A stretch of 64,000 nt of DNA from Phallusia mammillata (lineage: Eukaryota): contig OZ281497.1 of NCBI GenBank assembly GCA_965637545.1, positions 22,134,001-22,198,000 of the forward strand, in the 5' to 3' direction. Below, in pieces: positions 1-64,000 of this stretch. Both the position numbers and the translations under genes were made by a program. The notes beneath the pieces are model-generated. The model had not been told where the DNA came from. It worked only from the letters and a program-made list of their open reading frames with translations, and made no database searches. The number at the start of each line of letters is the position of its first letter. Positions within the stretch are counted from its first letter, which is position 1.

Positions 1-3000
1 GTTGGATTGAGTCAGGGCAAAACTTAAAACGAAATAGTCTTGTAAGAAACTTTTCGCTGTAATATCACGATTCTTTATTTCTGATCAATATTTAAATTGC
101 ATTATTGACAATGTGTCAGGACAAGGTTTAAACTTTGCAAAATCTTGCAACCTGGTATGAAGCAGTTTGTAATCTGTCGCTGCTCCATCGGTGATGAGAA
201 CTAGGACCTTATTGGCAAAATCTGCCCTTAATGATTGATTGAAATTGATCTAAACAAAATGAAAATACAGTCAACTTGTACTTTATAAGATGGTTAAATA
301 AATTTCACACTTGCAGCTACATATCTGTTTGTGTACTTCTTGGCCCTTATCAAATTTCTTCTGTTTGAACACCGGTATTTAAAACAACAAGTAACCGAAC
401 TTACTTTCACGGCACGTTCGATCGCCCTTGCAGTATAGGTATTGGCTGCTTTCAAATGCTTCATATTCATAAAAGAGTCTTGCAAACATTGGATTGTTTT
501 GCATTCACCAAGTTCAGTAGGCGATTGATAGTGAATTGGGCTCGTTGATAAATAAGTGAGGCTGAAAGCAAATTTTGAAAATAGTGTATGAAAAAATCAT
601 TTAGAAATGAAAGGTTACTTTCTGCCGTTTAACTGGCCATATTGAAGAACTCCAACTTGTAGGCAGGAACAAATGGAACGCGTGAAGCTCAAAGACGAAT
701 TAAGAAGACCTTCTCTGATTGTTTCGAAACTTGAAGAGCTTATTGAATTCGAAGAGTCCACAAGTAAAATCAGATCAGTGCTGTTTGGTTTGGGCGACGG
801 GTCTACAATGATAGAGTTACAACCGGTTTGTTGGTGGCTAATAACTCGCTGGTGGAAGTTATTTTACCAGTTGTAGGTACTTTGATGGTCGTTGTTGACT
901 CATTTACGGGTGTTGGTTTGTCGGTGGTTGTTGGTGTGAAGGTTGGTGTTTGCTCTGTTGTAAAATTCTTGCAGTCTGTATAACAACAGGTATATTCCTT
1001 TCAGGTCTATACGATTTCAAGCACTTTTTTATCTTCGTTGTTTAACCGGTCAAGGTTTATAGCGGTGGTACAGTTTATAAAGTATGTTTTTGTACAGCAA
1101 GAAACCAACCTGTGTCACAGTGTGGAACGACATGAGAGTAAATGTTAGTAAGAATGGATGGAAGTTGTTCAAAGGATCCCACTGTGGTTACTCTTTCATC
1201 AGATATTCCTCCATTGGCGCTTATTTGAAGTTGCTCATGGCTTACTCTTGTGCCAATTCCAATGACGTAGACGGTGACGTTGTTGGATTGAGTCAGGGCA
1301 AAACTTAAAACGAAATAGTCTTGTAAGAAACTTTTCGCTGTAATATCACGATTCTTTATTTCTGATCAATATTTAAATTGCATTATTGACAATGTGTCAG
1401 GACAAGGTTTAAACTTTGCAAAATCTTGCAACCTGGTATGAAGCAGTTTGTAATCTGTCGCTGCTCCATCGGTGATGAGAACTAGGACCTTATTGGCAAA
1501 ATCTGCCCTTAATGATTGATTGAAATTGATCTAAACAAAATGAAAATACAGTCAACTTGTACTTTATAAGATGGTTAAATAAATTTCACACTTGCAGCTA
1601 CATATCTGTTTGTGTACTTCTTGGCCCTTATCAAATTTCTTCTGTTTGAACACCGGTATTTAAAACAACAAGTAACCGAACTTACTTTCACGGCACGTTC
1701 GATCGCCCTTGCAGTATAGGTATTGGCTGCTTTCAAATGCTTCATATTCATAAAAGAGTCTTGCAAACATTGGATTGTTTTGCATTCACCAAGTTCAGTA
1801 GGCGATTGATAGTGAATTGGGCTCGTTGATAAATAAGTGAGGCTGAAAGCAAATTTTGAAAATAGTGTATGAAAAAAAATTTAGAAATGAAAGGTTACTT
1901 TCTGCCGTTTAACTGGCCATATTGAAGAACTCCAACTTGTAGGCAGGAACAAATGGAACGCGTGAAGCTTAAAGACGAATTAAGAAGACCTTCTCTGATT
2001 GTTTCAAAACTTGAAGAGCTTATTGAATTCGAAGAGTCCACAAGTAAAATCAGATCAGTGCTGTTTGGTTTGGGCGACGGGTCTACAATGATAGAGTTAC
2101 AACCGGTTTGTTGGTGGCTAATAACTCGCTGGTGGAAGTTATTTTACCAGTTGTAGGTACTTTGATGGTCGTTGTTGACTCATTTACGGGTGTTGGTTTG
2201 TCGGTGGTTGTTGGTGTGAAGGTTGGTGTTTGCTCTGTTGTAAAATTCTTGCAGTCTGTATAACAACAGGTATATTCCTTTCAGGTCTATACGATTTCAA
2301 GCACTTTTTTATCTTCGTTGTTTAACCGGTCAAGGTTTATAGCGGTGGTACAGTTTATAAAGTATGTTTTTGTACAGCAAGAAACCAACCTGTGTCACAG
2401 TGTGGAACGACATGAGAGTAAATGTTAGTAAGAATGGATGGAAGTTGTTCAAAGGATCCCACTGTGGTTACTCTTTCATCAGATATTCCTCCATTGGCGC
2501 TTATTTGAAGTTGCTCATGGCTTACTCTTGTGCCAATTCCAATGACGTAGACGGTGACGTTGTTGGATTGAGTCAGGGCAAAACTTAAAACGAAATAGTC
2601 TTGTAAGAAACTTTTCGCTGTAATATCACGATTCTTTATTTCTTATCAATATTTAAATTGCATTATTGACAATGTGTCAGGACAAGGTTTAAACTTTGCA
2701 AAATCTTGCAACCTGGTATGAAGCAGTTTGTAATCTGTCGCTGCTCCATCGGTGATGAGAACTAGGACCTTATTGGCAAAATCTGCCCTTAATGATTGAT
2801 TGAAATTGATCTAAACAAAATGAAAATACAGTCAACTTGTACTTTATAAGATGGTTAAATAAATTTCACACTTATAGCTACAAATCTGTTTGTGTACTTC
2901 TTGGCCCTTATCAAATTTCTTCAGTTTGAACACTGGTATTAAAAACAACAAGTAACTGAACTTACTTTCACGGCACGTTCGATCGCCCGTGCAGTATAGG

Positions 3001-6000
3001 TATTAGCTGCTTTTAAATGTATCATATTCATGAGAGAGTCTTGTAAACATCGGATTGTTCTGCATTCACCAAGTTCAGTAGGCGATTGATAGTGACTTGG
3101 GCTCGTTGATAAATAAGTGAGGCTGAAAGCAAATTTTGAAAATAGTGTATGAATTAAAAAAAAATTAGAAATGAAAGGTTACTTTCTGCCGTTTAATTGG
3201 CCATATTGAAGAACTCCAACTTGTAGGCAGGAACAAATCGAACGCGTGAAGCTTAAAGACGAATTAAGAAGACCTTCTCTGATTGTTTCAAAACTTGAAG
3301 AGCTTATTGAATTCGAAGAGTCCACAAGTAAAATCAGATCAGTGCTGTTTGGTTTGAACGACGGGTCTACAATGACAGAATTACAACCGGTTTGTTGATG
3401 GTGGCTAATAACTCGCTGATGGAAGGTATTTTACCAGTTGTAGGTACTTTGATGGTCGTTGTTGACTCATTTACGGGTGTTGGTTTGTCGGTGGTTGTTG
3501 GTGTGAAGGTTGGTGTTTGCTCTGTTGTAAAATTCTTGCAGTCTGTATAACAACAGGTATATTCCTTTCAGGTCTATACGATTTCAAGCACTTTTTATCT
3601 TCGTTGTTTAACCGGTCAAGGTTTATAGCGGTGGTACAGTTTATAAAGTATGTTTTTGTACAGCAAGAAACCAACCTGTGTCACAGTGTGGAACGACATG
3701 AGAGTAAATGTTAGTAAGAATGGATGGAAGTTGTTCAAAGGATCCCACTGTGGTTACTCTTTCATCAGATATTCCTCCATTGGCGCTTATTTGAAGTTGC
3801 TCTTGGCTTACTCTTGTGCCAATTCCAATGACGTAGACGGTGACGTTGTTGGATTGAGTCAGGGCAAAACTTAAAACGAAATAGTCTTGTAAGAAACTTT
3901 TCGCTGTAATATCACGATTCTTTATTTCTTATCAATATTTAAATTGCATTATTGACAATGTGTCAGGACAAGGTTTAAACTTTGCAAAATCTTGCAACCT
4001 GGTATGAAGCAGTTTGTAATCTGTCGCTGCTCCATCGGTGATGAGAACTAGGACCTTATTGGCAATATCTGCCCTTAATGATTGATTGAAATTGATCTAA
4101 ACAAAATGAAAATACAGTCAACTTGTACTTTATAAGATGGTTAAATAAATTTCACACTTATAGCTACAAATCTGTTTGTGTACTTCTTGGCCCTTATCAA
4201 ATTTCTTCAGTTTGAACACTGGTATTAAAAACAACAAGTAACTGAACTTACTTTCACGGCACGTTCGATCGCCCGTGCAGTATAGGTATTAGCTGCTTTC
4301 AAATGTATCATATTCATGAGAGAGTCTTGTAAACATCGGATTGTTTTGCATTCACCAAGTTCAGTAGGCGATTGATAGTGACTTGGGCTCGTTGATAAAT
4401 AAGTGAGGCTGAAAGCAAATTTTGAAAATAGTGTATGAATTAAAAAAAAATTAGAAATGAAAGGTTACTTTCTGCCGTTTAATTGGCCATATTGAAGAAC
4501 TCCAACTTGTAGGCAGGAACAAATCGAACGCGTGAAGCTTAAAGACGAATTAAGAAGACCTTCTCTGATTGTTTCAAAACTTGAAGAGCTTATTGAATTC
4601 GAAGAGTCCACAAGTAAAATCAGATCAGTGCTGTTTGGTTTGAACGACGGGTCTACAATGACAGAATTACAACCGGTTTGTTGATGGTGGCTAATAACTC
4701 GCTGATGGAAGGTATTTTACCAGTTGTAGGTACTTTGATGGTCGTTGTTGACTCATTTACGGGTGTTGGTTTGTCGGTGGTTATTGGTGTGAAGGTTGGT
4801 GTTTGCTCTGTTGTAAAATTCTTGCAGTCTGTATAACAGCAGGTATATTCCTTTCAGGTCTATACGATTTCAAGCACTTTTTTATCTTCGTTGTTTAACC
4901 GGTCAAGGTTTATAGCGGTGGTACAGTTTATAAAGTATGTTTTTGTACAGCAAGAAACCAACCTGTGTCACAGTGTGGAACGACATGAGAGTAAATGTTA
5001 GTAAGAATGGATGGAAGTTGTTCAAAGGATCCCACTGTGGTTACTCTTTCATCAGATATTCCTCCATTGGCGCTTATTTGAAGTTGCTCATGGCTTACTC
5101 TTGTGCCAATTCCAATGACGTAGACGGTGACGTTGTTGGATTGAGTCAGGGCAAAACTTAAAACGAAATAGTCTTGTAAGAAACTTTTCGCTGTAATATC
5201 ACGATTCTTTATTTCTTATCAATATTTAAATTGCATTATTGACAATGTGTCAGGACAAGGTTTAAACTTTGCAAAATCTTGCAACCTGGTATGAAGCAGT
5301 TTGTAATCTGTCGCTGCTCCATCGGTGATGAGAACTAGGACCTTATTGGCAAAATCTGCCCTTAATGATTGATTGAAATTGATCTAAACAAAATGAAAAT
5401 ACAGTCAACTTGTACTTTATAAGATGGTTAAATAAATTTCACACTTGCAGCTACATATCTGTTTGTGTACTTCTTGGCCCTTATCAAATTTCTTCTGTTT
5501 GAACACCGGTATTTAAAACAACAAGTAACCGAACTTACTTTCACGGCACGTTCGATCGCCCTTGCAGTATAGGTATTGGCTGCTTTCAAATGCTTCATAT
5601 TCATAAAAGAGTCTTGCAAACATTGGATTGTTTTGCATTCACCAAGTTTAGTAGGCGATTGATAGTGAATTGGGCTCGTTGATAAATAAGTGAGGCTGAA
5701 AGCAAATTTTGAAAATAGTGTATGAAAAAAAATTTAGAAATGAAAGGTTACTTTCTGCCGTTTAACTGGCCATATTGAAGAACTCCAACTTGTAGGCAGG
5801 AACAAATGGAACGCGTCAAGCTTAAAGACGAATTAAGAAGACCTTCTCTGATTGTTTCAAAACTTGAAGAGCTTATTGAATTCGAAGAGTCCACAAGTAA
5901 AATCAGATCAGTGCTGTTTGGTTTGGGCGACGGGTCTACAATGATAGAGTTACAACCGGTTTGTTGGTGGCTAATAACTCGCTGGTGGAAGTTATTTTAC

Positions 6001-9000
6001 CAGTTGTAGGTACTTTGATGGTCGTTGTTGACTCATTTACGGGTGTTGGTTTGTCGGTGGTTGTTGGTGTGAAGGTTGGTGTTTGCTCTGTTGTAAAATT
6101 CTTGCAGTCTGTATAACAACAGGTATATTCCTTTCAGGTCTATACGATTTCAAGCACTTTTTATCTTCGTTGTTTAACCGGTCAAGGTTTATAGCGGTGG
6201 TACAGTTTATAAAGTATGTTTTTGTACAGCAAGAAACCAACCTGTGTCACAGTGTGGAACGACATGAGAGTAAATGTTAGTAAGAATGGATGGAAGTTGT
6301 TCAAAGGATCCCACTGTGGTTACTCTTTCATCAGATATTCCTCCATTGGCGCTTATTTGAAGTTGCTCTTGGCTTACTCTTGTGCCAATTCCAATGACGT
6401 AGACGGTGACGTTGTTGGATTGAGTCAGGGCAAAACTTAAAACGAAATAGTCTTGTAAGAAACTTTTCGCTGTAATATCACGATTCTTTATTTCTTATCA
6501 ATATTTAAATTGCATTATTGACAATGTGTCAGGACAAGGTTTAAACTTTGCAAAATCTTGCAACCTGGTATGAAGCAGTTTGTAATCTGTCGCTGCTCCA
6601 TCGGTGATGAGAACTAGGACCTTATTGGCAATATCTGCCCTTAATGATTGATTGAAATTGATCTAAACAAAATGAAAATACAGTCAACTTGTACTTTATA
6701 AGATGGTTAAATAAATTTCACACTTATAGCTACAAATCTGTTTGTGTACTTCTTGGCCCTTATCAAATTTCTTCAGTTTGAACACTGGTATTAAAAACAA
6801 CAAGTAACTGAACTTACTTTCACGGCACGTTCGATCGCCCGTGCAGTATAGGTATTAGCTGCTTTCAAATGTATCATATTCATGAGAGAGTCTTGTAAAC
6901 ATCGGATTGTTTTGCATTCACCAAGTTCAGTAGGCGATTGATAGTGACTTGGGCTCGTTGATAAATAAGTGAGGCTGAAAGCAAATTTTGAAAATAGTGT
7001 ATGAATTAAAAAAAAATTAGAAATGAAAGGTTACTTTCTGCCGTTTAATTGGCCATATTGAAGAACTCCAACTTGTAGGCAGGAACAAATCGAACGCGTG
7101 AAGCTTAAAGACGAATTAAGAAGACCTTCTCTGATTGTTTCAAAACTTGAAGAGCTTATTGAATTCGAAGAGTCCACAAGTAAAATCAGATCAGTGCTGT
7201 TTGGTTTGAACGACGGGTCTACAATGACAGAATTACAACCGGTTTGTTGATGGTGGCTAATAACTCGCTGATGGAAGGTATTTTACCAGTTGTAGGTACT
7301 TTGATGGTCGTTGTTGACTCATTTACGGGTGTTGGTTTGTCGGTGGTTATTGGTGTGAAGGTTGGTGTTTGCTCTGTTGTAAAATTCTTGCAGTCTGTAT
7401 AACAGCAGGTATATTCCTTTCAGGTCTATACGATTTCAAGCACTTTTTTATCTTCGTTGTTTAACCGGTCAAGGTTTATAGCGGTGGTACAGTTTATAAA
7501 GTATGTTTTTGTACAGCAAGAAACCAACCTGTGTCACAGTGTGGAACGACATGAGAGTAAATGTTAGTAAGAATGGATGGAAGTTGTTCAAAGGATCCCA
7601 CTGTGGTTACTCTTTCATCAGATATTCCTCCATTGGCGCTTATTTGAAGTTGCTCATGGCTTACTCTTGTGCCAATTCCAATGACGTAGACGGTGACGTT
7701 GTTGGATTGAGTCAGGGCAAAACTTAAAACGAAATAGTCTTGTAAGAAACTTTTCGCTGTAATATCACGATTCTTTATTTCTTATCAATATTTAAATTGC
7801 ATTATTGACAATGTGTCAGGACAAGGTTTAAACTTTGCAAAATCTTGCAACCTGGTATGAAGCAGTTTGTAATCTGTCGCTGCTCCATCGGTGATGAGAA
7901 CTAGGACCTTATTGGCAAAATCTGCCCTTAATGATTGATTGAAATTGATCTAAACAAAATGAAAATACAGTCAACTTGTACTTTATAAGATGGTTAAATA
8001 AATTTCACACTTGCAGCTACATATCTGTTTGTGTACTTCTTGGCCCTTATCAAATTTCTTCTGTTTGAACACCGGTATTTAAAACAACAAGTAACCGAAC
8101 TTACTTTCACGGCACGTTCGATCGCCCTTGCAGTATAGGTATTGGCTGCTTTCAAATGCTTCATATTCATAAAAGAGTCTTGCAAACATTGGATTGTTTT
8201 GCATTCACCAAGTTTAGTAGGCGATTGATAGTGAATTGGGCTCGTTGATAAATAAGTGAGGCTGAAAGCAAATTTTGAAAATAGTGTATGAAAAAAAATT
8301 TAGAAATGAAAGGTTACTTTCTGCCGTTTAACTGGCCATATTGAAGAACTCCAACTTGTAGGCAGGAACAAATGGAACGCGTCAAGCTTAAAGACGAATT
8401 AAGAAGACCTTCTCTGATTGTTTCAAAACTTGAAGAGCTTATTGAATTCGAAGAGTCCACAAGTAAAATCAGATCAGTGCTGTTTGGTTTGGGCGACGGG
8501 TCTACAATGATAGAGTTACAACCGGTTTGTTGGTGGCTAATAACTCGCTGGTGGAAGTTATTTTACCAGTTGTAGGTACTTTGATGGTCGTTGTTGACTC
8601 ATTTACGGGTGTTGGTTTGACGGTGGTTGTTGGTGTGAAGGTTGGTGTTTGCTCTGTTGTAAAATTCTTGCAGTCTGTATAACAACAGGTATATTCCTTT
8701 CAGGTCTATACGATTTCAAGCACTTTTTATCTTCGTTGTTTAACCGGTCAAGGTTTATAGCGGTGGTACAGTTTATAAAGTATGTTTTTGTACAGCAAGA
8801 AACCAACCTGTGTCACAGTGTGGAACGACATGAGAGTAAATGTTAGTAAGAATGGATGGAAGTTGTTCAAAGGATCCCACTGTGGTTACTCTTTCATCAG
8901 ATATTCCTCCATTGGCGCTTATTTGAAGTTGCTCATGGCTTACTCTTGTGCCAATTCCAATGACGTAGACGGTGACGTTGTTGGATTGAGTCAGGGCAAA

Positions 9001-12000
9001 ACTTAAAACGAAATAGTCTTGTAAGAAACTTTTCGCTGTAATATCACGATTCTTTATTTCTTATCAATATTTAAATTGCATTATTGACAATGTGTCAGGA
9101 CAAGGTTTAAACTTTGCAAAATCTTGCAACCTGGTATGAAGCAGTTTGTAATCTGTCGCTGCTCCATCGGTGATGAGAACTAGGACCTTATTGGCAAAAT
9201 CTGCCCTTAATGATTGATTGAAATTGATCTAAACAAAATGAAAATACAGTCAACTTGTACTTTATAAGATGGTTAAATAAATTTCACACTTATAGCTACA
9301 AATCTGTTTGTGTACTTCTTGGCCCTTATCAAATTTCTTCAGTTTGAACACTGGTATTAAAAACAACAAGTAACTGAACTTACTTTCACGGCACGTTCGA
9401 TCGCCCGTGCAGTATAGGTATTAGCTGCTTTTAAATGTATCATATTCATGAGAGAGTCTTGTAAACATCGGATTGTTCTGCATTCACCAAGTTCAGTAGG
9501 CGATTGATAGTGACTTGGGCTCGTTGATAAATAAGTGAGGCTGAAAGCAAATTTTGAAAATAGTGTATGAATTAAAAAAAAATTAGAAATGAAAGGTTAC
9601 TTTCTGCCGTTTAATTGGCCATATTGAAGAACTCCAACTTGTAGGCAGGAACAAATCGAACGCGTGAAGCTTAAAGACGAATTAAGAAGACCTTCTCTGA
9701 TTGTTTCAAAACTTGAAGAGCTTATTGAATTCGAAGAGTCCACAAGTAAAATCAGATCAGTGCTGTTTGGTTTGAACGACGGGTCTACAATGACAGAATT
9801 ACAACCGGTTTGTTGATGGTGGCTAATAACTCGCTGATGGAAGGTATTTTACCAGTTGTAGGTACTTTGATGGTCGTTGTTGACTCATTTACGGGTGTTG
9901 GTTTGTCGGTGGTTATTGGTGTGAAGGTTGGTGTTTGCTCTGTTGTAAAATTCTTGCAGTCTGTATAACAGCAGGTATATTCCTTTCAGGTCTATACGAT
10001 TTCAAGCACTTTTTTATCTTCGTTGTTTAACCGGTCAAGGTTTATAGCGGTGGTACAGTTTATAAAGTATGTTTTTGTACAGCAAAAAACCAACCTGTGT
10101 CACAGTGTGGAACGACATGAGAGTAAATGTTAGTAAGAATGGATGGAAGTTGTTCAAAGGATCCCACTGTGGTTACTCTTTCATCAGATATTCCTCCATT
10201 GGCGCTTATTTGAAGTTGCTCATGGCTTACTCTTGTGCCAATTCCAATGACGTAGACGGTGACGTTGTTGGATTGAGTCAGGGCAAAACTTAAAACGAAA
10301 TAGTCTTGTAAGAAACTTTTCGCTGTAATATCACGATTCTTTATTTCTTATCAATATTTAAATTGCATTATTGACAATGTGTCAGGACAAGGTTTAAACT
10401 TTGCAAAATCTTGCAACCTGGTATGAAGCAGTTTGTAATCTGTCGCTGCTCCATCGGTGATGAGAACTAGGACCTTATTGGCAAAATCTGCCCTTAATGA
10501 TTGATTGAAATTGATCTAAACAAAATGAAAATACAGTCAACTTGTACTTTATAAGATGGTTAAATAAATTTCACACTTGCAGCTACATATCTGTTTGTGT
10601 ACTTCTTGGCCCTTATCAAATTTCTTCTGTTTGAACACCGGTATTTAAAACAACAAGTAACCGAACTTACTTTCACGGCACGTTCGATCGCCCTTGCAGT
10701 ATAGGTATTGGCTGCTTTCAAATGCTTCATATTCATAAAAGAGTCTTGCAAACATTGGATTGTTTTGCATTCACCAAGTTCAGTAGGCGATTGATAGTGA
10801 ATTGGGCTCGTTGATAAATAAGTGAGGCTGAAAGCAAATTTTGAAAATAGTGTATGAAAAAAAATTTAGAAATGAAAGGTTACTTTCTGCCGTTTAACTG
10901 GCCATATTGAAGAACTCCAACTTGTAGGCAGGAACAAATGGAACGCGTCAAGCTTAAAGACGAATTAAGAAGACCTTCTCTGATTGTTTCAAAACTTGAA
11001 GAGCTTATTGAATTCGAAGAGTCCACAAGTAAAATCAGATCAGTGCTGTTTGGTTTGGGCGACGGGTCTACAATGATAGAGTTACAACCGGTTTGTTGGT
11101 GGCTAATAACTCGCTGGTGGAAGTTATTTTACCAGTTGTAGGTACTTTGATGGTCGTTGTTGACTCATTTACGGGTGTTGGTTTGTCGGTGGTTGTTGGT
11201 GTGAAGGTTGGTGTTTGCTCTGTTGTAAAATTCTTGCAGTCTGTATAACAACAGGTATATTCCTTTCAGGTCTATACGATTTCAAGCACTTTTTATCTTC
11301 GTTGTTTAACCGGTCAAGGTTTATAGCGGTGGTACAGTTTATAAAGTATGTTTTTGTACAGCAAGAAACCAACCTGTGTCACAGTGTGGAACGACATGAG
11401 AGTAAATGTTAGTAAGAATGGATGGAAGTTGTTCAAAGGATCCCACTGTGGTTACTCTTTCATCAGATATTCCTCCATTGGCGCTTATTTGAAGTTGCTC
11501 TTGGCTTACTCTTGTGCCAATTCCAATGACGTAGACGGTGACGTTGTTGGATTGAGTCAGGGCAAAACTTAAAACGAAATAGTCTTGTAAGAAACTTTTC
11601 GCTGTAATATCACGATTCTTTATTTCTTATCAATATTTGATATTGCATTATTGACAATGTGTCAGGAAAAAGGTTTAAACTTTGCAAAATCTTGCAACCT
11701 GGTATGAAGCAGTTTGTAATCTGTCGCTGCTCCATCGGTGATGAGAACTAGGACCTTATTGGCGAAATCTGCCCTTAATGATTGATTGAAATTGATCTAA
11801 ACAAAACGACAACATAGTCAACTTGTACGTTATGTGGTGGTTCAATTATTTTCACATGTATTGCTTCATATCCACTCGTTAACTTCTTGGTCCTTATCCT
11901 GTGTCTTTTGTTTAAACACCGATATTAAAAACAACAATCAATCGAACTTACTTTCACGGCACGTTCGATCGCCCTTGCAGTATAGGTATTAGCTGCTTTT

Positions 12001-12353
12001 AAGTGCTTCATATTCATAAAAGAGTCTTGTATACATCGGATTGTTTTGCATTCACCAAGATCAGTAGGCGATTGATAGTGACTTGGGCTCGTTGATAAAT
12101 AAGTGAGGCTGAAAACAAATTTTGAAAATAGTGTATGAATTTATACAAAATTTAGAAATGAAAGGTTACTTTCTGCCGTTTAGGTTGCCATATTGAAGAA
12201 CTCCAACTTGTAGGCAGGAACAAATGGAACGCGTAAAGCTCAAAGACGAATTAAGAAGGCATTCTCTGATTGTTTCAAAACTTGAAGAGCTTATTGAATT
12301 CGAAGAGTCCACAAGTAAAATCAGATCAGTGCTGTTTTTCTCGAATGAGAAAG
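1..12353. repeat. Intragenic tandem array: nine ~1.28-kb near-identical units plus a divergent partial tenth
   Basis: The anchor gttggattgagtc recurs at 1, 1282, 2562, 3848, 5135, 6414, 7701, 8980, 10267 and 11546. Unit lengths are 1281, 1280, 1286, 1287, 1279, 1287, 1279, 1287 and 1279. Confidence 0.98.
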
Positions 12354-15300
12354 CTGTAAAATGTTGTCACAGAATCAAAATAAGCACTAGTCTTACGCAA
12401 CCGAGGACTATTAGTAATTCTGGATTCGCCAAGTTATGGCTTTTGCTTCGTGAAGCTTTGTTATATATTGTCGTACAGACAGTTTAGGTTTAATTCCATA
12501 GCCTTGGTTTGCTTGCCCCATCCTGAAAGTTTACTGCTATCACTCCTAAGGAGGTGATATAGTAACATCTGTCTGCTGCCAAAGTTACTATTTGTATAAT
12601 CCCGCTTTTCCGTCTGAATCGCATAACATCCATGTCGCAAAACAAAGCTTTGTTGAAAGCTATACAAATCGCGCTCAATAAAAGGTTAATAAACACCGTT
12701 TGTTCCAGTTTACCTTAAACACATTTGTCAAGTTTACTTTCATGGTTGCAAAAAATACAAGCGGAAAACCCGGCCCTATATTTGGCCCTAACGTTAGTAA
12801 TAACGTAAGGGCCAGGCCCTAACTGAACCCGTTTAATTTAAACTGTAGCGCGAACACGACCAGCACAAAATTCCAAAAACAAAACTCCTCACCTTTTAGT
12901 GGCACGCAAACGCAAACAAGTAAGATTGCCCTGTACATTAGTATCAAGTCCATTGATAAGCTATTCCCAAACTTCATTAAACGCTTGATAACTAATACTC
13001 AGTGATTAGTCATTCTAATTCAGTTGTTTAACATTTTTCATCCAACCTAAATCAAACGAATAATAATCTGTTTCAATATAAATCAGGCCATCTAGTTCTG
13101 GTAATGTTCAAAAACTATGTACAATAGTTAAAGGCAAATCGCAATAAATAACTTTGATACATAAAACTTCGGCGGGTTTGCTATGGCGTAAGACCTAACA
13201 TGAATCAAACAGCAAACGTTGCTAGAAGCGTAAACAGTAGGCAATCTTGTGCAACAGGATCAACCCGTCAGTTCCGTCTGGAATCAAACAACACAAACAA
13301 ACCTACGCAGAAACAGCACACAACAATTAGGTGCCCAAATCAAAGCTGTAGGTCGGTACGGGCTTTTCGGGCCTGGTTAGAGTTCTGGTCGTGTTCGGGC
13401 CGGGTTCGGGCTAATGTCAAACACCTCTGAAACGCCTTTTTCGAGACCAATTGTCAATTATTATCTATTGTGTTTGTTGTTTTGGTCTTTCCTGGGACTT
13501 CAATGTATAGGCCTGTCAATCAAATTTTCGGGCTTTAACGGGCTTCTCGAAATCAAATCGGGCTTGGGCCGGTTTCGGGCTCCAATTTCAATTTTCATGT
13601 CCTAACCACCGAAAAAGTTATTTGAGTTTGTGAGTTTTTTGTGACTCCTATTCAAATACCACATTGTATCCGGTCGGCAATACTGTAAACAACAGAATTG
13701 TTGTTAGTAATGAAGCTCGAACTCATGTAAACTGTGTGGTTATCTATTTGAATCTGCAAGTGGGCCGAAGCACACTCATACATATTTTCCTGTACGTATT
13801 TATCAGGAAACACGCAGTTGCAAATAGTTCAACCTGGTTTACACAAGTGGCAGTTAAAATAGGTACATTTGCATGCAATATTATTGCACAATAATTTACA
13901 TACAATATTATTTGTGTGTACTAAAATTTCCAAAGGTAGCTGTTTTTAATTTGTCGTTGGGAGATTTGTTCAGTGCGCTTTTACACATGCCATTCTTTAA
14001 AGAAACAAGATTTAATTCTATGTGCTGTTCCTTCAATCACTACACAACACAATATATTTCAACGCTACAGATAAGGTATTGTGCACAGATTAGTAGCAAA
14101 AGCACAGCACCTTGTATTTGTGTAAATAGTTTTCTGAATTTGTAAATAATGGTTTAACAAACCAACTTGTCTAAAGTATTTTTTAGAGCATCGGAAATTT
14201 TTGATCTGCTCAGAGGCGTTGAGAAACGACAAATAAACTCCAACCATGGCTAGCGGCAGCCAAAAAATTGCAAAAATACCGATAGGCGACGCAAAAGCAC
14301 CCGTACTAATTTCAAAGTTTAGCAGGAATTTTGCTGAATGGTTCGGTGCGCCTGATCCATATGCAGTCATGAAAAAGAGCTGTTCACATTGTTTAAACTC
14401 ACGGTTGTCTATTGAATTCGAAGAGTCGTCAAGTAAAAAGTATGGTAATCAAAGTTATGTTACCTGCCAGCTGTGCGCACACACAAACAAGTAACGCAGT
14501 CCAGAACATTCGAATAAATTACATTGCAGGATTACACTTTCTGTTGAACTTTATTAAAAACTGAACTCAATAATTTTAGAAATCGGATAACAACTCGAAT
14601 TCGTTTTCAAGAATGTTGCGACTGCGACTTATATAGGAAAGTCAAACACACTGTAAAAATATTTTTATCAGAGTAGGGCCAGAGTGGAGCAGCTACTTTT
14701 ATCAGTAAAGGTCAACTTTGTGTGGTTTGCAATTACGCACAACCTTATGCAATAAGTTATAAGAGCGTATCCGGCACAAACAGTGAGCTGGCTAATTCAA
14801 CAGAACCAACCGGTCATGGCGGTGTGTATGGTCGCCTGGGATCACACAATTTAACATAAACCACGCGGGAACAATATCCAATATTTAAATCATTAGAAGC
14901 TTAAACTGGTTATACTTCTTAATTGTAATAAATATACAGGGATATTTACATAAACTCCGACTTTCATTCGACGCGACGAACAAAAATATCCCTTCGGTCT
15001 GGATTTGGCCTTTTTACGCAGTGCTTAAGACTATGCAAGTTAACTACCTAAGTGGACGAACGGTATGCATGTTTGCATAATAATGAAAGCAGGCAAGGGT
15101 TTAAAAAGTTATTAAACTGAAAGAACCTCGGTATTGTAACACATAATGCACACACAAAACTTTGCTTAATATTTCTGTATATCAGTAACTGTATTTTTTT
15201 GCAACTGTATGTTATTTGTGCAAGAGATATCCTCTGGCGGCAGTTCCATTTCAAAAGCAATGTATGGCTTTTCAAAACTGCGTCGGTTTGAGCTATTGCA

Positions 15301-16853
15301 TCCGGCATATAAATCTCAAACTCATGTATTTGTAATTCCGAACTCCGCAAGTGGCGTAGGCACACTAATATATTTTTTCTTTCACATTGCCAGTAAACAA
15401 ATATGCTGGTCAAAGACAAAACAGAGCAACCAGAATTAAATCAGTGTACATTATTTGCAATCAGGGCATAGTTTTGAAAAAGAGTTCCACCAATATTTAA
15501 TTTTAGATTTCCTTTTGTTTAACTAGGTACAAGTCTGTGAACATTTCTTCCATTTCTGAAATTCCTCTTGCCAGGTTTTAAGAGCCTCGCGATATTCTCT
15601 AAAAACGAAAAAAGGTTAAAAATGAGCACCATCGACACGTCTGTTTCGTTTACTTTTTAATTTAATAAGTAATGAACACTTTTAGAAGACTATGTTTGAC
15701 ATTTTGTTTAGGTTATATCTTACCTTACAATGTTGGTCTCACTGCATAGTTGGGGTTTACTAGTTGTAAAACCACTGGTTGTTGATGGTGGTTCAGTACT
15801 TGTTGATGGTTTACTACTTGACGATGTTTTAATGGTTGTTGACGACGTACTGGTTGTTGATGGTTCGCTGGTTATTGACGGTTCAGTTGTTATTATTGCT
15901 TCACTGCTAGTTGATGATCCATCGATTGTTGATGGTTGAACGGTTGTTGGCGTTTCAAAGGTTGTTGACTGTTCACTAGTTGTTGCTAGTTCACTGGTAG
16001 TTGTAGGTCCATCGATTGTTGATGGTTGAATGGTTGTTGGTGTTTTAAAGGTAGTTGATGGTTCACTGGTTGTTATTACTGTTTCACTGGTAGTTGATGG
16101 TCCATCGATTGTTGATGGTTGAATGGTCGTTGGTGTTTCAATGGTTTTTGATGGTTCACTGGTTATTATTGTTTCGCTGCTAGTTGATTGTTCATCGATT
16201 GTTGAGGGTTGAATAGTTGTTGGTGTTTCAAAGGTTGTTGATGGTTCACTGGTTGTTGCTAGTTCACTTGTAGTTGACGGTTCACTGGTTGTTATTACTG
16301 TTTCACTGCTAGTTGATGGTCCATCGATTGTTGATGGTTGAATGGTCGTTGGTGTTTCAATGGGTTTTGATGGTTCACTGGTTATTATTGCTTCTCTGCT
16401 AGTTGATTGTTCATCGATTGTTGATGGCTGAATGGTCGTGGGTGTTTCAATGGTTTTTGATGGTTTACTGGTTATTATTGTTTCACTGGTAGTTGTAGGT
16501 TCATCGATTGTGGATGGTTGAATGATTGTTGGTGTTTTAAAGGTAGTTGACGGTTCACTGGTTATTATTGTTTCGCTGCTAGTTGATTGTTCATCGTTTG
16601 TTGGTGGTTGAATTGTTGTTGGTGTTTCACTGGTTGTTGATAGTTCACTGGTTATTGACGGTTCAGTTGTTAATAATGTTTCACTGGTAGTTGTAGGTCC
16701 ATCGATTGTTGATGGTTGAATTGTTGTTTGTGTTTCACTGGTGTTTGCTGATCGTTCTGTAGTTGTTAATTGTGGTAAAGCTAGAAGTGAACAGGAATTA
16801 GTTAATGTGTGAAATGATACGAGGTACAGGACAACATATACATTGAATTGCAT
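1..16853 (-). CDS. Giant secreted mucin-VWA repeat protein (signal peptide, PTS mucin region, linker, >=10 tandem VWA domains); 3' partial at window edge
   Basis: Manual splicing on the minus strand. Exon 15724-16853 starts MQFNVYVVLYLVSFHTLTNSCS (signal-like) and continues into PTS repeats. It is followed by exon 15531-15598 and then the first VWA exon starting at 12353. Per repeat (unit 1 coordinates) the exons are 619-802, 405-561, 152-249, 1110-1303 and 868-975. All introns are GT-AG and the phases join (741 nt = 247 aa). VWA motifs: DLILLVDSSNS, VGVLQYG, NTYTARAI, KVLVLITDG, VYVIGIG. The join from 15531 to 12353 is phase-compatible but the donor is weak. Confidence 0.85.
14380..14465 (-). 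pseudogene. Degenerate VWA MIDAS exon remnant
   Basis: 14410-14438 matches the array MIDAS exon at 27 of 29 nt. It reads LLDDSSNSIDNREF against the array LLVDSSNSISSSSF. There is an in-frame TGA or 1-nt frameshift just upstream. Confidence 0.55.
15724..16780 (-). repeat. Coding PTS mucin minisatellite, about nine ~30-aa units
   Basis: The QP(S/P)T(I/N)D core occurs 9 times in the 399-aa ORF 15720-16919, with interspersed TTSEPS/TTSELA subunits. Confidence 0.95.
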
Positions 16854-17024
16854 AAATGTTACGGTTAAAGTCAATGAACCGCTTTCTGAAGACATTAACT
16901 TGAAATAGGTTTGATGCATTAGAACTGAAACTACTGTGTTAACAGTGACACAAACAAAATTTTTGAGAGCACTGCACTGGCTTAGAAGACATCAACATTT
17001 GCACATTAAACTAATTTAGCCATC

Positions 17025-18690
17025 GTAATAGCCCAGTAAATCTATATCGAAAAAAATTAAAAAGGTTTAATTTCCCTACAACTTTCAATAAAGTTCTAAC
17101 CTGTTTGTATTCCACCAACAAAGAAAAGTAACATTGCAAAGTAAATTCGAGTCAACTCCATTTTTGTACACCTGTCCTACAAAACTCGTAGCTTTTCACA
17201 CAAAATTACAGACCGTCGCTTCCAACGGAACGTTTAGATAGTAGAACCGACAAGAATCAACTACCGGAAAGTTTCTTTATTCACATGTACCGAACAGCGC
17301 ATACCACAAGTGAAAGAGTTCTGTGAATTTGGAAACGCTTGTTTTCCCAACGCCTCTTAGACCGTTGTAAAAGGATGTCACAAGGTATACCTTGTGACAT
17401 CCTTTTACAACGGTCTAAGAGACAATTATAATTGTATCTTTCGTCGGAACACGCAGCACAATAAATCTGCGCCTCGTGACGAAACCTGAGTTGTATAGAC
17501 TGAGAACATTTATTTTACTCCAGTCTATTCCGTAAATTACTTCCCTGGAAAAAACTTTATGTATAATCATTATGTTACTTGTGATAAAATAAACGCGCAT
17601 AACCAAGCGCTGAAAATTTATGTACAGTGTAATTTTAACATAATATACAATTATACAGTATCACAATGCGACATTATATATATAATCGTAGACTCATAAA
17701 CTCTTGTGTGGGATATTTCAAAGTTAAACAATAACCGTGGTTTTGTCGGTCTCTCGAAACTCCAAGCGGAAAATTAAAAGTGACGAACACCGAAAATCGG
17801 CAATACAGGTTGATATGCACGTAAAAAATACGTTGTGCTAATACTATACGATTAAAAAGTTGATGTGATGACTACAAAAACAGCCTTAAATTTGCCCTAA
17901 ACAGGTCATAAAGAACATTAAAGGCTTACGCGGTAAGTATCGCAGTCTCTCGGGAGGATGAAACTTGTTTCGCTGAGGAGAAATCCCCTTTTACCAGTGC
18001 TAGGTTTTCAATGGCAATACCTACGTAGGAAAGAAAGGAAAAGGGCTTGTGTCGTTTGCCCCAATATGAGCCTTGCTTTTCGTCTTTAACCGACAGTTTA
18101 GCTTTTCAATAGCTCTATTCTAAACTTTTTTCATATATTTTCGGTTTTTAATTTGATTAAACGTAAAAACTCATTATTAACTTAATTCTATTACACATAG
18201 ATAGACTATAACAAAGCCACATTCTAACAACGGTTCCCACAATTTAGGCAAATTGTCCTCGTGCAAACGTTCAGTACAGTAACGTTGGCATTAGCGTCCA
18301 AATCTTACTCAAAAACTTTTATGTAGGTAAGATAAAGTAAGCAAAATTATCGGAAAAAGGCAAACCCCTGAGATCGGGCAAAACGGTCTAAAACAAAGAA
18401 AACACAGTAACAGCCATGATCCAGCATGAAAGGTAAATGTATTTGGTATTGTTAAGTCGGGAACTTCGAAAAGAACTAATATTGTTAAATTTTTTTGTTA
18501 TTTGCTTCGAGACCAGAAACGAATTATCGTTCGAAACACAAAAATGCATATACGAAGCGAACGCTCTTTTAGAAGATTTGGTTAACCCATGGTTAACAAA
18601 GCGAACGCTCTTTTAGCTGTGTTATGACAACTGTCAGTTGGAAAGGTATCAACCGTCGCTGTTCCCAGTTGGCAGCAGGAAAGCAGACTT
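17025..18690. repeat. Segmental duplication module X, copy 1 (copy 2 at 28793-30426)
   Basis: Collinear and highly similar from ttagccatcgtaata to ggcagcaggaaagcagactt. The ORFs 17415-17606 and 29152-29337 are near-identical. Confidence 0.95.
17354..17421. repeat. Perfect 68-bp palindrome (34-bp arms, no spacer)
   Basis: ctcttagaccgttgtaaaaggatgtcacaaggta is followed immediately by its exact reverse complement. Confidence 0.97.
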
Positions 18691-18954
18691 AATTTTGTTA
18701 CTATTCGAGTCGTTTGCACCAAAAGAAATAAAAAACGAGCATTAATGTTCTTTAAAGTTTTATCAGTTTATTTATGCCCCTGACTAAAATATTGTAAGAT
18801 AACAACGGCAAGGCTGGTTCTGATCTAATCATGCTATGAGCTGTGTTGAATATGTCACGTGTTTATTCGCATTCAAAATGTCTGATTAAAGATTACTGTA
18901 AAAAAAAATAAAAACGTTGTCATATTACTTATCTATCTTCCTCACAGAAACATA

Positions 18955-19724
18955 ATGGAGTACTCGTCTAAAGATATTTCTATGTGGTGCAATGTAGGAA
19001 CTCTTTTAATTACTCTTATCCAGTTGTTTTGCTGCACATGTTCATGTGGTAGTGATAAGTAAGTTTGTGTAACATTTGGCAACAAATTTTTGCTGTACTT
19101 GTGTCATTACTGTTGTGTGCGTTTTTTATGAAGATTTGGCTAAGTGGGAAAAGTGACAACGATCGCTGGCTTCTAATGTTCGTGAGCTCAGTTGCCAGAT
19201 GTTTGCAATTTGTTTGCTTTGTGGTGAACTTTACTTCTGCTTCACATTACATAAAAATTGCTGTGAATGTTGGAACTGGCTTTGTGCCGTTTTTAGGAGG
19301 TAGGTCTACATTATAATACACATGGTATTGAGTTTGACCACAGAAAAACTACGAGGAGAATTGCCATAAAATCTAGCGTTAGTCCAGATTGTAAGGATGG
19401 CCACATACAGGTCACTTTGCCATAGCTTTATTACATGGCTTTAGTAAATGTGAAGGCACTAATGTGTAAATGTATACTACGCGTAGAATGTTTGTAACCC
19501 ATTAAATGTTACAACAGTCACAACTACAAAACATATCCTGTGAAGTATGTATAACTGATACTCATAAAACACGTTTATAATACATACTTATATTATTAAC
19601 AGGTTTTTCTACGTGTTGTATTTTGGGTAACGAAACAAAAAGTGTGGGTGGACTATTGCTGAAGTCGTTTTTTCTTTCATTTTTTGTGCAACTTATTTGT
19701 TTATGCAAAAGCAATTTTGTTTAA
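18955..19724 (+). CDS. Small hydrophobic Cys-rich protein, paralog A (~126 aa; possibly impaired)
   Basis: Exons 18955-19058, 19145-19299 and 19603-19724: MEYSSKDISMWCNVGTLLITLIQLFCCTC... / ...RCLQFVCFVVNF...GTGFVPFLG / GFSTCC...LLLKSFFL. The canonical exon 2 acceptor seen in paralog D is deleted, and an in-frame AG at 19143-19144 is inferred as the replacement. Confidence 0.55.
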
Positions 19725-21054
19725 ATCTTTTTTATCTGTTGATGCCTTTCATAGCCAAAAAATAAAGTGTTAATTTAAGTTCTACCGTCTACTTTTGTTG
19801 GTATTGTTGGTTCATCTGCAATTTTTACAAAATAAAATGAATGCTGGTTAGTCCAATAAATATTAGGTCGTTATTGTTGTAACAGGAGGTCTCGTTTAGT
19901 TAAAAAGCATACAGCTCACTTTTAACCAACATATTTTAATTCCAACAATTGATGATTTCTAATATTATTTTTCGTACTTAAAATGGGATGCGGTGACATT
20001 ACAAGCACGCTTTGGGATTTTTTTTGTTACACCCAAAAACAGTTGTTTCAGAAAAACTTCATGCAACCATTACACCCTTACTGACCTTATATGGCTGTTA
20101 ACTTTAATTATACGTTCTTCGGAAAAACAAGAAATCAACACTCAACAACTTGATAAGCAAAAAGGGGCGGTACAGGAAAAATGTTGATAACACTGGCTTA
20201 AAAGAAGATAAAAACTGCTTAGTAGAGGAGATATTCACGCGTTGCGATAGTGACTATAGTCAGATATTATAATATCTTCATTCATCAACTAAACATTGTT
20301 TTGCGCAATGCAAGTGGCTTTTTGTTGCACATTTTCGCAAATTAACGTTATTGACAAAAATAAGGCCAGAGCTTACGAAAATGGGCCTTAAGTATGTTTT
20401 ACTGTTTTGTTCAGCAGTAACTTTACCCGGGATAAATTCACAGCAAATCTCAACGTACAAAAGCATTAACGAACGGTGTTTTGATGGAAACTACCTGGTG
20501 TTGTCAAGTCGGAGATGATTAGGGAGAAATTCTATTGCGTCATGTGCCCACAAGCTCCTTTGTTATCTGCTTCGCGTTGGGGGTTAACAAAGCGAACGCG
20601 CTTTTGGTTGTGCTTTGGCAACAGTCAGTAGAAAGGTAATTTAAAGCTGTCGCTGTTCATAATTGGCATTCGGAAAACGGAGTAAGACTTAAAACTATCC
20701 GAGACAGAAAAACAAAACCTAATGTTGATGCCATGTATAGTTTATGGCAAAATTGATATAACCAAGAATTTGTTTTAAGATATAAACAGAGTGATTTAAA
20801 CGAAATGTAAATTACAGCTGTGATATGCCCAATGTTTATTTATATTTACTTTAAATTTGTTATGTATAGACGCAAAAAAGTATTGTTTAGATCAATAAAT
20901 TCAAAGGACTGCGCGTTAACTATGTGTTAACGTGCTAGACAGCATAAATTGTGTAGTCATTTGAGCTGCTTTAAAATGCTTGTTTAAAGGTTAATATGAC
21001 AAAAATTATAAATCTTTCTTATATTAATTATATGTTTTCTTCGAAGAAACTATC

Positions 21055-21969
21055 ATGGTTGACTCATTTAAGTTCGATCAAACTGTTTTTGATTACCACA
21101 TTTGGTTAAATGTCGGAACTCTTGTGATTGCTGTGATCCAGTTTTACAGTACAATATACAAATACAGTTGGGGTGAAAAAAAGTCGGAGTAAGTTTGTGC
21201 ATAATTTGGTAACAAACATTTCTGCCTTTTTGTGTCGATTTTAGATGTTGTTACTTGTTGGTGTTTTTTTTTTGTACAGCGACCGTGACTGCATTTGGTG
21301 GTCTCGAGTGGTCCTGAGCTCAGTTGTCCGATTTATGCAACTAGTTTGCTTTCGGGTGAACTTGTCATCGTCTTCACACGACAATTTATTAGCCTGGAAT
21401 TTTGGAACTAGTTTCTTACTGTTTGTGGAAGGTAGGTCTACATAAGTTTGTATTTATTTTCATTTAATTCAGCTGGTTGGGTCATAATTAAAATTGACAT
21501 GATAATATGTTTCGTGAGTGAGCTCGAACAAAGAAAAACTAAATAGGAGGACTGCCATAAATTGTGCACATAAAGTTCACTTTTATACTTTTATTTACTT
21601 TCATAGTTTTATTAGAATGTGAAGGCGCAAATGTGATTTAGTGTAAAGGAGAGACTATCTGCCAACCAAACGTCACGACGACCATACGTAAACAAAACAC
21701 TATTAGGCATAATCACAACAACAACAAACTATATCCTGTGAAATGTGTAACTGTTATTCTTGAGACAAGTTCAATAAAAAAGTTTTTGCTGCCAGGCTTA
21801 AAATACAATTGCCAGAAGAGCCCTATAGAGTTAGTAAAACAAGTCCATGACAGGTTTCTTTACGTGTTGTATTACGGAAAACAAAGCGGAAAGCGTTTGT
21901 GGACTATTGCTGAAGTCGTTTTTTCTTCCAATGTTGGATTCTCTCTTTGAGTATGGAGCTTGTTCATAG
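21055..21969 (+). CDS. Small hydrophobic protein, paralog B (133 aa)
   Basis: Exons 21055-21188, 21280-21431 and 21854-21969; GT-AG introns of phase 2 and 1; open frame. MVDSFKFDQTVFDYHIWLNVGTLVIAVIQFY...WWSRVVLSSVVRFMQLVCFRVNL...NFGTSFLLFVEGFFTCC...LLLKSFFLPMLDSLFEYGACS*. Confidence 0.75.
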
Positions 21970-22289
21970 CTAAGAAAGTAACAATCCTTTTTTGGAGAAA
22001 TTTGCTTTTTTGTGTGACTTTTTTGTTGTGGAAAACCGATTTTGTGAAAAGCTTTTATTCTGTTGTTGTCTTTATAGCTGACAAATACACTGTGCATAAC
22101 ACTGATCAGCAACAATTTTGGGTGGATTCTGGTGACATTCCACTGATTGCACTCAATTTAGGCGTGATGATTTCAAACAATGTAGCCTGATTTTTTGTAT
22201 TAGGTCTAGTTCACTGGTGTTGTTTGTGTAGCTGCAATTGTAAAGCATTTTAATAAAACGATAGCTGGTAGTTCAAATAATTTTAAATT

Positions 22290-24869
22290 GGCTAACAATG
22301 CGTTTGAAAGAGAGAATCAGTTTTACCTTGAACAACGTCATGTTTCGTTGCTCTTAAGGCAACTGGTATATTGGTCTCAGACTTTCTGGGTAAATGTATA
22401 CTGCCCAGGAACGAAGGGCTGTTTCTGTTGTTTTTCGTACATCATCGGATATAAAAAAGCCACAAGTTGGTGTTTGCAAAATATCAATCCTTGTATTAAC
22501 TTACAGCAACAGTGTGTTTTTAGCTTTTCGTCAATTTTAGTTTTTTTTGCGTTTAATAAATCAACAAGTTTTGCTTTTAAACATAGAGTTTGGTGGGGTG
22601 TAACATAAGTTTTAAAGACTCTTTAACAAGTGATCGAAAAGGCCTCATAGAGGTTCGGTTACAAGACCCTAAACTAAAAATGCTATTGATTGCAGCTTTT
22701 CGTAAGAACTGCACCCATACAGAACTTTAGGGGTCGTTTGCACAAACGAAAAAATATACAAAAGTTGACATTTAAAAAAACACTAATGAAACATTGCTTG
22801 GCGAGGCTACTACAAACCCGTTAGCAATGAGGATCGCAATTGATTCAGTTGCTTTAGTAAAATAAATGTAAAAACAAGTTTTGCAAAACGTTTTGCTTGT
22901 ACCTCTATGCTTCATAAGAAATTTGTCTAAATAAATCGACTAAACAGACATTGTTTTGCATAATGATGTGTTTGTAGGCTATTGGACACTAATTACAGTC
23001 GTCGTCAACATTTACCACCCTGTCAACAAATAACGGATTTTACATGTAAAACAACATACAACACTGTGCAAAAACCCTGTATTTCTCTTCAGTTTACATA
23101 AGAGTGTATAGTCATTACAAAAACGGCCCTAAAATTTGTCTACTAAGGCATAACGATACAAATCACTGTGGTATTTGCCAGTATTTCGGAAAAGTGAGGA
23201 AAATGTTTCGTCGACGGAAAATCTCGTTGTGTCGGAACTAGGTTTGAACGGCAATCGTTTGTAAGAAAAAAGGTAATACAGGGTATTGCGTCATTTGCCT
23301 TAAGCACCTTACTGTGCGTCAAAAGTTTAAACGTGCCTTTCATTTTATGCTTTCGGTCTTAAAATTGACAAACCTTTAACTTCAGAACTGGTTGTTAAGC
23401 TGACTAAATTAAGACACACAAAGACCATGGCAGAAGCGTATGCTAACAATGGTTACCACAACTTGTTACTGTGTATTTTCCAAAATAATAATGTAAGATT
23501 TATTCAAGTTACTGAAGGCAAACAAAAAAGGGTACGTTGAACTTGAGATCAAACTGTATAACCCCTTGACATTACAAAAAAATCAAACAGTTTTTTAGGT
23601 AAATCACCTGGTGCAGCTAAGTTAGGGATTTTCGTGGAAAATTCTATTTGCGTCATGTGGTTACACTCGAACCCGTTATGCATTGTGCACTGATGGAGAA
23701 CAAAAGCGAACGGGTTTGGACTTCTAACAGTAAAACCTGAACATCTAGTGCAACGGCTATTGGTGGTTAGACTGTGTTTAGTTTGGCTCTATTTGAAAGT
23801 TGGGCAGTATTTTTTGAGTGAAATGACTATCCTTAGTGCATTTTCCTGATATTATGTAAGGAAAATGTCAAGTAACGAAAGGCCCAGTCTATTCTGGTTG
23901 ACTGAATAGTTAGCTACGAGTGTTTTCACCATATTTTACGCTGCCTAAACAGAAAAAAACTTCTTGTTGAGATTGTATTGTTGCTGATATGTCAACATGC
24001 AACAGTTGGTTTTAAGGAGCATTTAAACAAATAATAGTTGCTTGGTGTCGCTATAGGTTTCGATAGCATGCCAGTGTAGATCAGATAAGTTTTAGGGGTA
24101 AAATTATATATTCAAAAAAGGTTGGGCACCTCTGGTGTACACTATGAAAACAAACAAAACACAATAAAATTAAATAAAAAGCTATGATCCAGCAGGAAAA
24201 GTAAATACATCTGGTATTGTCAATTTGGGAATTTCAAAAAGAAATGCTATTTTTATATGGGTTCTTTGTTATCTGCTTCGTGTCCATGGTTAACAAAGCA
24301 AGCGCTCTTTTAGCTGTGCGATGACAATTATCAGTTGAAAAGCTATGTAATTCAATTCAATTCAGTTCAATTTATTTTTGCTTTGTAAGACTGTCACTGT
24401 CCCAGTTGGCAGCAGAAAAGCAGACTTAATTTTGCAACTATTCGAGACATTTGCACCAGAAACAATAAAAAAAGAACACTAATGTTCTTTGAAGTTTTAT
24501 CAGTTTATTTATGTCTCTGTCAAAAATATTGTAAAATAACAATGGGAAGGCTGGTTCTGATCTAATCATGCTATGAGCTGTGTTGAAAATGTCACGTGTT
24601 TATTCGTACTCAAAATGTCTGGTTAAAGGTTACGGTAAAAAAAACACCTATCTTCCTCAAAGAAACATAATGGAGTACTCTTATAAAGATATTTCAATTT
24701 GGTGCAATGTTGGAACTCTTTTAATTACTCTTATCCAGTTGTTTTGTTGCACATGTTCAAGTCGTAGTGATAAAGAAAAAAAATCGAAGTAAGTTTGTGT
24801 AACATTTGGTAACAAATTTTTGCTGCACTCGCGTCCTTACTGTTGTGTGTCTTTTTATGAAGATTTGGT
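22290..24869. repeat. Segmental duplication module Z plus promoter and exon 1, copy 1 (copy 2 ~35040-37984; diverged partial copy ~41640-43430)
   Basis: Collinear matches such as ttttaccttgaacaacgtcatgtttc (22320/35070) and gtcaacaaataacgg (23020/35860/42485). The empty site of the 36348 MITE is at 23556-23563. Confidence 0.9.
24669..24869 (+). pseudogene. Paralog C, truncated: exon 1 only
   Basis: Exon 1 (MEYSYKDISIWCNVGTLLITLIQLFCCTCSSRSDKEKKS) and its GTAAGT donor are intact. The sequence breaks inside intron 1 at ~24869 and joins module Y; exons 2-3 are absent. Confidence 0.85.
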
Positions 24870-24876
24870 ATGAAGG

Positions 24877-26449
24877 CAGTTTAAACGCCAAAACACGTTC
24901 GAAATGTGTCAAGGTCCCGCAAATCCACATATGGAATTAGAGCCTAAAGATTCGGTTTAAGAGAGTAAGACTGTGTAACACAAAGCCTTTTAGTTATTTT
25001 TTTCAAAGGTTTAAGAATGAAGTATCTTTAAAGCACTTGTTAAAACGGTTTAACTTAGGCCTACCATACGTCCTCTTTTTGGAGGACATGTCCTCTTTTT
25101 AACAAAAAAACAAGTTGTCCTCCGAAGACAAGAAAAAGTGCCCAAATGTCCTACTTTTTAAAGAATTTCTGTATTACCGAATACAAAAGTAACAATCATG
25201 CCTTTGGAAACAGCCAAATGTACATCTTCAGCTGATTTTTTTAAATACAGGTGGATTTTGCATATTTTGAGAATAAAAACTTTATTCAAACTATAATTTA
25301 ATATCATCTAATTTCTAAAGCTTTTATTTTTGGTGGGCCTTGAAGTATGTTTTCATGTCCTATTTAACAATGTGTCCTCCATTTGGGGGATGGAAATATG
25401 GTAGGCCTAGTTTAACTGCACCATCGTAAAACATGGAGTTAAAACCATAGTTAAACTGGGGCATTGGATTAATTGCTGTAATTCAGGTTTTCGGTACATC
25501 GTTCTTTTGTGATCAAGAACCACAGAAGGTTTTTGCAAATTTTTACAAACAATCTGTGTGCAGTTTTCGTTATCAAGGTTGCTTTGCCGGGTACAGTTAT
25601 AAGTTTTTTTTAATGTTGTGCAGTTGTTCCACATGTTGAGTAAACTCTCAAAAGTCCACACACATTCATGTAAAGCATTTGAATTTTAGAACTGGAATTT
25701 GTGGAGGGTAACTTTTTATTTTTCTTATTTATGTTTGGGTGAAATGGGTTAAAGTATATAGCTATGAATTTTACAAGACTTTTTTAATGTAGTTCAACTG
25801 TTTACTTTGCATTCAGGTATCATACTATTTTGTTCTGGAATGGAATGTGAAAATTTGTTACTTGCAAAGGTGATAATTCTTCCAATATTGCATGCTATCT
25901 TCCAATATAATGCAATGTGAGATTAAAACAAAATGTTTAAAATCGGGTAGGCACTTGCACTGAATTTTTATTCTTGCGTTTGTGCAGCCATAATCTTTTA
26001 ACCGTCAGGTCGTAATTTCTTTCTTATTTGTTGGAATTTATGTGGCTTAACAAGCAAGATACTTTAATTTGTCTATGATGAATAAATACAGTTTTGTGGA
26101 AGATAACGCATGTTCCTGCATTGTGGTTCGAAACCAAACTAATGATAAAGGATCACATCGAGTGTCTGTTTACGCATTTATTCTGCCATAAGGGTCAGCG
26201 TTTTTTTAATGTGTGTGGGTCCAATGACCAGGCGTATTTAGCAATCGTTCTGTGTTTACTATATTGGAATTCTATTTTGAAGCAACAGCCTAAAGTGACA
26301 TTGCTACGTGTCAAAGCCTACACATTTGAGGTGAACCAACGGATTTAAACAGACAGTAGTTGACACGCTTATACAAACTTATAATGAGAACAGTGCATGT
26401 AGGACTGTAACTGTATATTGGTTACGTAAGCAACAAAATATTAATACAC
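24877..26449. repeat. Segmental duplication module Y, copy 1 (copy 2 at 40113-41404; older partial copies ~31190-31390 and ~34160-34660)
   Basis: Collinear from cagtttaaacgccaaaacacg to aatattaatacacc. Paired shadow ORFs 26094-26348 and 41034-41252. Confidence 0.92.
25056..25409. mobile_element. hAT-type MITE, 354 bp
   Basis: 13-bp TIR taggcctaccata; 8-bp TSD gtttaact; empty site in the paralogous copy at 40287-40294. Confidence 0.93.
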
Positions 26450-27280
26450 CCAATTGTAAGGTTTATGTTTTTTGCACTACCTTGAAAGTTTGGTAAAGTA
26501 TCTTATGTAACAGGAGTCTTGGGTTGCGTTATTAAAGCAGAGATTCTGTTACATGAGGCAGGGGCTCTTGGACAATGCAAAGCTTATAAAAGTGAAAGAA
26601 AAGTATGACAGAAAACTTTTAAAAAGAGAGGTATATTCGTAATAAATAGAGGTATACTAATAAGGTTAACATTTACTGAGCAAAACATTTGTATTTGTAG
26701 AACACTATGTTGCTGCAAGATGGCATTTTCATGCCCAAAAAGCAAACAATATTGGGACTTAATGTGAATTATGAGGGCAGCTCTGTAAGTTATATAGAAG
26801 GCTTGTTTGGTTTGTTTTTTGGGATTTAGCCTTGTTGTATATATATAAGCTGGAGTGCACATAGCACCTATTCCCAACTAGTAAAATATCAAAGGTAATC
26901 AGATTTAGCCCATACAATTAGTTTTGATTAAGTGCAGTAGGAATTTTACTTAACATACATACCAGTAGGAATTTTACTTAACAGACATACCATAATATTT
27001 AAACATTTATGATTTAAACACATATTGCAAATATCTAGGTAAATTAGTTTGTATTTTGTAGAATGATCAGGCTGCAACATTACAGAAAATTAGGAATTGG
27101 CTTAGAAACGAAAGTGTCAGCTCTTGTTTGCTGAAGTTTCCATCACTACATGAGGAAAAAATGGTGAGCAGAATTAGTACTCAAACCAGAAAAGCATTTC
27201 ATATTTGGGTCTCTGGTGTAATTACAAGTTGCATCAAACTTAAACAGTTGCATCAATGACATAAGTTTGTACCAAACATG

Positions 27281-27321
<41 letters not shown>

Positions 27322-28792
27322 AGGATGTTTAAAGGGATTTAGATTTTCCTATAGACCTAACGTTTCACTTTAAACATCATTAGATGTTAGTGACTGTTTT
27401 TGACAAGCACAATAACAAACTGCATTTGTAGTTGCTTCAAGAAATGGAAGTCTTAACAGGAAATTCAGTTTTACAATCTTTCAATGATGTGGCTAAATCT
27501 TCAATTATTCCCAAACTGCTGAAATTGGAAAATATGTGTAATATTCCAGAGGAAATATTGATGTTTAAATGTTCAAATGGTATGTATTGCAATTATTTTA
27601 GGGAGAATATTTTGTTTGGTATTTTGGCCATAATGTTTATAAATTATAAGGCCAGTGTAAAACTGCCTTTTTCATGTCATTTACTTATGCAAACATGCAA
27701 AATACATTGAATTATTCTCGCCTACATTATAAACATGTATATACGTGTTCTTTTTAACCTTAAAGTCAGACTTGGATTTTTGATACCAACTTTTGCCAGG
27801 GCTGGTGGACGTCGCATTCAAAGCTTTACCAACGGTTTTTGAAGAATTGTATGGGGACTTTATTGTTTTTTAGGCAGGTAAGATTATAAATTATTACAGC
27901 AGTGGTGCATGTGAATTTGTTGCAAATTATTATTTGTTTCAGCACATATAAATATGTACAAATGTTATAAATTAGATTTTGGTAATCAGTATTGTAATTT
28001 TTTGTTTGTTTCAGGGCAGTGACATTCCCAACAGCATTTTCCTGTGCCTCTTTCTAAAACAGTCACAGATTTTCCTCTTTGCTGAGAAAAACCTACTGTA
28101 CAAGTGTAATAATGTGGTACATGGTGTTGCAGGACTCCTTGCATGTTATTGGATTTTTAACATACAGTTCCTGAAATCATGTGAGAAAACCCTACAGTTG
28201 CTATGTTACTTAGTTGGGTTGACAGTTGATATTTGTGCACCTGTAAAAAAAGTTATCAGTGTGTTGCAGTAAAATGAACTCTTAGCTGTGTTCGATGGTT
28301 GTTAATTTGGTGATAATATTAGGTTTAAAGGATGCTAAACCAGCCACAACACATGTAGTAGTTAACACCACATTGTTTATGGTGCATGGTTTTATTATGT
28401 GTTATTTTTGTGAAACATCATGTTTTCTGTCTTACTAATTTTTTACATGTGATAAGCACCACAATTACTGGGTTTAGTGTTTTTTTTTACATTAAATGCA
28501 TGCCTCTTTCCAAATAAGTTGTGCTAAATTGCGGTGATTGTATATTGTTGTTTGCTTTTGCTGTGACTGTTTTTGCCAAAGGCAATAAACTTGCAAATTG
28601 ATTCGTGTAATTCTCTACCTGTAACATGGATATAGAACATGTATGAGGGTGGTATTTTAGCAGGAATATAGTTGGAAATTAGGGACCACCCGTATAGTTG
28701 TGTCTGGGGTGGAGATTACCATCTAACCTTAGGGATGGAAAACAAGGACCACCTTTATACGTGGAACGGGCACTAGTTTTTCATTTACAGTG
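26450..28792 (+). mobile_element. Left-truncated CACTA/EnSpm-like transposon remnant carrying a spliced, disrupted accessory ORF
   Basis: The right end reads CACTGTAAA on the minus strand. Phase-compatible exons are at 27062-27163, 27432-27579, 27770-27877 (premature TGA, frameshift) and 28015-28272. GVAGLLACYWIFNIQF...TLQLL resembles, from recall, the C-terminus of SAMD3-like proteins found in animal EnSpm elements. Confidence 0.55.
27284..27317. repeat. (TA)n microsatellite, about 17 units
   Basis: Direct reading of the sequence. Confidence 0.95.
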
Positions 28793-30426
28793 TAATTAGC
28801 CATCGTAATAACCCAGTAAATTTATATTGAAAAAAATTGAAAAGGTTTAACTTTTAATAATGTTCTAACCTGTTTGTATTCCACCAACAAAGAAAAGTAA
28901 CATCGCAAAGTAAATTCGAGTCAACTCATTTTTAAACAAGTACACCTGTCCTACAAAACTCGTAGCTTTTCACACAAAATTACAGACCGTCGCTCCCAAC
29001 GGAACGTTTAGATAGTAGAACCGACAAGAATCAACTACCGGAAAGTTTCTTTATTCACATGTACCGAACAGCGCTTACCACAAGTGAAAGAGTTCTGTGA
29101 ATTTGGAAACGCTTGTTTTCCCAACGCCTCTTAGACCTTTGTAAAAGGGTGTCACAAGGTAATTTTATCTTTCGCCGGAACACGCAGCACAATAAATCTG
29201 CTCCTCGTGACGAAACCTGAGTTGTATAGACTGAGAACATTTATTTTACTCCAGTATATTCCGTAAATTACTTCCCTGGAAAAAACTTTATGTATAATCA
29301 TTATGTTACTTGTGATAAAATAAACGCGCATAACCAAGCGCTGAAAATTTATGTACAGTGTAATTTTAACATAATATACAATTATACAGTATCATAATGC
29401 GACATTATACATATAATCGTAGACTCATAAACTCTTGTATGAGATATTTCTAAGTGAAACAACAACTGTGGTTTTGTCGGTCTCTCGAAACTCCAAGCGG
29501 AGAATTGAAAGTGACGAACACCGAAAATCGGCAATACAGGTTGATATGCACGTAAAAAATACGTTGTGCTAATACTATACGATTAAAAAGTTGATGTGAT
29601 GACTACAAAAACAGCCTTAAATTTGCCCTAAACAGGACATAAAGAACATTAAAGGCTTACGCGGGAAGTACCGCAGTCTCTCGGGAGAATAAAACTTGTT
29701 TCGCTGAGAAGAAATCCCCTTTTACCAGTGCTAGGTTTTCAATGGCAATACCTACGTAGGAAAGAAAGGAAAAGGGCTTGTGTCGTTTGCCCCATTATGA
29801 GCCTTGCTTTTCGTCTTTAACCAACAGTTTAATCAAGCTTTTCAATAGCTGTATTCTAAACTTTTTTCATATATTTTCGGTTTTTAATTTGATTTAACGT
29901 AAAAACTCATTATTAACTTAATTATATTACACATAGATAGACTATAACAAAGCCACATTCTAACAACGGTTCCCACAATTTAGGCAAATTGTCCTCGTGC
30001 AAACGTTCAGTACAGTAACGTTGGCATTAGCGTCCAAATCTTACTCAAAAACTTTAATGTAGGTAAGATAAAGTAAGCAAAATTATCGGAAAAAGGCAAA
30101 CCCCTGAGATCGGGCAAAACGGTCTAAAACAAAGAAAACACAGTAACAGCTATGATCCAGCATGAAAGGTAAATGTATTTGGTATTGTTAAGTCGGGAAC
30201 TTCAAAAAGAAATAATATTGTTAAATTTTTTTGTTATTTGCTTCGAGACCAGAAACGAATTATCGTTCGAAACACAAATGCATATACGAAGCGAACGCTC
30301 TTTTAGAAGATTTGGTTAACCCATGGTTAACAAAGCGAACGCTCTTTTAGCTGTGCGATGACAACTGTCAGCTGGAAAGGTGTCAACCGTCGCTGTTCCC
30401 AGTTGGCAGCAGGAAAGCAGACTTAA
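28793..30426. repeat. Segmental duplication module X, copy 2
   Basis: Matches 17025-18690. It then jumps to a copy of 20278-20970 (30430-31158). Confidence 0.95.
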
Positions 30427-31671
30427 AATCATTTATCAACTAAACAATGTTTTGCGCAATGCAAGTGGCTTTTTGTTGCACATTTTTGCAAATTAATGTC
30501 ATTGACAAAAATAAGGCCAGAGTTTACGAAAATGGGCCTTAAGTATGTTTTACTGTTTTGTTCAGCAGTTACTTTACCCGGGATTTAAACATGAGTAAAA
30601 CAATTCACAGCACATCTCAACCTACAAAGGCATTAGCGAACGGTGTTTTGATGGAAAGTACGTTGTCAAGTCGGGGATGATTAGGGGAAAATTGTATTGC
30701 GTCATGTGACCACAAGCTTCTTTGTTATCTGCTTCGCGTTGGTGGTTAACAAAGCGAACGTGCTTTTGGTTGTGCTTTGGCAACAGTCAGTAGAAAGGTA
30801 CTTTAAAGCTGTCGCCGTTCATAATTCGTATTCGAAAATTTGAGCTAAGCTTTAAACTATCCGAGACCAAAAAAATCTAATGCTGATGCAGTGTATAAAG
30901 CATGACAAAATTGATATTAACAAGAATTTGTATTAAGATTTTGTATAAGATACAGATCAAATTTTGTATAAGATACAGATCAAACGTTCTGTAAGTTACA
31001 GCTGTTTTGTCCCTAATGTTGGTTATGCATTTGACGCAAATTGTGAAGTCAGTATTGGGAAGGATGATTTTGTTTCGATTGATAAACTCAATAGACTGCG
31101 TGTTGAATGTGTGTGAACGTGTTTGACAGCATAATTTGAGTAGTCATATGAACTGCTTATTCATGCGTTTGTGTAGCCATGTTTTTATACCATCAGGCTG
31201 TAATTTTTTTCCCAGTTTGTTCGAACTTATGTGACTGACCAAGCAAGATACTTTGCCCCACGAATAAATAAAGTTTTATAGAAGGTAACGCATGTTCCTG
31301 TAATGCTGTTTGAAGCAAGAGTAATGGTAAAAGAGTTCAACAACTTAGAGAGTCTGTTTACGCAATTTTTCTGCCATAAAAGTCAAAACAGTTTTTAAAC
31401 GATATTTTATATTGTGTATTTTCGAAAAGGAAATATTCAAAACAAAAGAAATGTTGACCTAATCATTTAAATTTTAGTTTTTACTCAAGTTAACAATAGC
31501 AAACAAAATATACTACTTTTTTGGAATATTGTTGTTCCGGAAAAACAATTACTTGCTTAACACTGCAGTTTAGCATTTGCTTTAATCCTTTTTGTTTAGG
31601 TGTAGATATAAATTTCTTTTAAAAACGTTGGTAGTTTTTGTTTGTTTTATCATTATCAACATCATACAGTC

Positions 31672-32201
31672 ATGACTTGGCCCACAATTGGAATCATAAT
31701 AACTGCTTCGATTCCGTTTTTGCTTACATTACGCAAACATTTTGATTGTGACAATAACAACAAGTGAGTTAGTGATACATTTAGTAACAAACCGTTTTGC
31801 TTAATTCGTGTTTTTTTAAATTAACTATGTGTTACTGTCTGCACAGATGTTGCAACATTGGTTGTATCCTCCAACTGGTTGTCAGCTTGTTGGCAGGATT
31901 GTTTTCATGTTGTTGCTGTATTGTCAACCTTCAAGCAAACACAAAGAACGAAATTGTTCTGTTCCATGAGGGAATTGGTTTAGTTCAGTTTGTTGCAGGT
32001 GCGTACACTTCGTAGTTTAACATTTTTAACTGAAGGAGAAAGGGTAAACAAAGGTGAAGCACAATATAACTTACTGATGTAAAGTGTGTGCCTTTTGTTA
32101 GTGGGTTTGTTGTATGTTTGAAATTAAAGTTTTTCCTTTTTGCATCAACAGGTAACCCCAGTATGCCGATTAGTCATACGACATGCATGTTTTTTTATTA
32201 A
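31672..32201 (+). CDS. Small hydrophobic Cys-rich protein, paralog E (second subfamily, ~97 aa)
   Basis: Exons 31672-31763, 31847-31998 and 32152-32201, with the same intron phases (2, 1) as A/B/D. MTWPTIGIIITASIPFLL...KCCNIGCILQLVVSLLAGLFSCCCCIVNL...GIGLVQFVAG. Exon 3 is short and less certain. Confidence 0.7.
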
Positions 32202-32377
32202 CATTCAAAAATTTAGTCTTTAGTCAAAAATTTAAAAATTTAGTAAAATTCAAAATTTATTCGTTCAGAAATTAGCCAATTACGTAGTTTTGGATAAAAA
32301 AGCTGTTTACTTATGCCAAGTTCAAGAGATTAGTTGTCTAAAATACTCATTACAAACAAATTCATGATTGTTTACAG

Positions 32378-33853
32378 CAGGGGCGGGCAACTTCTCCAGT
32401 CGGCGGGCCTGATATGGGAAAATGAAGTACTTGGCGGGCCGGATTCCTGAATCGATACATTAATCGCGTATTTATCCAGTGATAAAACGGATTTTTGACG
32501 ACCTAAACCAGTGGTTCTTAACCTTTTTATAACGGCCGAACCCCTACTATATTCTTCAGCCTTTGGTCGAACCCCAAGTTACATCCTAGGTTTTTAACCC
32601 ATTTTGTTTGGTGGGTCATAATTAGTTTTTGTTTAAACGTAGTGGCAACAGTTACTGTTTGTCATTTTGTTAAATTCTGACATCATAATACAAGCAACTT
32701 GTTTCAGGATTGCTTTAATTCCGGCAACTTTTAGTTTTTACCAAAATGAAGCATTGTATTTTTAGCATCTGTACACTAACATGAAAAAGATGAAGTAATA
32801 AGTTTTTGCTGCCAACAAAATTTCGTTGTTTTTCTGCTTACGAACAACGCGAACAATGCTCTTTGTTACGTCAAAAAAAGAAAAGAAAACCTTAGTGCAG
32901 GGTTGCACAACGTCGCAGAATCTTCTTTTACCAACGGCCGCCATTTGCCTGCTTATTTTTGTTTTAAAATATTTGGTTTATATCATGCATTTACCATCTA
33001 ATAGCGCCCAAAAAGCCCAGATTAATTTCTAGCTCGGTGCATAGATTGAGCTGCACAGCGAGGAGATCAGTCTTAAGTGTTTATGATGTCACAATCTATA
33101 TTGTGATGCTTGTTGTACCTGTTTTGTTCGCATTGTTGTCACACAATAGGCGTACAAAAAGTCTGACACATATGGTTATTAGGCTGGTAATACTCTTTTT
33201 AGTACCACAAAAACTGTTTAGAGCAGTTTAAAACACCCCTGCCTAAGTTTAACCTTCCAGTGTTTCGATATTAAGCAAATACAAATTGCCGTTTTTAGCG
33301 ACTATAGACCCTAAAGTTTGACAAAAACGAGTATTTGTATTGTACTTCAAAAAGACCTTCGTCGAACCCCTGATTCGGCGTTGCCGAACCCCTGGGGTTC
33401 GATCGATCACCGGTTAAGAACCACTGACCTAAACCAAATACAATCAAGAACGTCACAATTACAATACAGTCCAAACAATCTAACTGATATAACATAAAAT
33501 TATTCACCACAGCAAATTTAATGCATAAACCACAAACTTAGATACTGCTGAAACACTAACTAGGCTACACGTGTGGAAACAAAGGAAACCGTGGCCACAC
33601 ACATGGTTGGCAGTTATGTCGTAACAATGGATGTATGGTGCAATGGTAACAACGGCGGGATAGTTTTTTTGCTATTGGGGAGCGTTACTGTCCGTTACAA
33701 CTATAATTTGACGTAGTAAGCAAGTAGTGGGGGATTGTAGCAGACTGTGGCCGCGGGCCACATTATCATGTAAGACCAGAAACTGTCCGCGGGCCGCTCA
33801 AAATTCCGTCGCGGGCCGGATCCGGCCCGCGGGCCGTATGTTGCCCGCCCCTG
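32378..33853. mobile_element. Non-autonomous hAT element, outer element of a nest
   Basis: Perfect 14-bp TIR caggggcgggcaac; perfect TSD gtttacag. Confidence 0.95.
32509..33426. mobile_element. Non-autonomous hAT element nested inside 32378-33853
   Basis: Perfect 15-bp TIR cagtggttcttaacc; perfect TSD acctaaac. Confidence 0.95.
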
Positions 33854-35352
33854 GTTTACAGGCATTATCTCCGTTTGCGTCGATTGGGCAAGTAACAAGG
33901 AAAATATTGAAGGCGAAGGAGCCCTTAAAGCGTTTTGGTTACCACTTTTCCACTGTTTTTGCCAATATAAGATAATTTGAAGACAATTTAAACTAATACG
34001 GTTACAGTTTAATATTTGCATTAAATATTTTTTCTTTTGCTGTGCCGCTGTGTTTTGTTTAAAATTGATGCTTCCAACTTTTCCGCTTTCCGTGTTTTTT
34101 AATCGTAATGCCTTTTTTGCTGTTTATGTCCCGCTTTTCTATTTTTTTGAAATGTTATGGGGCCAAATGGCCAAGCGTTTTCAGCAATCGTTCTGTGTTT
34201 ACTATGCCATGGGTTGTTACACTTTTTGATGCCATTGCATTTCTCGAAGCAGCAACCTAAAGTGGTATTGCTACGTGTCAAAACGTACAAATCAAAATTG
34301 ATCTATCAGATTTCCAGAAAGACAGTAGCTGCCCAACTTATCCAAACTTATACTGGGCACAGTGTATTTAGAACAGTAACTGCGTAAATTGGTTACATAA
34401 GCAAAGAAATATTAAAAAAGCTACACCGCAGTATCCTACTCAGTTTTAAAGCATAGGGATAACTAAAATATGCTTGAAGTCAGACCAACCACCATTCCTT
34501 ACTTGCCTGTGGTAGTTAGGCTTAAATGATAATTCCATAAACAAACAAGAGATTTAAACAATACAAAAAATCATTGCATTGAGAAGAGTTTCCCACATTT
34601 TTAATTTGCTCGTGCAGAAATGGATCTTATCTGGTTGTTTTCAGGGTAACGATAATAAAAAGGTTAATAACCACTAACTGAACAGTCGCACAATCTCACG
34701 ATAAATGTAATTGTAAAGGCACAAGGTCTTATAGGTCCCACTTCTAAAAGCTTCTAAAAGACCGCGGACAACTAGTTTCTGAGCAGTTAGTTTAAAGCGC
34801 TTAACATATATTTTTTTCATGGTTTTTTTATTTTCTTTTTGGGCAAAGGGTTTTCAAAAATTCAAAACTAACCTTATTCTGTCTAAAAGCCAAGCGATGA
34901 AGCGACAAAAGTGCATTAAATCTAAACCTTAAGGTCTGACCCTGTAGAAAACCAAAATATATTTTGCGAAAACTCCATGACCTTATTACCTCAGAGAAAA
35001 ATGATTTACGCTGCTTCATAATTTGCTTCGCGTTCATGGCTATAACAAAGCGTTTATAAGAGAGAGTCGGTTTTACCTTCAACAACGTCATGTTTCATTG
35101 CTCGTAAGGCAACTGAAATTGGTCTCCGACTTTATTGCTAAATGTATACTACCCAGTAACTAAGGGCTGTTTTTTCTGTTGCTTTTCGTACATCATCGGA
35201 AATAAAAAGGCCACAAGTTGGTACTGTATTTGCAAAATATCAACCCGTATTACTGCAATAGTGTTTTTTTAGCTTTGCGTCAATTTTCGTTTTTTTTGCG
35301 GCTCATAAAACAAAATGTTTTGATTTTAAACATAGAGTTTGGTGGAGTGTAA

Positions 35353-35513
35353 CAAAAGTTTTGGTATGGCACTTTAGGAGATTTACCAAAACTGGTGGAA
35401 AATTTTGCTGTTCTCAGAAAATTGCATCAATCAATGTGTTGGTGGGGGCCCCACAGTAAATAGCTTGGCGGGCCGGACTGTGGCCCTCGGGCCGTATGTT
35501 GCACACCCCTGCC
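35353..35513. mobile_element. One-ended hAT fragment
   Basis: Ends in gttgcacacccctg. It replaces ~50 bp present in the paralogous copy (~22612-22665). No left TIR; boundaries approximate. Confidence 0.6.
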
Positions 35514-36347
35514 CTAGACTAAAAATGCTATTGGTTGTATACTTTTGTAAGAACTGCACCCACACAGAACTTTAGGGGTCGCTTGCACAAACGAAAAACA
35601 AACAAACAAAAGTTGACATTTTAAAAAACACTAATGCAACTGGGCGAGGCTGCTACAAACCCATTAGCAATGAGGATCGCAATTGATTCAGTTGCTTTAG
35701 TAAAATAAATGTAAAACCAAATTTTGCAAAACGTTTTGCTTGTACCCCTATGCTTCATAAGAAATTTGTATAAATAACTTGACTATACAGATATTGTTTT
35801 GCATAATATTCTGTTTGTTTTGGATGCTAATTACAGTCGTTAACATTTACCACCCTGTCAACAAATAACGGGTTTTACATGTTAACAACATAACACTGTG
35901 CAAAAACCCTGTAAAATTTGCCCAACAAGGCGGAACGCTAAAGATCAGTGTGGTACGTGCCAGTATTTCGAAAGGGTGAAAATTGTTTCGTCGACGGGAA
36001 ATCCCCTTGTGTCAGAGCTAAGTAATACAGGGCATCGCGTCATTTGCCTAAGCACCTTACTGTATACGTCAACAGTTTCAACAAGACTTGCATTTTATGC
36101 TTTCGGTCTTAAACTGGATAAACCTATACCTTCAGAACTGGTTATTAAGCTGACTAAATTATGACATACAAAGACCATGGCAGAATCGTATGCTCACAAT
36201 GGTTACCACAACTTGTTACTGTGTATTTTCCAAAATAAAATAAGCCTAAGTAAACAAACGTTAACCTAATCATTTTAATATAAGATTTACTCAAATTAAT
36301 AAAGGCAAAAAAAGGGTACGTTGAACTTCAGCTCAAACTGTATAAGC

Positions 36348-36687
36348 CAGGGGTGTCCAAAGTGCGGCCCGCGGGCCAAATGCGGCCCCCGGCGACATTT
36401 CACGTGGCCCGCAGGTGTTTTTCAAAATGTTTCGCAAAAACGTTTTTGGGTTTTTGCGACTTGCGACTTCACGCAAACGCCTTCCATGGAACTTTATTTA
36501 CCGGTAAAAGCAAAGTGTACAGCGTGCTGACGCAACAAAATCCCACAATTTCCTTAAATTCCGTATATTTTTGCTCAATTTTCAAAAAACGTTGGCCCGC
36601 GGGCGTCTTCTTCTGGCAAAAATTGGCCCGCGGGCGTCATCATCTGGCAAAAATTGGCCCCCACGAAAAAAAGTTTGGACACCCCTG
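36348..36687. mobile_element. hAT-type MITE, 340 bp
   Basis: TIR caggggtgtccaaa; TSD gtataagc; empty paralogous site gtataacc at 23556. Confidence 0.95.
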
Positions 36688-37785
36688 GTATAAGCCCTTG
36701 ACATAACGAAAAATCAAAAAGTTTTTTAGGTAAAACACCTGGTGCAAAGTTAGGGATTTTCGTGGAAAATTCTATTTGTGTCATGGGGTTACACTCGAAC
36801 CCGTGATGTGTTGTGCACTGATGGAGAACAAAGGCGAACGGGTCTGCTTCTAACAGTAAAACCTGAACATCTAGTGCAACCGCTATTAGTGATTAGACTG
36901 TGTTCAGTTTGGCTGTATTTGAAAGTTGGGCAGTATTTTTTGTCCTTAGTGCATTTTCCTGATATTATGTAAGGAGAATGTCAAGTAACGAAAGGCCTAG
37001 TCTATTCTGGTTGACTGAATAGTTAGCTATGAGTTTTTTCTCCATATTTTACGCTGCCTAAACAGAAAAAACTTCTTGTTTAGATTGTATTGTTGCTGAT
37101 GTGTGAACATGCAAAATTTGTTTTTTTAGAGCGTTTAAAAAATAATAGTTGCTTGGTGTCGCTATAGGTTGCGATAGCATGCCAGTGTAGATCAGAAGAA
37201 GTTTTTTGGGTACAATTATATATTCAAAAAAGGTTGGGCACCTCTGGTGTACACTATGAAAACAAACAAAACACAATAAAATTAAATAAAAAGCTATGAT
37301 CCAGCAGGAAAAGTAAATACATCTGGTATTGTCAATTTGGGAATTTCAAAAAGAAATGCTATTTTCATATGGGTTCTTTGTTATCTGCTTCGTGTCCATG
37401 GTTAACAAAGCGAACGCTCTTTTAGTTGTGCGATGACAACCGTCAGTTGGAAAGCTATGTAATTCAATTCAATTCAATTCAATTTATTTTTGCTTTGTAA
37501 GACTGTCGCTGTCCCAGTTGGCAGCAGGAAAGCAGACTTAATTTTGCAACTATTCGAGACATTTGCACCAGAAACAATAAAAAAAACGAACACTAATGTT
37601 CTTTGAAGTTTTATCAGTTTATTTATGTCTCTGTCAAAAATATTTTAAAATAACAATGGGAAGGCTGGTTCTGATCTAATCATGCTATGAGCTGTGTTGA
37701 AAATGTCACGTGTTTATTCGCATTCAAAATGTCTGGTTAAAGGTTACTGTAAAAAAAAAACACCTATCTTCCTCATAGAAACATA

Positions 37786-38987
37786 ATGGAGTACTCGTCT
37801 AAAGATATTTCAATTCGGTGCAATGTTGGAACTCTTATAATTACTCTTATCCAGTTGTTTTGTTGCACATGTTCATGTGGTAGTGATAAAGAAAAAAAAT
37901 CAAAGTAAGTTTGTGTAACATTTGGTAACAAATTTTTGCTGCACTCGCGTCCTTACTGTTGTGTGTCTTTTTATGAAGATTTGGTTAAGTGGTGGTCTTA
38001 TTTTCTGTACAGGGAAAGTGACAACGATTGGTGGCTTATGTTCGTGAGCTCAGTTGCCCGATGTTTGCAATTTGTTTGCTTTGTGGTGAACTTTACTTCT
38101 GCTTCCTATTATATAAAAGTTGCTATGAATGCTGGAACTGGTTTAGTACTGTTTGTGGAAGGTAGGTCTGCTTATTTTTAAACTTTAGTTTGATTAAACT
38201 GCTTGAGCCATATTTCATTTTGTACACTATTTAAGTTTGGCGATTGAGCTTGACCGAAGAAAAACTACAGTAGGGATTACCATAAAATATGTGTTTTTTG
38301 ATGGCCACCACTTTTGTAAAGCCGCGAATGTGATTTAGCGAAAACTGGTTCTTTGATCAGACTAAGCCTAATGACCATTGTACAAAAACGCTATAGACAA
38401 AACAACAAACCATATCCCATGCAGAACAGAGTTGTAAGTCGGGCCGGGCATTTCGAGTCGGGTTCGGGTTCGGGACGAGTTTGGGGCGAGTTCGGACCGG
38501 GTTCGGGCTGGGTTCGGGCTTTGGTTTTTCTATTATTCGTCCTTAATTCGGGCTTGACTTCACTTTCTGTGTCGGTATGTTTTTAATGTAAATTACCAAG
38601 CTAATAAGTAGCTAGTTACTAGGCGTAACCTAATGCCCAACAGCCCTAAAACGTCTTGTTTAAGCCATTGTACTACCATTGTGTATGTCTTCTTTATTAT
38701 AAGCTTGTCAATCAAACATTCAGGCCAAAACGGGCTTTACCAAAACGATTCGGGTTCCGGCCTGGCTCGGGCCGGGCTCGGGCTTAAATTTCGGGGCCCG
38801 CTTACAACTCTGATGCAGTATGTACAATTGCCATTTGTAAAACAAGTTTGTGTTGTGTGCAGGTTGCGTCAAATGTCGCTGCGAGTTGGAATGGAAATGG
38901 GATGTTGTCTTGCTTCTGAAGTCGTTTACTCTCCCAATTTTAGATATTTATTTTGAGTATAAAGTTTGTTCATTGGAAACACAGTAA
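37786..38987 (+). CDS. Small hydrophobic Cys-rich protein, paralog D (130 aa)
   Basis: Exons 37786-37904, 38013-38161 and 38863-38987; canonical splice sites; open frame. MEYSSKDISIRCNVGTLIITLIQLFCCTCSCGSDKEKKSKESDNDWWLMFVSSVARCLQFVCFVVNFTSASYYIKVAMNAGTGLVLFVEGCVKCRCELEWKWDVVLLLKSFTLPILDIYFEYKVCSLETQ*. Confidence 0.78.
38427..38812. mobile_element. hAT-type MITE in intron 2 of paralog D
   Basis: 12-bp TIR cagagttgtaag; TSD atgcagaa/atgcagta; internal CGGGC-rich subterminal motifs (a related fragment lies at ~13350-13605). Confidence 0.9.
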
Positions 38988-41746
38988 CAATCCATCATTT
39001 TTCGAAATGCCTTCTTTGTCCAACTGTTGTTAAAAGAAATACTTTGTACAAACTCCTTTTTCTGTTGTTATTTTAGGCAGGTGGCCTTCTATAGAAAAAA
39101 ATTGTGGAAACACTGTATAGTGCTTTAAATAGTGATCAATGAAATTTCAGTGTGCCGAAACGTTTTGACTGAATATGGCGTTTTGCAAATGCTTCGGTTC
39201 CAATCCGAACTTTAAAAATTCGGCCGAAACCGAACTTTTTAAATGTATGTAATTGATGCCCAAACTTTCAATATCGCCAATTTAAAACATTTTTTAATTA
39301 ACTCATTGTTGTATCTACAAAGATGGAGCGACGTTGTCTGCAAAATTATCTGCGTTTTTGTCCAGTTGTTTTTATGTTGTTGTAACAGTTGTTATGGAGT
39401 GCCATAAACGAGTTCATCAACGGGTTTAGTTAAGAACATCCACCGAAAAGGGAATTTTAGGTTAGACCTGATTTGGTGGCACTTTTTTTCGACTCTACAG
39501 TTTTGGCCCGAACCGTTTTAAGCCGGGTTTGATGCACCATTAGTTTTAAGGTTTTTTGGTTTTTAAAACGCCAATTTTAATCTTATATTCATATGGGGTG
39601 GCAGTTAATTTGATGTATTCGAAAATTAGTCGGTCTCATTCAGTTTAAATGGCCAAGTCCCTTTTCATAAACGTAATACCTAATTCGGCAATATCGGACA
39701 TAAGCCCGAATGGCACTTCAACTTTATCCTTAAGGTTTAATTCAAGCGAGAACCAAAAATAATGATTTTGGCGGAAAACCTCCACGATAATTCTATTTGT
39801 GTCATGTGGTTACGCCTCAATCTTCATTATGTGTGTTTTGCGTGCATGCATGACAAAGCGAACGAGTCTACACTTCTAAACGACTATAACGACTAACATT
39901 CAGTGTAAAGTTGTGCTGTGGTTAGTAAGTGGTCGAAATCTAAGTAAGAATCGTTTAAACTGTAAAGGTGTTTTCACAGTTGCTTTTAAGGCAATTGGTG
40001 ATGTTCTGTCGGACAATCTGTTAAGTGTATTGCGAAAGGCCGAACAAATTTGATTGACAGATTAGCCAGACATAAAAGAAGTAACTTGATTGGCAGAAAA
40101 ACGTATAACAACCAGTTTAAACGCCAAAACACGTTCGAAATTTGTCAAGGTCCCGCAAATCCACATATGAAATTAGAGCCTAAAGATTCGGTTTAGGAGA
40201 GTAAGACTGTGTAAAACATAGCCTTTTAGTTATTTTTTTTTTCAAAGGTTTAAGAATGAAGTATCTTTAAAGCACTTGTTAAATCGGTTTGACTGCACCA
40301 TCGTAAAACATGGAGTTAAAACCATGGTTTAACTGGGGCATTGGATTAATTGCTGTAATTCAGGTTTTCGGTACATCGTTCTTTTGTGATCAAAAACCAG
40401 AGTAAGTTTTTTGCAATTTTTTACACACAATCTGTGTGCAGTTTTCATTATCAAGGTTGCGTTGCCGGGTACAGTTATAAGTTGTTGTTTTTTTAATGTT
40501 GTGCAGTTGTTCCACACCAGCTTGGCGATTTCGAATGTTTGTCTGCATTTTAGCTGGATTGGCTTCATGTTGTTGCTGTTGAGTAAACTCTCAAAAGTCC
40601 ACACACATTCATGCAAAGCATTTGAATTTTGGAACTGGAATTTGTGGAGGGTAACTTTTTATTCTTATTATTTATGTTTGGGTGAAGTGGGTTAAAGTAT
40701 ATAGCTATGAATTTTACAAGATTTTTTTTAATGTAGTTAAACTGTTCACTTTGCATTCAGGTATCATACTATTTTGTTCTGGAATGGAATGTGAAAATTT
40801 GTTACTTGCAAAGGTGATAATTCTTCCAATGTTGCATGCTATCTTCCAATATAATGCAATGTGAGATTAAAACTATTAAAAACCTAATTAGGCACTTGCA
40901 CTGAATTTTTATTCTTGCGTTTGTGCAGCCATAATCTTTTAACCGTCAGGTCGTAATTTCTTCCTTATTTTGTTGGAATTTATGTGGCTTAACAAGCAAG
41001 ATACTTTTGTCTATGATGAATAAATAAAGTTTTGTGGAAGATAACGCATGTTCCTGCCTGTGGTTCGAAACCAAACTAATGATAAAGGATCACATCGAGT
41101 GTCTGTTTACGCATTTATTCTGCCATAAGGGTCAGCGTTTTTTTAATGTGTGTGGGTCCAATGACCAGGCGTATTTAGCAATCGTTCTGTATTTACTATA
41201 TTGTAATTCTATTTTGAAGCCTTGCGTTTCTCTAAGCAACAGCCTAAAGTGACATTGCTACGTGTCAAAGCCTACAAATTTGAAGTGAACCAACGGATTT
41301 AAACAGACAGTAGTTGACCCACTTATACAAACTTATAATGAGAACAGTGCATGTAGGACTGTAACTGTACATTGGTTACATAAGCAACAAAATATTAATA
41401 CACCGCAGTATCCTAGCTATACCGCAGTATCCTATTCAGTTTTAAAGCATGTAGATAAATCAAATAGTATGTTTGAAGCCAGACTAACTACCATTCCTTA
41501 CTTGCCTGTGGTAGTGAGGTTTAAATGATAATAATTCGTTAAACAAACAAGATATTTCAACAATACCAAAAATAAATCATTTCATTCAGAAGAGTTTCTG
41601 AAATTTTTAATCTGCTCGTGCATAAATGACAATTATCTCGTTGTTTACTGAATTTTTTTATATAACTTTGCGTCAATTTTCGTTTTTTGCGCTTTATAAA
41701 ACAATATATTTTGCCTTTCAACAAATGGAGTTCGCTGTGGTCTAAG

Positions 41747-42264
41747 CAGGGAGTCGAACCGGAACTGAACCCGAACCCGCGAACCGGTTTGAGCGGTTAA
41801 TTTCATTAAACCCGAACCGCTAATTATGATTTTCTAAAAACCCGAAACGGAGTTGAACCCGATATTTTGTTTGGCGTTGGACCCAAACCGGAACCGGAAC
41901 CGAACCAGTAAACAATGCAGTCTGTTTTATATTTTGTGATTTTTTTTTCAGAACAGCGCACTGAAGAATACACGAGATAACGCTTATAGGGCGTGTCAAA
42001 ACTAACAGTGCACGGGCAAAATTCTTTTGGATATTGATAAGGCCAGGTAGATGATGGGTAGAATTAAATTAAAACGAATACAATTTTAAACCGGTTTGAA
42101 AACCGCAAACCGGTTCGGACCGGATAATTTACCCAAACCGGAACAAAACCCGAACCCGAAAATATACATTTTTAAAAACCTGAACCGAACCCGAATCCTT
42201 AAAAACAAAACCAAGGGAACCCAAACCGAACCTGAACCCATATGATAAGCGGTTCGACTCCGTG
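41747..42264. mobile_element. hAT-type MITE, 518 bp
   Basis: TIR cagggagtcgaacc with 1 mismatch; TSD ggtctaag; many aacccg/aaccg subterminal motifs. Confidence 0.93.
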
Positions 42265-43886
42265 GGTCTAAGAGAAGTTTTAGAGATTCTTTAACTAGTG
42301 ATGATCGAAAAGGTTTATGACCTCATAGACGTTCGGTTACAAGACCCCAGACGAAAAATGCTTTAGGTTGCACATGCAAGAGATATTATGTTCAACCAGT
42401 ATCGTTAGATAACTGGGTATAGAGCTACTAACACCATACTTGACAGACCAACATTTAGCTAATTTTCGATAGGTTTGTCACCCTGTCAACAAATACCGGG
42501 TTTAACATGTAAACCAACAAAACAGCGTGCAAAAACCCTGTATTTCTCTTAAGTTTGTATAAGGATGCAGTCATTAAAAAACGGCTTTACAAATATCGTA
42601 CCAAGAAGAAACGCTGAAGCCAGTGTGGTCAATGCCAGTATTTCAGGAGAGTGAAAACTGTCTCGTCGATGGGAAATCCCCTTGTGTCGGAGGTAAGTTT
42701 TCTACGGCAAAAATACGTTTAAGGAAAAAGGTAATGTTGAGTAAAGCATCATGTGCCTTGTGTGCTTTGCTTCGCGCTTTTGACCAACAGATTAAAAAGG
42801 TGCATTGCTTGAGTTACATTAGAAAATTTAAGCTTATGTTTTCGGTCTTTTGATAAACCTTTAACTTTAGAACTAATATTGGGCTAATTTAAATTATACG
42901 ATAAAAGAGCAGTATACTAACAGTGGTTTCACACCTTCCCTATCATTAGGCGTTGTTGTCCTCGTGCAAATGTTTAGGACAGTTTGGCATTAGTTGCCAA
43001 TATTTACGCAAAGAAAACTATTTCTTTTGTTGTCTTTTTACATAAGCATGTTGGAACAGTTTTGCAAGCATATATGCTACTGTGTATTTCCAAAAAGTAA
43101 TCAAAACAAAATAAATGTTGACCTAACCATTTAAAGTTTAGTTTTTACACAAGTTAACAAAGGCAAACATAATAGACTACATTGAACTTCAGCCCAAACC
43201 GTAAAAGCCCTTTTTTGCTACAAGGGGAAATCGTTTTCGTGGAAATCACCAGGTGCAGCTTATTTAGGTGTCCCAGAGAGAGAGATGATGAGAGATGAGT
43301 TTATTTCGCTCGGTGAACATAGCGACACAATAGCACCAAAACAATCACCAAGCCGGAAATAGCTCTAGAGGCAGTCCATGTGCGTCATGTGGTTAAACCC
43401 TAATCTTTTTTGTTATGTGTTTCGCCCTGATGGATAACATAGCGAACGACTTTACACTTCTAGCAGTAATACAGCTAACAGCTGCACGCAAAAGCACAGG
43501 TATGCTTGTGCTTGGTCCGTCTTGCCAATTTGAAAGTGGAGATTTCGCATTTGTTTTAATGTGCAAATGCAGCAATGACTTTCAGTGCTTTGGTCTCAGA
43601 TTGTTGTTTTAGATTTGGTCGAAGATGAACTATGCTTTGAAATTATGTCAGTCAGACACAATCAGCTGTTAAAATGCCCAAGTCTAACTTTTTAGTGCAA
43701 GGATTCCTATTTATACCGGACATTTTAACCTAAATAAACGCAGGGATTCTAACAGCTAAGAATATAACTGTAATATGCATGGTCCTTAAAACTATTCAAA
43801 CCTTTTGATCTAGGTTAAAACATAAATTTATTTTAATAAACGTTGCTGAGTTTGGTTTGTTTCATCATTATTATCATAGTGCAATC

Positions 43887-44426
43887 ATGACTTGGCCCAC
43901 AATTGGAATTATAACAACTGCTTCAATCCAGTTTTTGTGTGCATTGTTCAATTGTGATTGTGACAATGACAAAGAGTAAGTTTGTGCAATTTGTGTCTGC
44001 GCAACGGTTTTACTTTTACCAGCAGGTTTAATTATGTTGTTGTCTGCACAGATGTTGCAACTTTGCGTGGTTCTTACAATTGTTTGTCAGCGTGTTGGCA
44101 GGATGGGGTTCATGCTTTTGCTGTTTTGCCAACCTTCAATCAAACACAAAGGACGACGTATTTCTTATCCATTTTGGAATTGGTTTTGGTCAGTTTTTTG
44201 CAGGTGCTTATATTTCGTATTTTGTTCAGGTAAACAGTTAGGAGTAAAGGTAAAAATAACAACTTTGTTTAAGCCACAACGACGTTAATTACAAATGTGG
44301 GGTTTGTACGTGGTTGACCAGGCAAAGCACGCGGTGTTAATTGTCTTTCTAGAAATGTGCCAAACAAGATTGTTTATCTCTGCATCGACAGCGTACACAA
44401 GCACGCACATTATTTATGCCCCCTAA
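43887..44426 (+). CDS. Small hydrophobic Cys-rich protein, paralog F (closest to E)
   Basis: Exons 43887-43975, 44052-44203 and 44392-44426 (an in-frame alternative acceptor exists at 44353). MTWPTIGIITTASIQFLCALFNCDCDNDKECCNFAWFLQLFVSVLAGWGSCFCCFANL...GIGFGQFFA. Confidence 0.7.
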
Positions 44427-44554
44427 ATGACGTTTTCTTAAAATGTGAAACTCGTATCATTTGTAATTACTTATTTAAACCTAATCTTTAACCAGTTGTT
44501 TACCGCGCATTTCCAAATGACGAAGTTGTAGATAAGTCTAAATAGGCTATAGTA

Positions 44555-45573
44555 TAGGGTTGCCATATTTTATGAAACACAATCCCTGACAAAATTTATC
44601 TCGGTTGCGTGAACCCAGTTTTTCTCAAACTTTAAGTCTAAATGTGTTGACGTAAGTCTGAGTGTGTATTTCAGAAAAACGAAAGTTGATTGCAGGATTT
44701 TAGCTAGTTATGCAAAATTGCGCATAACAATGATCCAAATCTGACATCACAGACATGACAAAAACATTACAATTGTGCGCGAACAATTGCATTTTGTTAG
44801 TTGTTATGCAATAAAGCCTATTGTTTAACAATGGAGACGGTCGATTCTCACTTGAACTTTGATTTCAACTTATCCAGTTGCACAAACTGACGCCAAATAA
44901 GGTTATAGAATTACTTCCACCTTTTCGAGGTCCCCGCAAAATGCCCTAAAGGACCGCGGACCCCAGTCTGAGAACCGCTGCGTTGATCATTTTTGCGATC
45001 CAAACACTTCTATTCCGGAATAAACGCTTCTGTTTAGTTAAGCTCTTTTTTAACCAAAAAAATTAAACGATGGTAGTGACAAGGAGCTTTTTAAATTTGA
45101 AGAAAAATGCCACTGTAAAAATGTTCCACTGTAAAAATGCCACTGTAAAAATGACTTTTAGTTGTTAGTTAGTTCCCTGCATATTAGGTACACAGTTAAA
45201 TGAAATTTTCCACGTTCTCATGTAGCTTCGAATACTGTGTTTTCTTGAAACGCGGATTTTTATTTGTGTATTTAACGCATATTGTTAAAGATCTAGTAAC
45301 AAACAGGTATTGTTACGCGCGCACACACATCAAACAGTAACAGGTACGTTAACCTGCGTGCCGCCAGTTTACCTCTTATCGTTTCATGGTATAGACGCGG
45401 TTGTAGCTGTCTACTAGAAACTTTCTCCGTTGGTACATTAATTTTATAATATATACAAATATTTTTTCTTGAATTCCGGACTTTTAGGTACATTTTACCA
45501 TTTCTCCCTGACGCAGATTTAAACACTAAATTCCCGGACATGTCAGGGAAAATCCGGACGAATGGCAACCCTA
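44555..45573. mobile_element. Non-autonomous hAT element, 1019 bp
   Basis: 11-bp TIR tagggttgcca; perfect TSD ctatagta. Confidence 0.92.
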
Positions 45574-45781
45574 CTATAGTACAAGAATTCTACTTGGCCG
45601 AAATCCTTATAACGCACGAATTTAACATACTTTTGCAGGCTGCATTTTGCTTGGAATCGATGCGGCAAGTAGAAAGAAAGATATTGAAACTCGTGGTTTC
45701 TTCAAAGCATTTTTGCTTCCATTTTTGCATTGTGCTTTTCAGTGTTGGATGCCTTGAATTTGATCCAAACTAACACTAAAG

Positions 45782-46122
45782 CAGTGCTTCTTAACCTTTT
45801 GAGCGCTTGTACCCTTTGAGCTTTCATAAAATTTTCTCGTACCCCCGTCTAAAATGGCCGACGGAAGTTGATAAAGTTGTAATAATAGGAACTAACATAA
45901 TTGTAATAATAGGTATTAAAACTTGCTTGTTGAATGTATGTATTAAAACAGTATTGTAAGTAGGACAAAACCAACCCGTTTTAGACACATAACAAAGTAA
46001 CTAGCTACGTATTTTTTAAAAATATGCCTAAATACGGTATGATTTCACCCTTCATGTCGTACCCCCTGCTTTAGTGCCTCATACCCCCAAGGGGTACATG
46101 TACCCCTGGTTAAGAACCCCTG
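45782..46122. mobile_element. hAT-type MITE, 341 bp
   Basis: TIR cagtgcttcttaacc / ggttaagaacccctg; TSD cactaaag. Confidence 0.92.
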
Positions 46123-46320
46123 CACTAAAGTTTGATGTAAATTTGTCATATTTTTTTTGTGCTGCTGTTGTTTTAAAAGATAATTCTTTGGTAGGAAAAA
46201 CTATTTTGCTTTCTACCAAATAAAGTTTTACAGAAGTAGAAAAAAGGAGTGTGACGAAAGCGTTTAAGTATCTATACTTTGCACAGTGGTTCTCAGCCGG
46301 TGGTATGCGTACCACTTGAC

Positions 46321-46992
46321 CAGGGGTGGGCAAACCACGCGAGATGATTTTTCATGCCACGCCAACCGATTTGCGTGTTTATATTAAAATACTAATTTTA
46401 CATGTTACACTGCTTGTTTTCGTTTTTTTATTATGTCGCAATGTCTTAAAATTCAGCCAAGGTGCACAAAACGTTCTTCTTTTTTCTTATTGTTGATATC
46501 ACTTGGCACAAACCACCAGGATATTACTCAGAAAAATGTTGCCACGCAAAGTCATTACTGGTGATGTACCGAACCTAGCTAAAATGATTTGAGCCGAAAC
46601 CGAGTAATTTCGGCCGAATCAGGCTGCACCTCAAATCCCATTTCTGGTGGATGTTTTCAACTGAACCTTTTGTTGTTGATGCAGGTGAACTCATTTATCA
46701 CATTCCAAATCACTTTTACAATACGTGTAAGCTTTACCAAACTTCTAATATTTTAAAGACAATGAGGCTCGTATTTTATAAATCCAACAATTAGTTCATT
46801 TGTGATGTTTCATATTGGCGAAAATCAGAGTTTATGCACTAATTCCATGCAGTCAAAAAGAAGCATTGAAAAACAGCGTATTCGGCCAAAATGTTTCGTC
46901 CAACCGAAACTTCGGTGCATAACTAGTAATTACCACATCGAAATAACAAGTTAATCCCCAGCCGTCGCTTAAAAGTTGGCTGACCCACGACT
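46321..46992. mobile_element. Degenerate MITE of the 60307 family, interrupted by a nested MITE at 46559-46925
   Basis: Left end caggggtgggcaaacc, with internal similarity to 60307-60614. The nested element has TIR-like ends (tggtgatgtaccgaa / ttcggtgcataacta) and TSD gtcattac/gtaattac. Confidence 0.7.
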
Positions 46993-47408
46993 AATACCCG
47001 AAGACTTTTCGGTACTTTATTTATTTCGTCATTTTACACACGAATCGCTTATTCTGACATAATAAGTTTGTTATTTAAAACGGGTTGCGTATCACTTGTC
47101 ATGCTGCTTGCTGGTGCAAAATTAAGACGCTAGTAACTTTTTGTAAACAAAACGTTTAGTATTGAATTGTTTCGTCATAACTAAAACAAATATGCCTTAG
47201 TAATTTTAAATCTCAATTTAGAGTAAGCTATTAAATTGCCTAAAATACAAGTTTGTTTTAATAGAAGTTTTAAGGAAGACTGCATCGAGGATTTCGTAAA
47301 AATAATGCAATATTGATAAAACAGCAACAAAAGCAAGCAATTCAATAAAAAGAGCAAAGAGACAAGGGGCAAGCATCTCAACCATAGACTTGGGGAGTGT
47401 ATTATTTT

Positions 47409-47789
47409 CAGGGCGTCAAACCGGAACTGAATCCGAACCCGTAAACCGGTTTGAGCGGTTTATTTCATTAAACCCGAACCGAATCCGATCCGTTTATTAC
47501 GATTTTCTAAAAACCCGAACCAGAGTTGAACCTCATATTTTGTTTGTCGTTGGACTGTAACCGAACCAGTAAAAAATGCAGTCTTTATTATAATTTGTGA
47601 ACCGGTTTCAAACCGCAAACCGGTTTGGTCCGGATAATTTGCCCGAACCGGAACAAAACCCGAACCCGAAAATATACATTTTTAAAAACGTGAACCAAAA
47701 ACGAACCCCTTAGAACAAAACTAAGTGAACCCGAACCGAACCTGAACCCGTATTATAATACGCTTGTATACAAGCGGTTCGACGCCCTG
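47409..47789. mobile_element. hAT-type MITE, shorter relative of 41747-42264
   Basis: TIR cagggcgtc(a/g)aacc; TSD attatttt. Confidence 0.92.
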
Positions 47790-48234
47790 ATTATTTTATT
47801 GGTTCTCAACTGTTTCAGGATTATTGTACGTCCTGGGGTTGTTGTGGACGCAAAAAAAAGAAGAAAAAAACATTATGACGAAAAGTGACAACAAAAATTT
47901 GCCTGTTGTCAGAAATATGTAATATGTAGAAGGGTAAAAAAATAAGAAAATAAGTTGATTTCTTCTTGATTTAAGGTTTTCAGGAGACAGAGAAAATCAC
48001 GAAGAGCAGCAATAATACATATGTTTTGACTCTAATTTCTTTCTTTTTTTCAGTGGCGAAACTATATTTGTTCGAAATAGGTTTGGCTCACTAAAGTTTT
48101 AAAAATACTTACCACTGTATGTTCACGAAAAAATAGCAGAATAACTACGTTTAGTGCTTTTGTCGATGAAAAAAAACTGCAAGATTACATAAGCAAAACA
48201 TACTATGCTAAAAAGCAAGTAGAAAGGTTACAAC

Positions 48235-48548
48235 TAGAGATGTACCGAATATTCGGTTTGTCGAATTTGTTCGGCCGAATCGGCCATTTTTGCAAAGATT
48301 CGGTTCGGCCGAATAATTTGTTGCGATTCGGCCGAAACCGAAGTTTTTCCATTGTAGTCAAAAAATCAGTAGTTCATTGGTAGGTTGGCAATCATGCTTG
48401 AGGCAATGTAAAATCCCACAGAACTGAAATAAGGACGAAACTATTCTCCACTAACTGCCTGGTAGATAAACTTACGTTTTTATGTTAAACGCGTTGCGTT
48501 AACCGCAGAATATTCGGTTTCGGCCGAACCGAAATTTAGCTGATTCTA
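48235..48548. mobile_element. hAT-type MITE (55551 family) with a damaged right end
   Basis: Left TIR tagagatgtaccgaat; flanks gttacaac / gttacaa; internal identity to 55551-56046. Confidence 0.8.
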
Positions 48549-48555
48549 GTTACAA

Positions 48556-48677
48556 TTAAGATGAACATAAATTCATAACAGGGATCAGCCCTGAAGCGTC
48601 GATGCAGACGTCGAAGTGCTGAATGCTTGGTGACCGGCTGATTCGGTATGACGTCTTTAATGGGCCTGGCGTACTGT
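48556..48677 (-). mobile_element. Short retroposon-like fragment with a 14-bp target duplication
   Basis: Flanked by gattctagttacaa at 48542 and 48678. A related copy lies at 53086-53200. Confidence 0.55.
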
Positions 48678-50029
48678 GATTCTAGTTACAACTCATTAAG
48701 TTTAATTAGGCTTTCATTTCCATTCCCATTGTCCGAAATTATAGCATTTACTATGTGACGACAATGTCAATAACGTGGCGTTTTGAAAAACACCAGCCAT
48801 CATTTCCTTGTTAGATTGCAACGGTTGTTTTATGAAAAGTTTGTTAAATCGCTGGAATTCATTTATTTACAGAATAAACGGAAGAACAAAACTTCACAAA
48901 AAATGTAAAAAATCCAGCTTCAGTCGTTGAAATCCATCATCAAAACAGAAAAGTCGAACATACCAAAGCAAATTGTCAGACTAGATAGATTTTTTTCATT
49001 GTGATGATAGGCACAGCATTGGAGTACAGCGCCGACTGTCACACGATTTTACGACATTTAAACTACACAGGTAAATTAGTAGTAGTTTCGTATTTGTAAA
49101 AAAAAATCGACAAAATATTTGCAACATAGACCATACTTAGGCTGTGATCATTCAATACAATATAGGCAACAGAAGACCAGAAGAATATCTTCCAAATTGT
49201 TGTAACTGATATCGAATGGATTGAGAATGGCTGTCCTAAAATGCCGTTTAAGTACGACCAACTGAACCAACAAATGTAATATTTACATTTTTATCGTGTA
49301 AAGTTGGCAACGGCATTAAATCCGGACAAAATGGCTCAGACACTTCGCAGCATATGAAAAAAATTGAGGATGCAATGCAAAAAAATCTTTGGCAACTTGG
49401 CACCTTCGCGATTGTAACACCGCAAAAAAACTGGAAACGCTTGTACAGAAAAGGCAAATTTTTCGTACCATAGGTACTAAGACTAGCGTGCACCGTCGCA
49501 AGTCGACTTTTGTACTGTTCTGAAAAAAACCCTAATAGCGACCGCTTTAAGTTAATGTTGCAACAATACCACACAGCAATAGTGGAGATTGCTTAGGTGG
49601 ACAAAAACGTAGAAAATAGTTTTTTCGCTGATTGCTTTGCTTCAAGACACCGATAAGATTTATAAGCAGTTCGACTGGCAGGTAAAGACTGTAATGATAC
49701 AAAAAAATCCGCACCGTGCAAAAAAAACTTCACTCCAGTTTCAAGGAGCGTTATCAAAATCATTTCTGTACCGTGTAAGTTCAGCACCATTTAACAACAG
49801 TTCAATCAGATCTATATAGGAAAATTGCAATGCAATAATGGCCTCTCAATCAAGTAGATTGGAATTAAAAATGATTTTCTGCCTGTGCACAAAAGAAAAT
49901 ATATCTTTATCAACATAGACACTTTTAGATTTACCCTGTACAAAAAAGGAAAAAAAAAACTGCAAAAAGACCAGAGCATGGCAGGCTCTAGACAAAAAAG
50001 TGCTTTGGTGGTGTTGGTGGAAACTGGTT

Positions 50030-53000
50030 TCAAAACCTGCGGTCCTGTTTACCCACAATATCAAATGTTTGGTCGAGTATCTGTGGTGTACAGACCATAA
50101 CTCGCAACAACAAACTGTCGATGTAATCTTCCAATTCTCTGCAAAGCAAAAATTGATGTTATTTGATATAAAGTCAAGTTATGTAAGTCGGGGTGGGCTG
50201 AGGCCATGAGTTTAAAAGTTGGACCAAATGGGCTGAATTTGCGCTTTCTGCCACATTTGAAACATAATTATATTTTATTTTGATGACAGGGTGTACACCA
50301 ATCAATTTCGTACATCTGCACATTTTATACATCTTTTAACAGGCCTATCTGCCAAACATGTTTTTTTTAGTGAGTATAGGTTACAGCAGGGGTCGAAAAC
50401 CTTATTTGCACAGCGGGCTGTTTTTGAAAATAAAATTTTATCGCGGTCCGGCCTTAAAAAAACTACAAATATTTATCCAATATCTATATACAGGGACAAA
50501 ATGGTTTAAAGCATTTAACCTAAAAAAGTATACGGCACGGTAACGAACTCCTCGCGGACCGGCGGTTGCCGACCACTGGGTTACAGTACTTATCCCTCGC
50601 AAAAAAGTTTGAAATCGCAATAAAAATCAAATTTATGGGTTAGAGAATTTATGTCTGAGGACTTATTTGCAACTTCGACAAAAAATATTTTACCTTATTC
50701 AGAGCAAACAAATGTATAAAACTATGGATGAAACAGTTAAGGCATTTGATATAAAACTGTTACCTTAAGTGTTGGTTTCTGTCGGCGATTTCAGCTTGTT
50801 GTTTGGTTGCCAGCTTCACTAACTGATCGTGGGACATCGTGTGAAAATTCGTCGAACTGTCCTCGTGTATTGTGGAAACCTTAAAAACAAATGAAACATT
50901 ATATATTACATGTTATCTCACTTACTGAAACTTGTAAGCAGTTAGTATGTAACTATTTTGATGCAAGGTTTCAGTTTATAAGTGGTATATGGCTGTAACT
51001 TATACCAAGCTGAGTATTGTGCCAAAACATTATCAACGATATATTGTTTCAAAACGGTACCCAAGAACAAAAATGACTATTTTTTAAATGAGTTTGACGG
51101 TGGGAAACGCGTACTTCTGGGGCCTGTGGGGACTAATATACCGCTGGTGACGTAAGGGGCTTTGGAAAGCTACAAATGTAGCATGTTTGTGACGTCACAA
51201 TGCACCGAGCGTGCTCGACCGGGCACCGAGTATTAACGTGAGATGGTATATCCAACGCGGCATTAACTGGGCAAGGTGTACCTAAAAGCAGTACCTTTCC
51301 AGTCTGCAGACCCTGAACTACAAATTCTAATTTTACCAAATTTACGCGACCGACAGGGGGCAAGCATAACAAATGGTAGAGTCAAGTGGTGCGTGCCAAA
51401 GTTGAAGGACCTACTTTGCGAAGTTCCTTTACATCCAGACGGTAGTAATTCTTTGGCTTGTATAGATTGGGCAGAGGAGCAATCTTTTGCCTGGGGTTGG
51501 TGATATTGATATCAGCAATGCTATGACGCTTCGTTGTATTAGAATTGCTGCAAAAAAGTAAACAATTTTTACGCTTACTGTTCAAAACACTTGGGTTATC
51601 ATCATTTTAAATGAACTGCTGCAATTATGTATTAATACACCACTAAATTGCAGTTTTAAGTGAAATGTAAGTCTTGTTTATTTACCTTACATAAAAAAAC
51701 TCACTGGGTCAGAACATGGCATTTCATGCCAAAAAAACATTTGACGAAATTTTAGTTGACCATTTAAAACACATTTAGAAGGATTACAATCATTCTACAT
51801 CAATTGCAACAAATATTCATTTATGACACACCTAAATGTGATTTTAAGTCAGCTGTAAGCAATAGTTATACACCAAAACATAAAAAGCTCATGCAACATT
51901 GTGCGATATTCCATGTCATTAAAGACCCAACAATTATTATAGACTATTTTAAACACTTTTAGAAGGAATATGATCATTCTAAACCAATTGCAATAAATAT
52001 TCATTTATCACACATGAAAATGTGATACCAAATCAACTGTAAGCCTTATTTATACATCAAAAATAAAAAATAAAAACTATAGCTTAAATCAGGGCATTTT
52101 CTTTGTCAGCATTGCTTCGCTTCAGATGTTTTATGTAGTGAATCTGAGTGACTTACTTGTTTGAGGATTTGATTCTAGGATTTGGCAGCGAAGAAGAAGA
52201 GCTTTCATTGAGATTTGTGAATGACCCAGTTCTGCGATTAAACTCTGGTGAACTTGAACTACTGCAACCTGAGGATTCTTGCGTTCCTAATACAAAAACA
52301 CAACAAATTTATATTACTTGTCTAGCTATTTTTTAACATACAACTGTCAGAAGATTTGTCAAAACGTTACATACAGAATTTTAGATTGGAAAAGTTTTGG
52401 TATTGAAATTGGGGAAGTTTTATTACTAAGTTTGGAAAGTATATGTATAGTGTCCATTAACTTGGGAACTATTACAAAAAGTTGAGGTTTAATTTAGTTC
52501 ACACAGTATATTATGTAGCTACAGCGTATTTTGCCATTATCACTAAAATGTGACCTCAACTTTTTTCCTGTAACATTGCACAGCTATTTCCAGCTTGGTG
52601 ATTGTCTGAGTGAAATTTTGTTGCTGTTCTTTTTTTAACGAAGGTATATAAACTCAACAAAAAAATCAGCAAACAAAAGAACAGCTGGTACACAGTCAAA
52701 TCAGACATTTTTACTGAATTGATGTATATATGTAAACACCAACAAACGTTAATTACAGCATGCAGTTATTTTCAACCAAAATCCACCAACCACCACCTGG
52801 CACATATAAATGGTTTCCATTAATGCAGACATCGCTCTTCGAGGGGTGAAGCTGCCCCATGACTGTTTTGAGCTGAGCATTTGGCATGGAGCGATTGCGA
52901 ACATGCTGCTTCATCGCCGAACCATGACCTTTGTCACCTGAGTAATGTTAGTTGGTTTTTGTTATTATGTTACCACCTCCACAGTAAAGCATGCAAAAAA

Positions 53001-56000
53001 ATGTATAAAATATTGCCAGTAACCATATTGAAGAGTAAAAACTATGCAGTGCCACAATTAATATTGAGATAAATACATTCATACTGGGATCAGTCCTGAA
53101 ATGTTGATGCAGGCCAGTGTTTAAGGCACAATCCGTCTTTAATTATAGTACACCAGGCCCATTGAAGGCGTTATACCTAATCAAGATGGTCTCCCAAGCA
53201 GGCTAGATTTTTCTAGTTGGTGCCTTGGCATACGGGAATGCTTGGGGCACTGGCTGATTCTGTATCACGCTTTGCATACCACAAGTAATGATAAATTAAA
53301 TGTGAAAAATAAACAGAAATAATAAATACTTCATTTCCATGGCCATTGCAAACATGAAAAAAGGCGTACCTGACATGATGACCGCAGGGTTTTTCGCTAC
53401 CCCTCACATTCTTACTTTTCAAGTTTTTTTAAAATTTGTTATGCAAATGAACTCACTTACATCATTAAGTGGCCATGGAAACAAAGTAACAGTGACAGTA
53501 GAATGCTAGATAATTTCCTTTGCAAAGATATTGTGTTAAACAATAATCACGTGTTTATGCAGCTAAGCATCAGTGACTAAGCCAACCTTTTGCAGAAAAG
53601 ATATGTCAGTCACTATTATTAGCCCACTGCAAAATAATCACAAGATACCAAATAGCTTATGTAATCAATAATTTAATCATACAAGCAAGTAATCAGCATG
53701 TGGTTATTCAGTGGCTGACAATGTAGTGATAAATCATTCACAGCTGTGTTCTATTGTAGCAATGCCATACACAACTTTGATTGTTGCAGTAATTCGAAAC
53801 CACTGTAAAAACTTAAGCCTCTTAAGCCACAAGACCTAATTCCTTAATATGCACAGTGATATTAACTTGTGACACAGTTTGGGGTTGTCAATTAAAACTG
53901 AAGTGCTTTACTAATATTGCTTTGTTGGCAGACATTAAATGACATACTTTTAAAGACATGCTGTCTCTATGGGTAGATAGAAACACTTGAACAAGAAAAA
54001 CGATGTAATGTGGTGCTGGGCAAACTGGTTGTCCTACGTTTATGGCTTAATCAGTGCAAATTTGCATTTTACACTTATTGGGAAGGTATAAGGCAATACT
54101 TCTTGACACTCACAAAATAAATGATGTGTTTGTAAAATGTCATACAGGTTTTTATGGCATTAGTAAAATAAAATAATGCTTTTAATAAATTAGTTGTTAG
54201 TGTTAAACTGTATTTACGAAAGTAAAAAAAAACAAGTTAAAAACCCCACATGCACATTTTTTGGCATGCGACTTCACCAAATAACATGCTTGCCACATTG
54301 CATGGTATAACAGAATCAACCATGCTATGTGAACAATACATAACTGTCAGTGACCGGATAAAAAAGTAGAAATGTTCTTACTTGAGCCCCCTGAGTTTGA
54401 TCGACTTAAAGATGATGAAATTCTTGGCATTGGTGGTTTGTTTAAAACATCAACACTGACGGCTTTGGCAGAGCCAAGTTGGTGGGACTGTAAGTTTCTG
54501 ATAAAAGAACAACATATTGAACACTCACAGGCACTTATTTTTAATAGGTGTCTAAAAATGAGAAACATCAAAAAACTTTCGGACAATTACTTCCAATTTA
54601 TTTGATAATTGAAGAATATTGTTTGGCTTGTGAGGTGTGGGTAACAATAGTGTATTCCACAAAAAGTACAATTTCCATGTCAGGTAGTTAGAACTAATAA
54701 ATGTTAATGCTTATGCAGAAAGTGGTCATTAAAGTTCCTCCACACAGATCATAATACTAACTTTGACTATGTGTTTTTATATAACATGAAGGTATTAAGA
54801 CACAGGATCTTAACCTTTCATATTTTGATAATAAATTGATCCTAAGTTTGTTTAACAATAATTTCGCTTAGCTCATGAATTTGGAATGCTTTTATTTGCC
54901 CATAGAGCATATTAATTTTACCCTGGTTGAGAACCTCGGTCTTATGGTTTAAACAGGACAACCAATTTAGATAGAAGTATTTACTATACCCCACTGCAAA
55001 ACGTCATACATTTCAAAAAGACACTGTCCTATGAGTGTTTTGAACTGATCATTTGGCAACTTTGGACACACTGACATAAACTGGGAAAGCAGTTTCATGA
55101 AACTTGCGCAAATAAATGCCATGGGAGTTTGTGTGGAGTTAGTACCATTGTTGTCTGTCAGTGTTTTTAATTAATCTCCTTGGTATTTACCTTGCAGAGC
55201 CCCGAGCTGACGTTAGAACACCAGGTGAACTTGTAGTTGAACTTGTGTGAAAGGATCGCTCAAATGTTCCAGTTGGTGAATTAGAAATTGTTGACAAATT
55301 CTCTAATGATCGACCTAGAAGGATTAGAATTTGTTGATATCTTTTCGGCAAAACATACAATAACCTAACTTTGGGCCAATGCTACTTCATACAATGTTCA
55401 GTGATACAATTCATGTTTTTAAACTTTCTTGAACAAAAAGAAACAAGTCAATATATTATGTAAAACATTACAACATTCTGGCAGTTTCTATTGTCATTGT
55501 CAAGTAAAATGTAAAATGAATGTTACATTATTAGGGAAGCAACTTGGTGCTAGAGATGTACCGAATATTCGGTTTGCCGAATTTATTCGGCCGAATCGAT
55601 CATTTTTGCAAAGGTTTGGTTTCGGCCGAATAATTTGTTGCGATTCGGCCGAAACCGAATCTTTTACGAACAAAAATTTAAAGCGTTAAACGTGTCTTTT
55701 CTGCTTATTAAGGTCCATGCAATCTTTCAAAAGCCCAAACATAACGAAAATTGCGTCAATGTTTATCTTTTTCAACACATTATCGTTTTTCCCACTGTAG
55801 TCAAAAAAATTAGTAATTCATTGGCAGGTTGCCAATCATGCTTAAGGCAATTTTAAACCCCACAGAACTGAAATAAGGACGAAACACAACTATTTTGCAC
55901 TGGCTGCCTGGTAGATAAACATTTTTTCACGTCAAACGCGTAGCGTACGACTTCGCGTGACGTCATAAATGATTCGGTTGATTCGGCAAAACCGCCGAAT

Positions 56001-58127
56001 ATTCGGTTTCGGCGAATCAAAATTTAGCCGATTCGGTACATCACTACTTGGTGCTGCACAACAGAAACAAAGGGGGTGGCATGGAGTTATAGAAAAAAGT
56101 AATGTAGACACACAGAAACAGAAGCCTTTGTTTGAAAAGGCAGTTCATTTACCTGGCAAGAAACTGAAACAGTTAGAAAGTAAACAACAGACAATTTTAT
56201 GTTTACCCATGCCGAGTGGTGAAAATCTTTCAGTATCTCCAAACCCAACACCTGAATCCTCATCCTCCGACCTTCTGCGGAATTTCCCTCTCAAACCAGT
56301 TGTTAAAAGTCGCAGTGGTTTAGGACTTTCTTTTTTGTCTGGCAGTACACCGGACCTAAAACAAACATTAAAGTTGCAGTTCCACAAATTTGGAAGTTTT
56401 ACAACAAATTCTGGGAAGTCAGGGGATGCCAAACAACAAATTGTGAGGGCTATGTGGCTTGCCATTGTGTTTTTGCAGCTGTTCCAGCTAAACAGTAAAA
56501 TCTCAAAATTGATAAAAGTTGCCATCATTTTCCAGCAGTGTTTTTATTCGTCAATGTTACCATCTGTTATGTAACATTGCAGTATGACCACAACAGGAAT
56601 ATATCATGCAAAAACATGCATTAGCGGTACTGTAAAGATTGATTAAGCACCCTTGTGTTTCCAGATTTGAGCAAATGGATAAGTTAGACAATCCCTAGTG
56701 CCTATTGTCCTTAACTACTTACAATGTGTTTTTATTACCTGTTAAGAGTAAGAAACTTAAAACCAACTTCAACCTCGCCCCTCTCTTTTTTGTTGTCCTT
56801 CTTTTTGCTGCCAAGTGTGTACCATCTGAAAACCCAGAATCAGAGTATTTAAAATATAGCACAACTGGTGAACATTTATAATAGGCAATTGATGTAATTT
56901 ATGCACTTTAAAGGGCTGATTTCACTATTACATACAAAAGTACATTTTTAAACAATAATAAGTGCGTTTTGCAGAATGGTTTGTCTTGTAATACCTGCTC
57001 CTTTGTTTGTTATCATTACAATTGAGGGCTGAAAGTGGTATTTGAGCTTGTCCAATAAATTCATCTGACTCCAAGCCAAGTTTACCATGACGCTTGTGGT
57101 AAACGTTGATAAATACCACACATTTGTTGTTTAGAACTCCACCTGGAGAAATAAAGCAATCAAACTTTAATTGGTTAAAAACATTAAATGTTTAATTGAT
57201 TGAAGACATTTTGTACAAAGAAAAATACTAAATGTGTGTACATTACAACCAACAAAGATTTGTATCTTTTAAACCACATATGATATAAAAAATCATGCTA
57301 GTATAAGAACAAGGATGCATGGGAGAATCAGCCTAGTACATCAACATTCAAAACATAATTCAGGCTCCTAAATGCCTGAGGGCGTACAAACAAGAGGCAC
57401 ATAATGGCTTACATTTGACCATGGCATGCCTGGTGGTGTTATAATTAGTCTTATGAGCATCACGATTAGCTCCAAGCTGCCAATTACGCCTCTGTTTTAC
57501 ATACTTCACAGCCAAAGAAAGTGCAAATTACTGGAAAAATCCCACAAATAATTTGCTTTGTGTTTTAAACAGACTGCCTCCTCCCTTTATGTGTTGTATA
57601 CAAGGAAACTTTTGTAAAGTCACTACTTTACAGGTCATTTTCATTTTTCAATCTATTTGCTATTGCACCCATTACAGCAAAAATAATAAAACAATTTTGT
57701 GTTTGAACTCTGAAAAGTACTGGAGTTAAAACAATCAATTTCAAAATGCTTAGTTGTCACAGAAGATATCCTATTCTTTCAATAAAACATTTAATATTTT
57801 TCAAAACATTTATTTCAGTTTATTTTTGGTTTGAATACATTTTACTTGTCACACTCAATCTGCTCAAGAAACCGAAAAGCCCATTTTACAACCTAACACA
57901 TAAATTATGCAACCAATACATATGAAAGAGTTTAAAACATTACCTTGTGGCAGTGAAAATGAACATTCTGTAAGCCAAGTTGGTGAATTTGATCGTTCAG
58001 GGGAAGTAGCAAACTTTTCTTTGCCAAGTTCAATTGTAGCATACGCATCATTTACACCATTTTTGCCCTTTACTAACAAGTTTCGAGCTTGTTTGACTGT
58101 CACGACTATGTCGGTAGGGCTCCACAT
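50030..58127 (-). CDS. RAB11FIP1/2/5: Class I Rab11 family-interacting protein (N-terminal C2 domain, C-terminal Rab11-binding domain), 478 aa
   Basis: 11 phase-consistent GT-AG exons totalling 1437 nt: 57944-58127, 56995-57142, 56739-56825, 56207-56355, 55191-55314, 54382-54497, 52797-52937, 52157-52286, 51415-51547, 50764-50879, 50030-50138. Family motifs: MWSPTDIVVTVKQARNL..KGKNGVNDAY, WYTLGSK..KKERGEVEV, SKSDVCINGNHLY, RELEDYIDSLLLRVM. Confidence 0.95.
50387..50578. mobile_element. hAT-type MITE in the last Rab11-FIP intron
   Basis: Ends caggggtcgaaaacc / ggttgccgaccactg; TSD ggttacag. Confidence 0.88.
55551..56046. mobile_element. hAT-type MITE in Rab11-FIP intron 4
   Basis: TIR tag(a/t)gatgtaccgaat; TSD cttggtgc. 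Confidence 0.93.
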
Positions 58128-58139
58128 CAGGCAAAATTT

Positions 58140-58890
58140 TAAACTAATACACTTAAATAAATAGAATAATAACAAACCTGTAACAGAATATACACAACAT
58201 GGGTTACTTTTGAGAATAGACTGATAATAATAATTGAATAAATTACAAAAAAGGCACAGAATCTATGGTATAAACTATAAAGCTGTCAAAAAAATGACAA
58301 TAAATATTAGAAACTTCTCTGTTATTTTTACAAGTCTAACGTGACAAACAAGAAGCTGATCGAAAATTCCACAGCGATTTTAAACAAATACACATATTAC
58401 AACAACACAAAACCACACACAAGTCATATACATATCGTCATTTTAATCATACTTTCATTTTAACCACACAGGTGTATCCGAAGAACACATCAACACTATA
58501 CAAGCAGTCAAATCAGATGTAACGTTTGATATGAAGAGCTTCGTCATTCTGTTCACTGTTCAGTAATCAGATCTGAACTACGATAATAATGCAGGTAATT
58601 TCTAAGTAGTCCGTCTCAAAATAGTCTGCAACGTCGAAGGGCGATCGTCATACAGTCAAGAAGCTTTTCTCTATCGCTGCTTGATTGTCGTCAACACAGC
58701 AACTTTCTTTTTGTTGACCGCGTCTCGCCTTCATTACGCCTGGCTCTATTTTTAGAATCAGCTGATGTTTTTGTGACGTCACACAGGTGAGGCAACGCAT
58801 GACTGGCGATCTGATGGTTGCCAAGTGTTTCTATTCAAAAACTTGAAATAACACAATACCAATTCGAAATCCTGTGTGACAACAATATTA
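58140..58890. repeat. Rab11-FIP 5' UTR/promoter region, duplicated at 62460-64000
   Basis: Collinear match, for example tggcgatctgatggttgccaagtgtttctatt at 58802 and 63909. The second copy carries two extra insertions. Confidence 0.92.
58773..58782. promoter_or_regulatory. Palindromic CRE/ATF site GTGACGTCAC upstream of Rab11-FIP (copy at 63882-63891)
   Basis: Exact TGACGTCA consensus, retained in both duplicates. Confidence 0.45.
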
Positions 58891-59555
58891 CATTTTCTAA
58901 TTTAAACAGAGGTAATGTGGTTTACTAAATTCTTGCCTCATCTATCTCTACCTTTACTTACGTCTTGCTAATCTTTTTTATACACCATGTTTCTTTTTTT
59001 AAAGGATTAATTGTATTGCACAAAACATATGTATCTTAAACGTAACGCTTCACTTGTTTTTTACGTGGGTTTGCGTTGTTTAAATTAGCTAAGAAATGTT
59101 AATAAAAGAACAAAAATCGCGCTACATTTTATCCGCCAGACGACGCTAAAAACGACAGAAAGCAGAAGGGCATGTTTGCGGCTTGGTGAATTGTTCAATA
59201 GTGCATCATACCTACGATTTCTGACAAGGTAAAACAAACGCACCTGACTCAAACAATTTTAATTATAAAAAACGGGAATAGTTCGAAAATAAATAACCTT
59301 GACACGGACCGTAAAAAAGTTGATATACTCACAGCCAGGACGTTCTGGAAATTGTTTTTAAAAGTTACAGTTAAAAAACAGAACACACAAAAAATTAAGC
59401 TACATGCTACGAATGGTCGACAAGTTGAAGTTACTTCACCAAATTATTCGGCACTCCTTTATTTAATTCCTTACATTAAAATGTTCTTTTGTTTAATTCT
59501 GTTGAACCATGATAAAGTTTTTGTGTGATAAAAATGTAGTGAAATCTTAACTCTT

Positions 59556-59730
59556 GGTGGGATTCAGCCGGTTCGCACCGGTGCTGTAGAACCGTCTCAC
59601 GAAACAGTATCAGCGAACCGGTTAACATTACTGGTTTATAATGTCAATGGACTTTTTGTAACAAAACCGGCTGAAAAATATGATTTGTTGGGTTAAAATC
59701 GGCTGACAAAAAATTTGAATCCCTACACTG
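59556..59730. mobile_element. Degenerate MITE
   Basis: Ends ggtgggattca / tgaatccctacactg are partially inverted; no clear TSD. Confidence 0.45.
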
Positions 59731-60306
59731 CCTAAAACTGTTCCGAATTAAGTAGTTAGGTGGTGTTAACAGGTCAAAGTTTGTATGAACTGTATGTTGG
59801 ATCATTGCGGTTGGTATTTGATTAGTTGAGAAATGGAAACCGCGGGTAATTACACAACTTGCCCCCTAAAGTAGGTGGAATTTGTAACCAATGTCCGAAT
59901 AGGATTAAATTTGGACTGTTTGCATATTAGGCTATAACAGTTTTATTGTTCGGTTGCTGTGTTTTCCTTTAAAGTATCAGCTGCTTTCCCGAAAAAATTG
60001 AGTCAAAATTTAAAATATGTCTAAATTTAATTGGATAGTTTGTACCTCATACAGCAATTCACATTTAAGCGAAATATCGATCGCTGTGTTAATCGTCACG
60101 GCACTAATCTTTTTTATTCTTTTTTTTGGAAATTGAATTATATACGACTTTTGTCTCGCAAATTGACAACACAGGCGATAACACATTACCACAAAATGGC
60201 ATCAAATTAAATATGAAAAACAAGCGATACGACACAAAAAGTAAATCAATGTGTGTGCAATTCAACTGTAAGAAACAAAAAATCTTATACAATACAAGGT
60301 TTAAAA

Positions 60307-60614
60307 CAGGGGTCGACAACCCCTGGCACGCGCGCCAAGTTTGGCACTGCAGGTGGTTTTTTATAGCACGCCATCCGATTTGCCTATTTATATTGAAGTA
60401 ACAATTTAACCTGTTACACTGCCTGTTATCAGTTTTTATCATGTCATTGTCTGAAATTCAGCACTCATGCACAAAACAGTGCGCTTTCTCTTTATTATTG
60501 ATATCTGCTGGAACGAACCACTATTATTCAAAAAAACGTTGGCACGCGAAGTCATTAACACATGGAAATAACAAGTAAATTGACACGCGTCGCCTAAAAG
60601 GTTGTCGACCCCTG
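60307..60614. mobile_element. hAT-type MITE, 308 bp
   Basis: Perfect 15-bp TIR caggggtcgacaacc; TSD gtttaaaa. Confidence 0.95.
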
Positions 60615-60745
60615 GTTTAAAACATTTGCTTCATCCAAATATGACGATTGTGTCCATCGCCTATAAGTGTTACAACTTTGTTGGCCCCGGTCAATAATCT
60701 TTGGGGACCTATTTCACTGATATTTTGCTTCCTTTTGCAATACAT

Positions 60746-61756
60746 TTACGAGATCTCTTCTAGAGAGACTGGACTTTTGTCACCCCTTTCCACATTGTCA
60801 GTCGAAATTTCACCTTTTGTTTCGATAGAATTTACAATATTTCGGAGACCATCAATTCTTGGAGTTGAATTTTTTTCGTTTGCTACCTTGTTATTTGCAC
60901 ACAAGGGGTTTAAACGCATGTGATAGTCGCGGAAAGTCAAAATTAAGCACAACGCGTGAAAAACCTGAATGCAATGGTGAATGAGAGGAAAAAACTCAAG
61001 AGAAGCCCATTGGTCAATTTTTCCCTTAAACATCCACACAACATTAAGAAAAATAAAATCAGAAATAAAAACTGCTGCTATACACACACTGATTCGGACG
61101 ATGATTTTGCGCACGTGTTGATCAGATATTCGCAATGTCAAGGGGACAATTGAAAGACCTACGACGCTAACCTGACTCAGTGTAAAGGTGAAAATGGAAA
61201 TGCCCGTGGGAACCAACAACGATTGGGAAGTGAATTCGCATCCCCGGGTGGTCGCAGCTTTTCCTCTAACCGTTGTCACAACAAGGAAAGTCACCTGGCT
61301 GACTGGCACTAAAGTCAAGGTTACATATCTGATTACAGCGATTGTGCGTTTAATATACTTGCTGGTGAATATAATGGAATTGTTCAGGGTTCCTTGGCGA
61401 AACCAAAGCACTGTAAACACGGTTATTTTACCAGCAGCCAAAAATATGTTCCGCAGGGTGATGGATCCTACACACCATTTCCAATTACTCTGAAAAGAAA
61501 AAGCGGCCAAGGCAAAGATAACGCAGCCCGGAATAGAGAACACAGCTGCCATTGACACAAGACGGTTGGTTAGTTTTAGTACATCTGTCCTTCCATTTCC
61601 TTGATGTTGATAAACCAAAGAACACGAAGAAATATAGAGAGATGCGAGTAGCAGAGGTGGAATCATGATTCTCTCGTAAAGACGAGAGCTAAACTCATCA
61701 GAAGTGGTGTTTGTTTCTTCTGGGGTGAAGAAAGGTGTTGTAAATGTTCCATTCAT
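60746..61756 (-). CDS. Intronless orphan 7TM (GPCR-like) receptor, 336 aa
   Basis: Seven hydrophobic segments, N-terminal sequons NGT and NTT, Cys at the top of TM3 (WC) and in ECL2 (GCEF). LWFRQ stands at the DRY position and RLNP follows TM7. Confidence 0.85.
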   Translation of the reverse strand: MNGTFTTPFFTPEETNTTSDEFSSRLYERIMIPPLLLASLYISSCSLVYQHQGNGRTDVLKLTNRLVSMAAVFSIPGCVIFALAAFSFQSNWKWCVGSITLRNIFLAAGKITVFTVLWFRQGTLNNSIIFTSKYIKRTIAVIRYVTLTLVPVSQVTFLVVTTVRGKAATTRGCEFTSQSLLVPTGISIFTFTLSQVSVVGLSIVPLTLRISDQHVRKIIVRISVCIAAVFISDFIFLNVVWMFKGKIDQWASLEFFPLIHHCIQVFHALCLILTFRDYHMRLNPLCANNKVANEKNSTPRIDGLRNIVNSIETKGEISTDNVERGDKSPVSLEEIS

Positions 61757-61932
61757 CGTAAGGTGGCTTTCAGCGTTTTCAGAACACTTGTTTTGTTTAA
61801 CAGGCTTTAATCTGCAATGAACAAACCGTGGTTATAGTTAATGCTTAACTGACAATATAATCTGCAACATATCGACTTGCAGAACTTTCGTATGTAAGCC
61901 GTAAATAACAAATTAATAGGCACTGACCCTGA

Positions 61933-62115
61933 NNNNNNNNNNNNNNNNNNNNNNNNNNNNNNNNNNNNNNNNNNNNNNNNNNNNNNNNNNNNNNNNNNNN
62001 NNNNNNNNNNNNNNNNNNNNNNNNNNNNNNNNNNNNNNNNNNNNNNNNNNNNNNNNNNNNNNNNNNNNNNNNNNNNNNNNNNNNNNNNNNNNNNNNNNNN
62101 NNNNNNNNNNNNNNN
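61933..62115. other. Assembly gap (183 N)
   Basis: Run of N. Confidence 1.
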
Positions 62116-62508
62116 GGAAACGGGCTTGATCCGGCTGACTTTACACCCTGTGCCAGCATTTTTTTTGAATATTTAACTAGCTAAGTGCCCGCTGGGGACT
62201 TAATGATAAACAGCCCTATAACCAGGGTTGTCATGCCGTCCTTATTTCGAAGATTTGTCCTTATTTTGAAAGGCAATGTCTTAAAAAAGTTCAATGTTTT
62301 TATTTCTAAGAAATGTCCTTATTTTTGACTCGACTCCTTATTTTGTCTTATTTTCAACAATTACTAGTCAAATCCCTGGTACATGTAAAAGTAAACCAAT
62401 GGCCTATAGTTTTTATGTACTAGGACCTAGTAACTAGGTCAATCAAACAGTAGTTATCACATGAAACCAATAAACTTAAATAAATGGAATGATATCAGAC
62501 CTGTAACA

Positions 62509-62815
62509 CAGGGTTGTGCAACCTGCGGTCCGCGGGCCAAATGCGACCCGTTGATTAAAGGCTGTGCGACGCGTGGATTTTAAATGTACTGGCAAACGAG
62601 TCCAATTATTAAATATTCTTAGCAGATTAATGCGCCCTTTGCTATTTTTCTACAACCTGACAATATATGGCTAGAAGAAAATGCGAATTTTATTTGTAGT
62701 CAGGCATATTTGGTATGCAACAAAGTAAAATCATCATGATGTGTAATATAAAGGTGCGGCCAGCGATCTATGCATGGTAAATATGCATTTCACAATGACA
62801 AAGGTTGCACCCCTG
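62509..62815. mobile_element. hAT-type MITE, 307 bp
   Basis: Imperfect TIR cagggttgtgcaacc / ggttgcacccctg; TSD ctgtaaca; empty paralogous site near 58178. Confidence 0.9.
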
Positions 62816-63391
62816 CTGTAACAGAATATTCCCAACATGGATTGCTTTTGTAAATGAACTGATAATAATAAAATAGAACAAATTACAAAAAAAGACACAG
62901 AAACATGGTATAAGTTTTATAGTTTATACAACTGTAAAGCTGTCTAAAAACGAAAATAAATGTTAGAAACCTTTCTGTTATTTTTACAACTCTTACTTGA
63001 CAAATAAAAAGTTGATCAAAAATTCCACAGGGTCTTCAAACAAATACGCATATTACTACAACCCAAAACACACACAAGTCATACATATAGTCCTTTTAAT
63101 CTTGGTTTCATTTTAACCACATAACACATGTTTATCCGACGAACACATGAACACTACACAAGTAGTCAAGTCATATGTAATGCTTGATATATCAGCTTGT
63201 CATTCTGTTCTGTAATCAGATCTGAACTACGAATAATAATGCAGGAAAATTTTCAAGCAATCTTCCTCAAAATAGTCTACGACGTCGAATAGGGATCGTC
63301 ATACAGTCAAGAAGCTTTTCTTTATCGCTGCTTGATTGTTGCCAACACAGCAACTTTATTTTCGTTGACCGCGACTCGCCTTCGTTACGCC

Positions 63392-63843
63392 CAAAGTATA
63401 TATAAAACAACAGTAGTCCAACGAATTGTTACGCGATAGAGCCTCATGGACACCATTTTGTGTCCGAAATAATACAGCAAGTATAAGGAAAAACACATAA
63501 TTTTTCTGATTTTTACAAACTGGTAAGCTTTAACGCGAATTTGATTCGCCAAATAAAATAAAACTTTTGGGCTCTTACATTTGAGCGTGATAAAGCACGC
63601 TGAATGCAAATATTTAAAGTTAACATGAAAATAAGCTTGTAATATTACGTTCAAATCTTAGAACCCGAAGTTTTTGTTGAATTTGGCAAATCAAATTCCC
63701 GTATAAGCACTACAGTTTATAAAAAATCAGACAATTTATATGTTATAATTGTGTACCCAGCGGATAATTTTGGACAGAGAATGGCTTCATAGACTTTATT
63801 GCGTAACAATGGGTTGGACAACTTGTGTTTCATATAAACTGTG
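63392..63843. mobile_element. 452-bp insertion with imperfect TIRs
   Basis: Absent from the paralog at ~58740. Ends caaagtatatat / rc cacagtttatat (10 of 12); flanks gttacgcc/gttatgcc. Confidence 0.7.
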
Positions 63844-64000
63844 GTTATGCCTATTTCTATTTTTGGATCAGGTGATGTTTTGTGACGTCACGCAGGTGAG
63901 GCACATGACTGGCGATCTGATGGTTGCCAAGTGTTTCTATTTAAAAACCTATAAAACAACAAAATACCAATTCGAAATCCTGTGTGACAATAATATTACA

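What the first reader, a model, noticed from the sequence alone, without database searches (positions are those of the whole stretch)
1..16853. Hidden giant mucin-VWA polyprotein encoded by a tandem array of five-exon VWA cassettes
Seen: what looks like a 1.28-kb satellite splices on the minus strand into 247-aa modules. Each module is a VWA domain with complete MIDAS residues (DSSNS, T in NTYT, D in TDG), 6 Cys, and a 36-aa Thr/Pro linker exon bounded by phase-1 introns. Upstream lie a signal-like peptide and a ~340-aa PTS region. Known: VWA MIDAS binds a divalent cation and mediates adhesion (integrin I domains, matrilins, collagen VI). Inference: a secreted multivalent adhesive, mucus or tunic scaffold of well over 2700 aa. 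I do not recognise an architecture of mucin stalk plus >=10 near-identical VWA domains from any named family.
Basis: partly seen in the sequence, partly recalled or inferred. Interest (0 to 1): 0.7.

Follow-up and report, generated by a model that had tools for sequence, protein, structure and literature searches.

The report
Giant secreted chain of integrin-type VWA domains
A sea-squirt gene that looks like a 1.28-kb satellite is really transcribed and spliced into a secreted protein of about 7,000 residues made of 28 almost identical metal-binding adhesion domains of the kind found in integrins, which makes it a natural "free" and highly multivalent version of the integrin I domain.

Summary
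The 1.28-kb repeat is a five-exon cassette on the minus strand. RNA-derived contigs from three runs carry all five predicted junctions as a closed 741-nt (247-aa) cycle; the DNA run carries none.

The array continues 23.7 kb left of the window: 28 cassettes and 141 exons, all AG/GT. One frame stays open for 6,967 aa: signal peptide, 28 VWA modules with 36-aa Thr/Pro linkers, and a short Ser/Thr tail. DSSNS is intact in 27 of 28 modules.

One part of the reading is wrong. The upstream signal peptide and 350-aa PTS stretch form a separate 397-aa mucin-like gene with its own stop, and it is out of frame with the VWA exons. The VWA gene has its own signal exon at 12953-12893, which is shared with two single-domain paralogs.

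New here: the module is an integrin alpha-I-type VWA. It is up to 70% identical, exon by exon, to I-domain exons of this genome's integrin alpha genes, with matching exon ends. In trees it groups with tunicate I domains.

Long VWA chains are known (collagen VI, a 6,024-aa amphioxus protein), so this is a new variant of a known kind. Its function as a multivalent, cation-dependent adhesive or cross-linker is inferred. Earlier scan notes describe other VWA giants on other DNA of this genome.

The parts
1..12353 (-). Window part of the tandem array: 9.6 of the 28 five-exon cassettes. The rest lies left of the window, down to window -23754, which is G000:C4:22110247.
   Evidence: unit 1279-1289 bp; every exon has AG/GT and no stop.
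12893..12953 (-). Exon 1 of the giant gene: ATG plus signal peptide MDLILMYRAILLVCVCVPLK, 61 nt, phase-1 donor. It joins in frame to the first VWA exon at 12353.
   Evidence: Homologous signal exons sit in front of both single-VWA paralogs. There is no RNA coverage of this single-copy exon, so the junction is inferred.
12170..12353 (-). First B-type exon (start of VWA module 1, DSSNS). Its 5' end differs from the internal B exons (FSFEKNST instead of PSPKPNST).
619..802 (-). Exon B of a reference unit: beta1-alpha1-beta2 of the VWA, with MIDAS D-x-S-x-S (DSSNS) and the Cys pair SICSC.
   Evidence: Pfam PF00092 positions 1-46, E 5e-4. Aligns to collagen VI alpha-3 VWA domains. RNA joints.
405..561 (-). 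Exon C: tunicate-type loop with Cys pair (GECKTIQC) and the MIDAS Thr region (NTYTARAIERAVK).
   Evidence: 70% identical to the matching I-domain exon of the integrin alpha gene at C8:912269-912427. RNA joints.
152..249 (-). Exon D: beta4 with MIDAS Asp (LITDG).
   Evidence: RNA joints 11796>11952 and 11567>11699 on the equivalent unit.
1110..1303 (-). Exon E: C-terminal third of the VWA, 194 nt. The true acceptor is ttttaag|TTTTGCC.
   Evidence: RNA joint 11567>11699. Pfam PF00092 positions 127-172. Aligns to VWF A3.
868..975 (-). Exon A: 36-aa Thr/Pro linker (14 Thr, 5 Pro, 2 N-glycan sequons), with a phase-1 intron on each side.
   Evidence: RNA joints 11240>11374 and 11067>11133.
15523..17161 (-). 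Separate neighbouring gene: a 397-aa secreted mucin-like protein. Signal exon 17161-17101, PTS exon 16780-15724, last exon 15598-15523 ending in TAG; ATTAAA at 15501.
   Evidence: There is no RNA evidence either way.
14400..14522 (-). Decayed relic of a paralog start: a signal-like exon (MFWTALLVCVCAQLA) followed by a fragment of a B exon (..DDSSNSI..) with stops.
   Evidence: B-like match at 14471-14288, no AG/GT, 2 stops.

Best explanation
This is one real, transcribed gene of a sea squirt on the minus strand.

Gene structure: it starts at its own signal-peptide exon (window 12953-12893). It then runs through 28 tandem copies of a VWA domain, each split over four exons. A 36-aa Thr/Pro linker exon lies between successive domains. 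It ends about 24.1 kb left of the window in a short Ser/Thr-rich tail.

Product: the joined model is a secreted protein of 6,967 residues with about 194 N-glycan sequons, O-glycan-type linkers, no membrane anchor and no cleavage sites. It is a beads-on-a-string chain of 28 nearly identical domains.

Domain type: the domain is of the integrin alpha-I type. It shares the exon structure and up to 70% of exon residues with the I domains of this genome's integrin alpha genes. It keeps the five MIDAS residues that hold Mg2+ and bind an acidic residue of a ligand.

Likely origin (inferred): I-domain exons left an integrin gene and became a small secreted single-domain gene. Two such paralogs lie nearby. 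The cassette was then amplified by unequal crossing-over.

Likely function (inferred, not shown): each domain binds weakly, and 28 in a row bind by avidity. The protein would then glue or cross-link a repetitive ligand such as collagen-like matrix, or possibly complement-tagged particles, in a cation-dependent way.
For: Splicing and transcription:
- All five junction types, closed into a 741-nt cycle, are seen in contigs of three runs and are absent from the DNA run.

Intact gene:
- 141 exons all have AG/GT, and the frame is open for 6,967 aa up to a stop that is conserved in paralog 2.
- Exons are 98.4% identical between units and introns 96.6%. There are 83 synonymous against 84 non-synonymous codon differences, roughly dN/dS 0.3.
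- DSSNS is intact in 27 of 28 units.

Secreted:
- There is an N-terminal signal peptide, no other hydrophobic stretch and no furin site.

Own start:
- Signal exons homologous to 12953-12893 precede both single-VWA paralogs. The 3' flank of the giant gene is 82-88% identical to that of paralog 2.

Integrin type:
- The Ciona integrin P0081 matches exon B at 47% and exon E at 44%.
- Own-genome integrin genes on C8 carry collinear B, C, D and E exons with the same ends. Identities are 52/70/60/46%.
- A profile of the family scores Ciona and Clavelina I domains at 215-226 bits. The collagen VI-like and other multi-VWA proteins fetched up to then score 71 bits or less.
- In the tree, tunicate alpha-I-type domains form a clade at 100/100. 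The giant family sits next to two of this genome's integrins at 98/95. The AU test rejects a clade of all integrin I domains without them, p = 0.0004.

Background from papers:
- MIDAS residues are conserved in tunicate I domains (PMC4237329).
Against: - No read shows the single-copy ends. The signal exon to first VWA exon junction, the tail exon and the full 28-unit transcript are all inferred. RNA depth was about 5-9 for the collapsed repeat, so it would be below 1 per single-copy exon.
- The RNA label of runs X1-X3 is the tool's guess. I rely on the intron-less contigs themselves.
- Tissue, stage, ligand and metal dependence are all untested.
- The tree uses own-genome domains pieced together from tblastn segments, 187 columns, and only leukocyte-type vertebrate I domains.
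- Tunicate integrins as a single clade was rejected only weakly (p = 0.028; p = 0.22 in a smaller set), and that group was named after seeing the tree.
- No fold was predicted.
Confidence: 0.8

Rival explanations
1. One reading: one protein in which the upstream signal peptide and the 350-aa PTS stalk are the N-terminus of the VWA chain (mucin stalk plus VWA array).
For: The two lie on the same strand, 2.6 kb apart. RNA contigs cover neither gene's single-copy exons, so a join is not excluded by reads. A weak phase-1 donor (CTT|GTACCT at 15530) inside the last PTS-gene exon could in principle reach the first VWA exon in frame.
Against: The PTS donor is phase 2 and the first VWA exon needs phase 1, so the direct join gives a stop after about 9 codons. 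The in-frame continuation ends in TAG, followed by ATTAAA. The VWA gene has its own in-frame signal exon, which is conserved in both paralogs. The promoter and signal exon of the PTS gene are duplicated on their own at 28796-30236.
Confidence: 0.08
2. A recently blown-up, selectively unimportant array: transcribed, but with copy number and product of no particular use, on its way to decay like paralog 2.
For: Units are 96-100% identical, introns included, so the expansion or its homogenisation is recent. Paralog 2 carries a TGA in its B exon, and a relic lies at 14400-14522. The B-exon search against 1.84 billion proteins found no close multi-copy relative.
Against: There is not one stop, frameshift or lost splice site in 141 exons over 36 kb. 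Non-synonymous changes are under-represented. MIDAS is kept in 27 of 28 units. Spliced transcripts occur in three runs.
Confidence: 0.08
3. Same gene, different job: a humoral immune factor. In this reading a soluble chain of complement-receptor-like I domains clumps or masks C3-tagged particles, rather than serving as a structural adhesive or matrix.
For: The domain groups with integrin I domains, and in this tree the vertebrate ones are the leukocyte type: alpha-M, D, X and E. From my own knowledge, not checked here: ascidian I-domain integrins on blood cells have been reported to act as C3 receptors.
Against: There is no expression or binding data. No vertebrate collagen-receptor I domains were in my tree, so the grouping with leukocyte-type domains is not informative. 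A paper attributes collagen binding to a tunicate I domain (PMC12422189).
Confidence: 0.15

Closest known systems
Tunicate integrin alpha-chain I domains (Ciona XP_078489660 and its isoform X1, Clavelina integrin alpha-2-like, and this genome's integrin genes at C8:0.89-0.92 Mb)
   Same: It is the same VWA subtype. There are four exons with the same ends, exon identities are 40-70%, and both share the Cys pair in the exon-C loop, DSSNS, the TARAIERAVK motif and TDG.
   Different: It is not inserted in a beta-propeller, and there are no FG-GAP, Ig-like, membrane or cytoplasmic parts. No I/LEGT-type internal ligand was seen after the last helix. It has extra Cys residues (SICSC, HC, DC). It is repeated 28 times behind a signal peptide.
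Collagen VI alpha-3 N-terminal VWA array (PDB 9han; PMC3919171 'beads on a string')
   Same: It is a secreted chain of many VWA domains in a row. Exon B aligns to several of its domains.
   Different: Collagen VI has up to about 12 diverged VWA domains, a collagen triple helix and other C-terminal domains. Here there are 28 near-identical domains, Thr/Pro linkers and no Gly-X-Y region. Sequence identity is only about 30%, and it falls in the outgroup in trees.
Amphioxus uncharacterised protein LOC144905190 (XP_078660839, 6,024 aa; a B. belcheri member of its cluster is named 'biological adhesion')
   Same: It is a giant of similar size with 20-21 VWA stretches. It was the best total score in the search of 1.84 billion proteins.
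   Different: Identity is only about 32%, and its domains fall with the collagen VI-like outgroup. Its repeats are not near-identical.
Mussel byssus proximal thread matrix protein 1 (PDB 4cn8)
   Same: It is a secreted VWA-only adhesive or matrix protein of a marine invertebrate. Exon E gives a weak match (E 0.07).
   Different: It has two VWA domains rather than 28, and the similarity is distant.
Gel-forming mucins and von Willebrand factor
   Same: It is a large secreted glycoprotein with O-glycan-type Thr/Pro stretches and, as in VWF, A-type domains.
   Different: The 141 exons hold no VWD, C8, TIL, VWC or cystine-knot modules, and there is no long PTS domain. The long PTS stretch next door belongs to another gene.

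Membership tests
VWA domain (Pfam PF00092) | Sequence match to the family profile across the domain | tested here: met
   Searched exon by exon only. Exon B matches profile positions 1-46 (20.7 bits, E 5e-4). Exon E matches positions 127-172 (19.7 bits, E 1e-3). Each is below the 23.8-bit cut-off on its own because it is only a third of a domain. The four exons are collinear with I domains of annotated integrins that carry PF00092. The joined module was not scanned.
VWA domain with functional MIDAS | D-x-S-x-S, a Thr about 70 residues on, and an Asp after beta4 | tested here: met
   DSSNS is present in 27 of 28 modules (module 27 has DSSNL), and NTYT and LITDG are also present. Metal binding itself was not tested.
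Integrin alpha-I-type VWA (domain class) | Groups with integrin I domains rather than with other VWA domains | tested here: met
   Family profile scores: Ciona and Clavelina I domains 215-226 bits; collagen VI-like and other multi-VWA proteins 71 bits or less; vertebrate I domains fetched later 27-57 bits. Vertebrate plus tunicate alpha-I clade 96/93. Tunicate clade including the module 100/100. AU test p = 0.0004 against a clade of integrin I domains without it. Caveat: limited sampling.
Integrin alpha-I-type VWA (domain class) | Same intron positions as the I-domain exons of integrin alpha genes | tested here: met
   Exon ends coincide (..QYGQLNGR | LTYLS..RAIERAVK | ID..) in three integrin genes of the same genome. 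A Ciona isoform skips exactly the C and D equivalents.
Integrin alpha subunit (the protein family) | I domain inserted in a seven-bladed FG-GAP beta-propeller, followed by Ig-like domains, a membrane span and a tail | tested here: not met
   All 141 exons are accounted for as signal, VWA, linker or tail. The only hydrophobic stretch is the signal peptide. A tblastn search with an integrin finds propeller exons on C8 but none at this locus.
Gel-forming mucin / VWF family | VWD-C8-TIL assemblies, a C-terminal cystine knot and a long PTS domain | tested here: not met
   The gene model holds no exons other than those listed. The 350-aa PTS stretch is a separate gene.
Collagen VI and FACIT-like VWA collagens | A Gly-X-Y triple-helical region | tested here: not met
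   Gly is 4.5% of the joined model, and there is no exon outside the cassette types. These proteins fall in the outgroup in trees.

The most novel reading that the evidence does not exclude
The integrin I domain, generally treated as a domain that entered integrins once and stayed there, has in sea squirts left the integrin again. It founded families of secreted proteins. One of these was amplified to a 28-mer that works as a free, purely avidity-driven chain of I domains. That would be a natural experiment on what an I domain does without the rest of the integrin.
Probability: 0.45. Interest if true: 0.7.

Novelty: new variant of a known kind. Interest (0 to 1): 0.56.

Why it matters
1. It shows that a stretch which any repeat masker would call a satellite is a 36-kb coding array. 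This is a caution for the annotation of this and similar genomes. No close relative of exon B turned up in a library of 1.84 billion proteins, which suggests the gene has not been modelled.

2. It gives integrin research a free-standing, naturally multimerised alpha-I-type domain with intact MIDAS. It comes from the animal group where I domains first appear. This bears on how the domain bound ligands before the vertebrate collagen motifs arose (avidity model, PMC12422189).

3. A chain of 28 identical Mg2+-dependent binding modules on glycosylated spacers is a simple design for a reversible, cation-switchable biological glue or gel.

Tried and rejected
- My first exon E boundary was wrong. I used acceptor cgaaaag|T (221 nt, giving a 256-aa module). 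The RNA joint 11567>11699 rejects it, as does a stop in the last unit.
- The acceptor attacag|C breaks the frame.
- Exons C, D and A give no Pfam hit on their own. Exon C gives only chance matches in the PDB.
- The word-index protein search reaches few relatives: 4, 7 and 26 hits. No vertebrate collagen-receptor I domains were obtained.
- The first, smaller tree did not reject integrin monophyly (p = 0.22).
- Conservation could not be used to find the 3' exons, because flanks and exons are equally alike between the giant gene and paralog 2.
- RNA evidence for the 5' and 3' ends and for the PTS gene is absent, because single-copy exons lie below assembly depth.
- Paper searches found no description of this protein.
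- Searches were done exon by exon, by reference. The joined model was used only inside local scripts for the frame check, counts, alignment and trees.
Full report
**1. What is in the sequence**

- Window 1-12353 is filled by direct repeats spaced 1279-1287 bp.
- The window is G000:C4:22134001-22198000. I fetched the 60 kb to its left.
- There the same unit continues to window -23754. That gives 28 units over 36 kb, 96-100% identical in the middle and 84-92% at the two ends.
- On the minus strand each unit holds five open pieces flanked by AG and GT. Across all 28 units none has a stop or a lost splice signal.

**2. Is it spliced?**

One search for runs found four small runs of one study (X1-X4), each holding about 5% of the sampled words, and two DNA runs holding 84%. 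I laid X1, X2, X3 and DNA run X6 on window 10870-15800.

- The three small runs carry contigs of 771, 610, 374 and 293 nt. These skip 11068-11132 (65 nt), 11241-11373 (133 nt), 11568-11698 (131 nt) and 11797-11951 (155 nt).
- All skips have GT..AG ends on the minus strand.
- A further joint runs from 10884 back to 12108, which is the B-to-C junction of a tandem transcript.
- Together the exons close into a cycle of 157 + 98 + 194 + 108 + 184 = 741 nt, or 247 codons.
- X6 covers the introns and shows none of these joints.

The joints also fixed the fifth exon at 194 nt (acceptor ttttaag|T). My own first guess of 221 nt was wrong. The tool only guesses that X1-X3 are RNA, so the intron-less contigs are my evidence. 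Depth was 5-9 for the collapsed repeat. Single-copy exons, at roughly one 28th of that, would not assemble. The silence over 12190-15800 therefore says nothing.

**3. The whole gene**

In a local script I joined the following exons:
- the signal exon 12953-12893;
- 28 sets of B, C, D and E exons;
- 27 linker exons;
- a tail exon (window -23914 onward).

The result is 141 exons, all AG/GT, with one frame open for 6,967 codons. The layout is:
- a 20-aa signal peptide (MDLILMYRAILLVCVCVPLK);
- 27 modules of 247 aa and a last one of 211 aa;
- a 68-aa Ser/Thr-rich tail ending ..TTGKPLSRR.

The stop, and an in-frame 3-nt difference just before it, are shared with paralog 2. The model has 171 Cys (6 per module), 194 N-x-S/T sequons, 13% Thr, no furin-like site and no hydrophobic stretch other than the signal peptide. 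The 5' and 3' junctions are inferred and were not seen in reads.

**4. The PTS stretch is another gene**

- The exons are 17161-17101 (signal peptide MELTRIYFAMLLFFVGGIQT), 16780-15724 (352 codons; the whole protein is 28% Thr, 17% Ser and 10% Pro) and 15598-15523.
- They read through to a TAG, and an ATTAAA follows 22 nt later. The product is 397 aa.
- The PTS donor leaves two bases, while the first VWA exon needs one. Joining them gives a stop after about nine codons.
- The VWA gene's own signal exon has homologues in front of two single-VWA paralogs, at window -35566 and -40380.
- The giant gene's 3' flank is 82-88% identical to that of paralog 2 over 3.4 kb.

The giant is therefore a member of a small 'signal - one VWA - tail' family whose middle was amplified. 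Paralog 1 looks intact. Paralog 2 has a TGA at the end of its B exon. A weak phase-1 donor inside the last PTS-gene exon leaves a small chance of an occasional fusion transcript.

**5. What kind of VWA**

Searches were done exon by exon, by reference.

- Pfam VWA matches exon B (profile positions 1-46) and exon E (positions 127-172).
- The PDB gives collagen VI alpha-3 for exon B and VWF A3 for exon E.
- The full HMMER search of 1.84 billion proteins with exon B gave 82 hits. All high scorers were long multi-VWA proteins at 25-39% identity: amphioxus XP_078660839 (6,024 aa, 20 stretches) and collagen VI-like chains. There was no close giant relative.
- The best single stretch was a Ciona integrin alpha chain, at 47% over exon B and 44% over exon E. 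The two matches are adjacent in an isoform that skips exactly the equivalents of exons C and D.
- In this genome, integrin alpha genes on contig C8 carry their I domain in four exons with the same ends as B, C, D and E. Identities are 52/70/60/46% for the gene at 913 kb and 46/62/60/49% for the gene at 897 kb.
- Propeller and Ig-like exons follow those I-domain exons in order, so they are integrin genes.
- Own-genome searches with exons C and E also found further non-integrin copies of this domain type, on C4 (20.87, 20.95 and 27.10 Mb) and C1 (3.95-4.28 Mb).

**6. Trees**

The inputs were:
- domains pieced from exon peptides (own genome);
- I domains cut from Ciona, Clavelina and ten vertebrate integrins;
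- collagen VI-like and related outgroups.

A profile of the family scored Ciona and Clavelina I domains at 215-226 bits. The other multi-VWA proteins scored 71 bits or less, and vertebrate I domains scored 27-57 bits.

The careful tree (187 columns) gave:
- vertebrate plus tunicate alpha-I-type domains, 96/93;
- the tunicate clade, 100/100;
- within it, the giant family plus the other non-integrin copies (95/92), next to the two C8 integrins (98/95). Ciona, Clavelina and a third own-genome integrin lie outside that group.

The AU tests gave:
- a clade of all integrin I domains that excludes the non-integrin copies is rejected, p = 0.0004;
- a clade of the tunicate integrins alone is rejected only weakly, p = 0.028 (p = 0.22 in the smaller set), and I named that group after seeing the tree.

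If the I domain entered integrins once, before tunicates and vertebrates split (PMC4237329, PMC12422189), the module descends from an integrin I domain that left the integrin. This is the best-supported reading, but sampling is thin.

**7. How the array evolves**

- Between units, exons are 98.4% identical and introns 96.6%.
- Differences from the consensus are 83 synonymous and 84 non-synonymous codons. With about three times more non-synonymous sites, this indicates purifying selection.
- Units 2-7 and 14-19 alternate between two variants. Next-but-one units are 99.9-100% alike and neighbours about 97.5%. This marks a two-unit higher-order repeat typical of unequal crossing-over.
- In the DNA run, single unitigs over the exons have 14-23 times the depth of the unique flank. 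This fits many copies, although the tool warns that depth is not a copy number.

**8. Mechanism**

Shown:
- a spliced transcript of the cassette;
- an intact frame;
- a signal peptide;
- MIDAS motifs (DSSNS in 27 of 28 modules, NTYT, TDG);
- glycan-rich spacers.

Inferred:
- Each module binds a ligand's acidic residue through Mg2+, as I domains do (PMC4237329).
- Twenty-eight modules on flexible O-glycosylated spacers turn weak binding into strong, cation-dependent adhesion or cross-linking by avidity. That mode is attributed to a tunicate I domain binding collagen (PMC12422189).
- Ligand and tissue are unknown. Only one of the five studies among the listed runs holds the transcript, and sample names are coded.

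**9. Comparison with the known, and novelty**

- Long VWA chains are known, so this is not a new kind.
- It differs from collagen VI (no triple helix), from mucins and VWF (no VWD or cystine knot), and from integrins (no propeller or membrane span).
- It is unusual in domain type, copy number and near-identity of copies.
- I found no paper describing it.
- Earlier notes of this scan name the genome Phallusia mammillata. They also describe other VWA giants and integrin-like VWA families elsewhere in it.
- I did not verify the species name. The closest annotated proteins, from Ciona and Clavelina, fit a sea squirt.

**10. Left out**

It was used only in local scripts.

Noticed in passing
window 15523-17161 (-): A separate small secreted mucin-like gene of 397 aa. 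It has a signal peptide, about 350 aa of degenerate 6-aa/18-nt Thr/Ser/Pro repeats with longer 90-219-nt periods, and a 25-aa C-terminus with Cys residues.
   Followed up: partly
window 28796-30236 (-) versus 17016-18500: The promoter region and signal exon of the PTS gene are duplicated at 93% identity. No Thr-rich open frame follows within the next 2.8 kb, so this may be the start of a different gene or a dead copy.
   Followed up: partly
window 13345-13674: A very high-copy dispersed repeat rich in GCCCGAA-type motifs. DNA-run depth here is about 300 times that of the unique flank, and it is also present in the RNA-like runs.
   Followed up: no
window 14400-14522 (-): A relic of a paralog start: a signal-like exon plus a decayed fragment of a DSSNS exon, lying between the PTS gene and the giant gene.
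   Followed up: partly
left of window: window -35566..-36975 and -40380..-42190 (L009, L010): Two single-VWA paralogs with homologous signal exons. The first looks intact (an in-frame 3-nt loss in exon D). The second has a TGA at the end of exon B. The second, with its flanks, is a segmental duplicate of the giant gene's ends.
   Followed up: partly
L029-L030 (G000:C4:20950001-20966000, +): Four near-identical copies, 3.3 kb apart, of a related four-exon alpha-I-type VWA with DSTSS in place of DSSNS. Each is followed by a Thr-rich open frame. They may be separate genes or a second, looser concatemer. Many more copies lie on C1:3.95-4.28 Mb.
   Followed up: partly
RNA contigs of three runs show it spliced out, and no retained form was seen at this low depth.
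   Followed up: partly
G000:C8:885001-935000 (L024-L028): A cluster of at least three integrin alpha genes or gene heads with I domains lies on one strand within 50 kb. A 46-nt stretch of one I-domain exon is still 87% identical in DNA to the giant gene's exon B.
   Followed up: partly
window 61933-62115: A run of 183 N (assembly gap or masked).
   Followed up: no

What the first reader, a model, noticed from the sequence alone, without database searches (positions are those of the whole stretch)
18955..44426. Unrecognised family of small Cys-rich multi-pass membrane proteins in a birth-and-death cluster (six loci)
Seen: loci at 18955 (A), 21055 (B), 24669 (C, truncated), 31672 (E), 37786 (D) and 43887 (F), all on the plus strand. 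They share exon structure (phase 2 then phase 1 introns; exon 2 of 149-155 nt) and motifs: W-x-(N/T)-(V/I)-G-(T/I) in helix 1, a Cys cluster and charged loop, C-(F/I)-x-x-N, and G-x-G-x-x-x-F-(V/F)-x-G at the end of exon 2. A, B and D also share LLLKSF. D has four hydrophobic stretches (~9-29, 46-67, 73-90, 103-120); E and F have three. None appears whole in the ORF track. I recognise no family. Inference: lineage-specific 3-4 TM proteins, possibly palmitoylated at the juxtamembrane Cys, under rapid turnover.
Basis: partly seen in the sequence, partly recalled or inferred. Interest (0 to 1): 0.8.

Follow-up and report, generated by a model that had tools for sequence, protein, structure and literature searches.

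The report
Orphan small membrane-protein gene cluster
A tandem cluster of five intact and three decayed three-exon genes encodes 119-133-residue, cysteine-rich, multi-pass membrane proteins that match no known family; sequence evolution says the genes are real, but I found no transcript and no relative outside this window.

Summary
The plus strand between 18,955 and 45,757 carries one three-exon gene family. Introns are in phase 2 then 1, and all 15 exons of the intact copies have a length of 2 mod 3.

Corrections:
- E and F also have the family's third exon (33862-33980 and 45639-45757).
- C starts at 24670.
- Two further loci exist: G (40310-40864, in-frame TGA) and its decayed copy G' (25433-25920).

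The two subfamilies (A/B/D and E/F) are homologous: 30-34 bits against at most 22 in 5,000 shuffles.

Evidence for coding:
- Open frames survive 20-49% nucleotide divergence (chance 0.002-0.025).
- All exon length changes keep the frame.
- A-D dN/dS is 0.30.
- E/F exons are 81% identical against 59% for flanking DNA.

Exon-by-exon searches (Pfam, PDB, 1.84 billion proteins, metagenome and viral contigs) found nothing, but short queries give these searches little power. Contigs of four runs guessed to be RNA cover no coding exon.

Function is inferred only: a small, probably S-acylated, oligomeric membrane protein. The spliced proteins were not searched or folded, by rule. The scan noted part of this same stretch once before (s1-399254), and nothing like it on other DNA.

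The parts
18955..19724 (+). Gene A, intact, 126 aa. Exons 18955-19058, 19145-19299, 19603-19724. It is a chimera: the 5' part is D-like and exon 3 is B-like.
   Evidence: Model and translation. 18587-19307 is 80% identical to 37396-38169, and 19599-19679 is 83% identical to 21850-21930.
21055..21969 (+). Gene B, intact, 133 aa. Exons 21055-21188, 21280-21431, 21854-21969. It has only 6 Cys and no Cys cluster after helix 1.
24670..24788 (+). Locus C. Exon 1 only (119 nt, donor intact), 96% identical to D. The copy lost the equivalent of 37986-40112 in a roughly 2.1-kb deletion, so exons 2 and 3 are gone.
25433..25920 (+). Locus G', a decayed duplicate of G. It has a TAG in exon 1, a lost intron-1 donor, a 60-nt loss in exon 2, and the same TGA as G.
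31672..33980 (+). Gene E, intact, 120 aa. Exons 31672-31763, 31847-31998, 33862-33980. Intron 2 holds an insert of about 1.5 kb bounded by inverted repeats at 32373-32391 and 33840-33858, which ends 3 nt before the acceptor.
37786..38987 (+). Gene D, intact, 130 aa. Exons 37786-37904, 38013-38161, 38863-38987. Intron 2 holds a MITE-like element with inverted arms at 38427-38453 and 38786-38812.
40310..40864 (+). Locus G, a pseudogene that is intermediate between the A/B/D and E/F types. Exon 1 is 40310-40401. Exon 2 starts at 40507 and has an in-frame TGA at 40580-40582. Its end is 8 nt short with the GTAACT donor; the frame is kept only by a weak alternative donor after 40643. Exon 3 is 40761-40864.
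43887..45757 (+). Gene F, intact, 119 aa. Exons 43887-43975, 44052-44203, 45639-45757.
22293..26450 (.). Segmental duplicate of 35043-41404, which is the D-upstream region, D and G. Identity is 76-96%, and the copy has the internal deletion that truncates C.
28796..31158 (.). A relic unit made of copies of the A-upstream flank (93% to 17016-18692) and the B-upstream flank (80% to 20278-20971) without the genes. It leads into E.
23666..24666 (.). A 1-kb block directly upstream of C that is held by contigs of four runs guessed to be RNA. The D-upstream paralogue (about 37366-37780) is held as well. The block stops at the AG that precedes the start codon.

Best explanation
The region holds a tandem, same-strand cluster of one taxonomically restricted three-exon gene family. 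Five copies are intact (A, B, D, E, F) and three are dead (C, G, G').

Each intact gene encodes a 119-133-residue polytopic membrane protein, laid out as follows:
- A very short N-terminus.
- Helix 1, carrying W-x-(N/T)-(V/I)-G.
- A charged loop that is Cys-rich in four of the five.
- Helix 2, ending in C-x-x-x-N.
- A loop of about 8 residues.
- A Gly-rich helix 3 (G-x-(G/S) ... F-x-x-G).
- A Cys next to the membrane.
- A weakly hydrophobic tail, K-(S/A)-F-x-L-(P/S).

Shown here: the copies, their shared exon structure, their homology, conservation of the reading frame, and the duplications and decay.

Inferred from hydropathy and charge only: the N-terminus faces outside or the lumen, and loop 1 and the C-terminal tail face the cytosol. 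That would place most Cys clusters at the cytosolic membrane face, where S-acylation is possible.

Most likely mode of action (inference): a small proteolipid-like protein that works as an oligomer or as an accessory subunit in a membrane, and that evolves fast under weak purifying selection. The Y-tract plus AG found 2-8 nt before every intact start codon suggests that the mRNAs begin at a splice acceptor, either by spliced-leader trans-splicing or from a 5' non-coding exon.
For: - Exon structure: all 15 exons of the five intact genes are 2 mod 3 in length, although exon lengths differ (exon 1: 104, 134, 119, 92, 89; exon 2: 155, 152, 149, 152, 152; exon 3: 122, 116, 125, 119, 119). Intron lengths vary freely.
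- Open frames: with the same number of random substitutions, a pair stays free of stop codons in only 0.2-2.5% of trials.
- Selection: A-D dN/dS over exons 1-2 is 0.30 (Fisher p 0.004), and comparisons between the subfamilies give 0.54-0.56 (p 0.02-0.03).
- E and F exons 1-2 are 81% identical, against 59% for the adjoining non-coding DNA (p 1.4e-8).
- The dead copies show what decay looks like here: stop codons, frame loss and deletion.
- Homology of the two subfamilies. Locus G bridges them.
- Hydrophobic segments.
- Acceptor before the ATG. The habit is known in Ciona (PMC1488885).
Against: - No transcript evidence. Contigs of four runs guessed to be RNA cover no coding exon of A, B or C and show no joints. 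Ten more RNA-labelled runs of the species hold next to none of the stretch's sampled words.
- dN/dS is 0.5-0.9 and not significantly below 1 for most pairs, and 0.92 for E-F exons 1-2.
- No orthologue or relative was found anywhere.
- E carries a 1.5-kb insert that ends 3 nt before its last acceptor.
- Topology, acylation and oligomerisation are untested.
Confidence: 0.6

Rival explanations
1. The loci descend from a family that was once functional but is now silent and decaying. The intact frames simply have not yet been hit.
For: - No RNA contig lies on any coding exon.
- Three of eight copies are already dead.
- dN/dS is 0.5-0.9 for most pairs.
- Transposon inserts sit in the introns of D and E.
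Against: - Five frames stay open through 20-49% nucleotide divergence, where chance gives 0.2-2.5% per pair.
- Every exon length change is a multiple of 3.
- A-D dN/dS is 0.30, p 0.004.
- E/F exons are far better kept than their flanks.
- Contigs show presence, not absence, and the runs are small.
Confidence: 0.2
2. The proteins are very divergent members of a known family of small multi-pass membrane proteins (for example tetraspan proteolipids, the CD225 type or the Ctr type). The family was missed because only 30-51-residue exon pieces could be searched.
For: - Power is low. A 50-position profile needs about 45 bits in 1.84 billion proteins, yet even E against the full-length A/B/D profile reaches only 34 bits.
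- The general build (about 125 aa, 3-4 hydrophobic segments, Cys next to the membrane) is common.
Against: - No Pfam family even at E 10 for any of 16 exon pieces.
- PDB profiles of all three exons gave only chance-level rows.
- The signature motifs of Ctr and SMR are absent.
Confidence: 0.12
3. The exons are kept for a reason other than the protein, such as an RNA-level or DNA-level function or gene conversion limited to exons. The open frames would then be incidental.
For: In E-F exons 1-2, synonymous and non-synonymous sites are equally conserved (dN/dS 0.92), while both are far better kept than introns and flanks.
Against: - Frame-preserving indels and absence of stop codons across all five copies.
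- A-D dN/dS of 0.30.
- No Rfam family in the window.
- The hydrophobic periodicity is that of membrane helices.
Confidence: 0.05

Closest known systems
IFITM / CD225 (dispanin) family
   Same: Proteins of about 130 residues with Cys clusters at the cytosolic end of a hydrophobic segment (S-acylated in IFITMs, from established knowledge). They are encoded by few-exon genes in tandem arrays that gain and lose copies quickly.
   Different: No CD225 match on any exon. This family has three to four hydrophobic segments rather than two, three exons, and different conserved motifs.
MS4A/CD20 and MARVEL-type (MAL, plasmolipin) tetraspan proteolipids
   Same: Small multi-pass membrane proteins with short loops, often in lineage-specific tandem clusters, that work as oligomers or accessory subunits.
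   Different: Those proteins are longer (about 150-250 aa) and have four clear helices. No Pfam match was found here. The fourth segment here is only weakly hydrophobic in B, D, E and F.
Ctr copper transporters
   Same: The inferred layout: three helices, N-terminus outside, a charged cytosolic loop between helices 1 and 2, a very short loop between helices 2 and 3, a Gly-rich helix 3 and a Cys-bearing cytosolic tail.
   Different: There is no M-x3-M in helix 2, and G-x3-G in helix 3 occurs only in F. No sequence match was found. This is a resemblance of layout only.
SMR transporters (EmrE)
   Same: About 110-130 residues with four hydrophobic segments. The exon 1 profile touches EmrE helix 3 (residues 60-73).
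   Different: The E-values are 1.9-5.6, which is chance level. The match pairs helix 1 here with helix 3 there, and helix 1 has no membrane-embedded Glu.

Membership tests
CD225 / IFITM (dispanin) | Match to the Pfam CD225 model | tested here: not met
   No family at E up to 10 for any of 16 exon pieces. Caveat: pieces of 29-51 residues, not the joined protein.
CD225 / IFITM (dispanin) | Two hydrophobic domains flanking a conserved intracellular loop | tested here: not met
   Hydropathy shows two strong, one moderate and one weak segment in every intact copy.
Ctr copper transporter | M-x3-M in the second helix | tested here: not met
   Helix 2 has no such motif in any copy. Its conserved residues are S52, C62 and N66.
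Ctr copper transporter | G-x3-G in the third helix | tested here: not met
   The motif here is G-x-(G/S) followed six residues later by G. Glycines at i and i+4 occur only in F.
Ctr copper transporter | Three helices with N-terminus out and C-terminus in | tested here: inconclusive
   Hydropathy and charge distribution are compatible. No topology predictor or experiment was available.
SMR (EmrE) | Significant sequence similarity, and a conserved Glu in helix 1 | tested here: not met
   PDB profile hits have E 1.9-5.6. Helix 1 of no copy has an acidic residue.
MARVEL / MS4A tetraspan proteolipids | Match to the family model over four helices | tested here: inconclusive
   No Pfam hit exon by exon. 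A four-helix model cannot be matched fairly by single exons, and the joined protein was not searched.
S-acylated (palmitoylated) membrane proteins | Cys at the cytosolic membrane interface that carries acyl chains | not testable with these tools
   Cys clusters follow helix 1 in A, D, E and F but not in B. At least one Cys lies within 6 residues after G90 in all five. The modification itself needs an experiment.

The most novel reading that the evidence does not exclude
The family is an expressed, sea-squirt-only invention whose subunits assemble, as Ctr trimers do, into a small pore or metal pathway lined with Cys residues. The invariant C62 and N66 at the outer end of helix 2 and the Gly face of helix 3 would line it, and the copies would diversify under positive selection (E-F dN about equal to dS while the exons stay conserved).
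Probability: 0.05. Interest if true: 0.7.

Novelty: new variant of a known kind. Interest (0 to 1): 0.35.

Why it matters
If the genes are expressed, this is a clean small example of a taxonomically restricted membrane-protein family caught in the middle of birth and death. Intact, chimeric, truncated and nonsense copies lie side by side. That makes it useful for studying how orphan membrane proteins arise and diversify in tunicates, and it is a gap in gene catalogues, because no copy is visible as a plain open reading frame. By itself it does not answer a long-standing question. Orphan small-protein families are common in sea-squirt genomes, and function and expression are still open.

Tried and rejected
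- Pfam on 16 exon pieces at E up to 10: nothing.
- Word search on the stop-free stretches around exon 2 of D and of E, so that full-length proteins fell within the length window: nothing.
- Exhaustive profile search with exon 2 of all five copies on 1.84 billion representatives: one hit, a 4762-residue bacterial repeat protein that matches 13 times through an A-x-N-A-G-T-G-like repeat. Rejected as spurious.
- PDB profiles of exons 1, 2 and 3: only chance-level rows, UHRF1 at E 0.5 and EmrE at E 1.9-5.6.
- Metagenome and viral contig scans with both subfamilies: nothing. The five-sequence alignment was too diverse to scan with.
- Control: the 336-residue 7TM-like ORF at 60749-61756(-) also finds nothing, not even itself. 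This genome's proteins are therefore not in the catalogue.
- AlphaFold on exon 2 alone: one long helix, pLDDT 68.6, uninformative. No fold search was made.
- Rfam and tRNA scans: none.
- Selenocysteine reading of the TGA in G: rejected. The paralogues have I, F or V there, not Cys, and G' has decayed further.
- Upstream in-frame extension of C: rejected, because it is not kept in D.
- One giant cassette gene, like the VWA array upstream: rejected, because each unit starts with ATG and ends in a stop codon.
- They were handled only inside local scripts, built from the window file.
Full report
**What is there.** The window is AT-rich eukaryotic DNA (GC 0.33-0.39). Earlier notes of this scan take the genome for a sea squirt; I could not check that independently. 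A, C and D are 82-96% identical in DNA, B is 68-73% identical to A and D, and E and F are 75% identical.

I built gene models from the sequence. Every junction is GT-AG, most donors are GTAAGT or GTAGGT, and the introns are in phase 2 then phase 1.

**Corrections and additions.**
G (40310-40864) has all three exons, but with an in-frame TGA at 40580-40582 and a shortened end of exon 2. G' (25433-25920) is its duplicate, with a further stop codon, a lost donor and a 60-nt deletion.
- G is intermediate. Its exon 1 and exon 3 resemble B and D, and its exon 2 resembles E and F.
- Using G's exon 3 as a guide, I found the true third exons of E (33862-33980) and F (45639-45757). They align with each other (E 2e-11 in DNA), follow good acceptors in phase 1, and carry the family tail K-A-F-x-L-P.
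- The ATG of C is at 24670.
- The profile scan found no further copies anywhere in the 64 kb.

**Homology of the two subfamilies.** A/B/D proteins and E/F proteins share only 23-25% identity. Even so, a profile of A, B and D scores E at 33.8 bits and F at 29.8 bits, and the best of 5,000 global shuffles and 5,000 12-residue-block shuffles reaches 22.4 bits. Together with identical intron phases and the bridging locus G, they are one family. Twelve residues are invariant in the five intact proteins.

**Are they genes?** Four lines of evidence say yes.
1. All 15 exons of the five intact copies have a length of 2 mod 3, although exon lengths differ between copies by 3 to 45 nt. Intron lengths vary freely: 76-108 nt for intron 1 and 303-1863 nt for intron 2.
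2. When a coding sequence is given the same number of random substitutions that separates a pair (20-49% of sites), it stays free of stop codons in only 0.2-2.5% of trials.
3. dN/dS is 0.30 for A-D over exons 1-2 (Fisher p 0.004) and 0.54-0.56 between the subfamilies (p 0.02-0.03). Other pairs lie at 0.5-0.9 and are not significant.
4. E and F exons 1-2 are 81% identical while their upstream DNA and introns are 59% identical (p 1.4e-8).

The dead copies C, G and G' show what unconstrained decay looks like in the same place.

**Against.** I found no transcript evidence. The only run search and the only read-laying run allowed went to 18800-24799, which covers A, B and the start of C. No listed holder is on record as RNA. 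Four runs guessed to be RNA gave contigs only on 23666-24666 and on a 28-nt spot in an intron of B, with no joints. Contigs show presence, not absence, and the runs are small, but this leaves expression open.

**An unexplained side result.** The 1-kb block upstream of C is held in all four runs. The variant letters in three of the contigs are exactly those of the paralogous block upstream of D. Both upstream blocks are therefore present, and they stop within a few bases of the AG that precedes the start codon.

Every intact copy has a pyrimidine tract plus AG 2-8 nt before its ATG. In Ciona, about half of the genes are trans-spliced at such unpaired acceptors, and operons lack intercistronic DNA, so that an upstream mRNA ends at the acceptor of the next gene (PMC1488885).

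The block could therefore be any of three things:
- the end of an upstream transcript;
- a non-coding RNA;
- accessible promoter DNA, if the runs are not RNA.

I could not decide among these.

**Turnover.** The region is a mosaic of duplicated segments.
- 22293-26450 is a copy of 35043-41404 (D-upstream, D and G) at 76-96% identity. It lacks the equivalent of 37986-40112, and this loss is what truncates C.
- A is a chimera. Its 5' part is D-like, and its exon 3 is 83% identical to B's but only about 57% identical to D's.
- 28796-31158 copies the A and B upstream flanks without the genes.
- D and E carry inserts bounded by inverted repeats in intron 2.

'Birth and death' is a fair description.

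**What the proteins look like.** This analysis was run only in local scripts on the joined models.
- Length is 119-133 residues. Cys content is 8.5-9.2% in A, D, E and F, and 4.5% in B.
- Segments 1 and 2 are strongly hydrophobic and segment 3 is moderately so. The C-terminal segment is weak in B, D, E and F and strong only in A.
- Loop 1 holds most of the Lys and Arg, and loop 2 is about 8 residues long.
- By the positive-inside rule, this suggests that the N-terminus is outside, and that loop 1 and the tail are cytosolic. That would put the Cys after helix 1 and after helix 3 at the cytosolic interface, where S-acylation is possible.

This topology is inference only. The N-x-(S/T) sequon after helix 2 is present only in A, B and D, and it lies too close to the membrane to count.

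**Comparison with what is known.** The joined proteins were not searched or folded.
- Pfam gave nothing at E up to 10 for 16 exon pieces.
- PDB profiles of all three exons gave only chance-level rows.
- Two word searches gave nothing.
- The exhaustive profile search of 1.84 billion proteins gave one spurious bacterial repeat protein.
- Metagenome and viral contig scans gave nothing.

The weight of these blanks is limited for two reasons. A 336-residue ORF of the same window does not find even itself, so this genome is not in the catalogue. A 50-position profile also needs about 45 bits at that database size, more than E reaches against the full-length A/B/D profile.

The signature motifs of Ctr and SMR are absent, and the CD225, MS4A and MARVEL models do not match. 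The closest analogues are analogues of build and of cluster dynamics, not relatives.

**Verdict.** The most likely reading (0.6) is a real, fast-evolving family of small multi-pass membrane proteins restricted to a narrow lineage. The proteins are probably acylated and oligomeric, and their function is unknown. The main rival (0.2) is a silent, decaying family.

I score interest at 0.35. It is a solid unannotated family with a neat turnover history, but such orphans are frequent in these genomes, and neither expression nor function has been shown.

Noticed in passing
window 23666-24666 and about 37366-37780: Contigs of four runs guessed to be RNA tile the 1-kb blocks directly upstream of C and D and stop at the AG before the start codon. 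The blocks hold no ORF of 60 aa or more, no Rfam family and no poly(A) signal at either end.
   Followed up: partly
window 18947, 21046, 24662, 31669, 37778, 43879: Every family start codon except G's sits 2-8 nt behind a pyrimidine tract plus AG. This looks like a trans-splice or 5'-UTR acceptor. Other notes of the scan report the same habit elsewhere in this genome.
   Followed up: partly
window 60746-61756 (-): A single-exon 336-residue ORF with a 7TM-like hydrophobic pattern. It has no Pfam hit and no hit in the protein catalogue, not even to itself.
   Followed up: partly
window 32373-33858: An insert of about 1.5 kb bounded by 19-nt inverted repeats (89% complementary) in intron 2 of E. 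It ends 3 nt before the acceptor's short pyrimidine stretch and may weaken splicing of E.
   Followed up: no
window 38427-38812: A MITE-like element of about 390 nt with 27-nt inverted arms and G/C-rich GGGC(T/C) repeats in intron 2 of D. Similar pieces lie at 13341-13580.
   Followed up: no
   Followed up: no
window 21800-21827: 31-letter contigs at depth up to 105 in run X1 match 28 nt inside intron 2 of B with one mismatch. They probably come from an abundant unrelated transcript or repeat.
   Followed up: no
window 31672-31998 vs 43887-44203: In E-F exons 1-2, synonymous sites are as conserved as non-synonymous ones (dN/dS 0.92), while both are much better kept than the introns. Exon 3 of the same pair is far more diverged (dS 0.99).
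   Followed up: partly
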